Positions 1 through 64,000 of a DNA stretch of 64,000 bases are shown here, in pieces. Below the pieces are notes generated by a model, which made no database searches, was not told the origin of the DNA, and was given only the letters and a program-made list of their open reading frames with translations. A program made the translations under genes and the position numbers. Source of the stretch: an uncultured virus (IMG/VR IMGVR_UViG_3300010885_038586) (Duplodnaviria; Heunggongvirae; Uroviricota; Caudoviricetes); IMG/VR virus record IMGVR_UViG_3300010885_038586. The stretch is one strand, 5' to 3'. Each line of letters opens with the position of its first letter. The stretch's first letter is position 1.

Positions 1-121
1 CTGTGCCGCTGTGCCGCGGTGCCGGTGTGCCGCTGTGCCGCTGTGCCGCTGTGCCGCTGTGCCGCTGTGCCGCTGTGCCGCTGTGCCGCTGTGCCGCTGT
101 GCCGCTGTGCCGCTGTGCCGC
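1..121. repeat. Tandem 8-bp repeat (CTGTGCCG)x15
   Basis: 15 consecutive units, two with single substitutions; begins at the window edge. Confidence 0.95.
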
Positions 122-147
122 AATTGATCCACGCCGCATGAGCACAG

Positions 148-180
148 AAAAAGCCGCTACCCTTTCGCGGGGTAGCGGCT
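148..180 (-). terminator. Intrinsic terminator
   Basis: AGCCGCTACC...GGTAGCGGCT stem with an A-run on + (U-run on -), just downstream of ORF 206..409. Confidence 0.75.
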
Positions 181-205
181 GCTGGAAGTCCTGCCAGCGT
201 GTGAG

Positions 206-409
206 CTATTGCAGGAAGCCACGCCGGGCCGCGTTGCGGTAGTGGCGCATAAGGGTACGGATTGAACTTGAGCCAGTACCGCCGATTAAGCACCAACCGC
301 CTTGCGCCCGCTCCCATTCTTCAAACCAGATTTTCGATCCACGCTGTACACCGCGAGTCACGCGAAAGCCAGCCTTAAAGAGGGAGAGGTTTATTTGCTT
401 GAGAGTCAT
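206..409 (-). CDS. Hypothetical protein
   Basis: ATG at 409, terminator downstream, TTGACG-17-AAAGGT promoter-like site upstream. Confidence 0.55.
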   Translation of the reverse strand: MTLKQINLSLFKAGFRVTRGVQRGSKIWFEEWERAQGGWCLIGGTGSSSIRTLMRHYRNAARRGFLQ

Positions 410-497
410 TTGATTTGTGAGTTGAGATTTCCTAACCAGCGGCACCTTTCACCATGATTATTCACCCGTCAAGGCTCAATTGTATATATTTTATATA

Positions 498-1073
498 CTA
501 CTTCCCGGCTTTCGCTTTGATCTTGTGAAAAGTCTCTCCCCAAAAATCTGCATCTTCATCTTCTGTGTCTGCCGGAGCGGGGGCGGGTTTGACCAGTGCC
601 AAGTACTCCGCAGTATCGGACAGTTCGCCAGTTTTTGAGACCGTCGGAAGTGGGGCAGGCGGGAGCGTCTCGGCTTTAGGACTTCCAGGCACCTCCATGC
701 TTTCGGCGTACCTGTCTTTTTCCTCTTGAGACATCTCCGTACCATTGCGAATGCAAATGGCTTCAATCAGTGCCTCAATTCCAGGAGATTCCCCCTTTTC
801 ACGCATGAGTCGGAGATGTTGACGTCTGGCCATTTTGTGCTGCCACAAACCTTGATACCTGTCAAGGTACGGGCCTTTTGCCTGCTTGAGCTTCTTTGGG
901 GCGAAGTCGGGGTCAGGAGACACACCAAGTGTATTCGGGCAGTCGCGGTCGAGCCGTTGGCAGATAGCGTCATTGATCCACTTCGTACGGGAGACTCCGT
1001 ACGGAAGGTGAGCGGCACGAAGCCGGGCTTGTGTTACCAGATGCAGATTCAAGAGGATACGTTCGGGATTCAT
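498..1073 (-). CDS. Hypothetical protein, possible ribbon-helix-helix N-terminus; acidic DFWG motif near C-terminus
   Basis: 191-aa ORF; GVSRTKWINDAI resembles an Arc/RHH helix; DEDADFWG. Confidence 0.65.
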   Translation of the reverse strand: MNPERILLNLHLVTQARLRAAHLPYGVSRTKWINDAICQRLDRDCPNTLGVSPDPDFAPKKLKQAKGPYLDRYQGLWQHKMARRQHLRLMREKGESPGIEALIEAICIRNGTEMSQEEKDRYAESMEVPGSPKAETLPPAPLPTVSKTGELSDTAEYLALVKPAPAPADTEDEDADFWGETFHKIKAKAGK

Positions 1074-1121
1074 AGGACTGGAATGTATAACCCTTTTCTG
1101 CCTCCCGTCAAGAGCATCATT

Positions 1122-1275
1122 TTATATACTGTCCAGTAAGTACTGTCCAGACCCCTAAAACGGCTTTCTCTACGGTACAATCCATGTGATTATTTTATAC
1201 ATAATAATCACCAAAACTTTTCCTCATGTACATCTATAAAAGGGGACTGGACAGTACTTACTGGACAGTATATAA
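1122..1275. repeat. 35-bp inverted repeat (1 mismatch) around an AT-rich core; candidate origin or binding site
   Basis: 1122-1156 is the reverse complement of 1241-1275; each arm contains TACTGTCCAG twice. Confidence 0.85.
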
Positions 1276-1341
1276 CAAAAGGGTAGAACTTTAACCTTTG
1301 CTCAAGAGAAAAGAAATATACAAAATATATAGAATCAGTAC

Positions 1342-1370
1342 TTGACGGAGCAATAGAGCACTGTTAAGGT
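1342..1370 (+). promoter_or_regulatory. Sigma70-type promoter
   Basis: TTGACG-17-TAAGGT upstream of the first early ORF. Confidence 0.65.
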
Positions 1371-1404
1371 TCAAACGTTAGGAAACTTCAAACACTTAAA
1401 TATT

Positions 1405-1842
1405 ATGCAAACAGAAATGACAGAAGACAGTAAAAACTTCCTGGAAACCCTCCTTTGGGCCTTGCCGGAAAATGAGCCGCAAGAGGTACGCGATGCCACG
1501 ATTTACGATTTCTCCCCGGAGTTCATTTCCGGCGTTGAGTCATTTATCGCTGGTTTTCGTGCGTTCGCTGGCGAGCGTAACCCCGAAGCACTAGCACAAG
1601 CCGATAGCTGCCCCCGCTCATTCGGTGGCAACGTCTATTTCAGTCTTTCCGGCCACGGGGTCGGATTCTGGGATGATAAAGAATCCGAGGAAATGCAGCC
1701 ACTCTTGGAAGAGTACAGCGGTAGCAAGTACCGCTTTGAGGAGCTTGGCAGCAGTCTGAGCTTTCGGGAAGATGGTAAACTTGACCTTTCCTTCGTCCCT
1801 GAGGTCATTGGTGAATACCGTGCGAAGCTCTTCAGCCGCTGA
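1405..1842 (+). CDS. Hypothetical early phage protein
   Basis: 145-aa ORF with a GHGVGFWD motif recalled from uncharacterised phage proteins. Confidence 0.8.
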   Translation: MQTEMTEDSKNFLETLLWALPENEPQEVRDATIYDFSPEFISGVESFIAGFRAFAGERNPEALAQADSCPRSFGGNVYFSLSGHGVGFWDDKESEEMQPLLEEYSGSKYRFEELGSSLSFREDGKLDLSFVPEVIGEYRAKLFSR

Positions 1843-1850
1843 GAATCAAA

Positions 1851-1904
1851 GTCGAAACGCCTCCGGGCGTCTGGCGGGCACGTCTAACCCGCCACTGATG
1901 AGAC
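1851..1904 (+). ncRNA. Type II hammerhead ribozyme
   Basis: GTC-GAAA-CGCC(tccg)GGCG-TC-TGGCGGG(loop)CCCGCCA-CTGATGA-GAC: complete core with a GUC cleavage triplet. Confidence 0.9.
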
Positions 1905-1938
1905 AAGACACAAGGGAAACTTCAAACACTTAATTATT

Positions 1939-2700
1939 ATGCAAAGCGAAACACTCGAATACAAAGGCTACAAAATCCAAATCCAGCGGGATGAGGATGC
2001 AGAGAACCCGTTTGAGCAATGGGACTGGGAGCCTCCTTTGGTGACTTATTACGCTGGTCGTAATGGCTACGCTAAAAGCTATAAAGGAGCACCGGAAACC
2101 ATGGCAGACCTCATTCGGCTGATGCCTGAAGCCTGCTTCAGTCGGGGGCAACGGGTGGCACTCTTCAAAAAGCTGGGGATGGATGAAAAGTACACCTTCC
2201 GCGAATTTGCACAGGCAGTCCGCGACTATGGTACAGTTCAGTCCGCGCTAATTGAGCTGGTGACAGAGCAAGTCGGATCGAAGCCGGAAGGCTGGCGAGA
2301 TGCCCTCGCCTGGTTTGAGATGGCCGAATCGCTCCTTACTTGGGCAGGCATTCCCTGCTTGAGCACTCAGAGTAACGGGTACTGCCAAGGCGATTGCACA
2401 CTACTGCTTGTCATTCTCTTGCCGGAATGGGTGAAGATGGCAGGTACAAAGCCGGAGCACTTCGCAGAATCCATGCAGCAATCCGCCGACTTGTACGGCG
2501 CTTGGGCTTGGGGCGATGTGTACGGAGTCGCTGAGATACTTGATCCGAGCGGTGACGAGATTGAAAAAGGCTCATGCTGGGGCTTCTACGGTCGAGACCA
2601 TGACAAGTCTGGCCTCATGGAGCACGCCAGAACCTCGATTGATTGGCATCTTGAGCAAGTGGCACAAACCGCCCTCAATATGCCAGCTTGCCTCATTTGA
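1939..2700 (+). CDS. Hypothetical early phage protein
   Basis: 253-aa ORF with a WAWGDVYG...SCWGFYG motif recalled from phage proteins. Confidence 0.85.
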   Translation: MQSETLEYKGYKIQIQRDEDAENPFEQWDWEPPLVTYYAGRNGYAKSYKGAPETMADLIRLMPEACFSRGQRVALFKKLGMDEKYTFREFAQAVRDYGTVQSALIELVTEQVGSKPEGWRDALAWFEMAESLLTWAGIPCLSTQSNGYCQGDCTLLLVILLPEWVKMAGTKPEHFAESMQQSADLYGAWAWGDVYGVAEILDPSGDEIEKGSCWGFYGRDHDKSGLMEHARTSIDWHLEQVAQTALNMPACLI

Positions 2701-2763
2701 CGCTCAAACCCTGCCCCGCCGGTCACAATGGCCAGTGGGGCAGAATTGAACGCCACGTTCAGC

Positions 2764-2792
2764 TTGACACTGTGAAAATTTAACCCTACAAT
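2764..2792 (+). promoter_or_regulatory. Sigma70-type promoter
   Basis: TTGACA-17-TACAAT, 8 nt before the ATG at 2801. Confidence 0.8.
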
Positions 2793-2800
2793 ACGACACC

Positions 2801-3349
2801 ATGAAAACTAACACCGACACACCTACACCCCGACACACCTACACCCCGACACACCTTAACCGCTGGACTCGCCCCGACTCGTACATGGGGGCCGAATGGC
2901 CGGAGTACTTCTATTTCCTCAGTCAAAATCGAGACAGTGACGCGCTAACCCGCTCTAATTTCCGCTGCGGGCTGGCAGCACTCGAAAAGCTGCCAGCGTT
3001 CTCCCCTGAGAATGATGAAACCGAGAGCCGCTTTGCCCTTCGTGAGGGGCACTGGGCATGCGGCTGGATTGAGTGGATTGCCATCCACCTTTCCGACGTG
3101 GAAGCACTCAAAGCCGCCGACAAGATGGCGGCAGGTCTGGACTCGTACCCCGTGCTGAACGAATACGACTTCAGCGACTTGGAACAAGAGGAAGCAGATC
3201 AAACGTGGCAAAACTGCTACGGTGTGAAGGAGCGCCTCGCCTATGTGCGCAAATTCCGCAATCAGTTTGAGTTTCGCGACTTTGGCGACGTTCTGGCCTG
3301 CATTCGTGGTAAGTACTTTGCCGGTTATGCTTCCGAACTGCTCGCCTAA
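2801..3349 (+). CDS. Hypothetical early phage protein
   Basis: 182 aa; HWACGWIE...YPVLNE motif. Confidence 0.85.
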   Translation: MKTNTDTPTPRHTYTPTHLNRWTRPDSYMGAEWPEYFYFLSQNRDSDALTRSNFRCGLAALEKLPAFSPENDETESRFALREGHWACGWIEWIAIHLSDVEALKAADKMAAGLDSYPVLNEYDFSDLEQEEADQTWQNCYGVKERLAYVRKFRNQFEFRDFGDVLACIRGKYFAGYASELLA

Positions 3350-3358
3350 AACCGCACC

Positions 3359-3694
3359 ATGAAAACCTGCCCTAAATACCTGCAAGAGCTGTACGGCCCG
3401 GTCACGCCTGAAACGTGGCGGCGCTGGCTAGACTACCAGCAATCAGCCCGCGACACCCTCGCTGCTCCTGGCTGCGACTGGTCAAAAGCCCGTGCCTTCT
3501 ACGATGAAGCTGGGCGGATATCAAACCAGTTGAGCCGCTGCGGGTCGCATTCCACGTCCAGCTTGACCACTAAACGCCCCTTCCCCTGGTGTGGCGTGAG
3601 CATGTACCTGCAATTCGCCGGCCGTTCCATATCGCTAGACGTGGAAACCGCTGATAGTGACTTGCGCACGATTGCAGAGTTCAGAGAAGATTAA
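3359..3694 (+). CDS. Hypothetical protein
   Basis: ORF tightly packed in the early operon. Confidence 0.65.
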   Translation: MKTCPKYLQELYGPVTPETWRRWLDYQQSARDTLAAPGCDWSKARAFYDEAGRISNQLSRCGSHSTSSLTTKRPFPWCGVSMYLQFAGRSISLDVETADSDLRTIAEFRED

Positions 3695-3811
3695 AACCTC
3701 ACACCATGAAAACATCACCACTAAAACCTTGCTGCCCCTACGGGACATATCAGCGTGCCACTTCCGGCCTGCCAGTCCGCGACATTATGAACCACTTCCG
3801 ATTTTAGCATT

Positions 3812-4090
3812 ATGAAAACCAGTACTTACGATATGTCAGGAGGCAGCGCCCATGTTCGCGCCATCGCGGAGGAGTCGGGCCTTGATTGGATGGCCTGCCA
3901 TTCAAACGAAAAAACCGCGACCGTCGAAGGGTTTCAAGTTGAAACTTGGTACGACGAAAACTCTAGCTCTGCGTACTCCTCCTGGTGTGCATTCATTAAA
4001 GGGGTCGGCACTTGCTCTGCTATCAGCGTGGAACAAGCCACAACGGAAGTCATTGCTAAAGCCCGCAACGCCAAAAACAAAAAGCCATGA
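3812..4090 (+). CDS. Hypothetical protein
   Basis: ATGA-coupled to the next ORF. Confidence 0.7.
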   Translation: MKTSTYDMSGGSAHVRAIAEESGLDWMACHSNEKTATVEGFQVETWYDENSSSAYSSWCAFIKGVGTCSAISVEQATTEVIAKARNAKNKKP

Positions 4091-4299
4091 AACTTTTCAC
4101 TATCGCCGGAGTAACAGAGTGCGCAGGGATCACGCGAAACATCCCACCACGCTATGACCTGCGTCCCATGAACCACAAGGCGGCTTGCAACTTTGCCCGT
4201 GCATGCACTACCGGCTTCACACGTTGGACTCTGCACCTATGGCCCGACAGCGTGCCTCACACGGGCGAGCCGTTGATTGCAAGCAAGTACCGCCGCTAA
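4087..4299 (+). CDS. Hypothetical protein
   Basis: ATGA overlap. Confidence 0.6.
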   Translation: MKLFTIAGVTECAGITRNIPPRYDLRPMNHKAACNFARACTTGFTRWTLHLWPDSVPHTGEPLIASKYRR

Positions 4300-4431
4300 A
4301 CTTATGACCCCGCCCCGCCTCGCCGCTCAAATCGCGGCAAACGTCAAAGAAACCCAAACACAAGCCCTGCTTAGCTATGTAGCTAAGCAGGAAGCCGTTG
4401 ACAAACGCAAACCAGAAACCAACAAACCGAG

Positions 4432-4776
4432 ATGAAAAACGGAATAGCATTAATGGCGCAAGCCTTGAAAATTGGTACCGTACCCGTGGAACTGCGCAAA
4501 AGCCGTACAGGCTGGCGCGCTTTCATGCCTGCCAGCATCACCCGCAACGGCGGAGTTGATCAAACCTCCCACGTTGAAATTTCCTACCACCCTATGTCCA
4601 AAACCGGCCTGAAAATGTGGCTGGCGCAAAGGTACTGCGCGGAGGTCTTCGAGAAGACCGACGGCGTGTACATTTCCCCGCGCTACGCCATGAAATGCCC
4701 CCGCTGGGGTTCTCGCTTTGGCGCTTTGCCAGAACTTACTCACTTTATGAAACGCGCTGGCCTGATCTCAGTATGA
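4432..4776 (+). CDS. Hypothetical protein
   Basis: ATGA overlaps at both ends. Confidence 0.65.
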   Translation: MKNGIALMAQALKIGTVPVELRKSRTGWRAFMPASITRNGGVDQTSHVEISYHPMSKTGLKMWLAQRYCAEVFEKTDGVYISPRYAMKCPRWGSRFGALPELTHFMKRAGLISV

Positions 4777-5051
4777 ACTCCGCACTTCCCAAGCCTCTGA
4801 TCCTCTGGTGCCGCTCCGAACATGGCGAGCGCGCCGCCCGCATGCTTCCATGCTACATGCGCGGAGAGATGAACAAGTACGCGCCACCCGGCAAAGGAAA
4901 CCGGGCAGCTCGGCGCGCACTGTCGCAATGCACCCTCAAACCGGGCAAGATCGTGCCTCCCGTGTCGTGGAGTCGCAAAACCTGCTGCGCCATCGCCGAC
5001 AACCTGGTACGCATTGCCAACTGCAAAACGCAAATCCCTTGGAAGTCATGA
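4773..5051 (+). CDS. Hypothetical protein
   Basis: ATGA-coupled start at 4773. Confidence 0.6.
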   Translation: MNSALPKPLILWCRSEHGERAARMLPCYMRGEMNKYAPPGKGNRAARRALSQCTLKPGKIVPPVSWSRKTCCAIADNLVRIANCKTQIPWKS

Positions 5052-5236
5052 AACCCGCCACCCTGCAAAACCTCCACCGCGAGCAATTCCTGCGGGCCTG
5101 CAATGACCTGCAAACCGCGTACAACCATGGTCTAGGCATCGTCCGCGCCTCTGTCACACTTCACCGCCTCAAAGGCGTCGTACCCCGTTCCCTGCATCGC
5201 CACATACCCACCCCCAAAACCACTGCAACGCCATGA
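5048..5236 (+). CDS. Hypothetical protein
   Basis: ATGA-coupled at both ends. Confidence 0.6.
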   Translation: MKPATLQNLHREQFLRACNDLQTAYNHGLGIVRASVTLHRLKGVVPRSLHRHIPTPKTTATP

Positions 5237-6081
5237 ACCCCGAACAACTCAAAGAAACCCTGCGCCTTCACTCCCTATGGTTAAAAGGTGATCCCGCTGG
5301 AAAACGTGCGAACCTTCGCAGCGCGAACCTTCGCAGCGCGGACCTTCGCAGCGCGGACCTTCGCAGCGCGGACCTTTCCGGCGCGGACCTTTCCGGCGCG
5401 AACCTTTCCGGCGCGAACCTTTCCGGCGCGAACCTTCGCAGCGCGAACCTTCGCAGCGCGAACCTTCGCAGCGCGGACCTTCGCAGCGCGAACCTTTCCG
5501 GCGCGAACCTTCGCAGCGCGGACCTTTCCGGCGCGGACCTTTCCGGCGCGGACCTTTCCGGCGCGAACCTTCGCAGCGCGGACCTTTCCGGCGCGAACCT
5601 TCGCAGCGCGAACCTTTCCGGCGCGAACCTTTCCGGCGCGAACGTTCGCAGCGCGGACCTTTCCGGCGCGAACCTTCGCAGCGCGAACCTTTCCGGCGCG
5701 GACCTTTCCGGCGCGAACCTTCGCAGCGCGGACCTTTCCGGCGCGAACCTTCGCAGCGCGAACCTTTCCGGCGCGAACCTTCGCAGCGCGGACCTTTCCG
5801 GCGCGAACCTTCGCAGCGCGGACCTTTCCGGCGCGGACCTTGCCGAGAGTCGCGGCCTGCAATTTAGCCAAGCAGCTTTCACCGGGCACGGCGAACGTGG
5901 GAGGATGCTCACGCTCGCAGTCATCGACGAAAAGTCGGTTTTCTTCTGCGGGTGCTTCTGTGGCGGTCCTGAAGAACTGGCAGCGTACATCGCAGCCGGG
6001 CCGTACAAGTACAAACCCTCGCGCCTGCTCGCTATGAACTTTTGCCTAGAGGCAATCAAACTGGAAAGGGTCGAAGCGTGA
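5233..6081 (+). CDS. Pentapeptide repeat protein
   Basis: About 35 A[N/D]L(RS/SG) pentapeptides; LHSLWL..G.RA N-terminus and CGCF C-terminal domain. Confidence 0.95.
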   Translation: MNPEQLKETLRLHSLWLKGDPAGKRANLRSANLRSADLRSADLRSADLSGADLSGANLSGANLSGANLRSANLRSANLRSADLRSANLSGANLRSADLSGADLSGADLSGANLRSADLSGANLRSANLSGANLSGANVRSADLSGANLRSANLSGADLSGANLRSADLSGANLRSANLSGANLRSADLSGANLRSADLSGADLAESRGLQFSQAAFTGHGERGRMLTLAVIDEKSVFFCGCFCGGPEELAAYIAAGPYKYKPSRLLAMNFCLEAIKLERVEA

Positions 6082-6178
6082 ACCCCTTGGAACCGGAAGA
6101 ACCCGCCGCCCTGGTACAGCTTGCGCTGGTGCTCCTGATGGGTGCCGCCTTCGCGTTGGTCTTTTTGGGCTTTTGCCA

Positions 6179-6206
6179 TTGACACTATTTAAATTCATCC
6201 TATACT
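6179..6206 (+). promoter_or_regulatory. Sigma70-type promoter
   Basis: TTGACA-16-TATACT. Confidence 0.7.
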
Positions 6207-6233
6207 TTCAACCCCAGCAACTCCACACCTACT

Positions 6234-8057
6234 ATGCAAAGCAAACCCGTTAAAATGATCGCCCGTGCAGACCTTGTACCCTGCGACAGCTACGAGGCCA
6301 CGTACTGCCCCGAAGATGACAAGCTCAGACTCTACGTTGGCCGAATCCCTCGTGAAGAGTACAACTTTCTCCGCGCCGAAGGTTGGACCAGCACTTCAAA
6401 ACAGTCTGAAGCAGGACAGGGCGAATTTGCCGCCGTTTGGACTCCCAGCCGCGAGGCAACGGCACTTCAATATGCTGAGTTTATCGGCGACGAAGACACC
6501 CCGCCTACCGAGCGAGCCGCAGACCGTGCCGAGCGTTTCGGCGGGTACATGGAAAAACGGGCAGGCGAAGCCACCGGCCACGCCGACAACTACGACAGCC
6601 GCCCCGCCGCCCACGGGTTCCAGTCCGAGCGCAAAGCCGAGCGAGCCGCCGCACGACATGACCGCATTGGCGACCGTGCAACCGACCAATGGAGCAAGGC
6701 CGAGTACTGGCAGCGCCGTACCGCTGGCGTGATCTCCCATGCACTGCACAAGTCCAGCCCTGAAATGCGTATGGGCCGCATTAAGACGCTAGAAGCTGAG
6801 TTGCGGAAAGCCAGGGCGGATCTGGAAAGCCGCGCCAAGCATTACCGGAATATGGTCAAGCTCTCCGCCCTTGAAGACCCCGAGCAGAAAACCCGGCTTG
6901 TCTTGCATTACGTCGGCAGTACTTCCACCTGGGAACGGTATCTGCACCCCCGCGCTGCCACACTGGAGAGCGAGTACTGGCGCACCAACGAAACCAGCCT
7001 TTACAGCCTGATGACGTACGAACTCGACCCGATCACCGGGGCGGAAGCGTGCGCGCTGTATTTCTCAGACCATGGTGAGCCGAAAGACTCAACCCAATGG
7101 AGCCGCCACCTCGAATTGCGCCTGGCCTACGAACACCAGATGCTTGAGGCGCAGGGAGGCCGGGCCGCGTTCGTGGAGATGGAAGCGGGTGGCTTTGTCG
7201 GCAAGCACCAGATTACGAAAGTCACGAAGTCCCCGGCAACGGGTCGCGTGGTGAGCGTGGAAATCGAGCACATGAGCGAAACCAACCAGTACGGCAGAGA
7301 ATGGAGCGACGGCAAAGGCCCGCGCATGCTCAAGACGTTGATCAACATTGAACGCATGGGCGCTAACATCTACCGCGCTCCCACCGACGAAGAGCGGGCA
7401 GTTTACGCCGCCAAGGTGGCAGACGCCAAGAAGGCAAAAGCCAAGGCCAGCAAAGAGAAAGCCGCAGCCGGTGAAAACTGCCCGCTCATCAACCCCACCG
7501 ATGAGGATGCCGAACGCCTGCAAGCCCTTTGGAATGAGAAGGCGACAGAGTGCGGATGGTATCAACGCAACGGCGGCAAACCTTCCGAGGTTCTGCGGAT
7601 GACCCAGGCGCAGTACAGCGCCAACAGCGGCGGCACGTACGCCACCCTTGGCACCATCACCGTCTGCGAGCATGGCACCAAGCACGAGAAACGTTCAGGT
7701 GATACCATCACCCGGCACAGCGTTTTTAAGATCCGCAGCACCAGCAACGGGTACAACGCTGACCGCGTGGTACTCATCACCGACAAGCCGCAGAAGAAAA
7801 TCCCGTGGGATGCGGTCAAAGCCGCCCGCGCCAAAGAACCGACCGTTGACATCCTGCGTTCCCGGTTTGACGAATTGAACACCCTGCTTCGTGGCAAATG
7901 GATGCCCGACAGCAAGACGGCAGAGCACAAGCTGATCCAAGACGCCCGGTACTGCGGTCTGGTCTTCGTCTCCTCTATGTCTCAGTTCGGCTGGAGCGAT
8001 AAAGGCGCGGCAATCTACAAGGCACACCAGCAATCTGAACAACTCCAAGCCGCGTAA
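6234..8057 (+). CDS. DUF3560-like protein
   Basis: ATYCPEDDKLRLY...WTPSRE...ERAADRAERF...KAEYW...RIKTLEAELRK pattern. Confidence 0.75.
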   Translation: MQSKPVKMIARADLVPCDSYEATYCPEDDKLRLYVGRIPREEYNFLRAEGWTSTSKQSEAGQGEFAAVWTPSREATALQYAEFIGDEDTPPTERAADRAERFGGYMEKRAGEATGHADNYDSRPAAHGFQSERKAERAAARHDRIGDRATDQWSKAEYWQRRTAGVISHALHKSSPEMRMGRIKTLEAELRKARADLESRAKHYRNMVKLSALEDPEQKTRLVLHYVGSTSTWERYLHPRAATLESEYWRTNETSLYSLMTYELDPITGAEACALYFSDHGEPKDSTQWSRHLELRLAYEHQMLEAQGGRAAFVEMEAGGFVGKHQITKVTKSPATGRVVSVEIEHMSETNQYGREWSDGKGPRMLKTLINIERMGANIYRAPTDEERAVYAAKVADAKKAKAKASKEKAAAGENCPLINPTDEDAERLQALWNEKATECGWYQRNGGKPSEVLRMTQAQYSANSGGTYATLGTITVCEHGTKHEKRSGDTITRHSVFKIRSTSNGYNADRVVLITDKPQKKIPWDAVKAARAKEPTVDILRSRFDELNTLLRGKWMPDSKTAEHKLIQDARYCGLVFVSSMSQFGWSDKGAAIYKAHQQSEQLQAA

Positions 8058-8064
8058 CTACGCT

Positions 8065-8700
8065 ATGACATCCACCCTACGGCCGCCAGACATCTCCCGC
8101 CTGCTTTCCTTGCGTGCCGAGCACGGTCTGGCGACGCAGGCAATGGCAGCCACCGCGCCACGGTTCCAAGCCCTCAAACAGCGGCACGAGAAGGGCACTG
8201 CCCCGCGTGCGGTGTCCAGTTTCCAACTATTCCAAACACCTGCGCCCCTCGCTGCCCGCATGGTCGAACTTGCCGGAGATCGTGCCCGGCTTTGCGTTCT
8301 GGAGCCGTCTGCGGGCCTCGGGCGCATCCTCAATGCACTTGGACAGCCTGCCGAGCTTGTAGCCGTAGAAGTGGCGCAGCAATGCGCCGACGAACTGCGC
8401 AGGCGTGAAGGCTTGCGCGTGGTGCAGCGGGATTTCCTCACCGTGGAACCGGCAGAGCTTGGACAGTTCGACTGCATTGTGATGAACCCTCCTTTCCATT
8501 TGCGTTCGGATATTCGACACATACAGCACGCGCTCAAGTTCCTGCTGCCAGGTGGCGTGCTGGTCGCCATGTGCATGGACACCCAGCACCGCGAGAAAGC
8601 CTTGCGCCCGTTGGCTGCAACGTGGGAGCAGGTACCAGCCGGAACTTTCCGCGAGTCCAACACCGACGTTCCAACAGTAATGTTGAGCATTCGCAGATAA
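8065..8700 (+). CDS. SAM-dependent N6-adenine-type methyltransferase
   Basis: FQTP, LEPSAGLG (motif I), MNPPF (motif IV), F..S.T.V.T. Confidence 0.9.
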   Translation: MTSTLRPPDISRLLSLRAEHGLATQAMAATAPRFQALKQRHEKGTAPRAVSSFQLFQTPAPLAARMVELAGDRARLCVLEPSAGLGRILNALGQPAELVAVEVAQQCADELRRREGLRVVQRDFLTVEPAELGQFDCIVMNPPFHLRSDIRHIQHALKFLLPGGVLVAMCMDTQHREKALRPLAATWEQVPAGTFRESNTDVPTVMLSIRR

Positions 8701-8896
8701 ACCCGCTCCCCACTGCCCCGCCTTGTGGCCTAAATAGCCACCTGTGCAGGGGCAGAGTGGAACGGATCAACGAAAGATCCATAAAGACCAATTTCCAGCG
8801 GTGAACGCTGGCACGGTCAGCCAGTAAGGCTGGCGACAAACAGACAACGAAACAACACTCCTGACCTAAGCAGGGCAGGGACAAAAACAAAAGAAC

Positions 8897-9208
8897 ATGA
8901 AAAGACCAGAAATTACACCAGGGAAATGGACCATTGGAATGGCCGAAGACGGGATTGCCGTCTTTGGGGATTCCGCTGTGCCAAGGATCAGGGCAGTCGT
9001 AGCCAAGGGCAGCGGATGGGACATGGAGAATAACCCGACAGAAAGGCACAAGAGTAATATGCTGGCAATTGCTACACTACCAGAGTGTCTTGAAGCTCTG
9101 GAGTTGTGCTTCCATCACACGATGGGAAACCCCGAAAACCGTGAATTGCAGCCACTACATGTTCGTGTCGTGGCGGCACTCACCAAGGCAGGGTACACAT
9201 TCCCATGA
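8897..9208 (+). CDS. Hypothetical protein (TPG.W...N..LIA..P phage family)
   Basis: ITPGKW...NMLAIATLPECLEAL. Confidence 0.75.
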   Translation: MKRPEITPGKWTIGMAEDGIAVFGDSAVPRIRAVVAKGSGWDMENNPTERHKSNMLAIATLPECLEALELCFHHTMGNPENRELQPLHVRVVAALTKAGYTFP

Positions 9209-9435
9209 CACCTCCCTACCTCAACAAGCCCACCCACCAGCGCCGGACACGCACGCCTCACAGCTACGCGGCAATACCCTTGCACCTGCACCGGGTGCCA
9301 GGGACTGACAAAGAGTGGTGCGCGTTCGCTAAGGATGTAGAGATATACGTTTTAGCGAATGACCGGCAGGAAGCCAAGCAAGCTGCACGGCGGAAGACGC
9401 CAGGGTGGTACGGCGAACTGAAATGGAGACGGTAG
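9205..9435 (+). CDS. Hypothetical protein
   Basis: ATGA overlap. Confidence 0.55.
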   Translation: MTPPYLNKPTHQRRTRTPHSYAAIPLHLHRVPGTDKEWCAFAKDVEIYVLANDRQEAKQAARRKTPGWYGELKWRR

Positions 9436-9528
9436 GGAAGCAAAACCAGGGAGCCGGGAACCCCTCACAAACCGGCAAACTTTTGACAACGCAATAAACA
9501 GAAGCAGGGCAGAACTAAAATAAATATT

Positions 9529-9651
9529 ATGAAAAAGCCAAACATCACGCCAGGACCGTGGACAATCCAAAACACCTATCAGAGGTTTCTTTATGACCGG
9601 TTCAAAGGATTTCCATACTCCATCCAAGGGGCCGACCAGTTCCAACCGTGA
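9529..9651 (+). pseudogene. Short or truncated paralog of 8897..9208
   Basis: MKKPNITPGPWTI versus MKRPEITPGKWTI, but only 40 aa. Confidence 0.45.
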
Positions 9652-9698
9652 TGTTGAGCATCCGCAGCTAAAAACCCCGCGCCTCAACGCAAACCAGT

Positions 9699-9956
9699 AT
9701 GACCCTCGAAACCCGCAAAACGATCCACTGGTACGCCGGTAACACGGCAACCGCTGCCCGCTTAGGTTTCCCCGCAGGCTGTCACGCCGTCGAGGTGCAA
9801 CACCCAGGCCAGCCGTTGGTTATCGTCCAGGCCCACGCAAACGCGGAAGACGCCCGCGCCCACTTCGACAAGCTGCCGCAACTGCCTTGCCCGGTCTTTG
9901 CCAAGCTCAACCTCGCCAGTGAACGGCGCAAAGGCCCGGCGTGGCTGAACGATTGA
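9699..9956 (+). CDS. Hypothetical protein
   Basis: 85-aa ORF in the early array. Confidence 0.6.
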   Translation: MTLETRKTIHWYAGNTATAARLGFPAGCHAVEVQHPGQPLVIVQAHANAEDARAHFDKLPQLPCPVFAKLNLASERRKGPAWLND

Positions 9957-10018
9957 GCCTTGACACTGCCCCACAATTCCCACTTGCTAACCGTTAAATC
10001 TTAACCCATCATACCTTT

Positions 10019-10228
10019 ATGCCCCTGACTGCTGACTACACCTACGACCGCGATGCCGACTGTTTCGTCGTCACCGACGGCGCAGGCAACGAGTTGTGCC
10101 GCACGGCCTCGCCGCACAAGTCCACTGACAAAATGCTCATTACCTTTGTGGCTTGTGGCATCAACGAAGGCAGGCTCATTTTCCCCAGCACCGGCGACAC
10201 TCAACCCCGTAATGTCCGACCCGATTAA
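10019..10228 (+). CDS. Hypothetical protein
   Basis: 69-aa ORF. Confidence 0.6.
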   Translation: MPLTADYTYDRDADCFVVTDGAGNELCRTASPHKSTDKMLITFVACGINEGRLIFPSTGDTQPRNVRPD

Positions 10229-10532
10229 ATACCCCGAGACCCTTGACTGGTCCAAGCTGCGCAACGACGAGATCGCTGCCATGATGGGCTGCCACCCCAA
10301 CACCGTGCTCCGGCACCGCGTGGAACTGGGCAAACCCAAAGCCCCGCGCAAGTCTGGCAGCGGCAGCGAGAAAAAGATCCTCGATCACCTCATCGACTTG
10401 AGCAAACCCGTCGCTTGGAACGCCAAGAAACAAAACGCACACCCCCAGTGGATGGGACACCGCATGCGCCAACTGCGAGCTAGACGGGTGCAGGACGATG
10501 CCACGTCAGACGACAAAGAATTTTGGGGATAG
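10212..10532 (+). CDS. HTH DNA-binding protein ending in EFWG
   Basis: NDEIAAMMGCHPNTVLRHR HTH; C-terminus DDKEFWG. Confidence 0.75.
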   Translation: MSDPIKYPETLDWSKLRNDEIAAMMGCHPNTVLRHRVELGKPKAPRKSGSGSEKKILDHLIDLSKPVAWNAKKQNAHPQWMGHRMRQLRARRVQDDATSDDKEFWG

Positions 10533-10555
10533 CCCCAGCAAACACCACAACACCT

Positions 10556-10819
10556 ATGCAGACGATCTACAAATATCCCTTTGGCATCACGGACATACAA
10601 ACCGTGGACCTTCCAATAAACCACAAGATTCTCCACGTTGGACTTGATCCCCAAGGGACGCCTTGCCTGTGGGCAATCGTGGACTCGGAGCAAACGCAGA
10701 CCAACCCTAAAGTATTGTTTGTGGTTGGTACGGGCCATCCAATGCCCACTGTACCTGTCTCCCACTTGGGCAGCTTTGCTCAAGGTCCGTTCATGTGGCA
10801 CATCTTCGTTTCTTACTGA
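10556..10819 (+). CDS. Conserved phage hypothetical protein (TIYKY...LWA.VD...GTGH...WH.F family)
   Basis: Motif pattern recalled from many phage proteins. Confidence 0.8.
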   Translation: MQTIYKYPFGITDIQTVDLPINHKILHVGLDPQGTPCLWAIVDSEQTQTNPKVLFVVGTGHPMPTVPVSHLGSFAQGPFMWHIFVSY

Positions 10820-10998
10820 GTGCGGCAACGTATTTCCCGGTGGTTCCTACTGCGCCGGGCAAAGGATAAGCCGTGAGAGTCCAGCCACCGCTGCGTTTTT
10901 CTTCATTTGGACGCAGACGGGCATAGGAGCAGCACCCAGTCGCCTGCTCTGGCTATCCACGGAGCGACGGGACTTTACTTTTTAACCTGCCACACGAT

Positions 10999-11256
10999 AT
11001 GTCCGACCCTGAAGACGTCGCACCTGTACAAACACAACAACCTCTACGACGCGCACTCACGCCGATGAAAGGACTTAACCATCCCCGAGGCTTGCTTCCA
11101 CTATTGGCTTTAGCGTCCACGGTGGGAGGTGTCAGAATGCACTTCCCTCGAAAACGCGAATCGCGTAAATGCGCTCTCCCGTCTTGCGATGTGGAGACAG
11201 ACGCCCGAGGGGGATATTGCTGCAAGCGGCATCACGACGAACATCACAACAAATGA
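10999..11256 (+). CDS. Hypothetical protein with Cys/His cluster
   Basis: CALPSC...YCCKRH; ATGA-coupled to the next gene; start uncertain. Confidence 0.5.
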   Translation: MSDPEDVAPVQTQQPLRRALTPMKGLNHPRGLLPLLALASTVGGVRMHFPRKRESRKCALPSCDVETDARGGYCCKRHHDEHHNK

Positions 11257-11789
11257 ACTTCTTCCACCAACTCCACAAGTCCAAGCTCGATGCCATGCGA
11301 GCCGCCGCCCCACGCGCAACCCTGCACCTGCTGCACGAGTCCAACGGTTTCTCTGTGTATCTCAGCGAAGCCGCAGCCGCGCAGAAGGTCTGCCCGCAGT
11401 TCGGCACGATCACCAACCACGCCGAGGACGACATTCTCGACGAGCCGGTGCTGCATCTCTTCATCCCCATGGAGCAAATGGTGCGCTTCGTCGAGGAGGT
11501 GACAGCCAGCCAATCGGTTGCACTCGTTGACGTGATCCTGGCAGACAAAGTGCATGCCGCACGGTATGTGCAGTACGCGTATTTTCCGAAGCAGCGCAGT
11601 TACCCTGAATCTGTTGGTACGTTCCAGCACGACGCTACCAAGACTGAAAAATACCCAACTCCTACTCAGGAAGAGTACGACCGCTTGGTGAAGCGTTGCT
11701 ACCGGATGTCGCAGGCAGAGATTGACGAGGAAGGGCGTAAATCTGCACCAGTTGAGAAAATCGGCGATGATCCAGACTTTTGGGGTTGA
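11253..11789 (+). CDS. Hypothetical protein, possible divergent MutS domain I, ending in DFWG
   Basis: Spacing resembles MutS_I (L...P.ATL.L....F.VY..EA....IP......V..V....VALVD). Confidence 0.65.
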   Translation: MNFFHQLHKSKLDAMRAAAPRATLHLLHESNGFSVYLSEAAAAQKVCPQFGTITNHAEDDILDEPVLHLFIPMEQMVRFVEEVTASQSVALVDVILADKVHAARYVQYAYFPKQRSYPESVGTFQHDATKTEKYPTPTQEEYDRLVKRCYRMSQAEIDEEGRKSAPVEKIGDDPDFWG

Positions 11790-11822
11790 CGTTCCTCCTT
11801 CACAGTTTCACTATGGCGAAAT

Positions 11823-12041
11823 ATGCTCTGGATTACCAACCACCCGAAACCCTTGAAAGGAATGTGGCCTCGCCGCGTGGGCTGCACCTACGTTGAGGGC
11901 GATCCGAAAGCCACACCGGCTCGCACTGCGGAAGACCTTAAAAACTGTGGCCTGATCGGCGTGTACGTGGACATGCCCGCAGCGGAATATCATCGGCTGC
12001 CAGTCGCCGACAACCCGAAGGAGTTCGCAGCACTGTCATGA
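11823..12041 (+). CDS. Hypothetical protein
   Basis: ATGA-coupled to the next gene. Confidence 0.5.
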   Translation: MLWITNHPKPLKGMWPRRVGCTYVEGDPKATPARTAEDLKNCGLIGVYVDMPAAEYHRLPVADNPKEFAALS

Positions 12042-12292
12042 CCCGTTTCTCCGACACCACCCTGCACGCCCTAATCCACATTGCCGACGGCAAGGTTGCC
12101 TCGTCTATGGCGACCATCCACCAAGCGGTGAAAGGTATCCGCAAAGAGGATCTGCTTCCCGCTGTGGAACGTGGTTGGCTTAACATCCGCGCCCGGCCAA
12201 CCGGCTCATCGGTGCTCGAACTCACGGAGGCCGGAGAGAAGTGGATGCGCCACCTCTGCGACTTGTCGAACGCTCAACCCGAAAAAGCATGA
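12038..12292 (+). CDS. Hypothetical protein, winged-HTH-like
   Basis: L..AVERGWL...LELTEAG wing motif. Confidence 0.65.
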   Translation: MTRFSDTTLHALIHIADGKVASSMATIHQAVKGIRKEDLLPAVERGWLNIRARPTGSSVLELTEAGEKWMRHLCDLSNAQPEKA

Positions 12293-12576
12293 ACACTTTA
12301 ACGCCCCGAACAGATGCAGTGATGCACGACCAGAACCGCGATGGCAACGACCTGCCCAATCTGTGCAGATCGCTGGAGCGGGAACTCGATGCTGCGCGGA
12401 AAGATGCGGCAGAGTTGGCACGCTTGCTGGAAGGATGCGATCCTGGCGTACTAGGTCTAGCTGCCATGGCTTGTAACGCAGGCAAGATAACGGAGCAGAC
12501 CAACGAAGGCTGGCATCGAGTTTTCATTGAAATCCGCGCCGCTTTGGCGCTGCACCACTCGCTGACGAAGTCATGA
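12289..12576 (+). CDS. Hypothetical protein (TPRTD...LEREL phage family)
   Basis: TPRTDA...CRSLERELDAAR. Confidence 0.7.
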   Translation: MNTLTPRTDAVMHDQNRDGNDLPNLCRSLERELDAARKDAAELARLLEGCDPGVLGLAAMACNAGKITEQTNEGWHRVFIEIRAALALHHSLTKS

Positions 12577-12773
12577 GCAAACCCGAAACCCTCGGCGCGA
12601 AGCTCTTGCGCTACCGGCAACAATCTGGGCTGACCATCCCCCAACTTGCCGAGAAGTCTTGTGTGGCGATGGGCACCATCAGCGATGCCGAGAATGACCG
12701 CACCGACTTCCGCGTGAGCACGTTGAAAGCGTTGCTCGCGGCACTGGGCAAACTTGAAACTTTTAAATTTTAA
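12573..12773 (+). CDS. XRE-family HTH regulator
   Basis: R...GLT..QLAEKS.V...TISDAEN...TL..L..ALG. Confidence 0.9.
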   Translation: MSKPETLGAKLLRYRQQSGLTIPQLAEKSCVAMGTISDAENDRTDFRVSTLKALLAALGKLETFKF

Positions 12774-12778
12774 CCTGA

Positions 12779-15373
12779 GTGCCTAAATTCTTCACAGGTA
12801 AGAGTGTAAGCTCTCCCACACTGACGGCCTCACCCGCCGCTACTTTTCGCGACTTCGTCAAGCAGTTCATAGACCTCCCAGTCCCGCTCTCCGTCACCAA
12901 GGATGAGTACTGGGCGATGGGGAAGAAAGAACGTTCAGTTGCCAAGCAGGTAGGGTACTGCGTCCCATGCACGTTCCCCCGCTCCCCGTGGGAAGGACGA
13001 AAGCTGGAGAGCGCCCAAGCGTGCAATTTGCTGATCGTGGACCTCGACAACTCGAACGACGCTCGGCCCTTTGTCGAAGAACCTGGCAGGCTTGTCTCAC
13101 TTTTGTCGAAGTTTAACTTTGTCGCCTACCAGACCCTGTCTTCCACGCCAGAGAACCCTCGCCTGCGCATCATGGTGGAGGCACACAGCATTCCAGTGGA
13201 TCGCTACCCCGACGCCGTGCTGACCATCTGCGGGTTGTTGGGCTTGTCGGAGGTAACGAGAGAATCGGTTATCGCCTGCCAGCCGATGTTCCGTCCCACG
13301 ACGTTCAGTGACCAAGACCCTGAGCTGGAGCACCCGGTGCTCATCACCCGTTTTGACGCTCGTGCTTTTAAAGAGGAAGACATCAGCGGCGAGACTGAGA
13401 CACTGCCGGGCATCGTGTCCGGTGGCAAGCCTGCCCGCGTAGCCAGCAACTCATCCTCGGTCGATGACTTCCTGCTGTTTTACCAATCACCAGTTGCCGG
13501 TCTGACCTTGGAGCAGATTAAGGAGGCGCTGGAGTTCGTGGAGCCAGATTGCAGTCGTCCTGATTGGATCAACATCGCTGCCGCGCTGAAGCACCAGTTC
13601 GGCGCGACCCAGGACGACGAGGCATACGAGCTTTTTGATACCTGGTCTGCCACCGGCAGCAAGTACGACTCGGAGAAGGACACGGCTACTGTGTGGAAGT
13701 CCTACTCGGAGCAGGCCAAGGGCCGCAGACCGATCACCATCCACTCGTTGTTGAAGCGTGCAGTCGAAGGCGGTTGGAACTGCGACCAGGTGAAGGAGAA
13801 CACTTTCGAGGCGCTGTCGAAGTGGATCATGTTCACGGCCTCCACGTCATTGCAACTCATCAACGAAGGCGTGCGCCGAATCGCCGCTGCCCCATTGCTG
13901 ACTGCCACAGAAGAAGGCGCGTTGCTACAAACGCTGGTGCAGCGCAGCCGCCAAGATTTCCAGCAGCCGTTGCCGATCATCGCGGTGCGCCGTGATCTCA
14001 AGAAGCTCAAGGAGGCGTTGATCGTGAAGAAGCACGAAGCCTCCGAAGTGATCCACCCCCCGTGGTCACTGGGTTTCGTCTATGTAGCTGCCACTGACAC
14101 CTTCCTGCGCCACCGCACCCGCCAAGAGTACAAACGCATTGCGCTAGACAGCGTGTTCTCGCGTAAACTGTTGCCCACGGCGGAAGAACTTCAAGCGATG
14201 GACAAGGACGTGAACGAGCACACGTTGGGAACCCCCAAGTTCCTGCCCTCCCTCTACCTGCTCAACCATCTCAAGTGCCAAACCGTTGACGACGTGACCT
14301 ACAACCCGGCAGCACCGGAGGACATCATCGTGCGTGAGGATGGCAAGCTCTACGTCAACATATACCGCCGCAGCTACCGCGAAGCCGACCCCGCGCTTGC
14401 CAGCTACGTCGAAGACCTGATGTGCGAGCAGCTTTCTAACCTCATCGCCGAGCCGCACTACCGCACCCACTTGCTCGACTGGATGGCCTACAACGTGCAA
14501 TACCCCGGCAGCAAGCTCCGCCATGCACTATTGCTCCAAGGTGGAGAAGGCTGCGGCAAAACATTGATCTTTTACAGCCTCCGCGCCGCCCTCGGCAACG
14601 ACAACACCAAGATCGTCAACAGCGACACCATCAAAAAAGGGTGGAACGAGTGGGCCTTCGGCAGTCAAGTGGTGTGCATCGAGGAGTTGCGTGTCGCCGG
14701 GGTCAACCGTCACGAGGTGATGAACACTCTAAAGGAGCCAATCACCAACGACTTCGTGCCGGTGAATGAGCGGGCCAAGAACACGCGCAACGTGCAGAAC
14801 CGCACCAACTACCTCGCGTTCACCAACCACCACGATGCCATCGTCGTAGGAGAGGACAGTCGCCGCTGGTGGGTGGTGAAGTCCGCGCTCCAGCACAAAG
14901 AGCAGATCCGCACCATCGTGGACAAAGACCCCGAGTACTTCGCTCGGTTCGCCGAGTCACACGCCACCCACGCGGGCGGCTATCGGCATTTTTTTGAGAA
15001 TCGCACGATCTCGTCTAACTTCAAACCGTCCGGCCCGGCCCCCGCCACCACCTATTTGCAGGAGATGGTGTCCGACACCAGCGACGAAGTGACTGCTGCC
15101 ATCACCGAAGCCTGGGAAGAGGGCAATAGCCCGCTCATCGGCAACGACGTGGTGGCCTTCACCACTCTGCGCAGTGCCCTTGACATCAATGGCCTGAAGG
15201 GACTCACGCAGGCACGTCTGGCGCACGCCTTGCGCAACGCCGGGTTCCAGCCATTCGGTAAGCACATGATCGGCACAGTTCGGCAGCCTGTCTGGGCACG
15301 CCCTGATCGCCTCAACGGCGAAAATCCTGTCGAATTGTTGTTGCAGAGGTCTGAAAATTCATCCATACTTTGA
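12779..15373 (+). CDS. Primase-helicase (AEP-like N-terminus, PriCT-2, SF3/DUF5906-type helicase)
   Basis: DLD, PRLR; W..IAAALKH...FD.WS..GSKY (PriCT-2); GGEGCGKT Walker A; IEE; FTNH; RRW. Confidence 0.9.
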   Translation: MPKFFTGKSVSSPTLTASPAATFRDFVKQFIDLPVPLSVTKDEYWAMGKKERSVAKQVGYCVPCTFPRSPWEGRKLESAQACNLLIVDLDNSNDARPFVEEPGRLVSLLSKFNFVAYQTLSSTPENPRLRIMVEAHSIPVDRYPDAVLTICGLLGLSEVTRESVIACQPMFRPTTFSDQDPELEHPVLITRFDARAFKEEDISGETETLPGIVSGGKPARVASNSSSVDDFLLFYQSPVAGLTLEQIKEALEFVEPDCSRPDWINIAAALKHQFGATQDDEAYELFDTWSATGSKYDSEKDTATVWKSYSEQAKGRRPITIHSLLKRAVEGGWNCDQVKENTFEALSKWIMFTASTSLQLINEGVRRIAAAPLLTATEEGALLQTLVQRSRQDFQQPLPIIAVRRDLKKLKEALIVKKHEASEVIHPPWSLGFVYVAATDTFLRHRTRQEYKRIALDSVFSRKLLPTAEELQAMDKDVNEHTLGTPKFLPSLYLLNHLKCQTVDDVTYNPAAPEDIIVREDGKLYVNIYRRSYREADPALASYVEDLMCEQLSNLIAEPHYRTHLLDWMAYNVQYPGSKLRHALLLQGGEGCGKTLIFYSLRAALGNDNTKIVNSDTIKKGWNEWAFGSQVVCIEELRVAGVNRHEVMNTLKEPITNDFVPVNERAKNTRNVQNRTNYLAFTNHHDAIVVGEDSRRWWVVKSALQHKEQIRTIVDKDPEYFARFAESHATHAGGYRHFFENRTISSNFKPSGPAPATTYLQEMVSDTSDEVTAAITEAWEEGNSPLIGNDVVAFTTLRSALDINGLKGLTQARLAHALRNAGFQPFGKHMIGTVRQPVWARPDRLNGENPVELLLQRSENSSIL

Positions 15374-15612
15374 GCATGCCTCCCAACCCCGCACTCGACC
15401 CCATCAAAGCCTTCGTACGTCAGCACGGCGGGGCGTGGCCCACTTGGGCTTTCAAACCTACGCGCCCGGCCCGTCGTACTCCTGCCGAACGTCGCACGCC
15501 TGACCGTGTGTTTTCTCTTGAGCACAAAATGCGTGCGCCCGGTCGCCGGTTTGCTGTGGTGGCACAGGACTGGAATGCAGCTTATGACCGTCTGGGGGTG
15601 CTGTTGTCGTGA
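15370..15612 (+). CDS. Hypothetical protein
   Basis: 4-bp overlaps with both neighbours. Confidence 0.55.
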   Translation: MSMPPNPALDPIKAFVRQHGGAWPTWAFKPTRPARRTPAERRTPDRVFSLEHKMRAPGRRFAVVAQDWNAAYDRLGVLLS

Positions 15613-16289
15613 CCGACGCCGAATTCATTGCCCTGCTCGAAAAGCACGACTGGTATTTTGAACGGTCAGAAGACAACCGTGAATATTCACGCGGTCTTGC
15701 TTCTCAGAAAAAGCTGCTCTACCTCTGCCAACAACATCCCAAACTGTTCCGGCTTTACAACCACGCAAGCAACTGCGTAATCCGCAACGCCCCTTTTGAC
15801 TTTCCATCCATCATCGGCACAACGCAGGTGAAGGATGAAACACAACACACCCAAACCGCAAAACCCATGAAAGACCTCCTCTGGCCTATCTTTGAACCTC
15901 TCGTCAACAAACTCGTCGAAGCCATCGACCGCAACACCGCCGCCAAACTCGGCACGGTCGCTGCGCCTACTTCCGTCGGCCCCACCGGCGAAGCCACAGC
16001 GCCCGCTGAGAAAGCCACCAAGGCTGCCAAAGCACCCAAGGCCGCCCCAGCACCGGCTCCCGAGCCTGAACCCGCTGCCGACCTTCCGGCCATCAGTGAA
16101 GACCGTTTGAAAGCCACCGTGAAAACGCTGCCAAACGAGAAAAAGACTGTGCTCAAGGAGTACTTCAAAGCGAAGTTCGGCTACAACACCATGGCCGAGA
16201 TCGCCGAAGAAAACCGCGCCGACATCCACGCCAAAGCCGTCAGCTTCGGTGCTGTGGACACTGACCCTGCCGACATCGGCGACATGTAA
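15609..16289 (+). CDS. Hypothetical protein preceding the DUF2800 gene (possible internal start at 15867)
   Basis: HDWYFERSED N-domain, Ala/Pro/Lys linker, C-terminus DIGDM. Confidence 0.75.
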   Translation: MTDAEFIALLEKHDWYFERSEDNREYSRGLASQKKLLYLCQQHPKLFRLYNHASNCVIRNAPFDFPSIIGTTQVKDETQHTQTAKPMKDLLWPIFEPLVNKLVEAIDRNTAAKLGTVAAPTSVGPTGEATAPAEKATKAAKAPKAAPAPAPEPEPAADLPAISEDRLKATVKTLPNEKKTVLKEYFKAKFGYNTMAEIAEENRADIHAKAVSFGAVDTDPADIGDM

Positions 16290-16308
16290 TCGCCGACTGA
16301 ACCGAACC

Positions 16309-16340
16309 AGCCGCTGTTCCGATGAGGGGCAGCGGCTTTT
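16309..16340 (+). terminator. Intrinsic terminator-like hairpin
   Basis: AGCCGCTG...CAGCGGCT followed by TTT. Confidence 0.55.
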
Positions 16341-16347
16341 GGGGTAC

Positions 16348-17547
16348 ATGGCTTCTACTGCCCCCATCCCCGAACACTCCCGCCTCTCCCCCTCCAAGGC
16401 CCACACTTGGACCGAATGCACGGCGGCGCTCGCTTTTATCAAAGCCAACGAGCATCGCCTGCCACCCGACAAACCCGGTCCGGCTGCCATGGAAGGCACC
16501 AAGGCCCACACGGTGGCCGAGTATCTGCTGCTGGGCAAACCTGCGCCAAGCTGGGCCAGCAAGGAGATGCTGCGCCACGGCAAAGCGTATGCCGATTTCT
16601 GCCACGACGTGATGGGACCAAAGCGCGACGTGATCCGCTGGGGTGCCGAGTATCGGGCACCGCTGTACTACCTGCCCAGCGAACGCGGCACCGTGGACTT
16701 CCACGCGCTGACCAAGACCGGCGTGCATCTGGTGGACTACAAATATGGCTACGACCCGGTGGACTCCGAGCGCAATCTGCAAATGGCCATTTATGCTCGC
16801 AGCTTGGTCGAGGACATGTTCGACGGTTTTTGGTATGCACCGCTACCCGACGAGTTCCCTGTGACCGCGACCATCTTTCAGCCGCGATTGGAGAAAGACC
16901 ACACCACCTGGACGACGACCTGGGGCGAACTGAAAAAGTTCACCGACGAGGCGATCACCCCGAAAGCGCAGACCATTTTGCGCGGAGGTCCCGGAGTGTT
17001 TAAGTGCGGACCAAAGATTTGCAAGTGGTGTCGAGCCGACGTGATCTGTGAAGCCTACAACAACTCGCTGCTCGACGACTTCAGGGACGTAGTGGAAGCC
17101 GTGCCAGACAAAGACCTGCCCGCCGTCTCCGCCATGCCGGACGAACGCCTTGTCCAGTTGTTCAACAACCGTGACAAGCTCACCGACTTTATCAAGGCAC
17201 TGGAGAAATTCGTCAACGGTCGCATGCTCTCCGGCAACAAGCTGCCAGGCATCAAGCTGGTGATCAGTCGCGGCGGACACCGCAAGTGGTCTGACCCTGA
17301 TGCAGCGGGCAAGCTGCTGCTCAGTTTGAAGTTGCCCTACGACGACGTGTACCCACCACCGGATGTCATCACTCCCGCTGTGGCCGAGAAGCTCACCAAG
17401 GATATGAAGGGCGAGAAAATGATCAAGATGCAACGCCTCATCATCAAACCGCCGGGCCAGCCCATCGCTGTGCCGGAGAATGATCCACGCGCACCGTACG
17501 AGAATGACCTGACCGGCGACTTCGCTGGGGTCGATTTGTCCGAATAA
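16348..17547 (+). CDS. DUF2800 Cas4-like PD-(D/E)xK nuclease
   Basis: HSRLSPS..W..C, EGT.AH, GTVD, DYKYG, N.QM.IYA, QPR, C.WC. Confidence 0.9.
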   Translation: MASTAPIPEHSRLSPSKAHTWTECTAALAFIKANEHRLPPDKPGPAAMEGTKAHTVAEYLLLGKPAPSWASKEMLRHGKAYADFCHDVMGPKRDVIRWGAEYRAPLYYLPSERGTVDFHALTKTGVHLVDYKYGYDPVDSERNLQMAIYARSLVEDMFDGFWYAPLPDEFPVTATIFQPRLEKDHTTWTTTWGELKKFTDEAITPKAQTILRGGPGVFKCGPKICKWCRADVICEAYNNSLLDDFRDVVEAVPDKDLPAVSAMPDERLVQLFNNRDKLTDFIKALEKFVNGRMLSGNKLPGIKLVISRGGHRKWSDPDAAGKLLLSLKLPYDDVYPPPDVITPAVAEKLTKDMKGEKMIKMQRLIIKPPGQPIAVPENDPRAPYENDLTGDFAGVDLSE

Positions 17548-17634
17548 AATTTGACTCTCTGCCGATAGTGTGGAGATTCAACCTACTGCATAACGCAGCA
17601 AACTAGAAACCGAGAACCCGCAAAACCGCATAGC

Positions 17635-18354
17635 ATGAGCACCCCAGCACCCGCAAGAGATCCCAACGTCGGCACTTTCAGTGGCCGTTTCAGCTTCCCA
17701 GTCATCAACGAGAAGCAGCGCCTCGCCGCCGAGCAGAAGCGCAAGAAGAACCCCAAACCTGGCGAGGAGGACAAGTCCACCGGTTTCGGCTGGAGCGTCA
17801 TCATCGACAAGCAGACCGGTGCCAAGGACATCGAGAAGGCTTGGGAAATCATCAAGCGTGTCGCCGCTGAAAAAGCCGAGTGGACTGGCAAGATTGTCAT
17901 GGTTAAAGGCCGCAAAGAACCACTGGTCAACCAGACCAATCCAAAAGCTGAGAAGGTGGTGCTCATGGGCATTGCTTTGCATGACGGCGAAGACAAGGCC
18001 GACAAAGATGGCTACGGCGATGATGTGATGTACATCAGTGCCAACCGTTCGGTGTCCAAAGGCCCACCTGCGGTCAAGGACAAAGCCCTTCAGGACATTC
18101 GGCCTGAAGAGTCGCACTACCCCTACGCTGGCTGCTACGTGAAGGTCAGCGTGCGCTTCTGGGCACAGGACAACGACTACGGCAAGCGTGTGAACGCCGA
18201 GGCCCGCGTGGTCATCTTTGACAAACACGGCGAACCGTTTGGCGAAGCACCTGTCGATGCCGAGTCCGACTTTGCCGGTGTTGACCTCGACGCCGACGAT
18301 GAGACTGCCCCAGCCGGGAAGTCCAAAGCTGCCGTGGACATCGACGACATGTGA
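17635..18354 (+). CDS. ssb: ssDNA-binding protein (DUF2815 / T7 gp2.5-like)
   Basis: RFSFP, L.DG, YAGCY, GEPFG, acidic tail; position between DUF2800 and PolA. Confidence 0.85.
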   Translation: MSTPAPARDPNVGTFSGRFSFPVINEKQRLAAEQKRKKNPKPGEEDKSTGFGWSVIIDKQTGAKDIEKAWEIIKRVAAEKAEWTGKIVMVKGRKEPLVNQTNPKAEKVVLMGIALHDGEDKADKDGYGDDVMYISANRSVSKGPPAVKDKALQDIRPEESHYPYAGCYVKVSVRFWAQDNDYGKRVNAEARVVIFDKHGEPFGEAPVDAESDFAGVDLDADDETAPAGKSKAAVDIDDM

Positions 18355-18396
18355 CCTCTTTGGCCTCTCCCTGCCGCCCCGCGCACAATAATAACC

Positions 18397-18737
18397 CTCG
18401 CCGGTGATTGAGTGGCGGAAACGCGGAGGTGGTGGGGAGAAGGCCATCCAAATCAACCGGAAGGTGCTGGTGCGAGTCCAGCCGAGTTTGTGCATTCTTG
18501 TAGTGTAAAGGAGCATCCTGGATCGTCCGGCGCGGAGGAGTAAAAATGCACTTTCTAAATGCCCTATTGTTCAAGGTACCAGCGCAGGTAAAGCTGGCCT
18601 GCGTGAGAACGGGAAACCGTGGTGGGGCACCACTTTTCAAACACCTTCGGGAAGTCCAGGGATCGCTGTCCTGGTTAGGTCAATACGAGGTTGACCAATA
18701 GTGTAAAATCAAAAGTCAGAATAAGCACACCCGACCA
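18397..18737 (+). ncRNA. Array of structured tRNA-like RNAs
   Basis: No credible + strand gene here; 18561-18632 has a 7-bp acceptor stem plus ACCA; 18647-18737 ends CCCGA-CCA; T-arm-like GCTGG-TGCGAGT-CCAGC at 18466-18482. Confidence 0.55.
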
Positions 18738-18775
18738 TTTTCTGCATTGACAAAACCCAAGCACTTCCGATTATC

Positions 18776-18928
18776 ATGCCTAATGAAAAGAAAAACCCTC
18801 ACGCAGTTGCCCTTGGCAGGATCGGAGGCAAAGTCACCAGTACGGTCAAAACAAAAGCCGCTAGGCGCAATGGTAAAAAAGGCGGAAGGCCAAAGAAGGA
18901 TAGATTGGTCCAGCCTGATCGGGCATAA
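18776..18928 (+). CDS. Small basic KNPHAVALG...NGKKGGRP protein overlapping the HNH gene
   Basis: 50-aa ORF below the track cutoff: MPNEKKNPHAVALGRIGGKVTSTVKTKAARRNGKKGGRPKK. Confidence 0.65.
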   Translation: MPNEKKNPHAVALGRIGGKVTSTVKTKAARRNGKKGGRPKKDRLVQPDRA

Positions 18929-19562
18929 ATTTCACCTACTCACAGTGATTTCCATATTCGGCAAAGACTTGCGGGGAAAAGTAAAGCTGGCTTGTCGCTG
19001 TGAATGCGGGAATTTGGGCGTCTATCTTCATGGGCACATGAACCGAGGAGCAACACAGTCATGTGGATGCCTGCACGGTCGCGCCGTCACCACTCACGGG
19101 CACTGCGTTGGAGGTGCCTCCAAAATGTACCACGCGCACCGGAACATGTTTGATAGGTGTTTTGGCATAAACCCAAGGCATGTGCAATATCGCAGAAAAG
19201 GCATCACAGTTTGTCGTCGCTGGACGGAAGGTGAGAAGGGTCTAAGTGCTTTTGAATGCTTCATCAAAGACATGGGGCAGCCTCCTTCTCCGCAGCACAC
19301 AGTCGAGAGAATCGACAATGACGGCAACTACACTCCATCCAATTGCCGATGGGCTACTAAATTGGAACAACAAAACAACACTGACTGGAACGTTCGCGTC
19401 AAAGCATTTGGCAAGACCTTGACCATTACTCAAAGCTGCGAAAGTCTTGGCATATCTCGATCTGGCATGCGTAACAGATTGCGAAAATGGTCTCCTGAAC
19501 GCGCTCTTACGGAACCTGTTCACATGAGTGGCATGCGGATAAAGTTTAAAAATAAATCATGA
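18870..19562 (+). CDS. HNH homing endonuclease
   Basis: CRCECG...SCGC...TTHG...M.DRC...GITVC.RW...F..DMG...VERIDNDGNYTPSNCRWAT..EQ.NN; start uncertain. Confidence 0.9.
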   Translation: MVKKAEGQRRIDWSSLIGHKFHLLTVISIFGKDLRGKVKLACRCECGNLGVYLHGHMNRGATQSCGCLHGRAVTTHGHCVGGASKMYHAHRNMFDRCFGINPRHVQYRRKGITVCRRWTEGEKGLSAFECFIKDMGQPPSPQHTVERIDNDGNYTPSNCRWATKLEQQNNTDWNVRVKAFGKTLTITQSCESLGISRSGMRNRLRKWSPERALTEPVHMSGMRIKFKNKS

Positions 19563-21610
19563 TTATTCCTTTCCATTTGGACATAGAAACTCGCTCTGAA
19601 GCAGACCTTAAGGTTACAGGAGGTTTTAAGTACGCCGAGCATCCAAGCACTGAAATCATGTGTGCTGGTGTGGCGCGAGGAGAAGAGGAGCCATTGTTGT
19701 GGGTCAATCCCAAGTTTACTTTCGACGACATGTCCGTGTGCAAGTCCTCACCAGGTGTATTTGATTTGATTGCTGAGATGAATGCTAGCAGTGCGCCAGT
19801 GTACGCTCACAATGCGTATTATGAACATGCCCTTTTAAACCATGGTCCTAAATCTCCTTTTAAGATCGACATCAACCGCTGGCGCTGCACTGCCGCCATG
19901 TCCCGTCGGGCAGCCATCCCGCCATCGCTGGAGAAAGCTGCCGAGACTTTGGGCCTGTCGCAGCAGAAGGACAACAAGGGCAAGTCCTTGATCCGCAAGT
20001 TCTCCATTCCGAGAAAAAAGGATGGTAAGTTTACCCACCCCATCGACGCTCAGGACGACTTCATCGCCTTCACCCAGTACTGCGCTCAAGACGTTCGCGT
20101 AGAGCAAGGCATCCACAAAGCCCTGAAGCACTTTGAGTTGACCGGCGACGTGCTGGCTGCGTTCCAAGCTGACTTGGCGATCAACAGTCGCGGCATGCCG
20201 ATGAACATGGAGGCACTGCGTCACGCTCAGAAGCTCATCGAGGCCAACGACAGCCGCCTCACTGCCGAGTTCCGCGAACTGACCGGTTTCAACCCCACTC
20301 AGCGTGACGTGCTGCTCAAGTGGTTGCAGGAGCAAGGCTATCCCGCCGACAACCTACGCGGCGACACGCTGGATGAACAGTTGGAAGATGAGAACTTCGA
20401 CCCGACTTCCACCGTGGGCCGCGTGCTCACAATCAAGAAAGCCCTCAACTTTGCCAGCACCAAGAAGGTCAGCGCCATGCTCGCCTGCGCCTGTGCAGAT
20501 GGTCGCGCTCGCGGCACCATCCAGTTCTACGGTGCCGGTCCTGGTCGCGCCTCGGGCCGATTGATTCAACCACAGAACTTCAAACGTCCCACCATCAAAA
20601 ACACGGATGACGCGTACACCGACATCATGGCCGGTGAAAGCGAGGAACACATCGAGTTGTTCTATGGGCCGCTGCTAGAGGTGATCGGTTCCTGCATTCG
20701 CCATTTCATCCACGACCCCGAAGGTCCGATTTTCGACGTGGACTTCAGCAGCATTGAGGCTCGCATCGCGGCATGGCTGGCAGGTGAGGAGTGGACACTG
20801 GAAGTGTTCCGCACTCACGGCAAAATTTACGAAGCCACGGCTTGCCGTATGTCGGGCATGTCTTTGCAGGATATGCTGGATTATGCAAAGACACACGGCA
20901 AGCACCACCCAGACCGACAGAAGGGGAAGGTGGCTTCTTTGGCCCTTCAATATCAGGGTGGCGTGGATGCGCTCAAAGCGATGGGAGCCTTGGACATGGG
21001 CCTCAAAGAAGAGGAATTACAGGATGTGGTGGATCAGTGGCGCGAGGCCAACCCCAACGTAGTGAAGTGCTGGCATGCCTACGACCGCGCAGCCAAAGCC
21101 GCCGTCACCAATTTCGGCAGTCGGCAGCAAGCAGGCAAGATTGAGTTCTTTTGCGCCGTCACTGCCGGTGCCAAGTATCTGTTCGCCAAGTTGCCCTCTG
21201 GTCGTCGGCTGGCCTATCGTGATCCCAAGATTGAGGAGACGGTGGTGCGCAACAAGGAGACCAAGGAGATTGAGACGTGGGCCGACGGTCGCGTGAAGAC
21301 CCGCCAAACTCTCACCTACTGGGGACAGGTTCGCGGCAAGACCATCTGGGGCAGGTGCGCCATATACGCGGGAATGTGGTTGCAGAATTGTTGTGAAGGA
21401 GTTGGCGCTGATCTGCTCAACAACGGCATCATTAAATCCGAGGCCAAAGGCTACAAGGTAGCCAGCTTGATCCACGATCAGATCCTCGCCTACAAACGCA
21501 AAGGCCAGACCATCGAAGAGCTGGTTGGTTGCATGACCGATGTGCCAGGCTGGACAGAAGGTTTGCCGGTGGCAGCGGACGGACAAGTTCAAAAATATTA
21601 TACCAAATGA
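19559..21610 (+). CDS. polA: Family A DNA polymerase (APSE-type)
   Basis: Exo DIET, AHNA, Y..QDV; motif A DFSSIEAR; motif B RQKGKVASLALQY; motif C IHD. Confidence 0.95.
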   Translation: MIIPFHLDIETRSEADLKVTGGFKYAEHPSTEIMCAGVARGEEEPLLWVNPKFTFDDMSVCKSSPGVFDLIAEMNASSAPVYAHNAYYEHALLNHGPKSPFKIDINRWRCTAAMSRRAAIPPSLEKAAETLGLSQQKDNKGKSLIRKFSIPRKKDGKFTHPIDAQDDFIAFTQYCAQDVRVEQGIHKALKHFELTGDVLAAFQADLAINSRGMPMNMEALRHAQKLIEANDSRLTAEFRELTGFNPTQRDVLLKWLQEQGYPADNLRGDTLDEQLEDENFDPTSTVGRVLTIKKALNFASTKKVSAMLACACADGRARGTIQFYGAGPGRASGRLIQPQNFKRPTIKNTDDAYTDIMAGESEEHIELFYGPLLEVIGSCIRHFIHDPEGPIFDVDFSSIEARIAAWLAGEEWTLEVFRTHGKIYEATACRMSGMSLQDMLDYAKTHGKHHPDRQKGKVASLALQYQGGVDALKAMGALDMGLKEEELQDVVDQWREANPNVVKCWHAYDRAAKAAVTNFGSRQQAGKIEFFCAVTAGAKYLFAKLPSGRRLAYRDPKIEETVVRNKETKEIETWADGRVKTRQTLTYWGQVRGKTIWGRCAIYAGMWLQNCCEGVGADLLNNGIIKSEAKGYKVASLIHDQILAYKRKGQTIEELVGCMTDVPGWTEGLPVAADGQVQKYYTK

Positions 21611-21674
21611 CCTTCACCTGCCCCTCCTGTCAAAAACAAATCACCATTGAACCCTTAGACGCACCCCTCCGACT

Positions 21675-22025
21675 ATGCCGCGACTGCCGAAACCAAAAAC
21701 ACGCAAGCCTCTCGAAAAGGAAATCGAGAAGAAAATCTGCGACTACGCCAAGCAGCTTGGATGCTACGTCCGCAAGTTCACCAGCCCCAACCAGCGATCA
21801 GTCCCTGACCGGATCATCATCGCCCCAGGTGGCGCGGTGGTATTCCTCGAAGTTAAGCGTGGCGGCGAGAGTCCCACGAAGGCACAGGAGCACGAGATGA
21901 ATCTGCTCAGAGTGAAAGGTTGCAACGTGGCATGGTGCGACAACGTGGATAGCGGCAAACGGTTTGTGGACATGCTGGTCAAGGCGGGAAAACGAAACAT
22001 CGAAAGGCAGGACTTCTGGGGATGA
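21675..22025 (+). CDS. VRR-NUC nuclease ending in DFWG
   Basis: LEKEIE...SVPDR...FLEVK...PT..Q. Confidence 0.9.
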   Translation: MPRLPKPKTRKPLEKEIEKKICDYAKQLGCYVRKFTSPNQRSVPDRIIIAPGGAVVFLEVKRGGESPTKAQEHEMNLLRVKGCNVAWCDNVDSGKRFVDMLVKAGKRNIERQDFWG

Positions 22026-22465
22026 GCCTGACCTACCGCAAAACCAAAACGCCTGGCAAGTGCCCCGTGCGCTACTGCCGGAACCTGCCGCGCAATATCG
22101 GCGACCATCCCAGCAGTTGTCAGCTTTGTGGATCTCACGCCAAAGAGTTGTGGCGCGTACGTCACCCCGAGCACGCCGCTTATGACACCCTCCGCGCCAG
22201 CGCCCGCAAACGTGGGATCGTCTTTACCCTCACACTGGCACACTTCAAAGCGACCATCGCTCCCACGGCCTACCTCACCGAGTCGGGCAGCACACGCTAC
22301 TGCCTACACATTGACCGCAAAGACAACACCTTTGGCTACATCGACGGCAACATTCAGGTGATGACCTGCACCGAGAACGTGGCGAAGGGCAACGCTGAAC
22401 GGCGGCAGAAGTTTGTGGATGAGAAGGTACGCGGGTACGCAACTCCTGAACCTGATCCGTTTTGA
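22022..22465 (+). CDS. HNH-like endonuclease with N-terminal Zn-binding Cys
   Basis: ARKRGI.F.LT...HIDRKDNTFGYIDGNIQ...N..K. Confidence 0.8.
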   Translation: MSLTYRKTKTPGKCPVRYCRNLPRNIGDHPSSCQLCGSHAKELWRVRHPEHAAYDTLRASARKRGIVFTLTLAHFKATIAPTAYLTESGSTRYCLHIDRKDNTFGYIDGNIQVMTCTENVAKGNAERRQKFVDEKVRGYATPEPDPF

Positions 22466-22563
22466 TGCACCCACTGTTGACGATCCTCTGTTTCTGCCTA
22501 CAAATGGCGAAGCCGCAGCCCTTCGCAGGGGCCACGGCCTCTAACCTGAGTCCATGCAGCAAC

Positions 22564-23262
22564 ATGAAAACGGCTTCCAACGAACTACCATCTCCCCGCA
22601 AACGCATCAACTGGAAAGATTCTGCCGGTATGAAGTTTGGGCGTCTGACCTGCACCGGGGAGACTTTTAAAAACTCGGGGCAGATGATGCTTCGAGTTTG
22701 GTGCATTTGTTCTTGCGGTAAGAGGATCCACACCTCTATCGGCAACCTCGTACGCAAGCACACTAAATCATGCGGATGCCAAAAACATGACAGCACGGTC
22801 GCCAGAAACACTAAGCATGGTCACAGCGTGCGAGGGAAACGCTCTAAACTTTATCGGACCTACGTTCACATGCTGGAACGTTGCCACAGTGAGACGCGGG
22901 GAGAAAATAACTACAAAGGGCGCGGCATTAAAGTGTGCGACCGCTGGCGCTACGGAGAAAATGGCGTGCAAGGATTTGTTCTGTCCACTCAAGACATGGG
23001 AGAACCGCCAAGCAAACGCCACACCATAGAGAGGCAAGACAACAACGGCAACTACACTCCGAAGAACTGCATCTGGGCAACTCGCATGGTGCAGAACAGC
23101 AACAAAAGGTCCAACCGGTGGATAGAATATGAAGGGCAGAAGAAAACAATGGCGCAATGGGCCAGGGCAACCGGACTGTGCGATGCCACCATCTCTAACC
23201 GAATAAAAAGAGGACTGCCACCTGCCGAAGTTCTCTTCAATGAGAAGGAGTTTTGGGGATGA
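22564..23262 (+). CDS. HNH homing endonuclease ending in EFWG
   Basis: KFGRLT...CICSCG...SCGC...YKGRGIKVCDRW...IERQDNNGNYTPKNCIWAT. Confidence 0.9.
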   Translation: MKTASNELPSPRKRINWKDSAGMKFGRLTCTGETFKNSGQMMLRVWCICSCGKRIHTSIGNLVRKHTKSCGCQKHDSTVARNTKHGHSVRGKRSKLYRTYVHMLERCHSETRGENNYKGRGIKVCDRWRYGENGVQGFVLSTQDMGEPPSKRHTIERQDNNGNYTPKNCIWATRMVQNSNKRSNRWIEYEGQKKTMAQWARATGLCDATISNRIKRGLPPAEVLFNEKEFWG

Positions 23263-24689
23263 AAAAATTCACCCCCCGTCCGGCACAAGAAGCCCTCATC
23301 AATCATTTTCTAACGCACGATGTTGCATACGCCTCCGCTTCAATGGGTTTGGGGAAGACTGGCGGAACCTTGGCAGCTTTCAACAAGTTGTACCTCAGTG
23401 GTGAATCTATAGGCATGATGGTGTTGGCACCGTTGAGGGTGTGCAATTTGGTCTGGAAAGACGAGATAGATACGTGGTCGGACTTCAAACATTTCAGGGT
23501 AGCCAATCTGCGCACTCCGCTGGGACGCCAAGCATTCATAGGAGGCATGGCTTCCATATATCTGCTCAACTACGACAGCATCCCGCTACTTATCAAACTT
23601 ATTGAGAAACGAGGCGGCACGGTACCATATGATACCATCGTGTATGATGAAGTAGATTCAGCCAAGTCCCCTGACTCGAAGCGAATAGCTCTGTTGCGAA
23701 GAGAGGCACCACGAGTGAAGCGCAACTGGGGTATGACCGGCACAATGATGGACAAGCTGGTGGACTTGTTCGCACAATTCCGCCTACTTGATGGCGGCGA
23801 GCGATTAGGACGCAGCTTCCAACACTTCAAGCAGACCTACTTCCATAAGGCCGACTACATGGGCTACAAATGGGACGCCAATGATGGCGCGAAAGAGTTG
23901 ATAGAGAAGCGCATCTGCGACATCACCATCACCTTACGAGCCTCGGATTGGATGCCTGACATGCCGGACGCCGTGGTGCAGGACGTGGATGTCCACATGA
24001 CGCCGGACCAACTTGACAAGTATCAAGAGTTTGAGCGCGAGTTGGTGTTGGAGTTGAAAAGCTCAGTCACGATCACTGCGCCCAGCGCGGCTGCACTCGT
24101 CACCAAGCTGCTGCAATACACCAGTGGCGCGGTGTATGACGAACACGGGGATTACCACTGCATCCACGATCTCAAAATTGAGGCGCTTAGAAAGATCATC
24201 AAAAAGACCAAGGGGCCGGTGCTGGTGGCTGCCATTTTCAAGCACGAGCAGGCTCGGTTGCGTGAATCCTTCCCCACCGCCACGTTCTTTGCTGATGCCA
24301 CCAGCCTGACAGCGCAGACGAAGATGCTGGCAGACTGGAATGCCGGAAAGCTCCCCATCTTGGTAGTGTCCCCATTCTCTGCCAGCCATGGACTGAACAT
24401 GCAGTGGGGTGGCAGCACAATGGTCTGGATGTCTCTCATCTACTCCCATCGTCGCTACACTCAGATGCTTGCCCGTCTGGCTCGCCCCGGTCAGAAGTGC
24501 AACGTAGATGTGTACCGCCTGATGTGCCCTAGCACTGTGGACGACGCCATCGCTACCGTGCTGGAAGACAAACGCGACACCGAGGATAGGCTTCTGTCTG
24601 CACTCATGATGCTGGAAAGCTCCCGAGACGTGGGGCTGAAACTCTCGCAGCCTGAAGAAAAGTTTGACGAAGAAGCCTTCTGGGGATGA
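23259..24689 (+). CDS. SNF2-family helicase ending in AFWG
   Basis: MGLGKT, YDE, MTGT, HGLNMQ, Q..ARLARPGQ. Confidence 0.93.
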   Translation: MKKFTPRPAQEALINHFLTHDVAYASASMGLGKTGGTLAAFNKLYLSGESIGMMVLAPLRVCNLVWKDEIDTWSDFKHFRVANLRTPLGRQAFIGGMASIYLLNYDSIPLLIKLIEKRGGTVPYDTIVYDEVDSAKSPDSKRIALLRREAPRVKRNWGMTGTMMDKLVDLFAQFRLLDGGERLGRSFQHFKQTYFHKADYMGYKWDANDGAKELIEKRICDITITLRASDWMPDMPDAVVQDVDVHMTPDQLDKYQEFERELVLELKSSVTITAPSAAALVTKLLQYTSGAVYDEHGDYHCIHDLKIEALRKIIKKTKGPVLVAAIFKHEQARLRESFPTATFFADATSLTAQTKMLADWNAGKLPILVVSPFSASHGLNMQWGGSTMVWMSLIYSHRRYTQMLARLARPGQKCNVDVYRLMCPSTVDDAIATVLEDKRDTEDRLLSALMMLESSRDVGLKLSQPEEKFDEEAFWG

Positions 24690-24967
24690 AAAAGATTGTA
24701 CATTGCAAAAAGAGTTCGTTTGACGTTTACATTGGCAGACCCAGTAAATGGGGAAACCCCTTCGTCATTGGCAAGCACGGCAGCAGGGAAACAGTGATCG
24801 CCAAGTATCGAAAATGGCTGCTAGGTCAGAAGCATTTGCTGGCCGATCTTCCTGAACTGCGGGGCAAGGTGTTGGGCTGCTGGTGTGACCCTTTGCCATG
24901 CCACGGGCAGACGCTACTTGATTTGCTGAATGCCGCTGAGTTCGACGAAGAAGCCTTCTGGGGTTGA
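24686..24967 (+). CDS. DUF4326 protein ending in AFWG
   Basis: DVYIGRPSKWGNPF...LRGKVLGCWC.P.PCHG. Confidence 0.9.
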   Translation: MKKIVHCKKSSFDVYIGRPSKWGNPFVIGKHGSRETVIAKYRKWLLGQKHLLADLPELRGKVLGCWCDPLPCHGQTLLDLLNAAEFDEEAFWG

Positions 24968-24991
24968 CGAAAGCAGGTAGCAGGTTAAAAT
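24964..24991 (+). promoter_or_regulatory. Sigma70-type promoter for terL
   Basis: TTGACG-16-TAAAAT, with the -35 overlapping the upstream stop codon. Confidence 0.6.
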
Positions 24992-25001
24992 TCACCACAC
25001 A

Positions 25002-27005
25002 ATGCCTCCCCCCGCCAAACCCGCTACTGCCAAGCGCCCTGCTACACAACCCGTGCAGCAGCCCAACGAGCGCACGCACATTGCGCGGTACGGGCGTTGG
25101 TGGAAACGTCTGCCGGGAGTGCCCAAGACCAGCGCAGGCTATGATCTGTTGCAGGAAGTCGCCATCGAGAAGTACATCTGCGGCAACTACGACGCCTTGA
25201 TGGCACTGCCGGGTAGTCAGTTGAACCCGTGGACCTGGCACTTCCGCAGGTTCATCTCGCTGATGCTGGACCGGCCTGAGACGAATCCACGTTACCGCTT
25301 CGAGTGGAACCCCTACGCCATGCGGATGCTGGAAGAGGCGTACAAGAACAACTTCCTCGCGGTTGCTGGGCATGCCAGTTGTTCCAAGTCGGAGTTCTTC
25401 GCTCTCTACGCGATTGGTCGGTTCCTCATCGGTGCTCGCTTCCCCGACTGCCCGGTGGCCTCGCCGGAGTACGTCAAAGTCTTCATCACCTCCACCTCGT
25501 TGGATGAATCCCGTGGTCGTATCTGGGGCGTGGTCGAAGGATACTGGGCAGAGATTTGCCGGTTCTTCGGCGGCGAGCAGTACATGCAGGCCAAGCTCAT
25601 CTCTTCCACCGGGAAGATCGTGCGAGTCAATCCCGACGGCAGGCAGAACCAGCTTTCGGGGATCACGCTGGTAGCCGGGGGGAAAGGGCAGGACAAAGAC
25701 GCCTCCACCAAGATTGGTTTCAAGAACCGCTGCGTGATCTTCATCGCAGATGAACTGCCACTGCTGACGCACGCGCTCTACAACACCGCCATCACCAACT
25801 TGCAGTCCAACGAGTATCTGCAATTCATCGGCATCGGCAATCCCACCTCACCGTTTGACCCGCTCGGCGTGTTTATGGAGCCAGACGAGGGCTGGGCCGC
25901 AGTCGATGAAACCTTTGACGGCTGGAAGACCAAGCGCGGCTACTGCATCCGCTTTGACGGGGAGAAGTCTCCTAACGTGCTCGCTGGTCGAGAAATCTGG
26001 AAAGGCATTCTCAGCTTGCGCACCGTTACGGATCTGCGCGAAAGCCTCGGACCCAAATCACCCGAGTACTACCGCATGGTGCGCGGCTATCTCTCCCCCG
26101 ATGGTGACGCCAACGCCATCTACACCGAGGTCGAAATCATCTCCAGCGGTAGCCAGGGCAAAGTTACCACCTGGCTCACGCCGCCCGAGTTGATCGCCTT
26201 CATCGACCCGGCGTTCAGCCATGGCGGGGACGAAGCACCCATGTGCGTTGCCCGTCTAGGCGATTACTTCTCGCCGATTCACCAGCGCAACGTCAAAGGC
26301 ATCGAGCGGGTGGAGACGATCAACCTGATGGCGAAGGTGGACGCCAGCAACAAGGAGGTGGACCGCAACCAGCAGTTGGTGAACCTGTTCCACGAGGAGT
26401 GCGTTACCCGAGGGATCAAGGTTGAGAACCGGGGCGTGGACTCCACAGGCGCAGGCGACCCGTTTTCCACCCTCATGGCGATCACTATGGGGCGAGGTTT
26501 CCAGATGGTGAGCTTTGCTGGTGCGCCGTCAGACAAGACCGTCGGCACCACCAACTCCCGCAGCGGCAAGGACCGCTTCGCCAACCGTGTCTCCGAGTTG
26601 TGGTATGTTGGCAAAGACTTTATGAAGGCGGGACAGATCAGAGGGCTAGATCCTGAGACCTGCATTCAAATGTGCGCCCGCATGTACAAGCTGGTGGACC
26701 GGGAGAAGGTTGAGGTCGAGTCCAAGAAGATCATGAAGCAGCGGACCAACGGGCGCAGCCCCGACCGCGCCGACGCCTTCTTCGGCTGCATCGAGATTGC
26801 CCGCCGCCGCTATGGTCTGTCCTCGCTGGTGCGCGCTGGCGCACGCGCCCCGCTGCCATCTGCACCGGAGAGCCGCACAGCCTACCGTCAAGCCGCCTTG
26901 GAGTCCACGCTGGCCGGGCGTTCGGGCAAACCTCGGTTCTCCGATCTGAACGTGCCCGCGTTGAGCGGGGCGAACGGGTTTGCAGATTCGCAACGATTCG
27001 GTTGA
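25002..27005 (+). CDS. terL: Terminase large subunit
   Basis: Atypical Walker A GHASCSKS, Walker B IFIADE, IGNP, nuclease IDPAF..GGD, VDSTG.G, SPDRADA. Confidence 0.88.
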   Translation: MPPPAKPATAKRPATQPVQQPNERTHIARYGRWWKRLPGVPKTSAGYDLLQEVAIEKYICGNYDALMALPGSQLNPWTWHFRRFISLMLDRPETNPRYRFEWNPYAMRMLEEAYKNNFLAVAGHASCSKSEFFALYAIGRFLIGARFPDCPVASPEYVKVFITSTSLDESRGRIWGVVEGYWAEICRFFGGEQYMQAKLISSTGKIVRVNPDGRQNQLSGITLVAGGKGQDKDASTKIGFKNRCVIFIADELPLLTHALYNTAITNLQSNEYLQFIGIGNPTSPFDPLGVFMEPDEGWAAVDETFDGWKTKRGYCIRFDGEKSPNVLAGREIWKGILSLRTVTDLRESLGPKSPEYYRMVRGYLSPDGDANAIYTEVEIISSGSQGKVTTWLTPPELIAFIDPAFSHGGDEAPMCVARLGDYFSPIHQRNVKGIERVETINLMAKVDASNKEVDRNQQLVNLFHEECVTRGIKVENRGVDSTGAGDPFSTLMAITMGRGFQMVSFAGAPSDKTVGTTNSRSGKDRFANRVSELWYVGKDFMKAGQIRGLDPETCIQMCARMYKLVDREKVEVESKKIMKQRTNGRSPDRADAFFGCIEIARRRYGLSSLVRAGARAPLPSAPESRTAYRQAALESTLAGRSGKPRFSDLNVPALSGANGFADSQRFG

Positions 27006-27038
27006 CTTTCGCCCTATCATCCACGACACACCCACACC

Positions 27039-27482
27039 ATGGAAGAATTTGAACACTCCGAAGCCTTGAAACGTGCGCTGCGCATGGCTGACGGCGATAC
27101 GGTGTTTTGGCAGGGAGTCGAGGGCGAGTTTTGCACTAGTCTCTACGACCACGTTGTTGACCTTGGCGGCTGCGAGAAGATGTCGCCTGGACTCCTGATA
27201 GAATATCTGAACGGCGTGCTCGGCAACGTGCGCAAAACCTTCCTCATGGTGGTGCCACTCTCAGCTTACCCGACCGAGCCTTATCTGTTCCCCGAGGACA
27301 ACACTGATCCCGACCGGCTTATCAAGTGGCCACTGGAAGTGTGGCTCGACTTCATCCGCGTGCGAGTGAACACAGGGGAGGATTTTATCGTCACCGGCTC
27401 ATGGCGTTACCCCGGCCTACGCCCGGCATCTTCACAGGTGCCGAAGTCCACGGGGTTCATCCAGTTTACTCGAATCTCATGA
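27039..27482 (+). CDS. Hypothetical protein, weakly like a degenerate class I methyltransferase half
   Basis: YDHVVD...EK....L.VVP...W...W pattern. Confidence 0.6.
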   Translation: MEEFEHSEALKRALRMADGDTVFWQGVEGEFCTSLYDHVVDLGGCEKMSPGLLIEYLNGVLGNVRKTFLMVVPLSAYPTEPYLFPEDNTDPDRLIKWPLEVWLDFIRVRVNTGEDFIVTGSWRYPGLRPASSQVPKSTGFIQFTRIS

Positions 27483-27853
27483 AAACCACCAAGCCACATA
27501 CCACTCGGGCCCACAACCTGCTTGCCAGTGCTGAACCGCCCTATCGCTCCAACCTGAGTCGCGCTGTCGAAGGGAAACCACAGCCCGTGCTGATGTCTGA
27601 ATCTGTGCGCGAGTTGCCCGCCCACCTCCACCGTCTCTCCAACGAAATTGGGTACCTTGAGCACGTTGTTGACGAACTGGCTAACCGCTTGGAACCGGTG
27701 CTCTCTCCACGCCTCGAAAGTCTTGGCTGCGAGGGCAACTCCGATCCATCTCCGCCGCAGTCTCCTTTGAGCAACGAAGTGGAGAACGCCGCCAACCGGG
27801 CGATCTTCCTGCGCCTGCGTCTTGGCCAATTGACCGGGAGCCTCGCCATCTGA
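27479..27853 (+). CDS. Hypothetical coiled-coil protein
   Basis: ATGA-coupled; L..RLEPVL pattern. Confidence 0.65.
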   Translation: MKTTKPHTTRAHNLLASAEPPYRSNLSRAVEGKPQPVLMSESVRELPAHLHRLSNEIGYLEHVVDELANRLEPVLSPRLESLGCEGNSDPSPPQSPLSNEVENAANRAIFLRLRLGQLTGSLAI

Positions 27854-28254
27854 TGAAACTCTTCCTCCCCAATGGCGCTGAACACGAAGTGCCCAAAGAA
27901 ACCAAGCCGGTCCCCGGTCTCTCCGACGTGCCGGAAAGCGCGCAGCCTTACGACTACGCCGCCGAGGCCGCCCAGACCGCGCTGTCCTGCTGGCAAGATG
28001 AAGACACCAAGGACATCCCCTGCAACCCGGTGCTCGCTGAAGCGGTTGCCAAGCGCATCGCCTTCTTCATGCAAACGGCTGGTCGGGCCTACGAGGGTGC
28101 TGCGTATTACCGTGGCATCATCGACCAGTGCGGCGCTCACATCGGCATTGAAGTCTTCACCGCTGACGACGGTGCCATTCAAGAAGACGTGCTCGCGGCG
28201 AAGTTGCCGGGGTTGGTGAAAACCTTGGCGAACCGACCACTTACTAGCTGCTGA
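27853..28254 (+). CDS. Hypothetical protein
   Basis: TGATG overlap. Confidence 0.7.
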   Translation: MKLFLPNGAEHEVPKETKPVPGLSDVPESAQPYDYAAEAAQTALSCWQDEDTKDIPCNPVLAEAVAKRIAFFMQTAGRAYEGAAYYRGIIDQCGAHIGIEVFTADDGAIQEDVLAAKLPGLVKTLANRPLTSC

Positions 28255-28260
28255 CCTTCT

Positions 28261-28503
28261 ATGGAAAATCACAAATCTCCGTACGGATCGGCTCTTTGGG
28301 TAAGCAGTGATGGGAAGACATCGTGCCGGTGGGATCTTGTCGCCACAACAAAGTTCTACGAGAACTGCGAATCCAGAGTCACCCAGCGTGATTTTCCTGG
28401 CACTCCTGACATGCCAATGTTCTTAGTCGATAAAGTTGAGTGTCTCTACCAAGATGCGCTCGATGCTTTTGCCTCTTGGAAGCAATACCACAAAGTGCCT
28501 TGA
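28261..28503 (+). CDS. Hypothetical protein
   Basis: Fills the gap in the operon. Confidence 0.6.
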   Translation: MENHKSPYGSALWVSSDGKTSCRWDLVATTKFYENCESRVTQRDFPGTPDMPMFLVDKVECLYQDALDAFASWKQYHKVP

Positions 28504-28507
28504 TACT

Positions 28508-30850
28508 GTGAAAATCTCCCTCCTCCACGCAACTCGTCGCCCCGAAGCCGCCAAGAAGTGTCAACAGTTTTGGCTGGACCGCGCCGAGGACCGCGCAAAC
28601 GTCGAGATCATCACTGCCATTGACGCGGGGGACGAGGCTTGCCGGGAGGCTTTCCCAGATGCCGCCGTCTCCACGGGCGAAGGCGCTTGCGCTGCTTGGA
28701 ATGAAGCCGCCAAGCACGCAACCGGCGACATCCTAGTAGTACTGGACGACGACTGGGAATGTCCGCACGGCTGGGACGAGTTGATCGTGTCACTCATGTG
28801 CAATGGTGCCGACATTCTGCACGTCGGCGACAAGCACCGGAAAGACGACCTGATCTGCCACCCCATCATCTCGCGCCGGTTCTACGATACCATCGGGTAC
28901 GTCTGGCACCCAGGATTCAAGTCCGTCTATTGTGACAACTGGTTCACCACCATGGCGAGAGAATGGGGATACGTTGACGCAACTGAAGGCGGCACCGTAA
29001 ACCTGGGGTTTCTGCATGCCAACCCGTCCCAAGGTTACGGGCAGGAGGACGATGTGGCCCGCATCAGCAACTCCGGTGAACGCTACGCCCACGGCAAAGC
29101 CGTCTTTGACCAACTCACTCGGAACAACGTGGTGCTGGCCTTCACCGCCTACAACCGGGTGGACTTCCTCAAGCGCAGCCTCGACTCGTGGCGGCACACC
29201 AACCTGAACCTCGTCACCAGCGTCCAATTTTTCATCGAGCCGAGCGACCAGCTTGCCGAGATTCTGGAAGTCATCAGCATATTCAAGGCGCTCTGCCCAG
29301 TGCCAGTGATCGTCCACGTCAACTCTGAGAAATATGGTGTCCTGCGTAACCCGTGGGAGCTTTTCGACAACTTGTTCAACAAGCAGTTAGCACAGTTCGT
29401 GATCCTCGGCGAAGACGACTTTCTGGTATCGCCCGATACCCTCGACTTCTTCGAGGCGATGCGCGGTCAGATGAACGACGCGACCATGGCGATCTGTGCC
29501 AAGTGGGTTGGAGCCGGTGCCAACCGTGAGCCTGCTTCGTGGCACCGCACCAACGAGTTCACCGGCAACGTCTGGGGCACTTCAAAGCAAGTGTGGAACT
29601 CCTTTCTGCGCGACACCTGGGACTTCGATTACGGCAGCGGCACCCCTGACGCTCCGGAGTCGGGGTGGGACTGGAATATCGGTCTGCGCGTCATGCCCCG
29701 CAACGGGCTGCATTGCATCGTGCCCACGGCCTCACGGTCCTACCACATCGGCACCGTCGGTGTTCACTGCACCGAGGAAGACTACCAAGCTACCACCACT
29801 CACAACTTCGTGTCAGCGGAGTACAAGGGTGCCTACGTCGGCTGCTCTAAAGGCGTGTCAGAGTTGCGCGTCTCCAGCACAGGTGATCTCGGCGACATCG
29901 TGGTGATGCTCGCCACTTTGAAGGCGACTGGCAAACAGTGCGACGTGTGCCTGCGCAACGCACCCAACACCGCTGGCATCCTGCACCGCGTCCACCTCAT
30001 CAAACCATTGCTGGAAGCACAGCCCTACATTGGCAGCGTCAACGTCTGGAAGGATGAAGAGTTGCACTGGGAGTCTGAGAAGTTCCGCCACTACGGGTAT
30101 ATCAACAACGGGCTGAACCTCGCGCACAACCACGCCCAGGCGGCAGTGCAGGATGGCTTCATCTCCGAGTTGCCGGACGTGCGCAACCCCTGGCTCACCG
30201 TCGAACCGGACACCCGCTACGCGGATCGCGTCATCGTCAATCGCAGTTTCCGCTACAACAACGACAGGTTCCCGTGGGCCAAGATTGTAGAGCACTACGG
30301 CGGGAGGATTCTGTTCATCGGTCTGCCCGAAGAGTACGTCACTTTCTGCGAGCGGTTTGGTGCCGTGGTGCATTATCAGCCCACCAAGGATCTGCTGGAG
30401 GTCGCGCAGATCATCGCAGGCTCTGCACTGTTCATCGGCAACCAGTCCTCCTGCATGACTGTGGCAGAGGGGCTGAAGCATCCGCGCATTCAAGAGGTGT
30501 GCCTGACGCAGCCGGACTGCATCTACCCGCCCGGCACTGGTGCGCAGTATGTCGCCGACGGCAACGTCCGGTTGCCTGATGGCACGGTGCTCAAGGGCAA
30601 TCGACCACCCGCTGAGAGGAAAACCGCCGTCACGCCACCAGGCGGATGGAAGTATCCCGGCCACGACACGCTGCCCATCTTCGAGGTGCTGGTGAAAATA
30701 GTTGCCAGAGGGGAGAATCTCACTAATGAGGAAGCAGCCAACCGCGTGTACGACGCCAACGTTGAACGCTGCCCCGAGTTCTTCACCGACCGCACTTTGC
30801 GGATGGAGCTTCAGAAGTTTAATCGCGCACTTGAACAATACCCAGCATGA
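28508..30850 (+). CDS. Multidomain glycosyltransferase (GT2-like + GT-A + GT9-like)
   Basis: AWNEAA..ATGDILVVLDDD; AYNR...LGEDD; GDLGD...DLLEVAQIIAGSALFIGNQS. Confidence 0.85.
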   Translation: MKISLLHATRRPEAAKKCQQFWLDRAEDRANVEIITAIDAGDEACREAFPDAAVSTGEGACAAWNEAAKHATGDILVVLDDDWECPHGWDELIVSLMCNGADILHVGDKHRKDDLICHPIISRRFYDTIGYVWHPGFKSVYCDNWFTTMAREWGYVDATEGGTVNLGFLHANPSQGYGQEDDVARISNSGERYAHGKAVFDQLTRNNVVLAFTAYNRVDFLKRSLDSWRHTNLNLVTSVQFFIEPSDQLAEILEVISIFKALCPVPVIVHVNSEKYGVLRNPWELFDNLFNKQLAQFVILGEDDFLVSPDTLDFFEAMRGQMNDATMAICAKWVGAGANREPASWHRTNEFTGNVWGTSKQVWNSFLRDTWDFDYGSGTPDAPESGWDWNIGLRVMPRNGLHCIVPTASRSYHIGTVGVHCTEEDYQATTTHNFVSAEYKGAYVGCSKGVSELRVSSTGDLGDIVVMLATLKATGKQCDVCLRNAPNTAGILHRVHLIKPLLEAQPYIGSVNVWKDEELHWESEKFRHYGYINNGLNLAHNHAQAAVQDGFISELPDVRNPWLTVEPDTRYADRVIVNRSFRYNNDRFPWAKIVEHYGGRILFIGLPEEYVTFCERFGAVVHYQPTKDLLEVAQIIAGSALFIGNQSSCMTVAEGLKHPRIQEVCLTQPDCIYPPGTGAQYVADGNVRLPDGTVLKGNRPPAERKTAVTPPGGWKYPGHDTLPIFEVLVKIVARGENLTNEEAANRVYDANVERCPEFFTDRTLRMELQKFNRALEQYPA

Positions 30851-32031
30851 AAATCTGCATCCCCGCATCCGCCCACGACAAACACCTCCTCGCCGCCCAA
30901 GCTGACTGCCTGCTCAAGTGCGGCGGATTGGAGGAGCACACCGTCCACTACTTCCCCACCTTGTCCGCCAAGGAGGCTGCCTACGAGGCTGCCGAGAAGC
31001 TGGGTGCCGAGGTCCATCCGTTTGACCGCGACTTCCCCGGTGGCGCTCCTGTCGCCTGCAACAACCACTTCGCCATGGTCGTGGATGCCCTCGGCAAGAT
31101 GGGCAACGCCGAGCCGTTCCTGGTGATGGAACCAGACATGCTGCCAGCGCCTGGCGTTCACCGCTGGGCTGATCGCCTGTTGGAGGACTACCGCATGCGC
31201 GGCGCTCCGTTCATGGGCAACGTCGTGCCGACGCCGTTCAACGTGGTCGGGCAACTGACCTACGCCGACGGCGACACCATGATGATGGGCTGCGGCATTT
31301 ATCCTCCGTTCATGGAGAAGGACGAACGGATCAAGCCTCTTATCAAAGACCTGTCCATGCCTGAGTGGATGAACCCCAAAATCCCGTGGGACATCTACCT
31401 GCGCTGGGTGATCAAGAACATCGGCGTGTCCGACACCCCGCTCATCGCCGACATGTGGGCGACCGAGAAGTACCGACTCACTGCCAAAGGCATCGAGTGC
31501 CAGTCAGTTGACCATGGCGAGAAGGTCGTGCGCAAGCGTGGCGGCGTGGTGCCCAAGGAAGCTCTGCTGATCCACGGCTGCAAGGATGGGACGCTGGCGC
31601 AGATTGTGTTGGGTCAGGGTAAGCCTGCCGTTGGCGTTGAAGGTATTGACGATTCCGATCTGAACGCCCCTCGCGGACCTTCTGGCTTATCATCAGACGA
31701 CGATGACTTCTGGGGCGACGACAAACAGCCTGCACAGTCCGAACCGGCAGAGCCTGCCACGGTTATCCCCGTGGCCGCGCCCAAGCCGAAGGCCGAGCCT
31801 GCGAAACCCAAAGCACCGGCACCAGTAGAAGCGCCCAAGGTGGTCGCCCGTTGCACCGTCACTCGCGGTGACATCGAGAAGGCCATGGGTGGCGAATCCA
31901 TGCGTGCCAGCGCCCTTGCCGACAAGCTGGGGGTGAAGATCGAAGACCTGATCGGCACGTTCGCCACGAACGGCTACGTCGTCGCTGCCGCTGGGTGGGT
32001 GAAAAGCACAATTCCGATCACTGCCGACTAG
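30847..32031 (+). CDS. Putative GT-A-like protein with acidic DFWG linker and C-terminal HTH-like domain
   Basis: FLVMEPD, G.GIYP, P(W)D.YL, LIHGCKDG; SDDDDFWGDD. Confidence 0.7.
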   Translation: MKICIPASAHDKHLLAAQADCLLKCGGLEEHTVHYFPTLSAKEAAYEAAEKLGAEVHPFDRDFPGGAPVACNNHFAMVVDALGKMGNAEPFLVMEPDMLPAPGVHRWADRLLEDYRMRGAPFMGNVVPTPFNVVGQLTYADGDTMMMGCGIYPPFMEKDERIKPLIKDLSMPEWMNPKIPWDIYLRWVIKNIGVSDTPLIADMWATEKYRLTAKGIECQSVDHGEKVVRKRGGVVPKEALLIHGCKDGTLAQIVLGQGKPAVGVEGIDDSDLNAPRGPSGLSSDDDDFWGDDKQPAQSEPAEPATVIPVAAPKPKAEPAKPKAPAPVEAPKVVARCTVTRGDIEKAMGGESMRASALADKLGVKIEDLIGTFATNGYVVAAAGWVKSTIPITAD

Positions 32032-32618
32032 CTTTCCCGCATCCAGCAATGCTCCCAGTAGTCCGGCTGTTTCCCCAGCTTCTGATCCACGGCCTTGAGC
32101 ACGTCCACCGGGTAGTAGGTCTTGGCGTCTATCTGACAGCCGCAACTCTTGCACCCGCGCTTGTGAAACTCCGCTGGTCGGTGAATCCGCCGATTCCCCA
32201 GTAATTCGGTCAACATTCGCGTGACCCAGCCACATGGGAACACGCAGGAGACGTAGCCCAGCTTGGGACAGGTGAGGCAAATGTCAGCGCGTCGGGCGTG
32301 CTCCTCCTCGCTGACCAAGTCGTGACCGACCTGCTCTTGCAGCGTCAGCAGGAACCGCCGCACGTCATCGCCGGTCATCGGGATCTCGGGATTCTCCACG
32401 TCGATGCACTCAATGGCGGGGTTCTGGCTGCACAGTTCATCCAGCACCACAATCTCCCAGCCGCTCTCAATGGAGATGCCGTTGGCCTGTCGCTGCGCCC
32501 GCACCTGCTGCAACAGCACCATGAGGCTGCTGCTGGCAAAGGGCACGCCGGTAATCGGGTCGAGGTATTTCCAGCCGCCGCCTGGCGGGGTTACGGCTTC
32601 GTTGGCGGGGCGTTTCAT
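32028..32618 (-). CDS. Cys-rich hypothetical protein
   Basis: RRADICLTCP...CKSCGC...CW; N-terminal PPGGGWKY. Confidence 0.8.
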   Translation of the reverse strand: MKRPANEAVTPPGGGWKYLDPITGVPFASSSLMVLLQQVRAQRQANGISIESGWEIVVLDELCSQNPAIECIDVENPEIPMTGDDVRRFLLTLQEQVGHDLVSEEEHARRADICLTCPKLGYVSCVFPCGWVTRMLTELLGNRRIHRPAEFHKRGCKSCGCQIDAKTYYPVDVLKAVDQKLGKQPDYWEHCWMRES

Positions 32619-35600
32619 TTGACGGGGATGGCCTCCAGCATGGCGCGGCGTCGTGCATTTTCAACCTTCTTGTCGATGATGCTCTGGACGTGCTTGCGCT
32701 GCACGTCGTTGGCAATCTTCGGAACGGAGGTGACAAGCTCCTGCACTGCCGCCTTGGTGAGTTCACCGGCACGCCTCTTGAAGGTGTAGTTCTGCTCGGG
32801 CGTGAACAGACCATTCTCCATCGCTCCAAGCTCAATCGCCCGGCGCTTGATACGGTCGTGTGCTTCCTTCGGCAGGTACTTACCAATCTCGATGGTCTGC
32901 TCCATGCCGGGGATGTGCAGGTCGTTGCGCCCGAGGTAGTCGGCAACGGCGTGCGGCTCACGGTGGGTGGTGATGCGGCGGAGGATGGGATAGCCATCCA
33001 TCTTGATAGGTTCGCCAAACACGTTGAGGTCTGGCTTGGTGCCGTAGCTCTTGGCGAAGGGGATGTCCCGCAGTAGCGCCGAGGTGAGTGAGTCGCTGGA
33101 CACCTTATTAGGGTCGAAGATGGTGTTGATGTCGCGAAGCAATCCCTGTGCAGGCAGTAGCCCCTTGGCAGCGTTGACCGGGATGTCCGACATTTTTTTG
33201 TCCGACGCTTGGAACATCACCGACTCCATGGCGGTGTCGAGAGAAGACATCACACCTTGGTTGAGGAACCCCTTCACTGACGTTTTCAGGATGTAGGCCA
33301 GACGCTGCGCAGAGGTCTTCTTGTCCATGTTCTTGTAGCGCATGGCGTCCATGGCGCTGCCCGCTGCGGCGAACATCATGCCAAAAGGCATTTCAGAGAA
33401 TTTGACATAGTGGTCGCCCATCTTGACTGAGTAGGGAACCCAGCCTTTCGGCATCTGCGCCCGCTTGGTCTTGCTCTCCGGTCCCCAGCCGTACACCATG
33501 AAAGGCACATCCTCGTCGGGGTCGTCCTTGTGAGCGTGCGCCAGGGCGTACATGATCGCGGCGGCAGCCATACCGGCGACGGCAGCCATGGCGCGTTCAC
33601 GGCGCTCCATCTGGTCGAACTGAACAGTGCCTTCCTTAAAATCGACTTGGCCGTTCCAAAGACTGCCCGCTTTCACGTCCGAGAGATGACCACCGAGGAC
33701 AGCACGCGCCAGACCAACGGGGGTGTAGTCCAACGACTGCTCGAACAGGTTAGAGACGATCTTGTTGAAGGGGATGAGCAACTGTCCCACCGGGAGGCCG
33801 AGGATGTTGAGTTCCTTCTGGAAGGCATCGACGAGTTTGCTGATGAACTTGCCAGAGCCTTCCGGTTCCTGCTGAAGCACGATGCGGTCGGCGAAGCGGT
33901 TGCCCGCTTTGGTGCCACTCGCGGCTCGGCGGGCATTGCGTGCTTCTCGGGCCATGCGGTCCACGGTGAGCAGGGCAGGCGTCTGTCCAGCGTCAATGAG
34001 CGTCTGACGTGCCGCACGCAGGTCTTCCTCGATCTGCGCGGTGTCGCCGCCAAGGCTATCAATGAACGCTTTGTAAAACTCTTCGGGGCTGCGCTTCTCA
34101 CCCGACTCCTTCTCCTGCTCCAGCAGAGCGCGGTGAGCGGCAAGGTAGGCATGCCCTTCGCGAGCGGTGTTCCAAGCCAGAGCGTCAATGGCCTGCATGA
34201 TGCGGAAGACATAGCGCATACGAGTTCCCGCGCTGGCGATGTAGGCGACCCACTCAGGCAGCGTGGATGGGCCTTTCTTGCGCAGAAGCTCCAAGGCATT
34301 GACAATGTTCTTGTCGCCATATTTGGACACCTTGTAAAGTCCGCGTCCCTGCATGGCGGCTTTGGCTTCTTTCAACCCCGTGCTGAGACCTTCGCCGAGT
34401 GCGCCTTTGAGGTAGGCACCGGCGCTGCGTGGGTTGGAGATGGCGTTGAACAGCGAGCGCGGCACGAAGTTGAGCAGGTTGCCCAGCATACCCATACCCT
34501 GCGTAGAAACACCTGAAAGGATGTTCGCGTACCACGCGGAGAGCAGCACGTCGCGAGCGGCAATGCCTTTCCACAGGCCAAGCTCCTCATCGAGGTCTTG
34601 CTGCTTGTCGAGACGGGCCGGACCTTTGGGCAGCGCATTGATTTCGCGGACCAACTTCTTGATCCTGGTCTGCTGCTCGGCACTCAGCGGTGGCAGCCCA
34701 AAGGCTTCACCGAACGCATCGAAAAAGGCTTGGTCGTCGAGAGCACCAGCAGTGTCGGCGGTAAACAGAGCTTTCAAAGACTTCTCGATCTTCTCACGCG
34801 GAGCGCGGAGCTTCGGCTTGAGAGACTTCATAAGCTGCTGCACGGCACGCTCGGCGTCTTTGATCTTTTCGGCAGCAGCAATCTCTGTGCGAAGCGCGGC
34901 AGCAGCTTTGTCCAGTTGCTCGGCGGTGGCGCGATCCACGTCGAGAGCGACCAGCTTGTCCACGAAGTCGGGGACTTCCTTTTTCAAGTGCTCGCCGACG
35001 AGGGCGGACACGGGGTTCTGGTCAGGTTTGCCGCGCTGCGGTCCCGCCATCTTCTCGCCAATGCGATTGATGGCTTGCTCGGCGACACCTTGATTGCGCA
35101 ATGCCTCCACGAAGGCGGCACGGTGCTCGGCCACACGGCGGCGAGCCTCTACGGCTTCACGCTGGGCCAGCCATGCAGTGTGCTTGTTGCTGGTGATGAA
35201 GTCGAACGCGGCACCCACCTCATCGCGAAGCATGCCGAGGTTGCGCTGCACCGTCGGGTCGTTCGGATCGGTGAGCAACCCTTCGATCTTCTTCATCACG
35301 GCGTCCACCACCTTGGAACGAGTAGCAGCAGGACTCTGGTTAGTGTCGAACAACTTCGTCCAGTCCACCTTCAAGTCTTTCAACTCAGCGTTGATGGCGC
35401 GGCGCACGGAAGCACCCGAGGCGATGTTGGTGTACATCTTGGAGGTTGCCTCCTCCCACGCTTGTTGCAGCGTGGCTCGGCGCTCGGGGTCGGGGATCTT
35501 CGCCAACTCCTTTTGCATTTCTGCATCAGCGGCGGCGATCTTGTCGAAGCGCAATTCGTCGCCACTGACCGAGCGCACCATCTTGTCGATGTCGGTCATC

Positions 35601-38600
35601 TGGTTGCTGGCGTTCTTGGCGACCAAGCCTTGAGCCTCCATCACTTTGCGCAGCATGTCGGATAGGGCACCCTGGATGGACTCGTCGAACTCGGCCAACG
35701 GTCCTTTGCCGTCACGCGGCCCGGCAATCATCTGGAAGAAGTTGCGCACCAATGCCTCACCTCCTTTGTTCATGCGCTCGCGGAATCCGGCCTGCGGGAA
35801 CAGAGCCTCGATGAGCTTCTTGGCGTCGATGTCGTGCTGCTGGTACGCTTTGATTGCCGCGAGAATTGCCTTGCGGCGTTCTGGGGAAGTGGACTCCCTT
35901 GCCAGACGGCGCAGTAGGGCGATCTCGCTTTCCACTTTTTCAACCGGAACGTCGAAGTTCTGCCCCACCTTCTCACGCACCGCGTCGTTGTACTTCCGCG
36001 TCATGCGGCGAAGGAAGCCTTCAGGCGTCAGACGGCGAAACACGTTGAAAATGTTGAGCGTGCGACCGGCCTCCTCGGCCATCTTGTCGATGTTGAGATT
36101 AGCGTCAGCTTTGAGGTTCTTGAACGAGTCAGGGTCAGAGGCGATGACGCCGGAGAGCTTGGCAGCTTCGTCGGTCATCTCGTCGAGCAGCAACTGCTGG
36201 TTGCCCTCTTCGAGGTTCGCCAAGATGTCAGTCTGCTGGGCAATGAGACCGGTGCCAGCCGCACGCACTTCTGGCGGGATGCTGGTGTCAAGGCGGAAGC
36301 GGTCAAGTGCAGCACGGCGACCCTTGATAGGTCCATCCACTGCGACACTCTCGCCGATAATGCTGCGAGCCTTGGCAAGCGTCTCTTCCTGCGTGCGCTT
36401 CTCTTGCAACGTGATGTCGGCAGGCGTGGTGTAGGTCGATCCGATGGCGGTGGGTTTCTTCTGGTAAAGCTGCTTGCCTTCGCCATTGGCGGGTTCGGCC
36501 TCGCCGCCGATGTCGGTCGTGCTGGGTGGCTCAACCTGACTCAGCACCGGACCCCGTGGCAGCGGCTTGCCGTCCAGCGCGGCTTCGAGATCAGCCAGTT
36601 GTTTCTGAATCAGGTCTCCGGCCATGCCCGAGCGGAAGATGTCCTGCACCCCGCGCAAGGCGTTGATGGTGTCGGTGAGCCACTTCTCCAACATGTTGCG
36701 GAACTTCTTCCAGCCGGTCTCGGTGGTGAAGTCCTGACGCTTGAGCTGGGTGAGCTGGCGGCGTAGTTCATAGAGGTAAGCCGATGGGGGGAACACCTTC
36801 TCACCTTTTTCGTCCCTTTCTTCCAAACGTCTTACCAGACCGGGGAGGCCCTCCACCGGTTCGTTGTGGTACACTTCCCACGAGGCCAGCATAGCATCCT
36901 CAATCTTCTGAGCGGCAGCAGGGTCGGTCCGTTGCAGGTCCCTGCGCGCTTGGTTGATCTGATTGAAAGTGTGGAGTGCTTCGCGGTTGGAGAAGCCCTC
37001 GTAAGTGCCGGGGCGACCAGCAGCATCCCAGCGCCGGAATGCGGCCACCTTGTCCGCAGCATGAATGATCTCCTCCTGCGCCACGTCGTACGCGTAGTTG
37101 AACAGGTCGCGGGATTCCGCGCCATTTTCTATGGCTTCGCGGATTCGCTCGGAGTGGTCGTAAGTGAGTACCAACTGGAGTCGTCCCTCGGGACCCACAA
37201 TGCCTCTTGCAGACGCAGAACCTTCATCTCCTCGTGTGAATAGTATCCCGCCGACACCCCGAAACGCTGCGCGTAATGAGTGCTCTGCTGCGAGATAAAC
37301 ACTTCGGATGAGAGAGTTAACCGCCTTAATTTTCTGCTCTGGCGTGTAGTTTTCCCAGTCACTCTCTGCCACTGCTGCGGAAACCGCTTTTTCGCGTCCG
37401 GCGTCAAGCCGCGCCAGAAGTGACGCAGCATCCCCGCTGCCCTCTGCCTTGGCGACCGAGGCTCCGGCTCCTCGTACTCCTTCAGGAAGATCACTTCTTC
37501 CTCCTCGCTGTTCGTCGGACTGGGATGGGTGGATGGGTGCTGCATAAAGCGTGCTGTTGCTCTCAGGATTGAACCGCTGGCTCAACGGAATCACGTTGCC
37601 CTCGGCATCGCGGGTGATGGGGTCGGCGGATTTGATCTGGTTTCCATTCTTAACTAGAACGGCCCAATGTTCGCCGCCGTCATTGTTCATGTCCTCAAAC
37701 TCAATAGAGTCGTATCCTTTTGACCAAACAGCATCACGAACTGGTTGTTTATTCAATTCAGTAAAAGTGTATGGGGAGTCAGCTTGAATGCCCGACACTT
37801 TTTCTAAAAGTGGCTTCCCTCCGCCTGCCCACAAGTCTAAAGACTTGCCTTTCTTGTAGAATACACGCCGAATTATTTGACTGTTTGTAGAATACTGTTC
37901 CGCCGTTTCTGGTGAGTCGGTCAGATAAGAATTATCGGGAGTTTGATCTTCGCCAGCTCGCCAATATCCATCGGTAGAAACTTTATACCCAGCAGCCTTC
38001 GCCGCCGCATCCACCATCGCCTGCTGCTTGGCGGCATCGCCGTCACGCACGGCCTGCATGTATTCGGCGTCCTGTTCAGGCGTCACGCCGTTCTCCGCCA
38101 AGCTCGCCGCCGTCCCCGGCACCAACATCTCCACGCCAGCACCGCCAACCGCAAACGGCTTGGCAACGTTGACAGTGCTCTGCTGCTCCACCGTCGCCAT
38201 GATAGGCTGCCCCTTGGCAACGCGGTCAAGCAGCCGGTGGTGCCCGTCGATAAGGCGGTACTTGCCGCTCGGCAGTTGCAGAACGTGGATTGGCTCATTG
38301 GACTTTTGCGCGTCTTGCCAGCGTTTATTGTTCGCGGCCTGATCTTGCTCGGCCACGGCTTGGTCTTCGGGGATAGTCTCGATTTGAGAAGGGTCGATCT
38401 CAATAACAGGACGCCTCGGCTTCGAGTTGAACATACTAGACAACCCTTTCGGCTTCTCTGCGTTCCCGCCACGCATCTTGGCGGCGGTGTCGGCTAGAAG
38501 GTCGGCGGGGGAACGGTAGCCCTCGGCGCGGCTGGCGGCAGAAAGGTGGTGCAGATCTTCTGAGTCCAACCAATCCCTGCCTTCTTGGGTTGCGACCGGC

Positions 38601-41600
38601 AGTTTTTCCCCTTTTTCTTTCAAAACGTTTAAGGCTTGATGACGATCCAAGAATTTACCGTCCACCATGAACCCCTCCTCCACTCCATGCTGCCGCAGGA
38701 AATCATTGGTCAACAGTTTGTCAGCCGTCTCGGCAGCTTCATCCGCATTCTCCCTTTGGTGGGGGAGTAGCATGTGCTTCTTGATCCACCCTTTCAAAAG
38801 TTCGTAGTGCGTATCCCCTCGATAATCTACCAAAGGTTTCCCATCGAACATGACAGCCACTTGCACGTCTGGACGGGAGGCACGGCTGGCAGCACTGAGC
38901 CCTTTCAACGGTCCTAGTCCCTCCAGCGGACCTGTCTCCAGCACGCGATGAGGTGTCTCGAACAACGTCAGCACCGAGGTCATGGACTGCTCCAACGCAC
39001 TGCCCGGCGCAACACGTTTGCCTGTCACCAGTTCGGCGATGCGGCGGAAAATCTCACTCAGGAGCGAGCGAAACTTGCCTGGCAATGCTCCTGGCGCGAA
39101 GTCCGCAGGAAGTGACGCGAGGAAGTCCTGAAAACCGGGGTGGGTGAATACTCCAGTGATGAACTCCTCGTTGCTGTCAAGCTCGTAATCGAATCGGGCT
39201 GCGCCGGGCAACCGCGCCAGCTTCAGGCGGATGGTGTTCAGAGCGTGAACAGCGTCCAACTCCACGTCGCCTTGCGGGTCGCGGATCTTCGCCAGCGTGA
39301 CGTGGTGCAGTGCTTCATGCAGCAGTGTGCCGAGCGCGTCCACTTTGCCGCGTCCGACCTGACGTATATTGACCGCGATGGCTGAACGACCTTTGTTGTG
39401 TGAATACTCTCCTGCATAGGGACGGCGACCATCCGCCACGATGTGCAGGTCCATGTTGGCGAACAACGGCAGCTTCGACAACATGCGAGCAATCCCTTGG
39501 TAAATGCGCGACAACGACTTGTCCTCGGCCATCGAGGCAAAAGCCTGTTGGAAGTTGAAGTTCTCATGCACTCCCGGTGTGACGGGAATGTGCTTGCCTG
39601 CTTTGCGGCTGTTCTGCTCTTGCGTGTAGATGTATCGCGGGGCTTCGGACAGCGCGGTGACGGGGCGAGAGAGACGAGCGGTGGGCACCACAGCAGTCTG
39701 CGGCTTGCCGTTCCAGTTGTAGTGGAACTCGGCTTTGCCGTTCTGCACTGCGCCGACGGTGCCAACCACGGGATGTCCGTTGATGGTTGTCGCGGCGGGA
39801 GCGTTGGGCTGCGGAGTCCAGTTCTCTACTTCTTCCCGCCGTTCTTCCTCTGCACGGAGTACGCTATCGCGAGGCTCTGTGCTTTCGACTTCCCGGCTTT
39901 GATCTCCTGACGCAGGTTCTTCACGAACGCCGTTTTCGAGGGTTTCTGGGTTAGGGGCATGGTCTTGGGTGGGTTGAATTTCGGTAGCAGGAGTGAATTT
40001 AGCCACGATTTCTGAGGTGGGGTACCGAGGCCAATATACCAGCAGGTTCGGATTTGTGGCGCTAAGTGGTTTGAATCCGCGTTGCTTATACCACCCAAGG
40101 GTTTGTTCTTGACTGTGCGATCCGGTCGAGTTTACCTCATTGATGATAGGCAATCCTGCGTAATCGGCATACTCCTTCAACTGATCCAAAATCTGGGTGC
40201 CTGCGCCCGTGCCTTTCTTCTTGGAAACGAGCTGGTTGAAATAATATGCTTTGGGTATTCCTTCCACCTGCGGATTGACGAGAGACATGGTGCCAATGGT
40301 TCCAGTCTCCTTGCTATGGAACTGTACCGTTTCTTTCAATTCTGCATCAGATCGTGCAATCGTGTGGTCGCGATAGTACCTCTTATCGGCCTCGATTTTG
40401 TCGCCTTCTGTTTCCACACTTTCATTTTCAGCGAAACGCTTTCCAAGTTTTAGTAGGTGATCGACCCCGGCTGGGCGGGGCAGATTCAGTCCCAGTGCCT
40501 GCATGTAGCGTTCCACTAACCGGGGGTTGGCTTGGAGCGTGATCCTCGCTTCTTTCTCTGGAATCCTGCCTAGCTCGCGGAGTTGCTGGAGAACTTGGAG
40601 CTTGTCGCTCTGCTCGTCAGGGCGAATTTCTGCGGTTGACGGTATATCAGATGTAGATACTATATCTCCGGTAACGTCAGGGATCGACCCCCCTGCCGGT
40701 TCAGTCTGAACACTCTGGCTACCCCCAGCGACCTTAGCCCGGTCGCTGGGGGTTTCTGTTTCAGTGGTAACGGGGGAAACTCGTGGTGCTTCGGCGGCGA
40801 CTTGCTCAGACATTGCGGCCTGCGACGCTTTCAACGCTTCGACCGTGGCGGGCGCAAGCGCGGCACCAGCGGCGACGTTGTCGTTCATCTCCTGCGTGAT
40901 GGCGGGATCGACACCTTCAACGGGTGCGACCACCTCGGGCAGTGTGATGTAGCCTTTGCGGGCCATCGCTTTGAGGGTGTCAGGACCACCCGGTTCGGCT
41001 GCATACATTGCCACGTCTTCCGGCGTCAGGTCTGAGCCGGGCGGGATGTGCGCGATAGTCTGACCATTGACTTGCACGGGGATGGGTTCGCCGGGGGCGC
41101 GGTACTCGGTCGCACCCTCCATGGCGGCACGGCGGGCAAACTCGGTGTCTTCTGGCGTGGTCGGTGTTGATCCTGCCGGGATGGTGGTCGAGCCACGGTA
41201 GCCGCCGATAGCGCCACCAGCACCACCCAGCAAAGCGATCTGCATGGCGAGATCGGGCGCGGTCTTGCTGAACTCATCGACGATCTGCGTTACCGGCTTG
41301 GTCGGGTCAATCGTGCGCTGCTCAATCACCTGCGACGCGGCTTCGTCCAGAAGCTCTTCGGGGATTTCCATCGTCGCTCCTTTGGGGATAGCCTTCAGCG
41401 CTGCAATCAGTCGGCTCTTGACCAGTTCCTTGCCTCCTTCACCAGTGATCAGTGCTGATTCTGCGCCGGTCTTGCCGAACGCGGCAGTCAGTCCAGCGGT
41501 GATGAGGCCAGAGGTGATGGCGGCATTGCGTGAGGCAGTGAGCGCCTCTTCCTCGGTCGCGCCGTTCTTGCGCAACTCGGTGTAGGTCGAAGGGAACTGC

Positions 41601-42739
41601 GCACCTGCGGTCTGTAAGCCGGATAGCCCGGCAGCCACGGTCATGCTGCCACCCGAGAGCGCGGCGGGCGCGATGGCCGCTGCCATGGGTACCGCCAATC
41701 GGGCGGCACCGGCTACGGTGCTTGCCCCTGTAGCTTTATTCTGCCCTTCGAGTCGTGCCACTTCGCCAAGGTCTTCCCCCGCTTTCGCCACGTCGGCGGC
41801 GTGCTCGGCCAGCCTGCCGCTGTTGGAGAGCATGGCGGCAGCACCGACGGCCTGGGATGCAGTATCAACGCCACCCTGCATCAGACCGGTGCCGACGGCG
41901 CTCATGAGTTTGCGGAAGTCGCTACGACCCTCCATGGTCTTCATGTACCGCAGTGCCTTATCTTCGGGTGGCAGCTTGCGGACTTCTGCTGGCTGCTCGG
42001 TCTCCCAAACAGGGAAGCTCTGGGTGCCGGGGATCGGGGATTCCCCCATGATGTTGAAAGCTCGCAGTGCTTCCGTCGCCACTTGCTTGCGTTTGGAAGT
42101 GAAGTCGGCCAAAGCGCGGGCCTTCGCTTCGGGCGGTGCATCAGACGCGGCAACGGCAGCACGGTACTTGTCCTTGTCGAGCACCAACGCAGGGTCGGTG
42201 TAGAGGTCACTGCCCAGTATGGCGGTGGGGCGCTCACCTTTGAGCGCGGCTTTCGCTTCTTGGGCCTGCTGAAGTTGCTCGGGGGCGAAGCGACTTCCCA
42301 CCTCGTCCAGTTTTGCCTGCGCTTCGACGCGAGGTCTGTCGAGAATCTCGGCAACGCGAGGATTGACCGGCATGCCACGATCTGCACCAGCAGTGACGCC
42401 GCGATTCATGGCGGCATCCTTCAAAGCATACTGCGCCTTCTCCAATTCGTCGTAGTCAGCGAGTGTCTTCTGCTGTGCAGCGGTGCGATCTTTGACCTGC
42501 TGCGTGTAGCTCTTGGTGGCAGTTTCTTCGTCAAAAGGTTGACCGGTTTTGAGCGACTCGTTGCGAGCCTTTTCCGTGGCGATGAAGCGATGCACGCCAG
42601 CAGGGTCAATCTGCTCGGGGTCTTCCTCGGCCAAGGAGTTGAGAACGCTCTTGTGCCACTCGTCGTGCAGAGATGCTTTGTCCTGCGGGTCGAGAACACC
42701 GAACTCGGGTTGCTTTTCAACGTCTTCCCAAGTGTTCAT
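32615..42739 (-). CDS. Giant virion ejection / large polyvalent protein (3374 aa)
   Basis: Gly/Ala-rich N-region; GNAT-like, HExxH zincin (LLHEALHH), ParB-like (LIDGHHR) and ART-like (YLTD...AEQY...GYDS...QIKSA) segments; helical C-region. Confidence 0.9.
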   Translation of the reverse strand: MNTWEDVEKQPEFGVLDPQDKASLHDEWHKSVLNSLAEEDPEQIDPAGVHRFIATEKARNESLKTGQPFDEETATKSYTQQVKDRTAAQQKTLADYDELEKAQYALKDAAMNRGVTAGADRGMPVNPRVAEILDRPRVEAQAKLDEVGSRFAPEQLQQAQEAKAALKGERPTAILGSDLYTDPALVLDKDKYRAAVAASDAPPEAKARALADFTSKRKQVATEALRAFNIMGESPIPGTQSFPVWETEQPAEVRKLPPEDKALRYMKTMEGRSDFRKLMSAVGTGLMQGGVDTASQAVGAAAMLSNSGRLAEHAADVAKAGEDLGEVARLEGQNKATGASTVAGAARLAVPMAAAIAPAALSGGSMTVAAGLSGLQTAGAQFPSTYTELRKNGATEEEALTASRNAAITSGLITAGLTAAFGKTGAESALITGEGGKELVKSRLIAALKAIPKGATMEIPEELLDEAASQVIEQRTIDPTKPVTQIVDEFSKTAPDLAMQIALLGGAGGAIGGYRGSTTIPAGSTPTTPEDTEFARRAAMEGATEYRAPGEPIPVQVNGQTIAHIPPGSDLTPEDVAMYAAEPGGPDTLKAMARKGYITLPEVVAPVEGVDPAITQEMNDNVAAGAALAPATVEALKASQAAMSEQVAAEAPRVSPVTTETETPSDRAKVAGGSQSVQTEPAGGSIPDVTGDIVSTSDIPSTAEIRPDEQSDKLQVLQQLRELGRIPEKEARITLQANPRLVERYMQALGLNLPRPAGVDHLLKLGKRFAENESVETEGDKIEADKRYYRDHTIARSDAELKETVQFHSKETGTIGTMSLVNPQVEGIPKAYYFNQLVSKKKGTGAGTQILDQLKEYADYAGLPIINEVNSTGSHSQEQTLGWYKQRGFKPLSATNPNLLVYWPRYPTSEIVAKFTPATEIQPTQDHAPNPETLENGVREEPASGDQSREVESTEPRDSVLRAEEERREEVENWTPQPNAPAATTINGHPVVGTVGAVQNGKAEFHYNWNGKPQTAVVPTARLSRPVTALSEAPRYIYTQEQNSRKAGKHIPVTPGVHENFNFQQAFASMAEDKSLSRIYQGIARMLSKLPLFANMDLHIVADGRRPYAGEYSHNKGRSAIAVNIRQVGRGKVDALGTLLHEALHHVTLAKIRDPQGDVELDAVHALNTIRLKLARLPGAARFDYELDSNEEFITGVFTHPGFQDFLASLPADFAPGALPGKFRSLLSEIFRRIAELVTGKRVAPGSALEQSMTSVLTLFETPHRVLETGPLEGLGPLKGLSAASRASRPDVQVAVMFDGKPLVDYRGDTHYELLKGWIKKHMLLPHQRENADEAAETADKLLTNDFLRQHGVEEGFMVDGKFLDRHQALNVLKEKGEKLPVATQEGRDWLDSEDLHHLSAASRAEGYRSPADLLADTAAKMRGGNAEKPKGLSSMFNSKPRRPVIEIDPSQIETIPEDQAVAEQDQAANNKRWQDAQKSNEPIHVLQLPSGKYRLIDGHHRLLDRVAKGQPIMATVEQQSTVNVAKPFAVGGAGVEMLVPGTAASLAENGVTPEQDAEYMQAVRDGDAAKQQAMVDAAAKAAGYKVSTDGYWRAGEDQTPDNSYLTDSPETAEQYSTNSQIIRRVFYKKGKSLDLWAGGGKPLLEKVSGIQADSPYTFTELNKQPVRDAVWSKGYDSIEFEDMNNDGGEHWAVLVKNGNQIKSADPITRDAEGNVIPLSQRFNPESNSTLYAAPIHPSQSDEQRGGRSDLPEGVRGAGASVAKAEGSGDAASLLARLDAGREKAVSAAVAESDWENYTPEQKIKAVNSLIRSVYLAAEHSLRAAFRGVGGILFTRGDEGSASARGIVGPEGRLQLVLTYDHSERIREAIENGAESRDLFNYAYDVAQEEIIHAADKVAAFRRWDAAGRPGTYEGFSNREALHTFNQINQARRDLQRTDPAAAQKIEDAMLASWEVYHNEPVEGLPGLVRRLEERDEKGEKVFPPSAYLYELRRQLTQLKRQDFTTETGWKKFRNMLEKWLTDTINALRGVQDIFRSGMAGDLIQKQLADLEAALDGKPLPRGPVLSQVEPPSTTDIGGEAEPANGEGKQLYQKKPTAIGSTYTTPADITLQEKRTQEETLAKARSIIGESVAVDGPIKGRRAALDRFRLDTSIPPEVRAAGTGLIAQQTDILANLEEGNQQLLLDEMTDEAAKLSGVIASDPDSFKNLKADANLNIDKMAEEAGRTLNIFNVFRRLTPEGFLRRMTRKYNDAVREKVGQNFDVPVEKVESEIALLRRLARESTSPERRKAILAAIKAYQQHDIDAKKLIEALFPQAGFRERMNKGGEALVRNFFQMIAGPRDGKGPLAEFDESIQGALSDMLRKVMEAQGLVAKNASNQMTDIDKMVRSVSGDELRFDKIAAADAEMQKELAKIPDPERRATLQQAWEEATSKMYTNIASGASVRRAINAELKDLKVDWTKLFDTNQSPAATRSKVVDAVMKKIEGLLTDPNDPTVQRNLGMLRDEVGAAFDFITSNKHTAWLAQREAVEARRRVAEHRAAFVEALRNQGVAEQAINRIGEKMAGPQRGKPDQNPVSALVGEHLKKEVPDFVDKLVALDVDRATAEQLDKAAAALRTEIAAAEKIKDAERAVQQLMKSLKPKLRAPREKIEKSLKALFTADTAGALDDQAFFDAFGEAFGLPPLSAEQQTRIKKLVREINALPKGPARLDKQQDLDEELGLWKGIAARDVLLSAWYANILSGVSTQGMGMLGNLLNFVPRSLFNAISNPRSAGAYLKGALGEGLSTGLKEAKAAMQGRGLYKVSKYGDKNIVNALELLRKKGPSTLPEWVAYIASAGTRMRYVFRIMQAIDALAWNTAREGHAYLAAHRALLEQEKESGEKRSPEEFYKAFIDSLGGDTAQIEEDLRAARQTLIDAGQTPALLTVDRMAREARNARRAASGTKAGNRFADRIVLQQEPEGSGKFISKLVDAFQKELNILGLPVGQLLIPFNKIVSNLFEQSLDYTPVGLARAVLGGHLSDVKAGSLWNGQVDFKEGTVQFDQMERRERAMAAVAGMAAAAIMYALAHAHKDDPDEDVPFMVYGWGPESKTKRAQMPKGWVPYSVKMGDHYVKFSEMPFGMMFAAAGSAMDAMRYKNMDKKTSAQRLAYILKTSVKGFLNQGVMSSLDTAMESVMFQASDKKMSDIPVNAAKGLLPAQGLLRDINTIFDPNKVSSDSLTSALLRDIPFAKSYGTKPDLNVFGEPIKMDGYPILRRITTHREPHAVADYLGRNDLHIPGMEQTIEIGKYLPKEAHDRIKRRAIELGAMENGLFTPEQNYTFKRRAGELTKAAVQELVTSVPKIANDVQRKHVQSIIDKKVENARRRAMLEAIPVK
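39826..39960 (-). CDS. Nested small basic phage protein in an alternative frame
   Basis: MPLTQKPSKTAFVKNLRQEIKAGKSKAQSLAIAYSVQRKNGGKK resembles the common phage MPL...N...E.KAGK...QA.AIAYS family. Confidence 0.7.
   Translation of the reverse strand: MPLTQKPSKTAFVKNLRQEIKAGKSKAQSLAIAYSVQRKNGGKK
40636..40761 (+). ncRNA. Putative antisense sRNA unit (promoter plus terminator)
   Basis: TTGACG-16-TACTAT at 40636-40663; 13-bp hairpin at 40721-40753 followed by TTCTGTTT. Confidence 0.55.
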
Positions 42740-43629
42740 GGTGTTGTTGGTTTGAGGAGTCCCATCTTACTGAGCAAAGACTTTTTAGCCTCCGCACTGG
42801 TGGTCGGAACAACGGCAGCGGGGGACGTTGCCAACGGTGATTTCGCTTTGTAGAGTTGACCCAAAGCATCCGTCACCAACTTCATCTCCGTCATAGTTTC
42901 GGATGAAGGTTCTCCGCCACCAGTCAGACTGGCTTTCTCGGCGGCGGCACGATCCTTGAGAACGTGGTAGTATTTCTCCAATGCTTGCGCTTGCGGATCA
43001 CGATGAAACATGGTCCCCTCTTTCTTTTGCGCGATGTGAAAGTTGACGTGCGCGGGGTCGTGGCGTTCGGCCACCAACGCCTCTGCCTCATCGGGGCTGT
43101 ACCCGGCTTTGCCGAGTTCACCCGCAGCCATGCGCTTCGCCATGAAGGTGTCCGCCATGTCGCGTGCGGCGAGGGTGCCGTGACCAGCCGCAACGGCTTC
43201 GTGGAAAATCTGCCGGGCTTCTGGATCGGCGATCTTCATCGCGACCGTGTTGGCGAGCCGCTGATCAGCGTAGGAAGGCTCGAACTGTTGCTGGTGCCGC
43301 AGCACTTCATTGTAGCGTGGAGAAGCAGCCATGGCTGGCCCCTCTGTTTCAAGGAACTTTTGCCGAGCGGACAACTCAGGCATCTGTAGCATCTGATCCA
43401 CCTTGTCCTCGGCAGCCCGTTTGCGGGCTGCTTCTGCGCGGGCGTCTTCTTGGGCTGCACGCCTGTCCTGTGCCGCCTGATACTCTTCCTGCGCTGCTTG
43501 GTCTTCCGCCGCAGACTGCACCGCAGCATCCGACCATCCGCCGAGAGCGCCTGCGGACACGTCGGGTGTGCCGAACAGGACGTTGGCGGGGCGGCGGGAG
43601 ATGCCGAGTTGAGCAAAGGGGTCGGCCAT
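42736..43629 (-). CDS. Putative internal virion/ejection protein
   Basis: Helical Ala/Gln-rich protein coupled to the giant gene. Confidence 0.7.
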   Translation of the reverse strand: MADPFAQLGISRRPANVLFGTPDVSAGALGGWSDAAVQSAAEDQAAQEEYQAAQDRRAAQEDARAEAARKRAAEDKVDQMLQMPELSARQKFLETEGPAMAASPRYNEVLRHQQQFEPSYADQRLANTVAMKIADPEARQIFHEAVAAGHGTLAARDMADTFMAKRMAAGELGKAGYSPDEAEALVAERHDPAHVNFHIAQKKEGTMFHRDPQAQALEKYYHVLKDRAAAEKASLTGGGEPSSETMTEMKLVTDALGQLYKAKSPLATSPAAVVPTTSAEAKKSLLSKMGLLKPTTP

Positions 43630-43631
43630 GG

Positions 43632-44570
43632 TCAGGTTGCGTTTTGCGCAGTGGCTTGGAACCACGGGGCGGGGTTCATGTTGACGGTGGCTCGGGCACC
43701 AGCGCGGAAGGCTTTGGCCTCGTCATTGAGGAAGTTCAGTCCGCGAGTGAAGCTGGCATCAGCGGCATCAGGGTCGGTGGCGTCCTCGAACAAGCGCGAT
43801 TGGATACCGGCACGAAGGGCGGAGATGTTGCCGGGGATCACGAAGTCGGTCTCGGCAACCAGTGGGATGAACCGACGTTGGCAGATGATGCGAATCTCTT
43901 TCTCGCAGACACCGGTTTGGTAGCGGTGATACACCGGCACCGTCTCGTTCGGCTGGTAGGTAGCCAGCAGGGTCTCCGTGGTGCCATCCCAGCCTTTGAG
44001 GTACACACGGGACTTGGTCAGGTTCTTGGTAAGCCCAGTGATTTTGTCGTATTGGTTGGCGGTGGAGACGAAGGGCGATGCCAATGTCACCTGCTCGCCT
44101 TCGTTGCCGTTGGCATCATATACGATGTTGCCGTTCAGTTGCCCATAGACGCGCACCACTTTGCCGTTGTCTCCAGCGGACGAGTAGATGCGCAGGGTGC
44201 TCGCCGTGGTGGGGTCTGCTTGGGTGCAGAAGTTGTCCCCAAGACTGAGCAGGATGCCCGGCCAGTGCAACGCTTCATCGACTTCGCCCGGCCCCTCCTC
44301 AACGTATTGGTGAAACTCGGTGAACGTCGGGTAGGGAATGCTGTCGTAGGTCATTGCCAGCACGGCGGCGTAGTTGAACGGCAAGGTGATAACGCCCGTA
44401 GAAGAAGCGATCTTTAGAGTGATGACACTGCCCTTCCACTTACCGCTGTTGATGTACCGTTCGGACACCTCGTTGAGCATGGTGAGGAACAGCGGATCAT
44501 TAGGATCAGCCGAGTTGACCATCGGGTAAAGGATGGCTCGCACCGGTGCTAAAGTGAGGCGGCTGTTCAT
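43632..44570 (-). CDS. Putative head-tail adaptor / tail tubular protein
   Basis: LNE..ER.....W N-terminus and C-terminal helices typical of podoviral adaptors; position in the module. Confidence 0.6.
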   Translation of the reverse strand: MNSRLTLAPVRAILYPMVNSADPNDPLFLTMLNEVSERYINSGKWKGSVITLKIASSTGVITLPFNYAAVLAMTYDSIPYPTFTEFHQYVEEGPGEVDEALHWPGILLSLGDNFCTQADPTTASTLRIYSSAGDNGKVVRVYGQLNGNIVYDANGNEGEQVTLASPFVSTANQYDKITGLTKNLTKSRVYLKGWDGTTETLLATYQPNETVPVYHRYQTGVCEKEIRIICQRRFIPLVAETDFVIPGNISALRAGIQSRLFEDATDPDAADASFTRGLNFLNDEAKAFRAGARATVNMNPAPWFQATAQNAT

Positions 44571-45991
44571 TAGTCGAGATCCTCGTCAACGGCGTCCTGA
44601 ATGACCTGTTCTGGATCAGCGTCAGGGTCTGCCTCTTTGATCTTCTTCTTGGCGTCTGCCAGTGCTTTCTGGTCGGAGGTTGTGCCCAGATCGGCCATGG
44701 AACTGCCGAGACTTCCCGCTGCGGACTGGCGGATGGAGGCGGGACTCATAGCTGCGCCAGTGGCGGGCAAGTTCGGGCTGACTCCTCGGGCGCGGGAGCT
44801 GGCTGCGCCGGGAGTGTCATTTATAGTCGTGCCGGGCGCGGTTGTGGCAGGGAAAGTGCTTGGCGTCGAGGCACCGAAAGCGGAGTTGATGTCCTGTCGA
44901 GACATGCCCACCGGTCCACTGGAGCCGGATTCTGGAAGAGGGGCGCTGAAGGCGGAGTTGATGTCCTGTCGAGACATGCCTACGGGACCGGCGGAAGTCG
45001 GGGTTGAGGCGGCTGCGGACTGACGGATGGCTGCGGGGCTGGACAAGTCTCCCCGCGATTGTGGACCGTACTTGGTGTTCTGCACTTGCTCTTGCTCTTG
45101 AGTCCATTGTCCTGCGGGCACCGTGCGACCCTGTGGATCGGTCAGCGTTCCCGGTGCTTGGCCGGGCTGGCGGGTGACGTTGCTGCCCGTGCCGTACTTG
45201 CTGGAGATGCTACGACGGAAATCTGCGGCTTGAGTGGGGCGACCGCCATCAGTCGATGGTGTCAGACCGGTGGTACCGGAAGTGCTCACAGTGCGCCCTG
45301 TGCTAGCATCACGAGTCATCTGGCGCATCTCGGCAGGGGTGCCGACGGGCGGGCGGGAGTCGGAGGCAGGGTTGCCCTGGAAGTCTTTTGCTCCTTTACC
45401 ATCGCTGACCGGTGCAACGGGCTGGCGCACAGTGGAAGGATCAACCGGGTTCATCGAGGCCAGCCCTTTTTCAGGAGCACCTGCGGGTGCAGTGCTTTCA
45501 CCACCCTTGAAGGCGTTCTTGATCTCATCATCCGACATGCCCACTTTGGATGTCCCTGCCTTGTCCGCATGCGCCGCTGCGGTCGCGGCGGCACGCTGGC
45601 GTAACTCACGTGGAGAAGAATTGCTCTTCGGCACTACCTGGTTTTTCGAGTTGATCATCAAATTTTCCCGGTGCAGCCGCTGCGCTTCCGTCAAAGCGGC
45701 TTCATTGGACAACCCTTGGTTCTTGAGCTTGTGGAGATCAATCGGGTCGTGAGGTGGCGGCTGGTGGTAGCCGTGCATGTGATTCATCGGCGCACCACCG
45801 TTGGCGTCGAAACCGAGAAACCCTTTGTCGGGGCGACCACTACTCGCGTGCTGCGGACCGGCGTGGCCGCCTCCCCCGCCGCCATGACCTTGCGGCATTT
45901 GGGGAGGCGGCGGGAAAACGCCCCCGCCGCCGAGGGGATTAGCTCGCAGGCTTTGGCGGATTGCTTTTGAGTTGGGGATTTCCAGGGCCAT
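44570..45991 (-). CDS. Low-complexity, probably disordered virion-associated protein
   Basis: Pro/Ser/Gly-rich; internal repeats GPVGMSRQDINSAF x2 and IRQS x3. Confidence 0.75.
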   Translation of the reverse strand: MALEIPNSKAIRQSLRANPLGGGGVFPPPPQMPQGHGGGGGGHAGPQHASSGRPDKGFLGFDANGGAPMNHMHGYHQPPPHDPIDLHKLKNQGLSNEAALTEAQRLHRENLMINSKNQVVPKSNSSPRELRQRAAATAAAHADKAGTSKVGMSDDEIKNAFKGGESTAPAGAPEKGLASMNPVDPSTVRQPVAPVSDGKGAKDFQGNPASDSRPPVGTPAEMRQMTRDASTGRTVSTSGTTGLTPSTDGGRPTQAADFRRSISSKYGTGSNVTRQPGQAPGTLTDPQGRTVPAGQWTQEQEQVQNTKYGPQSRGDLSSPAAIRQSAAASTPTSAGPVGMSRQDINSAFSAPLPESGSSGPVGMSRQDINSAFGASTPSTFPATTAPGTTINDTPGAASSRARGVSPNLPATGAAMSPASIRQSAAGSLGSSMADLGTTSDQKALADAKKKIKEADPDADPEQVIQDAVDEDLD

Positions 45992-46038
45992 GGTATTGAG
46001 AGGATATGGGTTCTCAGGAGGCAGTCAAATGGGATGTT

Positions 46039-46605
46039 TCAGCGGAACTTGGGGCCGAGGAACCACGTCACCAGTGAATAGCGAGTTCCCAGTTTTACGG
46101 GGGTGACTCGATGGCGGTTGAACGCTGGAAAGAAAATCACATCCCCCTGGTTCTCGAAGGTGCCTGCTGGTAGAGGGTCGTGAGTCAACTCCAGTTTGCC
46201 ACCCGTGTAGTCCTCCTTATCGGAAAGCTGGATAACCATGCTCATCTTCCGGTCATAGGGGGTGTCCTTGGTCCATTTATTGTCCTCGTGCCAGCCGTAG
46301 GTGCCGCTGTCGGTGGCGTTGTACTCGGTGAACTGGACTTCGTGGAACCCTGCAATGTCGAAGCCGAAAGCGTTCGCATTGGCTTTGAGCGCCATGCAAG
46401 TAATGCGGTCGTAGAGGGTTGCCAGCAACGGATCGGTGCGGGATAGCCACCGCACCTTGGACCGGCGCAAGTGGTCATCTACCTCACTTTTACCGCCATG
46501 CCCGACCGTAGCTGTCACCGGGTCAAAGGTCAGCCCGTACTCGATGATCTGCTTGCACTCGTCTTTCGTGAGTGCGCCATTGAATGATTGCCACCAAAAT
46601 TTCAT
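46039..46605 (-). CDS. 2OG-Fe(II) oxygenase, prolyl-4-hydroxylase-like
   Basis: Y.WHED, RKMS..IQLS...YTGG, G....FP...HRVTPV..GTRYSLVTW. Confidence 0.93.
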   Translation of the reverse strand: MKFWWQSFNGALTKDECKQIIEYGLTFDPVTATVGHGGKSEVDDHLRRSKVRWLSRTDPLLATLYDRITCMALKANANAFGFDIAGFHEVQFTEYNATDSGTYGWHEDNKWTKDTPYDRKMSMVIQLSDKEDYTGGKLELTHDPLPAGTFENQGDVIFFPAFNRHRVTPVKLGTRYSLVTWFLGPKFR

Positions 46606-46608
46606 AAG

Positions 46609-47211
46609 CTAGGGGGAGGTTACATCTGTGACTACCGTTATGGATTGGCACTCATTTCCGCAGTCCAAGTAACTAAACGTTGTCTTGGTTACTGTAACTC
46701 CTGCGGGCGGGCCGGGGGGTCCAGGCCCGCCCGGACTGCCATCGGGGCCGGGGCTGCCTGGACTTCCGGGTGGGCCTGGAACAGTTGACGGGTCTCCTGG
46801 CGGCCCAGGCGATCCGGTTCCTGGCGGGCCGGGAGGTCCAGGCCCGCCCGGACTGCCATCGGGGCCGGGGCTGCCCGGACTGCCATCGGGGCCGGGGCTG
46901 CCTGGACTTCCGGGTGGGCCTGGACTTCCGTCCGTGCCGGGCGTTCCATCAGTGCCGGGCGTTCCATCAGTGCCGTCGGTGCCGTCGGTGCCCGGCGTCC
47001 CATCCTTGCCGTTGGTGCCTGGACTTCCTGGCTCGCCTTTTGGAACAGAAGTGCCCATCTGCGTTGACTTCACCCTCGGCGGTGGAGACGTATGATACCC
47101 CACATTACCCGAGCGGGATTGATCCACCTGCACGCCACCATAGCCCTGCGGAACGGCTTTCCGCTGGAACATGCTGTCGGGGTGGAAATCTCCTGCGGCG
47201 GTGCGGATCAT
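46609..47211 (-). CDS. Collagen-like protein
   Basis: Long Gly-X-Y run (GTP/GSP/GPP). Confidence 0.9.
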   Translation of the reverse strand: MIRTAAGDFHPDSMFQRKAVPQGYGGVQVDQSRSGNVGYHTSPPPRVKSTQMGTSVPKGEPGSPGTNGKDGTPGTDGTDGTDGTPGTDGTPGTDGSPGPPGSPGSPGPDGSPGSPGPDGSPGGPGPPGPPGTGSPGPPGDPSTVPGPPGSPGSPGPDGSPGGPGPPGPPAGVTVTKTTFSYLDCGNECQSITVVTDVTSP

Positions 47212-48062
47212 GTGTAAACGTCGGGTGGGCGGACAGGTGGAAAATAGGTGACGCGCTCACGCAGCCAAAACCCATCGGTCGGTTGCACGGCGTCGTCGTA
47301 GATAAAGGGTGCCCAGTCGGTGAAGTTCGTCTGCGGAATGAACTTCCGCTGGAGGTTGCGAGCGGTAGGTGATGCAAGAACGCCGACGCCGGGAACGACG
47401 TGAGCACCTGGCACCTTCTCAGGGATCACGATGTCAGGGTGGAGGCATTCTTGGAAGTCAAACTCCAACCCCACCCAGCTTGCATGTACTCCGGTTGGAA
47501 TGGGCTGCCGGTGGATCACATCAGCTTTGGCCCATGACGTAGGAGACAGGAGCTGCTCAATCATCACCACCGTGCTTACAGACACCGCAGGTCGGAAAGT
47601 GTAGCGCGGGAAGTAGCTGGGCTGCGTCTGGGTGCTGGTGCCGTCGAACACGGCCTGCTTAAAATCATGGGTTTGTACCACGTACAGATCCTCCAGCACC
47701 GCAGGCCAGGTGAATCGCTGCGTCGTGAAGTAGGTGCGGAACTTGGTAGCTTGGTCGGTCAGTGCCTTGTTCTTGCCGTACTTGAACCACAGAAACTCGC
47801 CATCCTTGCCAAAGTTGAGCAGCACGTAGTCTTTAAAACCCTGAAGCTGGATACGCGGCTTCACCGACAAGAAAGAGCTATCTTGGTAGGACGTGCCAAT
47901 CTCAGGCACTTCCGTTGGGTTGAACGTCGCCGCTGTCTCCTTCACCACGACTGCCATCTCACGCGGGTTGGGTGTCGGCACCAAACTGAAATACTTCCCC
48001 TCGTCCGGTTTGGCCGTGATGTTCCTGGCTTTAGGAGGGCTCGCTGGCTTGAACGAAGACAT
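47208..48062 (-). CDS. Hypothetical structural protein
   Basis: 284-aa beta-rich ORF coupled within the late operon. Confidence 0.7.
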   Translation of the reverse strand: MSSFKPASPPKARNITAKPDEGKYFSLVPTPNPREMAVVVKETAATFNPTEVPEIGTSYQDSSFLSVKPRIQLQGFKDYVLLNFGKDGEFLWFKYGKNKALTDQATKFRTYFTTQRFTWPAVLEDLYVVQTHDFKQAVFDGTSTQTQPSYFPRYTFRPAVSVSTVVMIEQLLSPTSWAKADVIHRQPIPTGVHASWVGLEFDFQECLHPDIVIPEKVPGAHVVPGVGVLASPTARNLQRKFIPQTNFTDWAPFIYDDAVQPTDGFWLRERVTYFPPVRPPDVYT

Positions 48063-48511
48063 CAGGGCGTCGGGTCAGTGTTTGGCGCGGTGTTGGAGAT
48101 GATGTCGCCCCGGCGAAACTCGGCGTAGGCGTGGGTGGGGTTCCCTACCACTGTGGCAAAGGTGAACTTCCAGAAAGTGTAAGTCTGCACCGCTTGACGT
48201 GGGGGAGTATGGGACACGTCATCGGCTTCCACAATGCCCATGGTGCCCGTCAAATAGGGGGGCACGGTGCCTGTGTGAAAGGATGGGCTGGTGAAGGTGA
48301 TGCCCGTGTTGGTTATTGCAATGGCATTACCAAGAACATCGTTGTAGCCCAACGTTGCTGGCGTGACGACGGGGATGTCGCGGTACGGTTCACCCATGCC
48401 CTCCATGGCTCCGGCAACTCCATGCAAAGGAGTCAGTTCAGGGTCGGCCACGACCCCAGTGTAACGGGCATAGGTGCCATCGAGACGAACGAGATACAGG
48501 TTCATGGCCAT
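48062..48511 (-). CDS. Hypothetical structural protein
   Basis: TGATG overlap; start uncertain. Confidence 0.65.
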   Translation of the reverse strand: MAMNLYLVRLDGTYARYTGVVADPELTPLHGVAGAMEGMGEPYRDIPVVTPATLGYNDVLGNAIAITNTGITFTSPSFHTGTVPPYLTGTMGIVEADDVSHTPPRQAVQTYTFWKFTFATVVGNPTHAYAEFRRGDIISNTAPNTDPTP

Positions 48512-48516
48512 GACGA

Positions 48517-50397
48517 TCAGGGGTAGAAGTTCCAAGCTGTGGGTGATTTAATGTACGCTCTCGCACTAGGAAGGTCAACGGGAACTGTGGGGAAGCGGGT
48601 GGGCGGTCCAGACGCGGCAGCCCGTGCATTCCAGTCCCAACGTTGCTGCGCTCCGGCCTGTGTGATCGGCGTGGTGCCGTCAGCGAAAGTGCCGATGTGC
48701 TGGGTGCCATCCGCGTAGCTGACGCGGGCGTTCGGATTCACGCGCCAGTCACCGTCTGCCGGGCCGTTGTTCTGTCCTAGCGCGACTCCGAGCCAGAAAG
48801 CGTACTGGTTGCCCGAGGTCTGATCTGCCCGCAGCAGATAGACGCTGTGTGCGTCCTGTCCGCTAGCTGCCTGCCACCCGGCCAAAGTGTAAATGTTGGT
48901 GCCGTGCCACTGGAATGAAACCAGCGTGGTCGTATCACCGGGGATGCCTGCGACGTACACGTTGTAGTCCCCGGCGTAGGTGGCACCGACCGGCACCTGC
49001 GCGTGTAGGTAGCCGTAGAAGAACACCGACTTGTTCACGCTTAGAACGGCACTGGCGGAATTGTTGTTGAACCAGACGGTAGGGTTGCCCGTGCTCAAAC
49101 TGGTGTTACAGAACATCGAGCACTGCAAAAGTGTCGAAGTGGCCGCCGCTGCTTGGAGCACCGCGTTGTACGTGACCGACTGCTGCTTGAGAATGCAGCA
49201 ATTGGTCATGGAGGTGTTGCCGTAGTTGGACAGCCCTGCCGGGGTGTGGTTGGCGAGGATGTCCGAGATCACCATTGACAGCGACCCTAGCGCCACCGGG
49301 GGGCCGAGCACTCCGCGATAGAGTGAGCCAGTATTATTTGTCCATGATCCAGTGAAGTATCCGGTGTTAATAACCCAAATCTGCTCCGCCGTAGTGCTGG
49401 CAAAATTGTTCGCACCGATACCATGTGCGTCCGAATCCACTCCTGGACAAACCCCGGCGACTCCGCAGCGTTTGACTACCCACGTTTTCCCCCTGGCATC
49501 GTCTAGGTATGCAACACTGGTCGTGTTGCTCGGTTCGGCTGCTGTGGTCGTATCGGCCAAGTAGGCGAAGCAATCAAAGGCCGAGCCATCGCCCATGCCC
49601 CAGTTGTGCTTGCTACCGTTGGAGGCAATGTTGCAAGACAGGGTGCCCCCAGTTCGTGAGACGAGATCCACGCTGCCGTTGTTGTCGAGGGCGCTGTCTG
49701 TCTCTACTCCCGAGATGGAGCAATTGACTGGTCCCTGGACCACGATGGTCCTGACCGTGACCTCATAGGTCTTGCCATTGGAGTTCGGATTGCCATTGTC
49801 TGACGGGTGGATGCGACAAGGCCATGGGGTGCCATCGCTGCCCACTTGAATGACGAAAGACCCGGCTGTGCTGTCACAGGTTGCCTGGTCCAACACGCGG
49901 ACCATCTCCACACCGTTCTCGAACACACGCATGCGGCTCGTTTGGCTTGAGTCGTGGGCAACACTCGCCGTCCAAACGTTCGTCGTGCCGCCCACCAAAG
50001 ACCACCCCGTCACCACGTTCAACCCGCTGATGCGCGGAGGGTCGCCTGAGCCATAGGGCAGCACGGATGGCGCTGTCAGGTTGGAAAGGTTCAGCGACTC
50101 GCGCCAGAAGCTGCCGCACTTCAAACCAATGAACTCGTTGGCACCGGCGATAGCCACAGCAGCCGTCAATGTCTGTTTCGGTGCTGAGATAGAGCGCCCT
50201 GAGTTTGTGTCACTGCCGCCAACGGAGTCCACCCAGAGGGTGATCGGGCTTGGCGTAGGAGGCGTCACACCTCCCGCAGCAGTTGCCACGAGGATCTGCT
50301 GGAGCAAAAACACTTCCGTCTCACCGAAAGCAGAAGCGCCAAGCGCCTGCATGGTCTTGGCGTTCTGCGCGTATCCGGTGATGTCGGTGGTCAACAT
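48517..50397 (-). CDS. Spike/fibre protein with probable beta-helix
   Basis: WVDSVGGSDTNSG.S...PKQTL...L..GS.WRE, the typical start of pectin-lyase-like domains. Confidence 0.8.
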   Translation of the reverse strand: MLTTDITGYAQNAKTMQALGASAFGETEVFLLQQILVATAAGGVTPPTPSPITLWVDSVGGSDTNSGRSISAPKQTLTAAVAIAGANEFIGLKCGSFWRESLNLSNLTAPSVLPYGSGDPPRISGLNVVTGWSLVGGTTNVWTASVAHDSSQTSRMRVFENGVEMVRVLDQATCDSTAGSFVIQVGSDGTPWPCRIHPSDNGNPNSNGKTYEVTVRTIVVQGPVNCSISGVETDSALDNNGSVDLVSRTGGTLSCNIASNGSKHNWGMGDGSAFDCFAYLADTTTAAEPSNTTSVAYLDDARGKTWVVKRCGVAGVCPGVDSDAHGIGANNFASTTAEQIWVINTGYFTGSWTNNTGSLYRGVLGPPVALGSLSMVISDILANHTPAGLSNYGNTSMTNCCILKQQSVTYNAVLQAAAATSTLLQCSMFCNTSLSTGNPTVWFNNNSASAVLSVNKSVFFYGYLHAQVPVGATYAGDYNVYVAGIPGDTTTLVSFQWHGTNIYTLAGWQAASGQDAHSVYLLRADQTSGNQYAFWLGVALGQNNGPADGDWRVNPNARVSYADGTQHIGTFADGTTPITQAGAQQRWDWNARAAASGPPTRFPTVPVDLPSARAYIKSPTAWNFYP

Positions 50398-50922
50398 TTA
50401 CGGAGTGACAGAGGCGAGAGGGTTTTTCGGAAGAACGTAGGCATGGCCGGTGAGTCCGATGTACTGCTGCTGTGCGGCAGTAACAACAGAAGCCAGACCC
50501 AGAAGTTCGGATTGTCGCACAACTTCTTTGCCAGTGTTACTGTTCACGCCCTGCGCATTCAGCGCAGCGATCTGCGCTTGAGCCTTGAGGATGATCTGCT
50601 CGATAATCTTGGCCTCTGCCGCTGTAGCGAGCTGTTTCCCCAGCGTTTCCGCTGTCGCGATAGAAGCCTGCCCGATAGGTGAGGCAATGAAGGCGGTCAG
50701 GCCAGCGCAGGACGTAAGCGACAGCATGCACAGACACCCAACGAGAGTCTTCGCCGTGCCGGTGACTCCTGCATCTTTGGCGACATATCCAAGTGCCGCG
50801 ATGACCGCAGGAATCAGCCAGAGCTTCCAATCGTTCAGATTGCCACCGTTGGTTTGAAAAGTTTGGATGAAGGTCAGAGCCGCAAAAACGGCTCCAGCAA
50901 TAGTAGTCTTATAGTTTTTCAT
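50398..50922 (-). CDS. Holin-like membrane protein with internal lipobox
   Basis: MKNYKTT.AG plus two TM segments, AKD motif, LSLTSCA lipobox. Confidence 0.6.
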   Translation of the reverse strand: MKNYKTTIAGAVFAALTFIQTFQTNGGNLNDWKLWLIPAVIAALGYVAKDAGVTGTAKTLVGCLCMLSLTSCAGLTAFIASPIGQASIATAETLGKQLATAAEAKIIEQIILKAQAQIAALNAQGVNSNTGKEVVRQSELLGLASVVTAAQQQYIGLTGHAYVLPKNPLASVTP

Positions 50923-50950
50923 GCTAGTTGTTGTGGGTTGGAGAAAAGGA

Positions 50951-51565
50951 TCAATCGTTGATTACCGACATCAGGTGATACCACCCGAGGACGTTGTTAT
51001 CGCGGTCGTACAAAATCTCGGCACGGTCGAAGACTTTGGCCTCCTGCCCGTTGCGGTCAACCAGTCGGAACTTGTGTACAAAATTGCGTTTGTCCGCAAC
51101 GCACTGCCGCCACAGGCGCTCCACTCTCTCGGCATCTTCAGTATGCACCAAGGTCAGCCAGCCGGACCCGCTGAGTTCCTCCTGCTGGCACCCCAGCAGG
51201 CGCACCGAAAAGTCGTTGGCAAAACTGCACAGACCCAAAGCGTCACACTGAAGCACCGGACGTTCCACGAACGACCACGAAACCTGGGACACGATGACAG
51301 CAAACTCGGCTCTGCGACTCACTCTGTGGATTTCGTCGAGCAGCGCACGAATAGCCAGGTTCTGCTCTTGGATGAGGTGGGGGGCGCGAACGAAGTTCCA
51401 CAGCCACTTCCACATTGCTCCAAGGCTGTGCCTCCATACCCACGAAGCGACTAATCCCGCACTACCCGCCAAAGCGATCCATGCGTTCCACTCGCCGGGG
51501 TCGATGTTCTGCGAGTGAGCGCGGATCGGACTGGAAGCCTCGGCGAGTGAAAGTGCGGGCATCAT
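50951..51565 (-). CDS. Membrane-anchored PAS domain protein
   Basis: TM helix followed by D..G...FAN....LLG...EEL.G.GW...VH.ED...W....F...FR....G. Confidence 0.85.
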   Translation of the reverse strand: MMPALSLAEASSPIRAHSQNIDPGEWNAWIALAGSAGLVASWVWRHSLGAMWKWLWNFVRAPHLIQEQNLAIRALLDEIHRVSRRAEFAVIVSQVSWSFVERPVLQCDALGLCSFANDFSVRLLGCQQEELSGSGWLTLVHTEDAERVERLWRQCVADKRNFVHKFRLVDRNGQEAKVFDRAEILYDRDNNVLGWYHLMSVIND

Positions 51566-51780
51566 GCGGTGGTGTCGGCGGGGATTTCAGCAAGTTCGGC
51601 CTCGAAGGCTTCTTTGGCGGCGATGAGGCCACCGAGGGTTTCAGTCGTTTGGTCGAGCAGACCTTTGGTGGCTGCACCCCCCGCTGCCCAGCCTTTTTGG
51701 AGGATGGTCTGCTTGAAGATGGGTTCTTCCAAACTGGTGATCTGCTCTTGGATGAATGCGCGTTTTTGAGTGTTGTCCAT
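51562..51780 (-). CDS. Hypothetical protein
   Basis: ATGA-coupled to the PAS gene. Confidence 0.65.
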   Translation of the reverse strand: MDNTQKRAFIQEQITSLEEPIFKQTILQKGWAAGGAATKGLLDQTTETLGGLIAAKEAFEAELAEIPADTTA

Positions 51781-51820
51781 AGGGGCGAAAATATGCTGTC
51801 TTGATCAAGGTTGCAATCTT

Positions 51821-53023
51821 TTATGCGATGGTGATCCCACGGAAGGCTCGGACGAACCAACCAACTGTGGTGGCAAATTGGAGCGTCACGTTGTCACCAA
51901 CGCTGGTGAAAGTAATCGTGGTGAAACCCGACTTCGTGGTGGGCGTGAGGATGCCAGTGCCACCAGCAACCACATGCACAATGATTTTGATTTGCCCATC
52001 GGTCCCGTCTGCGAGAGTCAGAGCCTGAGCGGCACCAGTAGAGGTGAACTTGGTGACTGTGGTGGATAGGTTCACCGCGCCAGCGCCAGAAAGTGCCTGG
52101 GGGTTGGTGATAGCCATCGGGCCATTGATGCCGAGAGCATTCCAATAGAATCCGTTAGCACCACCAACCACTGCTTGTCCTCCGAACACCGTACTCAGAT
52201 TTGGATCATACATGATGTTACATCCGATGATCCCGCCCACTGAAACAAGAGCACCGTCATTTCTGACATACGCCTTCTCCACGCCCGAAACCTGCCAGGA
52301 CATGGACTTACCCGAGGCAGAGGGCAGGTTCACTGTCTGCTGTGCCGTGAACACATTGGCCGTGCCAAGGAGTGCCGCCGTGCCCGTGGCTGGGGCGGTG
52401 AGAGTGAACCCGCCAAGCGCGAGGGTGCCACCTCCTGTGATGGTGGTGTTGTTGCCAACTGAGATGGTGCCTGAGTTGGCTACACCTGTGCCGCCGTTAT
52501 TGGCAGCCACGATGCCTCCAAGGCTGGTTGCGGCGTACCCCGAGCAGTTACCCAGATTACCTCCTGATGGTGTGCCGAGTGCTCCATTGTAGAGGACCGG
52601 CGAGCCAGCAGAGCCAATGTTGTTCCCAAGGGCGGACAAAATACCGGTACCGGTAGTAACTGTGCCAGGAGCAGCCCCAGCACCTCCACCGACCACAAGA
52701 GCGTTCGCAGCAAGTGCCGCAGAGGAAGCCCACGTTCCGGCAGAACTGAAATAAGGGATGCCCCCACTGGTGCCTGCCACCGTCAGCGCAAGTGTGCCCG
52801 ACGTGGTGATGGGCGAACCTGCGACAGAGATTACCCCACCGGTGAAGGACAAGCCTACACTGGTGACAGTGCCTGATCCGCCCCCGCCACCGCTGGTGCG
52901 GTTGGCCAGAGCCACAAGGATCTGCCGGTAAAGGTCATTCCGGTTATCGGCAATCACGTCCGCACCGATCAGGGTGCGGGCAGTATTGGCCTGAGCTAGA
53001 CCATAGAGGTTGGTGGCGTTCAT
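51821..53023 (-). CDS. Gly/Thr-rich fibre protein (head or tail fibre)
   Basis: GGGSGTVTSVGL...GSPITTSGTL, NGGTG motifs; LTLADG..GQ.K C-domain. Confidence 0.8.
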   Translation of the reverse strand: MNATNLYGLAQANTARTLIGADVIADNRNDLYRQILVALANRTSGGGGGSGTVTSVGLSFTGGVISVAGSPITTSGTLALTVAGTSGGIPYFSSAGTWASSAALAANALVVGGGAGAAPGTVTTGTGILSALGNNIGSAGSPVLYNGALGTPSGGNLGNCSGYAATSLGGIVAANNGGTGVANSGTISVGNNTTITGGGTLALGGFTLTAPATGTAALLGTANVFTAQQTVNLPSASGKSMSWQVSGVEKAYVRNDGALVSVGGIIGCNIMYDPNLSTVFGGQAVVGGANGFYWNALGINGPMAITNPQALSGAGAVNLSTTVTKFTSTGAAQALTLADGTDGQIKIIVHVVAGGTGILTPTTKSGFTTITFTSVGDNVTLQFATTVGWFVRAFRGITIA

Positions 53024-53151
53024 GCGTTGGCGACGGCGATAAGGATTTGCTGGAGAAGAAAGACCTCGGTGTCACCAAACACTTCCGCACCAAGGACTTG
53101 CAAAGTCTTGGCGTCTTGGGAAGACCCCGTGATGTTGGTGACAGCAGCCAT
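53020..53151 (-). CDS. 43-aa protein homologous to the fibre N-termini
   Basis: MAAVTNITGSSQDAKTLQVLGAEVFGDTEVFLLQQILIAVANA; TAATG and ATGA overlaps with both neighbours. Confidence 0.85.
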   Translation of the reverse strand: MAAVTNITGSSQDAKTLQVLGAEVFGDTEVFLLQQILIAVANA

Positions 53152-53396
53152 TAGGATTCGTCCATCGGGGGTTCGCCACGACCCATGGCGCGGGCCAGAC
53201 CTTCTTCGTCCAACTCGGTTTCAGCCTCTTCTTCGGCGGGGGATTCTTCCATCTCCACGGGCCTGCCGTCGATGGCTTCCACTTCGAGGCCGTTGGGGGT
53301 GAGGTGGACGGTGGCCTGCACGTCGAAGGTTTCACCCTCCTTGTGAGCAGCCATGTCGAAGCCTTTCGGCAGGGGGATCATGATCATCTTTTCCAT
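53151..53396 (-). CDS. Small acidic capsid-associated protein
   Basis: Follows the MCP gene; shares TELDEEGL with the scaffold C-terminus. Confidence 0.75.
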   Translation of the reverse strand: MEKMIMIPLPKGFDMAAHKEGETFDVQATVHLTPNGLEVEAIDGRPVEMEESPAEEEAETELDEEGLARAMGRGEPPMDES

Positions 53397-53418
53397 AAGG
53401 GTGTGGGAATGAGTGGTT

Positions 53419-53456
53419 AAAGAAAGGCGGGAACCTGCGTATTGCAAGTCCCCGCC
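53419..53456 (-). terminator. Terminator after the major capsid gene
   Basis: GGCGGG...CCCGCC stem plus TTTCTTT on -. Confidence 0.7.
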
Positions 53457-53484
53457 CTAACTTTTGCCGTGCTCGGCCTTCAGA

Positions 53485-54663
53485 TTAGTAGGCAGGGCAC
53501 TGGGTGCGTGACACGTTCGGGCAGCGCAGGAAGCGAACCACGTAACCGTATTGCACCTTGCGGGGCTTGTAGGCGGCGTAGAGGCGAGCGGCGAAGAAGC
53601 CGATGTCTCCGTAGGGGTTGTCGCTCTTGTTCTGGATGTTGAGCCAGACCACGTCACCGTTGAAGCTCACTGCCTTGGCGCTGGAGCCTGAGCCAAAGCT
53701 GGTGGTGGGTTTCGGCACCTGGCGAGTCATCACGTCGGGGCTGAAGATGTAGAGGTCTTCAAACTGCGCGGCGAGGTAGTCGGGGTTGATGTCCGCTTCG
53801 TTGCCGATGGTGGTAGCCACGTTGGCATAGAAAGGGCGGTTGACCCAAGCGCCGTTGACGAAGTCCCAGCGAGGCATACGCTGGTCGATGATGTGGTGGT
53901 AGCCACCGTATTCGCGGTCGATGCCCCAGGACTGGAGCAGGACAGCACCATCGGACTTGCCGGAGTCAGCCCAGCGGAAGTCGTTGCGGATGCTGTCATC
54001 GCCTTTGATGATGGTGCGGTGAGCCTCTTGAGAGAGGATCAGCGGCAGGATCGGGGCACCCTGACGCTTGGCGTAGGCGGACTCTTGACCGGCACCATCT
54101 TGCGTGGCGCGGTTGTAGAGTGTGTCGAGCAGTCCCTGATTGATGGTGCTGGTCGCCACCGTGGCGGGCATCGTGGTGCCGTTGGTCGCCTCGGTGAGCG
54201 AGGCGTTGAACACGATCTTGTGACCGGCCCACTGGGTGAACAGGGCTTTGTCCTGCAAGTCCCAAAGGTCTTTGATGTTAGCCACGAAGTTGTCGCGGTC
54301 AGTCTTCAACTGGTCGCGGGCGTCGTAGGCGGCAGCCAGATCGCGGAAGCAGATGTCCTCCGAATACACGGAAGTCTGGAAAGCCGAGTAGCTGATCTGC
54401 GTGCGGGCAGGGCTGACGATGGTGGGTGTAGGAACGCAGTTGTTGCCGGTGCCATCAGGCGTGCTGACGGGCACCCAACCACCACCGACGCCGGTGGAAC
54501 GCTTGGTGATCACCGTGGAGAAGTTGAAGCCCATGCCGTCGGGCAGGACATCCTTCTTAACGAGTGCGGAGATGCGGCCTTCAGTGCGAAGGATTTGGTC
54601 GATCTTGCCCTGGATACGGGTAGCGTCGGACGCGAAGTATTGATTGAGAGTTGGAGCAGCCAT
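53485..54663 (-). CDS. Major capsid protein
   Basis: 392 aa; follows portal and scaffold; own promoter and terminator; strong codon bias. Confidence 0.8.
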   Translation of the reverse strand: MAAPTLNQYFASDATRIQGKIDQILRTEGRISALVKKDVLPDGMGFNFSTVITKRSTGVGGGWVPVSTPDGTGNNCVPTPTIVSPARTQISYSAFQTSVYSEDICFRDLAAAYDARDQLKTDRDNFVANIKDLWDLQDKALFTQWAGHKIVFNASLTEATNGTTMPATVATSTINQGLLDTLYNRATQDGAGQESAYAKRQGAPILPLILSQEAHRTIIKGDDSIRNDFRWADSGKSDGAVLLQSWGIDREYGGYHHIIDQRMPRWDFVNGAWVNRPFYANVATTIGNEADINPDYLAAQFEDLYIFSPDVMTRQVPKPTTSFGSGSSAKAVSFNGDVVWLNIQNKSDNPYGDIGFFAARLYAAYKPRKVQYGYVVRFLRCPNVSRTQCPAY

Positions 54664-54839
54664 GGTCGTAGAAAAGTTGAGGGGTGGTTTGCCTGCTCAA
54701 CGACCGGTGGATTCGTCCCCGATGACGCGAAGCAAGCGAGTTGCTTTGTGTCAGGGGAGGTGGCCTGGCGTAGTTTACGCTCCGATTCTAACCGTGATGT
54801 CCGTGAAGGGCGGACGCTTTTTACTCTTCAATAAGGAGT

Positions 54840-54867
54840 ATGATATATACTCTCTATAACGTGTCAA
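54840..54867 (-). promoter_or_regulatory. Promoter upstream of the capsid gene
   Basis: TTGACA-16-TATCAT on -. Confidence 0.6.
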
Positions 54868-54869
54868 AC

Positions 54870-54907
54870 AAAAAAAAATCGCTGGAGCTTGTGGGCAACC
54901 AGCGATT
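54870..54907 (-). terminator. Terminator after the scaffold gene
   Basis: AATCGCTGG...CCAGCGATT plus T-run on -. Confidence 0.8.
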
Positions 54908-54926
54908 CAGGGCATAGGGCGAAAGT

Positions 54927-56141
54927 TTACCGACCTTTCATGCCGCGCAGAGCTTCGTTCAGCCCCTCTTCGTCCAGTTCCGTGTCGTCGGCACTGGCAG
55001 GCTTGCCGATTGGCGCGGTGCTGGGGGTGACGCTGGCACGAGTGCCTAGCAGCGCCAGCTTGGCTTTCTTCTCGGCGGCAGCTTCGTCGCGAGCAGCCAA
55101 GAACTTCTCCCACACTTTAGGCAGGATGGCTGCGGCCTGTGTCTCGTAGGCGCGGTCGGCTGGATCGGTACTTGGTCGGGCGGCTTTCACCTCCTTGGCA
55201 AACTCCTCGTCGCCGAACAGCGAAGACATCTTCTCCGCCAACTGCCCATAGACGTGATCGTGGTGCTTGGCGTACTCCGCCTCGGCGGCTTGGGCGGCGG
55301 CGGCTTTCTGCTGCTCGGTCTGATGACTCAGGCTGGCGAGGGTTTCCTGCGCATTGCGTTTCAGTTCTGTTGCCTTCGCGTAGATCGGATGCAGCTTGGC
55401 TGCCTCTTGCACGGCAGCATTGACAAGGTGCGCAGGCACAGGCGTCTCGGCGGCGTCGAACAGCGCAGTGATGGCATCGAGACGGTCGAACTCGTCCTCG
55501 ATGTCGGTGGCCTCTTCGAGTTTGGTCGGGTCCACCTTCGCACGCTCTGCGATCTTGGACAGGGTGGCCAGTGAGCGTTGCACCGGAGCAGTGACCACGT
55601 TCTTCCACTCGTCGGACTTCTGTAACTCCTGCGCCTTCTCCCACGCCTCAAGACGTTTGAGCTTCTCCACCGTTTCGGGGCGATCCTTGGGGTTAGCGGT
55701 AGCAGCTTGCAGCTTGCGCTCCAGTTCCTCGGCTTTGAGCAGTGCGGTCTTGGCCTGCTCCTCGGCACGTTTCTTGACCTGGCGCATCGCGACGAAGGCG
55801 TCCTGCTGTTCCTTCTTCCACTTGGTGATGTCCACCTCGGGTTCAGCGAGGGCGGCGTCCGGCTTCTTGTCACCGTCCTTTTTCTCCTCGGGTTTCTTTT
55901 CACCGGCGAGAGCAGCCAAGCCTTTTTTCTTTTCGGCAGGCGCGGTGCCTTCGTCGGGTTTCTTTTCCTCCGCTGCGGAGGTAGCAGGTTCTGCCGGTTT
56001 CGGCGACTCAACGGCGGGCGTGGGCAGCGGGGCAGCCTCGCTGACGGGTTGGCCGATGGTAGGCGCATCGGCGGCGATGGCGGCGGAGAGAGCGCCCATG
56101 TCAAGATCGACATCGGCGGGGGCGGGGTTGTTAGGGTCCAT
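54927..56141 (-). CDS. Capsid scaffolding protein
   Basis: Acidic/Pro-rich N-terminus, coiled coil, lies between portal and MCP. Confidence 0.75.
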   Translation of the reverse strand: MDPNNPAPADVDLDMGALSAAIAADAPTIGQPVSEAAPLPTPAVESPKPAEPATSAAEEKKPDEGTAPAEKKKGLAALAGEKKPEEKKDGDKKPDAALAEPEVDITKWKKEQQDAFVAMRQVKKRAEEQAKTALLKAEELERKLQAATANPKDRPETVEKLKRLEAWEKAQELQKSDEWKNVVTAPVQRSLATLSKIAERAKVDPTKLEEATDIEDEFDRLDAITALFDAAETPVPAHLVNAAVQEAAKLHPIYAKATELKRNAQETLASLSHQTEQQKAAAAQAAEAEYAKHHDHVYGQLAEKMSSLFGDEEFAKEVKAARPSTDPADRAYETQAAAILPKVWEKFLAARDEAAAEKKAKLALLGTRASVTPSTAPIGKPASADDTELDEEGLNEALRGMKGR

Positions 56142-56154
56142 AAAGATTCAAGCC

Positions 56155-56517
56155 TTACTTGCGCTGACTCGGCGGGCGTGGGTCTGAGTACTCAGGGGGC
56201 AGCGCGGCAGAGAACTGGTCGGGCATGCCCTGCGGGTCAGTCTCCAGTAGGTGCTTGCCGGTGGGAGCACACATGGCTGCCAAGGTGTTGAGCACTTGCT
56301 GGTGCCCCCGCTTCGTGCAGAACTCCCGTGCTACCACAGAGTCGGGGTGCAGGCCGGGGATAGGTTCAGGCGTGTGGAACTGTGTGACATTCTGAGCGAT
56401 GGCGGCGAGCGCGGCGGCGATGCCAGGCTGCTTCAACTCTTCTGTCAGTGCTTCACGGAGGACGTGGGAACTGCGGAACTTGTCAATTTCTGGTCCTCGG
56501 AGGATGGCGGCGTTCAT
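56155..56517 (-). CDS. Hypothetical protein (portal-adjacent)
   Basis: ATGA-coupled to the portal gene. Confidence 0.7.
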   Translation of the reverse strand: MNAAILRGPEIDKFRSSHVLREALTEELKQPGIAAALAAIAQNVTQFHTPEPIPGLHPDSVVAREFCTKRGHQQVLNTLAAMCAPTGKHLLETDPQGMPDQFSAALPPEYSDPRPPSQRK

Positions 56518-58814
56518 GCTATCGGTGTGGGTGTTTGCTTAACTTGCTGCTGGGCCGCAGCGTGCTGGAGCTTCTGTGCGGCGAGGGCGTCATTGATGAG
56601 CAGTTTCTGATCTGCTGCTTTCTTCTGGATCTCCATCTTGGTGGCGTGCTCCTCGGCCTGCATGGCCAGGCGCGCACGGGCGTCCACGGCTTGACCAAAC
56701 ACGCCGGGCGGCGTCTCGCTGGTGTCGGGCGCAGGTTGCCCCTTGGCGGCGGCTTCTTGCTCTTTGCGCTGATCGGCCTCCAAGTGCTTGGCACCGTTGG
56801 TGATGACTTCGTTGAGTTGCTGCAACGCCTGCTTAGCCATGCGGTATGGCTCGTTTTCCACGTCGATGAACTTCATGTGCTCCTCGCAATGAGCCGAGGC
56901 TTTTTGCATCACCGGGATGGCATCTTTCAATTCCATCTGCACCTGCGCGAGAGCGTCGTCGTAGGCTTGCAGCAGTTCAAGGTGGGTGGTGACGTGGACG
57001 ATGTGGTTCTGGTTGGCCACCACCACGGCGTCTCCACCGAGCTTGAGGATTTGGTTCTCGTCGTTGGCGATCTGCTTGTCGATTGGCGGACGCTGACCTG
57101 CTTGGCGTGGCACCAGTGTCAGAGCGTAGCGGTAGTCCGTCTGCGCGGCGATGGTGTCGCGGGTGAGGATGTTCTGCCCCTCGGGATCAAGACGACCATA
57201 GATCATCTCGTTGAGGTTGTTGAGCACTGTCCGGCGCTCGGCGGATGACCCGCGACCGATGCCCGTGTTGGTGCTGATGTTGTCGTAGTCGAGTTGCTGG
57301 AGTAGCTCGAACGGGATGCCCAGTTCTTCGCAACGGTGACGGAACCCAAAGGCTTCGGCACCGCCCGGCATCTCCTCGGTCAGGTTGGGGTTGATGACGC
57401 GCTTAACGATCTCGCGGTAGTCCCAGGCCCATGCCTCAATGAACATGTCCATTGAGTCGCTGGTGAGGGAGGAGTCCATCTCATCCTTGCGCTGAAGCTC
57501 ATACTTCGTCTTTTGCCCCTGCTCGGCTTGCGAGGTGGAACGCGGAGCCATGCCGGAGGACTGCGCACGGAACACCTCGGACATTGTCTGAATGGCCGGG
57601 ACCAAACTGCCTGCGACTGCCGGGGTGGCGCGCTCCACGAAGTTGACGCCGGTGGTCAGTTGGAAGTAAGGACCACGCGGGACGATCATGTTGTCGATGG
57701 TGGCGTCCTCGTTGTCGGTGGCGAGGAAGGTGTTAGCTTCGTCGTTGGCCTTGTCGATGAACTTGCAGCGCAGCTTGTTCAGCGCAGAGGCCGAAGGGAA
57801 CAGGTTGAAGGCGTTGCCGCGAATGCTGTGAATGTCGCCATTGGTGCCGACGCCAAAGAGGTAGGCGTTGATGAACTCCGACATGTTGGCGTACTTGCCT
57901 TTCTTCTCGTAGAGGAACTCGGCGTCGTCGGCGTTGAGCAGGTAGTCCGCGATGTAGTGGCTGACGGTGCCATCCATCTCTTTGACGAATCCGTGGACCA
58001 CTTGCACCACGACGTTGGTGTTGCCACTGAACACCGAGTTGTCTTTCCACATCGCCTCCATCTCCTCGGGCGACTGAGTATTGAGCGGCTTGGGTTGCGC
58101 GTTAGTACAGGAACGGCGGATCGCTGCTTCATTCCACCCAGCCAACTTGCCCATCTCAGGGTCTTGGATTTTGCGGAACAGGTCAGACGGCGGCATGTCC
58201 GCCTTGAGGAAAATGCGATCCACCTCGTTGACGCTGGCCTGCGTGCCGCGAGGGATCTTCACGTCTTGCAGCGAAGACACTCTCCAGCGCCAGTCGAGTT
58301 CGTCGTCGCGGTAGGTGAAGGCCACGCCCCACATGGTGAAGAAGTGAGCTGCCATCTTCCAGCGGAAACGGAAGTCGCGCCAGCGGGTGATCATGCGGTG
58401 CAGTTCTTCTGCGACCACGATTTCTTTCTCCTCCAACTCCGCGTCAGTGAGCAGCCCGGCTTTGCGCACGCTGTTCTTGAACGGCACGATGCCGAAGTGC
58501 GCCATCGAGTTGAGGATCGAGTTGTAAGGCTTTTCGGCCTCCTGTTGGGCGATGCCGAGGTCGCCCCAGTTGACGTTGGTAATGCCGGTGATGCCGAGCG
58601 CCCGCAAGGCGGAGTCGCTGTACGGCGGCTGTCGGTCAGCCATGGACTGCACCACTGCGCGGTCGCGGCTGGCAATGTAGTCCTCGTTAAAGAGGGTCTG
58701 CCATTGGCTCACCACGTCGGCTGCGCGTTTGATGCGGGTGGACGCGGTTACGTCCGGCACCGAGGCAGGCATCTTCTCAGTGGGGAGTTTGGCAAGGAGC
58801 GTGAGACTGGACAT
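56514..58814 (-). CDS. Portal protein
   Basis: 766 aa, first gene of the head operon, Gln/Ala-rich C-terminal coiled coil as in P22-like portals. Confidence 0.75.
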   Translation of the reverse strand: MSSLTLLAKLPTEKMPASVPDVTASTRIKRAADVVSQWQTLFNEDYIASRDRAVVQSMADRQPPYSDSALRALGITGITNVNWGDLGIAQQEAEKPYNSILNSMAHFGIVPFKNSVRKAGLLTDAELEEKEIVVAEELHRMITRWRDFRFRWKMAAHFFTMWGVAFTYRDDELDWRWRVSSLQDVKIPRGTQASVNEVDRIFLKADMPPSDLFRKIQDPEMGKLAGWNEAAIRRSCTNAQPKPLNTQSPEEMEAMWKDNSVFSGNTNVVVQVVHGFVKEMDGTVSHYIADYLLNADDAEFLYEKKGKYANMSEFINAYLFGVGTNGDIHSIRGNAFNLFPSASALNKLRCKFIDKANDEANTFLATDNEDATIDNMIVPRGPYFQLTTGVNFVERATPAVAGSLVPAIQTMSEVFRAQSSGMAPRSTSQAEQGQKTKYELQRKDEMDSSLTSDSMDMFIEAWAWDYREIVKRVINPNLTEEMPGGAEAFGFRHRCEELGIPFELLQQLDYDNISTNTGIGRGSSAERRTVLNNLNEMIYGRLDPEGQNILTRDTIAAQTDYRYALTLVPRQAGQRPPIDKQIANDENQILKLGGDAVVVANQNHIVHVTTHLELLQAYDDALAQVQMELKDAIPVMQKASAHCEEHMKFIDVENEPYRMAKQALQQLNEVITNGAKHLEADQRKEQEAAAKGQPAPDTSETPPGVFGQAVDARARLAMQAEEHATKMEIQKKAADQKLLINDALAAQKLQHAAAQQQVKQTPTPIA

Positions 58815-58860
58815 ATTGCCGGAGACAAAAGCCTACATTGCCCATCAGCGCAATAGACTA

Positions 58861-58896
58861 TTGACCCATGATGGCATGCAGTTTATAACAGGTCAA
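58861..58896. promoter_or_regulatory. Overlapping divergent promoters
   Basis: + strand TTGACC-17-TATAAC; - strand TTGACC-17-CATCAT. Confidence 0.6.
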
Positions 58897-59264
58897 TGGT
58901 AAAATTTAACGATGCCTCCCCTCAATACCGGAACCAGATCATCAAAAAGGGTCTGGGCGTCTGTCCTACGTGCGGCGGTAAACCTTCGCCCCGTTCGCCG
59001 AAGCGTGGTTACTGCGAAAAGCACATTGAAGCGCGTGCCGCCTGGAAACGACGCAACCTTGGGTGCAAACGTAGGTTCACGCCCAAGGCTGTGTGGTTGT
59101 CGCTGGATTGGACGCTCGGCCCAAAGCTGGTGGCTGCGATGCTGGCTGTCAGCGTGCAGACGGTGAAGAAGAAATACAAGGGACTGGCCGCGACCGGCAA
59201 GATCAGACCGGTGCCAGGGTTTCTGCCGGGGCGGAAGAAGCGGCGTCAGCCCCAGAAGTCTTGA
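58896..59264 (+). CDS. Zn-finger + HTH putative regulator
   Basis: CPTCG...YCEKH; LDW...VAAMLAVSVQTV. Confidence 0.7.
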   Translation: MVKFNDASPQYRNQIIKKGLGVCPTCGGKPSPRSPKRGYCEKHIEARAAWKRRNLGCKRRFTPKAVWLSLDWTLGPKLVAAMLAVSVQTVKKKYKGLAATGKIRPVPGFLPGRKKRRQPQKS

Positions 59265-59695
59265 TCGTCGAACGGGGGTGGGGTGAAGACCACGACCGCA
59301 TTCGGGAAAGGGGCCGAGTTTGAATGTCCTCCAAATTTTAGCCTCCCCCGCAAGAAAGTAATTTGACCCTTCATCGCATAGTCATGCCACCACGCGGTGT
59401 CGGTACGAGCCGGGACCAAACACACTACCAGTGCTCCTTGCTGACTCTCTTCGTACGCTTTGCGCATCCACGCGGCGATGGTGCGCCCATAAGGAGGGTT
59501 CATCCAACACTTCCCCCCCCATGGCTGCTTCAGCCCATCATGCTCTTGGTCAAAGTACCTGGACACTTTGGCATTCTCGAAAGAAGCGCACACGTCCAAA
59601 TCGAAAGGACCATACTGCTCTGACATCTTGCGGAAAAAGTCTTGTGGCGTCGGCCAGTCGTCAGAAGCACTGGAGAAGTGGACTGCCGTTTTTAT
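59246..59695 (-). CDS. Phage DNA N6-adenine methyltransferase (Dam-like) ending in DFWG
   Basis: WPTP, FDLDVCA, WMNPPY, LVPARTDTAWW, RLKF, APFP; start probably ATA at 59695. Confidence 0.9.
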   Translation of the reverse strand: MKTAVHFSSASDDWPTPQDFFRKMSEQYGPFDLDVCASFENAKVSRYFDQEHDGLKQPWGGKCWMNPPYGRTIAAWMRKAYEESQQGALVVCLVPARTDTAWWHDYAMKGQITFLRGRLKFGGHSNSAPFPNAVVVFTPPPFDDQDFWG

Positions 59696-59994
59696 GGTGC
59701 CACCTCCGTCGAGAAGTTCCCTGCCGCGCCCATCCGGCTGAACCGCTGGACGATGTTCCAGTCCAGGTCGGCGAACGCCACCTCGTTGTCGTCGATGAAG
59801 TCCCACGCGGTGGTGTAGTTGCGCTGGGTGGGATTCTTGCAGAAGCGCAGCATCCGCCGCTGGGCTTCGATGCGCACACGCTGTTCGTGCGTCGTGGTGA
59901 CGGACAGATAGACCTCCCACGATCCCCAGCAGAACAAGATCAGCAGGGCGGAGGTAATGAGCAGCCGGACGGTGGTGTAGTGGTCGAGGTTCAT
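59692..59994 (-). CDS. Hypothetical membrane protein
   Basis: N-terminal TM segment; ATGA-coupled start. Confidence 0.65.
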   Translation of the reverse strand: MNLDHYTTVRLLITSALLILFCWGSWEVYLSVTTTHEQRVRIEAQRRMLRFCKNPTQRNYTTAWDFIDDNEVAFADLDWNIVQRFSRMGAAGNFSTEVAP

Positions 59995-60275
59995 GGGAGT
60001 TTGATCAGGTCGCCGTGTGCATCGACAAAGGCAACTCGCGGAATTGCATTGGTGCAAAGAGAATGGACCCATGCGGCTCCTAGGGGAGTGGTTCGATAGA
60101 CTGGAGGTTCGCCGACGGCGCAGTACTCGTCCCACGTTTCGATGGCTCCCCACCCTTTCAGTTTCTCCGCTGATTCCCGCGCCACTTCGCTGTCGGGTTC
60201 GTATGGGGTGTTGGAGCAGTGGCAGTGAAGTAGGAAGCGGATGGCTGCGGGGCAGCCGAGGATGGGAGGGTTCAT
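59991..60275 (-). CDS. Hypothetical protein
   Basis: ATGA overlaps. Confidence 0.65.
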   Translation of the reverse strand: MNPPILGCPAAIRFLLHCHCSNTPYEPDSEVARESAEKLKGWGAIETWDEYCAVGEPPVYRTTPLGAAWVHSLCTNAIPRVAFVDAHGDLIKLP

Positions 60276-60607
60276 GGAAGTGGAGGTAGTGGGCAGTAAT
60301 GGGTGACGCGCTCAAGCACATCCTCGTGGACGGGCACCTGGCGACTGGTGATGATCACGAACGGGAATGCCACGTTGTCGCCGCCGACGAACAGCGCGAC
60401 GTACTCATGCTTGTCCCAGATGTGCTCGTCGTCGCCCTCGGTGGGTATCCAGCGGAACTCCGTCTTGCGCCGGATCAGTCTGAACGGGTTGAACTTCTGG
60501 GCGTAGTGCTTCCACCACGGGGTCAGGTCGGTGGAGTATCCATCCTCGATCAGTGAGGCCGGGGTGCCGCCGCAAGCGGGGCAGGAGGGTGAGGGTGGGA
60601 GGTTCAT
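60272..60607 (-). CDS. Hypothetical protein (DUF551-like C-terminus)
   Basis: WIP...VTHYCPLPPLP. Confidence 0.65.
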   Translation of the reverse strand: MNLPPSPSCPACGGTPASLIEDGYSTDLTPWWKHYAQKFNPFRLIRRKTEFRWIPTEGDDEHIWDKHEYVALFVGGDNVAFPFVIITSRQVPVHEDVLERVTHYCPLPPLP

Positions 60608-60798
60608 TGTTTGTGTTTCTTCAGTAGTTTGATTTCCACGCGCACCAGTCTATCGCCTGCTGCCGCACATTGCTCCCAAGGCACGCCTGCAAAGGCTTCG
60701 TGATGCATGATTGTTTCTCGCTTAGTGCGCCCGTTACTGGCCGAGTACACTCCTTCGGGATACACGGCCATCCATTGTTTTAGGGTAGTTAGTTTCAC
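60604..60798 (-). CDS. Hypothetical protein
   Basis: GTGA-coupled start. Confidence 0.55.
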   Translation of the reverse strand: MKLTTLKQWMAVYPEGVYSASNGRTKRETIMHHEAFAGVPWEQCAAAGDRLVRVEIKLLKKHKQ

Positions 60799-61277
60799 GC
60801 CGGTTGCAGTTGTTGGTTCAAAACTTCTTCCAGCTTCACCCGTGCGGCGACCATCTGACTGAGCCAGCCAGGCTTCTGCACTGCCGGGTGAATGCACTCG
60901 ATGGTGGGCGGCAGCGGGGTCTGTGGCTGCTTCTTGGCACGCTGCATGTCGCGCAGCGCCTCCTTGGCCGAGGTGCCGAACGTGATGATCGCGTCAGGGC
61001 GGAAGCGCCCGATCACACCTTTGACGTGCTCGACGTTATAGGGTGGTCGGCCTCCACTGTTGCCGGTGACAACGGTGGAGGCGTTCTCGAAGGTCCACTG
61101 GTGCTCTTTGAGCGACTCGCCGAACACCGTCAGAATGCGACGACCGGTGAGGCAACCGCTGGCGAACAGCAGCCGGGCGACCACCTCGTGCCGACGATCA
61201 CGGTTGCGGTCGAGTAGGTCGTGGACTCGTTGCGGGTCTTTAGCCCAGGTGTTTTGCAGGATGGCGAGGATTTTCAT
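60795..61277 (-). CDS. Uracil-DNA glycosylase superfamily-like protein
   Basis: TGRR, N, PDAIITFG..A, HPA motifs. Confidence 0.6.
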   Translation of the reverse strand: MKILAILQNTWAKDPQRVHDLLDRNRDRRHEVVARLLFASGCLTGRRILTVFGESLKEHQWTFENASTVVTGNSGGRPPYNVEHVKGVIGRFRPDAIITFGTSAKEALRDMQRAKKQPQTPLPPTIECIHPAVQKPGWLSQMVAARVKLEEVLNQQLQPA

Positions 61278-61356
61278 ACGTCGGTGCTGCTGAAGATGTC
61301 GATGGCCAGTGCCAGCGCAAAGACGACCACGAAGATAAAGATGGCGTGCTCAGCGG

Positions 61357-61569
61357 TCATGGGGTGACAAGGGTGAGACAGTCTTCGTGAAACGTGTCAC
61401 GGACAGGTTCGTACGATGCGGTGAACCACAAACACTGCACGTCTTTCTCCAAGCACTGCTCGACGGTCATGTGGGTTCTTGCGCCGTTTAGGCGCACCAC
61501 GTCGCCTCGTTTGAAGCGCGGCGGTTGGATCGTTTCGGGGAACATATCGGGTATGGCTTCGTTGCTCAT
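61357..61569 (-). CDS. YodC/DUF2158-like protein
   Basis: FKRGDVVRL....MTVE....V.CLWF...F....L. Confidence 0.8.
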   Translation of the reverse strand: MSNEAIPDMFPETIQPPRFKRGDVVRLNGARTHMTVEQCLEKDVQCLWFTASYEPVRDTFHEDCLTLVTP

Positions 61570-61655
61570 GGGGGTATCTGGTCTAGGGTTGTGTAAATGT
61601 CAACAGTTAATCTTTGCACTTGTGAAAAATTACTGAAGCGACTGGGCTGACTTCT

Positions 61656-61931
61656 TCACTTCTCTTTTTTCCTCTGACCATTGCGCTCGTCCCGCAGGCA
61701 CCCGCACGACCTGGACTTGCCCGAGGTCAGCGCCGTGGCGTGGATTGCAGGTTTCTCCACGCCGCAGTTGCAGCGGCAGTGCCACCGGCTATGGCGGTTT
61801 TTGCCGTGCGGCGGTTTCGGCTCAGTGGTCAGGCCAAGGACGACCCAGCGGTGGAAGCGTTGACCGGTGAGGTCTTTGAAGCAGGGGTGGCGTCCGCGTG
61901 GCGGGTCGGCTGGGGTGAGGAGGGAGGGCAT
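61656..61931 (-). CDS. Stand-alone N-terminal domain of an HNH/AP2-type endonuclease
   Basis: DLTGQRF.RWVVL...WHCRCNCG...LTSGKSRSCGC with no nuclease domain. Confidence 0.75.
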   Translation of the reverse strand: MPSLLTPADPPRGRHPCFKDLTGQRFHRWVVLGLTTEPKPPHGKNRHSRWHCRCNCGVEKPAIHATALTSGKSRSCGCLRDERNGQRKKEK

Positions 61932-61987
61932 AGCGTGAGGCGTGGGAGGATATTCCCGTGTTGTGTAAATGTCAACAGTTGATGTTG

Positions 61988-62593
61988 CTAGGACCAGAAG
62001 TTTTCAGGCTCTGCCGAATCTGGCCGCAGCGCCCGAGTCCACTGCTTCGCCATGGCAGCGGCGATGCCGGGGAAGGTACGAGACCTTTCCTTCCACCGGT
62101 AGGCGCTTGGCGGCAGTTTCCAGACTCTCTGCTCCCGACCTTCGACGATATTGCTCGGCACCAGTAATGGTAAGTTCTTCAGCCACAGGCACGTCGCCTT
62201 GGTCTCCCCGTGTCCATGCTGCCAAGGTTGAATCACTTGATCCGGTTTGCGAATCTTCGAGGAGATCACGCTGACGGGATTTTCCAACGCAATGTGCGGG
62301 ACTGGTGCGGATAGCAACAAGCGCACGAAGTCCAAAGCCTCTGCCTGTTCTGCCTCTTTATCCTTGAACCACCGTGCGCCAGACACCGCCAGATGAGTGC
62401 AGGGTGGATGCGCCACCATGATGTCCCAGCCATCGCCTAAGATGCTGCTCACGTCGCACTGAAGATGGTTGCCGGGCTTCTCGCTTGGCAGCAGATCGCA
62501 CGACCATGCCTCCCAGCCTAGCGCGGCAAAAGCGTCACGCACCGTGCCACTGTACTCGCAAGCGACTAAGACTTTTCCTAACGGTGGGGTCAC
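61988..62593 (-). CDS. Phage cytosine methyltransferase-like protein ending in NFWS
   Basis: VLVACEYSG, AHPPCT, ENPV, QPWQHG, RSRTFPGIA.AMA.QW. Confidence 0.88.
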   Translation of the reverse strand: MTPPLGKVLVACEYSGTVRDAFAALGWEAWSCDLLPSEKPGNHLQCDVSSILGDGWDIMVAHPPCTHLAVSGARWFKDKEAEQAEALDFVRLLLSAPVPHIALENPVSVISSKIRKPDQVIQPWQHGHGETKATCLWLKNLPLLVPSNIVEGREQRVWKLPPSAYRWKERSRTFPGIAAAMAKQWTRALRPDSAEPENFWS

Positions 62594-63090
62594 GCCTTGA
62601 CCCTCCACTCGCAGTTCTCTTTGTCCCAGCGGCGACCATCGCGTGACACCAGCTTGGCTTTCTCTGGTCGCGGCCCCATGTCCTTGAGGAACTGGTCGAA
62701 GTTGTTGAGCCAGTAGCGAGGCATCAGGTGACGCCGGGCATGCCACGACCGGTAGGTCGGGTTGGCGTGACCATGCTGCTGGTGCAGCGGCTTGCTGGAG
62801 AGTTGGGTCTTGAGGCAGCCGCACGAGCGCGAGCGCCCGGTGGTGAGGCTGGTGTAGCACACCGCAGGTTTCTCTTTGCCGCAGTCGCAGCGGCAGTGCC
62901 ACTTGCTCTGCCCTGGGCGCGTCTTGGGGCACTCGGCAAGGACAGACCACCTGCCGAACCGCTGGCCCGTCAGATCTTTAAAGGACGTGCGGGAGCGTAG
63001 TGGCTGCCCGGTGGTGGGGTAGCGGCGTGGTGCTGTTAAGTCGGTGTCGGGTGGGAGGTCCACGAGGGTCAGGCTTTGTGGATTTTTTAT
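62590..63090 (-). CDS. Degenerate HNH-family protein
   Basis: DLTGQRFGRW, CRCDCG, SCGC, F..DMG.RP, NC.W but no DRI.N.G.Y core. Confidence 0.75.
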   Translation of the reverse strand: MKNPQSLTLVDLPPDTDLTAPRRYPTTGQPLRSRTSFKDLTGQRFGRWSVLAECPKTRPGQSKWHCRCDCGKEKPAVCYTSLTTGRSRSCGCLKTQLSSKPLHQQHGHANPTYRSWHARRHLMPRYWLNNFDQFLKDMGPRPEKAKLVSRDGRRWDKENCEWRVKA

Positions 63091-63251
63091 GCTAAAAGCG
63101 TTCCAACTGCGATTGCAACCGCCGCGAAAAGGATGAATAAGCCACATCCTTGCGCCTCATTGTTGGTTGTGCAGTCGTGCCAAACTGAGCCAATGAAGAC
63201 GCCGAGACCGAACAGTCCGCCCGCCAGCAAGGCGATGTGAACCACGTTCAC
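63087..63251 (-). CDS. Small two-TM membrane protein
   Basis: Two hydrophobic segments; GGAGAGG upstream; start uncertain. Confidence 0.5.
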   Translation of the reverse strand: MNVVHIALLAGGLFGLGVFIGSVWHDCTTNNEAQGCGLFILFAAVAIAVGTLLA

Positions 63252-63347
63252 AACCTCTCCTTTCCAGCCCGTGCGGCTTTCGCCCCGATCTCTCCGAGTT
63301 CTTTGTTCGATTTCATGCGGCAGTGCTAATCCGACCAAGGGTGAATG

Positions 63348-63812
63348 TCAACGTCTGGTTTTCCGTGGAGTGAAAAATTTTACATCGACGAAGTGGCCGG
63401 GCAGTTCTGAGTCGTGGAGACGTTGGACGGCGGTGCCCCCAAACGGAAACAGGACACTTCCGAGGTTGTTGGAGGACGGACCGCCGATGAAGTTGATCTT
63501 CTGCCCGAGCACGAAGTAGCAACCGCAGTGCTGCGCCAACGGTCCAAACCATGGGGCGCTGCCGCGCTCGGGCAACAGAAGCAGACCATTGCCGTGCTGC
63601 TTCATCCGCTCGATCCAAAGTTCCTTCTGGCTGAACGGAGGGTTGCACCAGACGAAGCCCAGCCATGGGTCAGCCAGTCCATCATCCCAGTCTTCCAGCC
63701 GGTAGTTCGTCTTGGCGATTTCCGTGGCTTTCCCTGCGCAGGGATCAAGGTCAAAGGGTTGGAGTGGCTGATACACCCATGCCGGTGTCTGGAGGCAATC
63801 GTTGAGCTTCAT
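63348..63812 (-). CDS. Second Dam-like adenine methyltransferase
   Basis: TP, FDLDPCA, DGL..PW, VWCNPPFS. Confidence 0.88.
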   Translation of the reverse strand: MKLNDCLQTPAWVYQPLQPFDLDPCAGKATEIAKTNYRLEDWDDGLADPWLGFVWCNPPFSQKELWIERMKQHGNGLLLLPERGSAPWFGPLAQHCGCYFVLGQKINFIGGPSSNNLGSVLFPFGGTAVQRLHDSELPGHFVDVKFFTPRKTRR

Positions 63813-63876
63813 CGGTGGGTAGGTGTAGAACTTTAACAGTGGAGTGCAAATTGAATGTGAAAAATTTTACAGTCTC

Positions 63877-63999
63877 TCAGAACCATGTGCAGTTCTTCTG
63901 CGACAACTCCTGCCCATCCTCGGCAGCAATCAACTTCGCACCTTCTGGGCGTGGCCCCATATCTTTAAGGAACTGGCCGAAGTCTTTCCACGCTGGACA
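63877..63999 (-). CDS. C-terminal part of another degenerate HNH paralog (cut by window edge)
   Basis: CPAWKDFGQFLKDMGPRPEGAKL...KNCTWF*. Confidence 0.7.
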   Translation of the reverse strand, partial: CPAWKDFGQFLKDMGPRPEGAKLIAAEDGQELSQKNCTWF

Positions 64000-64000
64000 C

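Follow-up and report, generated by a model that had tools for sequence, protein, structure and literature searches.

The window, meaning the whole 64,000-nt stretch of phage DNA analysed here, encodes an unusual number of proteins with a common end. About one tenth of the phage proteins carry an acidic peptide tipped with Phe-Trp-Gly (FWG); the carriers are mostly unrelated and DNA-acting (Table 1). Seven ORFs end in acidic-x-x-FWG and one in the variant FWS, and two further ORFs have the motif inside acidic linkers. These ten sites had been listed in the original prediction, made from the sequence alone, and all ten were found at the positions claimed. Four of the seven tails (HNH, SNF2, DUF4326 and Dam) share the extended form F-[DN]-[DE]-x-x-F-W-G. 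The annotations first given to VRR-NUC, HNH, SNF2, DUF4326 and Dam are backed by family matches. The proposed cytosine methyltransferase is a DNA methyltransferase, its cytosine specificity staying putative; the HTH assignment of the 159-aa protein derives solely from sub-threshold Pfam matches, and the MutS-domain-I likeness of the 206-aa protein solely from weak structure neighbours (TM 0.46-0.49) of a low-confidence Atlas model. The HNH endonuclease is one of three paralogues. The structural block (about 32.6-58.8 kb, minus strand) encodes a 3374-aa protein; none of the ORFs in this block has an FWG-type end, as had been claimed.

Table 1. Tailed proteins, replication core proteins and hairpin in the window
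Feature	Position	Strand	Tail or motif	Basis or remark
191-aa protein	498..1073	-	internal DEDADFWGE, 15 residues from C-terminus	ORF reading
159-aa protein (possible HTH)	10053..10532	+	DDKEFWG	stop 10532
206-aa protein (weakly MutS-domain-I-like)	11169..11789	+	DDPDFWG	stop 11789
Primase-helicase (PriCT-2 + DUF5906/VapE)	12779..15373	+		domain matches; candidate receptor
p226	15609..16289	+	SFGAVDTDPADIGDM (second class)	tail resembles SSB tail
Intergenic hairpin, then TTTTGGGG	16309..16344	+		-27.9 kcal/mol, z -5.2
DUF2800 / PD-(D/E)XK nuclease	16348..17547	+	GDFAGVDLSE (second class)	PF10926
gp2.5/Enc34-type SSB	17635..18354	+	...SDFAGVDLDADDE...AAVDIDDM	PF10991, phrog_112; candidate receptor
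Family A DNA polymerase	19559..21610	+		tailless throughout; disfavoured as dialect-specific receptor
VRR-NUC-type endonuclease	21675..22025	+	ERQDFWG	phrog_93
HNH endonuclease	22462..23262	+	FNEKEFWG	phrog_374
SNF2 helicase	23259..24689	+	KFDEEAFWG	PF00176
DUF4326 protein	24686..24967	+	EFDEEAFWG	PF14216
394-aa protein	30847..32031	+	DDDDFWGDD island internal to variable linker	ORF reading
Dam-type N6-adenine methyltransferase	59246..59920	-	FDDQDFWG	PF05869, E 4.6e-28
DNA methyltransferase (cytosine specificity putative)	61988..62950	-	EPENFWS (variant)	phrog_757, E 1.4e-68

The genome context is a T7-type core of gp2.5-like SSB, family A polymerase and primase-helicase. A second motif class, DFAGVDL / DI[DG]DM, was missed by the original prediction; it occurs on the core proteins SSB, DUF2800 and p226, the last of which found no family match in profile searches. 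Both motifs stand together in the DUF2800 orthologue of G001, a complete second FWG genome, which ends DFAGVDLGGEETDFWG. The SSBs of FWG relatives in which one was called end in DDM (L001, L003, L004, L169) or DDMM (L168), and those of distant relatives in DDDFL[SAN]. The polymerase ends ...[FY]Y.K in the 10 clade genomes or loci in which one was detected, and is never tailed. No tRNA genes and no prophage relative were found for the window.

Chance was assessed by resampling (20,000 trials) in a greedy set of 72 ORFs, which omits VRR-NUC, the seventh FWG end, as an antisense ORF had displaced it. Six ORFs in this set end in FWG, whereas resampling yielded 0.006 on average and never more than 1, and every other C-terminal tripeptide occurs at most twice; the tails are thus far above chance, and they are in frame. 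Codon counts over the seven FWG tails agree with the variation in codons and stops first reported. Phe is encoded by TTT (three) and TTC (four), Gly by GGA (four), GGT (two) and GGC (one), and the stops are TGA in six and TAG in one; the FWS tail also stops with TAG. Across the clade, 25 FW-x-stop ORF ends have TTC (15) or TTT (10) for Phe and most often GGA (14), GGT (7) or GGC (1) as the last codon. Because the SNF2 octapeptide FDEEAFWG is coded in four nucleotide versions (window, L168, L169 and L172) whose differences are solely synonymous, codon comparison indicates that the peptide, not the DNA, is under selection, as had been proposed. The octamer TTYTGGGG points the same way: it occurs 13 times in the window against 4.9 expected, nine of these copies are coding FWG sites, and the remaining four are at chance level. 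A frame-independent DNA signal, which would have contradicted the proposal, did not emerge from the loci of seven relatives, where 17 of 26 copies code, in frame, for an FWG-stop at the end of an ORF and a further 5 for FWG inside a real ORF, again in frame. The non-coding copy at 16337 flanks the stable intergenic hairpin on its 3' side; the hairpin is kept upstream of DUF2800 in L168 and L169 and received no terminator call in a consensus scan.

Some of the tails do carry other signals. Three of the seven overlap the start of the next gene (GGATGA), including VRR-NUC, whose stop overlaps the following ATG; the SNF2 start, ATG at 23259, overlaps the HNH stop, and the AAGGAG-N8-ATG ahead of SNF2 lies inside the HNH tail, which therefore also codes a Shine-Dalgarno sequence. 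Some tail conservation is thus confounded with translation signals. Tail DNA also marks mosaic junctions, where recombination has taken place, and DUF4326 has been cleanly gained or lost between two tail repeats. The HNH tail and that of a methyltransferase in the same slot in L169 are alike at 25 of 30 nt and share FNEKEFWG-stop (9/9 aligned positions). Since the two genes have no other homology, the HNH tail may be a passenger from the displaced methyltransferase. Overlapping starts and coincident junctions would suit a conserved DNA element, serving either in ribosome binding or coupling or as a linker for recombination between gene cassettes, with the peptide as a by-product. This is very improbable, however: no downstream start overlaps the other four FWG tails, the FWS tail or either internal site, the window's other overlapping gene junctions lack FWG, third codon positions vary with the amino acids constant, and TTYTGGGG without its coding sites is at chance level. 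Through recombination at tail DNA, new genes could gain the tail; such recombination could also homogenise tails with no receptor needed.

The tail is best described, from homologue alignments and a structure model, as a disordered add-on which is absent from most homologues. Among 120 SNF2 homologues listed, 71 are tailless, 17 end in FWG, 4 in FWx, 17 in W[IVL], 3 in [FI]C and 8 in another acidic tail. In the 17 FWG-bearing proteins (54-91% identity) residues F469, E471, F474, W475 and G476 are invariant, and the linkers ahead of the tails differ. FWG falls in two well-supported subclades of the SNF2 tree, and much of its distribution in this family could therefore be plain inheritance. The 120 DUF4326 homologues listed include four that end in FWG and one in FWQ; the other 115 stop directly after the domain. 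Outside the clade, homologues are without the tail, a comparison suggested with the original prediction. In the AF2 model of DUF4326, 10-residue block means of pLDDT are at least 90 over residues 11-80, and residues 91-93 are below 50, with the FWG tip not docked on its own domain. This undocked tip speaks against a cis-acting DNA mimic, in which acidic and aromatic residues would shield the DNA-binding surface of the tail's own enzyme, as in the T7 gp2.5 and Enc34 SSB tails, with no common receptor and with uniformity arising from recombination of tail repeats (concerted evolution). Every identified carrier does bind DNA, tail DNA demonstrably recombines, and the available text of PMC5686142 describes altered discrimination between ssDNA and dsDNA when the Enc34 SSB loses its tail. 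However, F-W-G would not suit all of these unrelated DNA-binding surfaces, the tails of one genome have diverged synonymously, contrary to recent gene conversion, and the internal copies are held in long linkers; a mimic is thus improbable.

Orthologues of the other carriers in G001 keep the motif to varying degrees: the 159-aa protein (54% identical) has EDPDFWG, the 206-aa protein (78%) DEDADFWG and the DNA methyltransferase at 61988..62950 (70%) ELENFWE, and the 191-aa protein (32%) retains FWGG near its C-terminus. The motif probably works internally too, as an island kept constant while the linker around it varies. In the 394-aa protein DDxFWGD is kept in 4/4 FWG-clade orthologues with surrounding linkers of varying length, and the island is missing from the orthologue in L008, which has FC and WI tails. 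Conserved internal copies weigh against a degron at the C-terminus, or a timing signal, through which a protease or adaptor would, late in infection, clear the early and middle enzymes. The extreme C-terminal position and the restriction to non-structural proteins would fit such a signal; however, the strongly acidic context is unlike that of known bacterial C-terminal degrons, and FC and WI genomes put equivalent tails on replisome core proteins. It is accorded little likelihood.

Comparison with relatives indicates that tails are a wider habit in this phage clade, of which FWG represents one dialect. The same protein families carry FC, WI/EI or E-x-E-[MV] in other members; the phrog_67 methyltransferase, for example, ends in FWG (L168, L169), FC (L006) or WI (L008). 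VRR-NUC, SNF2, DUF2800 and primase share their genome's own dialect, [FI]C in L006 and L011 and WI or EI in L010, and the primase-helicase, tailless in the window, is tailed in FC and WI genomes. VRR-NUC orthologues end in GFWG (L001), DFWG (L169) or GFWR (L168), and in other dialects in EFC/DFC (L006, L011, L008) or CEEI (L010). Dialects are not strictly one per genome, as the two of L008 illustrate, and FC and WI have switched several times inside one tight SNF2 subclade. G001 repeats the pattern of the window with 8 C-terminal FW tails and 3 internal motifs. These comparisons support a tag specific to the lineage and placed on non-structural proteins that mostly act on DNA, in line with the phage-specific tag first suggested; literature searches found no published description of it, and none had been known at the outset. 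A sorting signal for capsid loading, by which the enzymes would be co-injected with DNA, is the least probable explanation. Protective enzymes injected with DNA occur in other phages, and the 3374-aa structural protein could be cited in its favour; however, replication proteins of relatives (primase, DUF2800 nuclease, SNF2 helicase) bear equivalent tails, and the motif is neither on structural proteins nor visibly paired with any.

The terminase is 83-98% identical within FWG genomes and 46-58% identical to others. Primase, DUF2800 and terminase track dialect, and would track host as well. Neither the SSB core, which is divergent among FWG genomes (40-97% identical), nor the mosaic polymerase tracks the dialect cleanly. 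The receptor could instead be a host protein (for example the sliding clamp, a pocket for the host SSB tip, RNA polymerase or a nucleoid protein) operating by the same docking logic, with dialects following host lineage. Dialect group coincides with phage backbone, which would track host range; no single phage protein stood out as receptor; and polymerase and SNF2 have undergone mosaic replacement within FWG genomes with the tail unchanged. A host receptor is nevertheless doubtful, since clamp-binding and PIP motifs have a Gln and a spacing that the tail does not show, and FC/WI switching within a tight SNF2 subclade and coexistence in L008 would be odd for a conserved host site.

We favour, with a probability of roughly 0.55, a docking motif for one shared candidate receptor, in an enlarged tail system of the T7 type. 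The tail would be a portable, disordered short linear motif added to unrelated accessory DNA enzymes (methyltransferases, nucleases, SNF2 helicase, DUF4326 and putative regulators), and would tether all of them to that receptor. Its acidic run would lie against a basic rim, with Phe and Trp inserted in a hydrophobic pocket; a basic residue would clamp the terminal carboxylate, or the Asp/Glu that follows Gly in most internal copies. Enzymes that modify or process DNA would in this way be concentrated on phage DNA as it replicates. The receptor is most probably phage-encoded and belongs to the T7-type replication and recombination core, which has no clamp, the gp2.5-type SSB ranking first, then the primase-helicase and then the polymerase. 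The polymerase is disfavoured as a dialect-specific receptor because two types, 42-45% identical, coexist with the same tails. Enc34 ORF6 crystals, in the available text of PMC5686142, show acidic C-termini resting on the concave beta-sheet of adjacent SSB molecules, which suggests that SSBs of this family have room for an acidic tail supplied in trans. Points counted against docking are the coexistence of dialects in L008, SSB divergence and polymerase mosaicism, the host tracking expected of the dialect-tracking proteins, possible inheritance of the SNF2 tail, translation overlap and tail recombination.

The closest known systems include the tails of T7 gp2.5 (SSB) and gp4 (primase-helicase), which share an acidic run, a terminal aromatic residue, a free C-terminus and presence on several proteins of one phage; T7 also shares with the window a gp2.5-type SSB, a family A polymerase and a primase-helicase. 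In T7 the tail receptor is the polymerase, the candidate disfavoured here. The window differs further in having 8-10 tailed proteins which are accessory enzymes, in that its SSB and primase are not FWG carriers, and in a tip of F-W-G instead of terminal Phe. The T7 gp2.5 tail physically interacts with other replication proteins, according to the available text of PMC10359462. The bacterial SSB tip (DDD[IL]PF) is likewise an amphipathic acidic tip on a disordered linker and mediates many contacts in DNA metabolism, and the DDDFL[SAN] ends of distant relatives' SSBs may be compared with it; however, the direction is inverted, as there one hub tail serves many clients and here many clients are tailed. 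If the phage SSB is the receptor, the closest functional analogue would be the basic cleft of RPA70N, an OB-fold domain that binds short acidic, aromatic peptides of >20 partner proteins (PMC10479964, available text). The RPA70N system is eukaryotic, with internal, helical motifs and no homology, and the phage SSB is itself a candidate receptor only. Sliding-clamp motifs (T4 gp45-binding tails, the bacterial clamp-binding motif and the PIP box) resemble the FWG tail in placing one short motif on unrelated DNA enzymes, often at the extreme C-terminus, for a single hub; clients of the eukaryotic motif include a maintenance methyltransferase. They differ from the FWG tail in Gln and spacing, and no recognisable clamp gene turned up among those window proteins that were scanned; T7-type replisomes need no clamp.

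The FWG tail, an acidic stretch plus Phe-Trp-Gly at the protein C-terminus, is a real, strongly non-random motif at the peptide level. Seven ORFs end in FWG, one ends in the variant FWS, and two internal copies lie in acidic linkers; each is present where the original prediction had placed it. In a set of 72 ORFs, six FWG ends are observed and 0.006 expected (never more than one such end in any of 20,000 resamplings). VRR-NUC, the seventh, is missing from this crude set, in which an antisense ORF had taken its place. Four tails have the longer form F-[DN]-[DE]-x-x-F-W-G in common. TTYTGGGG occurs 13 times in the window versus 4.9 expected; nine of these are the coding sites and the other four are at chance level. 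Among the carriers, the annotations VRR-NUC, HNH, SNF2, DUF4326, Dam and DNA methyltransferase are confirmed. The tails of the two proteins labelled 'HTH' and 'MutS-I-like' are equally present, and the labels themselves are weakly supported.

The window is nearly the whole of a contig of ~66 kb from an uncultured tailed phage, with a G+C content of 58%. Its main features are listed in the table. About half of the ORFs scanned have no family match, and no tRNA genes were found. By blastn the window has no similar cultured phage; query coverage is 2% for the best matches. No close relative was found in bacterial genomes; the genome scan gave only two SNF2 matches (36-38%), in MAG contigs. Among the matches listed in the metagenome scan, most are distant relatives. 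The early region encodes a pentapeptide-repeat protein, whose family includes DNA mimics. The 3374-aa ORF of the structural block is 86% identical in G001, a second and complete FWG genome, and 28% identical in G002, a genome with other tails.

Features of the window and tail-associated junctions
Feature	Position	Strand	Region or module	Remarks
Early region		plus		
Pentapeptide-repeat protein	5233-6081		early region	282 aa; PF00805, E 1.8e-97
'HTH' protein	stop 10532			159 aa
'MutS-I-like' protein	stop 11789			206 aa
Primase-helicase	12779-15373		replication/recombination	PF08707 + PF19263
p226	15609-16289	plus		
Intergenic hairpin	16309-16344			between p226 and DUF2800
DUF2800 nuclease	16348-17547	plus	replication/recombination	
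gp2.5/Enc34-type SSB	17635-18354		replication/recombination	phrog_112 / PF10991
HNH endonucleases	18747-19562, 22462-23262, 62590-63147			three phrog_374 paralogues
Family A polymerase	19559-21610		replication/recombination	PF00476
VRR-NUC, HNH, SNF2, DUF4326			replication/recombination	same module as primase-helicase, SSB and polymerase
p667, putative large terminase	25002-27005			667 aa; Walker A/B-like and nuclease-like motifs only
Glycosyltransferase-like genes				
394-aa protein	30847-32031	plus		internal DDxFWGD
Structural block		minus		includes 3374-aa ORF
3374-aa ORF	32615-42739	minus	structural block	
Methyltransferase group	59-64 kb	minus		
Methyltransferase ORF	61988-62950			
Mosaic junctions on tail-coding DNA	22014-22027, 24660-25009			L169 7846-7859, 9995-10066

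The tail is an add-on to its carriers. Just past the domain is where 115 of the 120 listed DUF4326 homologues end; four end in FWG (all at least 71% identical) and one in FWQ. The 120 listed SNF2 homologues are more varied: 71 stop at the core (...LESYR..), 17 end in FWG, 4 in FWx, 17 in W[IVL] and 3 in [FI]C, while another 8 have a different acidic tail. For DUF4326, the AF2 model has block-mean pLDDT of at least 90 over residues 11-80, a mean of 69 over residues 81-90, and values below 50 at FWG. The internal DDxFWGD of the 394-aa protein is conserved within a linker of variable length and sequence, and it is missing from the orthologue in L008, where tails are of the FC and WI kinds. A C-terminal degron would set protein half-life through a protease or adaptor; the conserved internal copies speak against any signal confined to the C-terminus. 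An SNF2 tree of 112 of the 120 listed homologues (8 were dropped for length, and the last 30 residues removed) addressed whether tails go with the genome or with the gene. The FWG homologues fall in two supported subclades; the well-supported branches force only two changes, so independent tail gains are not demonstrated by this tree.

A nucleic-acid signal would be an alternative to a peptide. The non-coding TTYTGGGG copy, at 16337, flanks a stable intergenic hairpin (-27.9 kcal/mol, z -5.2) on its 3' side. The sequence that follows the hairpin, TTTTGGGG, is kept in the FWG relatives L168 and L169; a consensus scan did not call this hairpin as a terminator. Three FWG tails overlap the ATG of the next gene, and the HNH tail contains AAGGAG, eight bases upstream of the SNF2 start. 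Peptide and translation signals are confounded at tails overlapping the next ATG. No next start overlaps the four other FWG tails, the FWS tail or either internal site. The SNF2 octapeptide FDEEAFWG is encoded by four nucleotide versions (window, L168, L169 and L172), all differences being synonymous, and 25 FW-x-stop ORF ends across the clade mix the two Phe codons and use three of the Gly codons. Of 26 TTYTGGGG copies in seven loci of relatives, 17 were FWG-stop ORF ends and five more were in-frame internal FWG. The synonymous variants, the codon mix, the in-frame sites and the tails free of an overlapping start bear out selection on the peptide, as originally claimed.

Relatives of the FWG phages carry other tails, or dialects, on the same protein families. 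These occur where SNF2 is 51-57% identical. In L006, [DE]-F-C terminates five proteins: the primase, DUF2800, a phrog_67 methyltransferase, VRR-NUC and SNF2. Tails are [FI]C in L011/G002, WI or EI in L010, E-x-E-[MV] in L007, and mixed FC and WI in L008. The phrog_67 methyltransferase ends in FWG in L168 and L169, FC in L006 and WI in L008. More distant relatives (SNF2 ~35% identical) have a tail on the SSB only, DDDFL[SAN]. G001 (68.9 kb) has eight C-terminal FW tails and three internal motifs; its carriers include orthologues of the 'HTH' and 'MutS-I-like' proteins. When IMG/VR was scanned with the pattern D-E-E-x-F-W-G-stop, ten stretches matched; six of them, on L168, L169, L172 and L173, coincide with ORF ends and come from members of this clade. 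Protein searches also list many clade contigs of 60-75 kb.

Tail-coding DNA coincides with mosaic junctions. The window and L169 are 92-97% identical over most shared DNA, and homology breaks a few bases past the VRR-NUC stop codon. The SNF2 tail of L169 and the DNA downstream match the DUF4326 tail of the window and its downstream DNA; DUF4326 has therefore been cleanly gained or lost between two tail repeats, which are near-identical. The slot of the window HNH is occupied in L169 by a methyltransferase, and the two genes have only FNEKEFWG-stop in common (25/30 nt), so the HNH tail may have been inherited from a displaced gene. In locus L009 (2470-2510), a 10-codon ORF, M-S-F-N-E-E-D-F-W-G, overlaps the stop of a methyltransferase ending in FNEAQFWG and resembles a tail that was left behind or stands alone. 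Such junctions could be a simple route for unrelated genes to gain a tail; recombination can also make tails uniform. The three phrog_374 HNH paralogues have replication or methyltransferase genes on one or both sides, an arrangement like that of homing endonucleases, and one overlaps the 5' part of the methyltransferase ORF at 61988-62950 in a different frame.

The replication core carries a second class of tail. The SSB has ...SDFAGVDLDADDE...AAVDIDDM, DUF2800 ends in GDFAGVDLSE and p226 ends in SFGAVDTDPADIGDM. DF[AG][GA]VD[LT] is common to all three proteins, and the DI[DG]DM end to SSB and p226. p226 has no family in Pfam or PHROGs and no usable Atlas neighbour. The SSB ends in DDM in four FWG relatives and in DDMM in L168. 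The DUF2800 of G001 ends in DFAGVDLGGEETDFWG, an FWG tail behind the older motif. Members of the SSB's family generally finish with acidic residues and then a hydrophobic one; the Enc34 SSB ends in WDEDEV, as implied by a primer printed in PMC5686142.

The FWG tail is most likely a docking tag (probability roughly 0.55). No published description of it was found at the title and abstract level. By analogy, the system appears closest in operation to that of the T7 tails, in an enlarged form shifted onto accessory enzymes. As in T7, a [DE]-rich run leads into aromatic residues (F-W-G) at a free C-terminus in the seven FWG ORFs, and a gp2.5-type SSB, a family A polymerase and a primase-helicase are present. 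However, the aromatic pair precedes Gly and is not terminal. The T7 tail is found on the SSB and primase-helicase, whereas the window SSB ends in DIDDM and the primase in ENSSIL; in the FC/WI relatives, the dialect tail extends to the primase. In logic, the system also resembles the clamp/PIP and RPA70N hubs. The clamp-binding or PIP consensus is QL[SD]LF or Q-x-x-[LIM]-x-x-[FY]-[FYW]. Membership of the clamp-motif family was rejected on sequence: the tail has no Gln, and its upstream Phe is five residues from the FW pair, not three. No clamp family was found among the 41 window proteins scanned with Pfam or the 43 scanned with PHROGs, a set of phage proteins in which many ORFs lack any family; a clamp could also be supplied by the host. 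In the bacterial SSB-tip system, the SSB carries the motif and clients the pocket, whereas here it is the clients that carry the motif, and the SSB tail is different.

If one receptor reads the tails, they constitute a ready-made client list of a hub in this phage lineage. This would show how a clamp-less replisome organises accessory enzymes, among them DNA methyltransferases, which presumably protect new phage DNA against restriction. Dialects, together with tails at mosaic junctions, suggest one-step recombination wiring of new genes into a viral interaction network. A more tentative and rather doubtful extension is a private address code, in which a single phage receptor (SSB or helicase) would read the tail of its lineage, with a role in a clamp-less T7-type replisome like that of PCNA or RPA70N in cells. 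Methyltransferases, nucleases and remodelling enzymes would be recruited onto newly made phage DNA. A gene cassette landing between two tails would be fused to the address label and become an immediate client, because the tail-coding sequence is also a recombination junction, and related phages would maintain mutually distinct dialects. The FWG peptide is short enough for direct pull-down, which makes the docking question testable.

For the docking tag, the SSB is the first candidate receptor, since acidic C-termini in Enc34 crystals rest on the concave sheet of adjacent SSB molecules, as described in PMC5686142. Among FWG genomes the SSB core is divergent (40-97%). A T7-type tail would bind the polymerase; here a dialect-specific site on that enzyme is unlikely, because FWG genomes have two polymerase types, 42-45% identical and as distant from each other as either is from those of FC/WI genomes. 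SNF2 diverges in a like pattern, and the tails are unchanged in both cases. The dialect group is tracked among FWG genomes by the primase (71-96%, among those yielding a full-length copy), DUF2800 (74-96%) and the terminase (83-98%); anything tied to the host would track it too. In FC and WI genomes, the primase and DUF2800 themselves carry tails. Complex prediction of the polymerase, the SSB OB domain (residues 1-205) and the last 45 SNF2 residues scored 0.00 without controls, which weighs neither for nor against binding. p667 is conserved across the clade (46-98% identity). It was dropped as a clade-specific hub; it has no Pfam or PHROG match, and its motifs read as a large terminase.

The polymerase varies in length: 1003 aa in L169 (3897-6908) and 812 aa in L168 (14569-17007), versus 683 aa in the window. 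Several database homologues are ~1000 aa. Inteins or other insertions are suspected to account for the extra length in L168 and L169.
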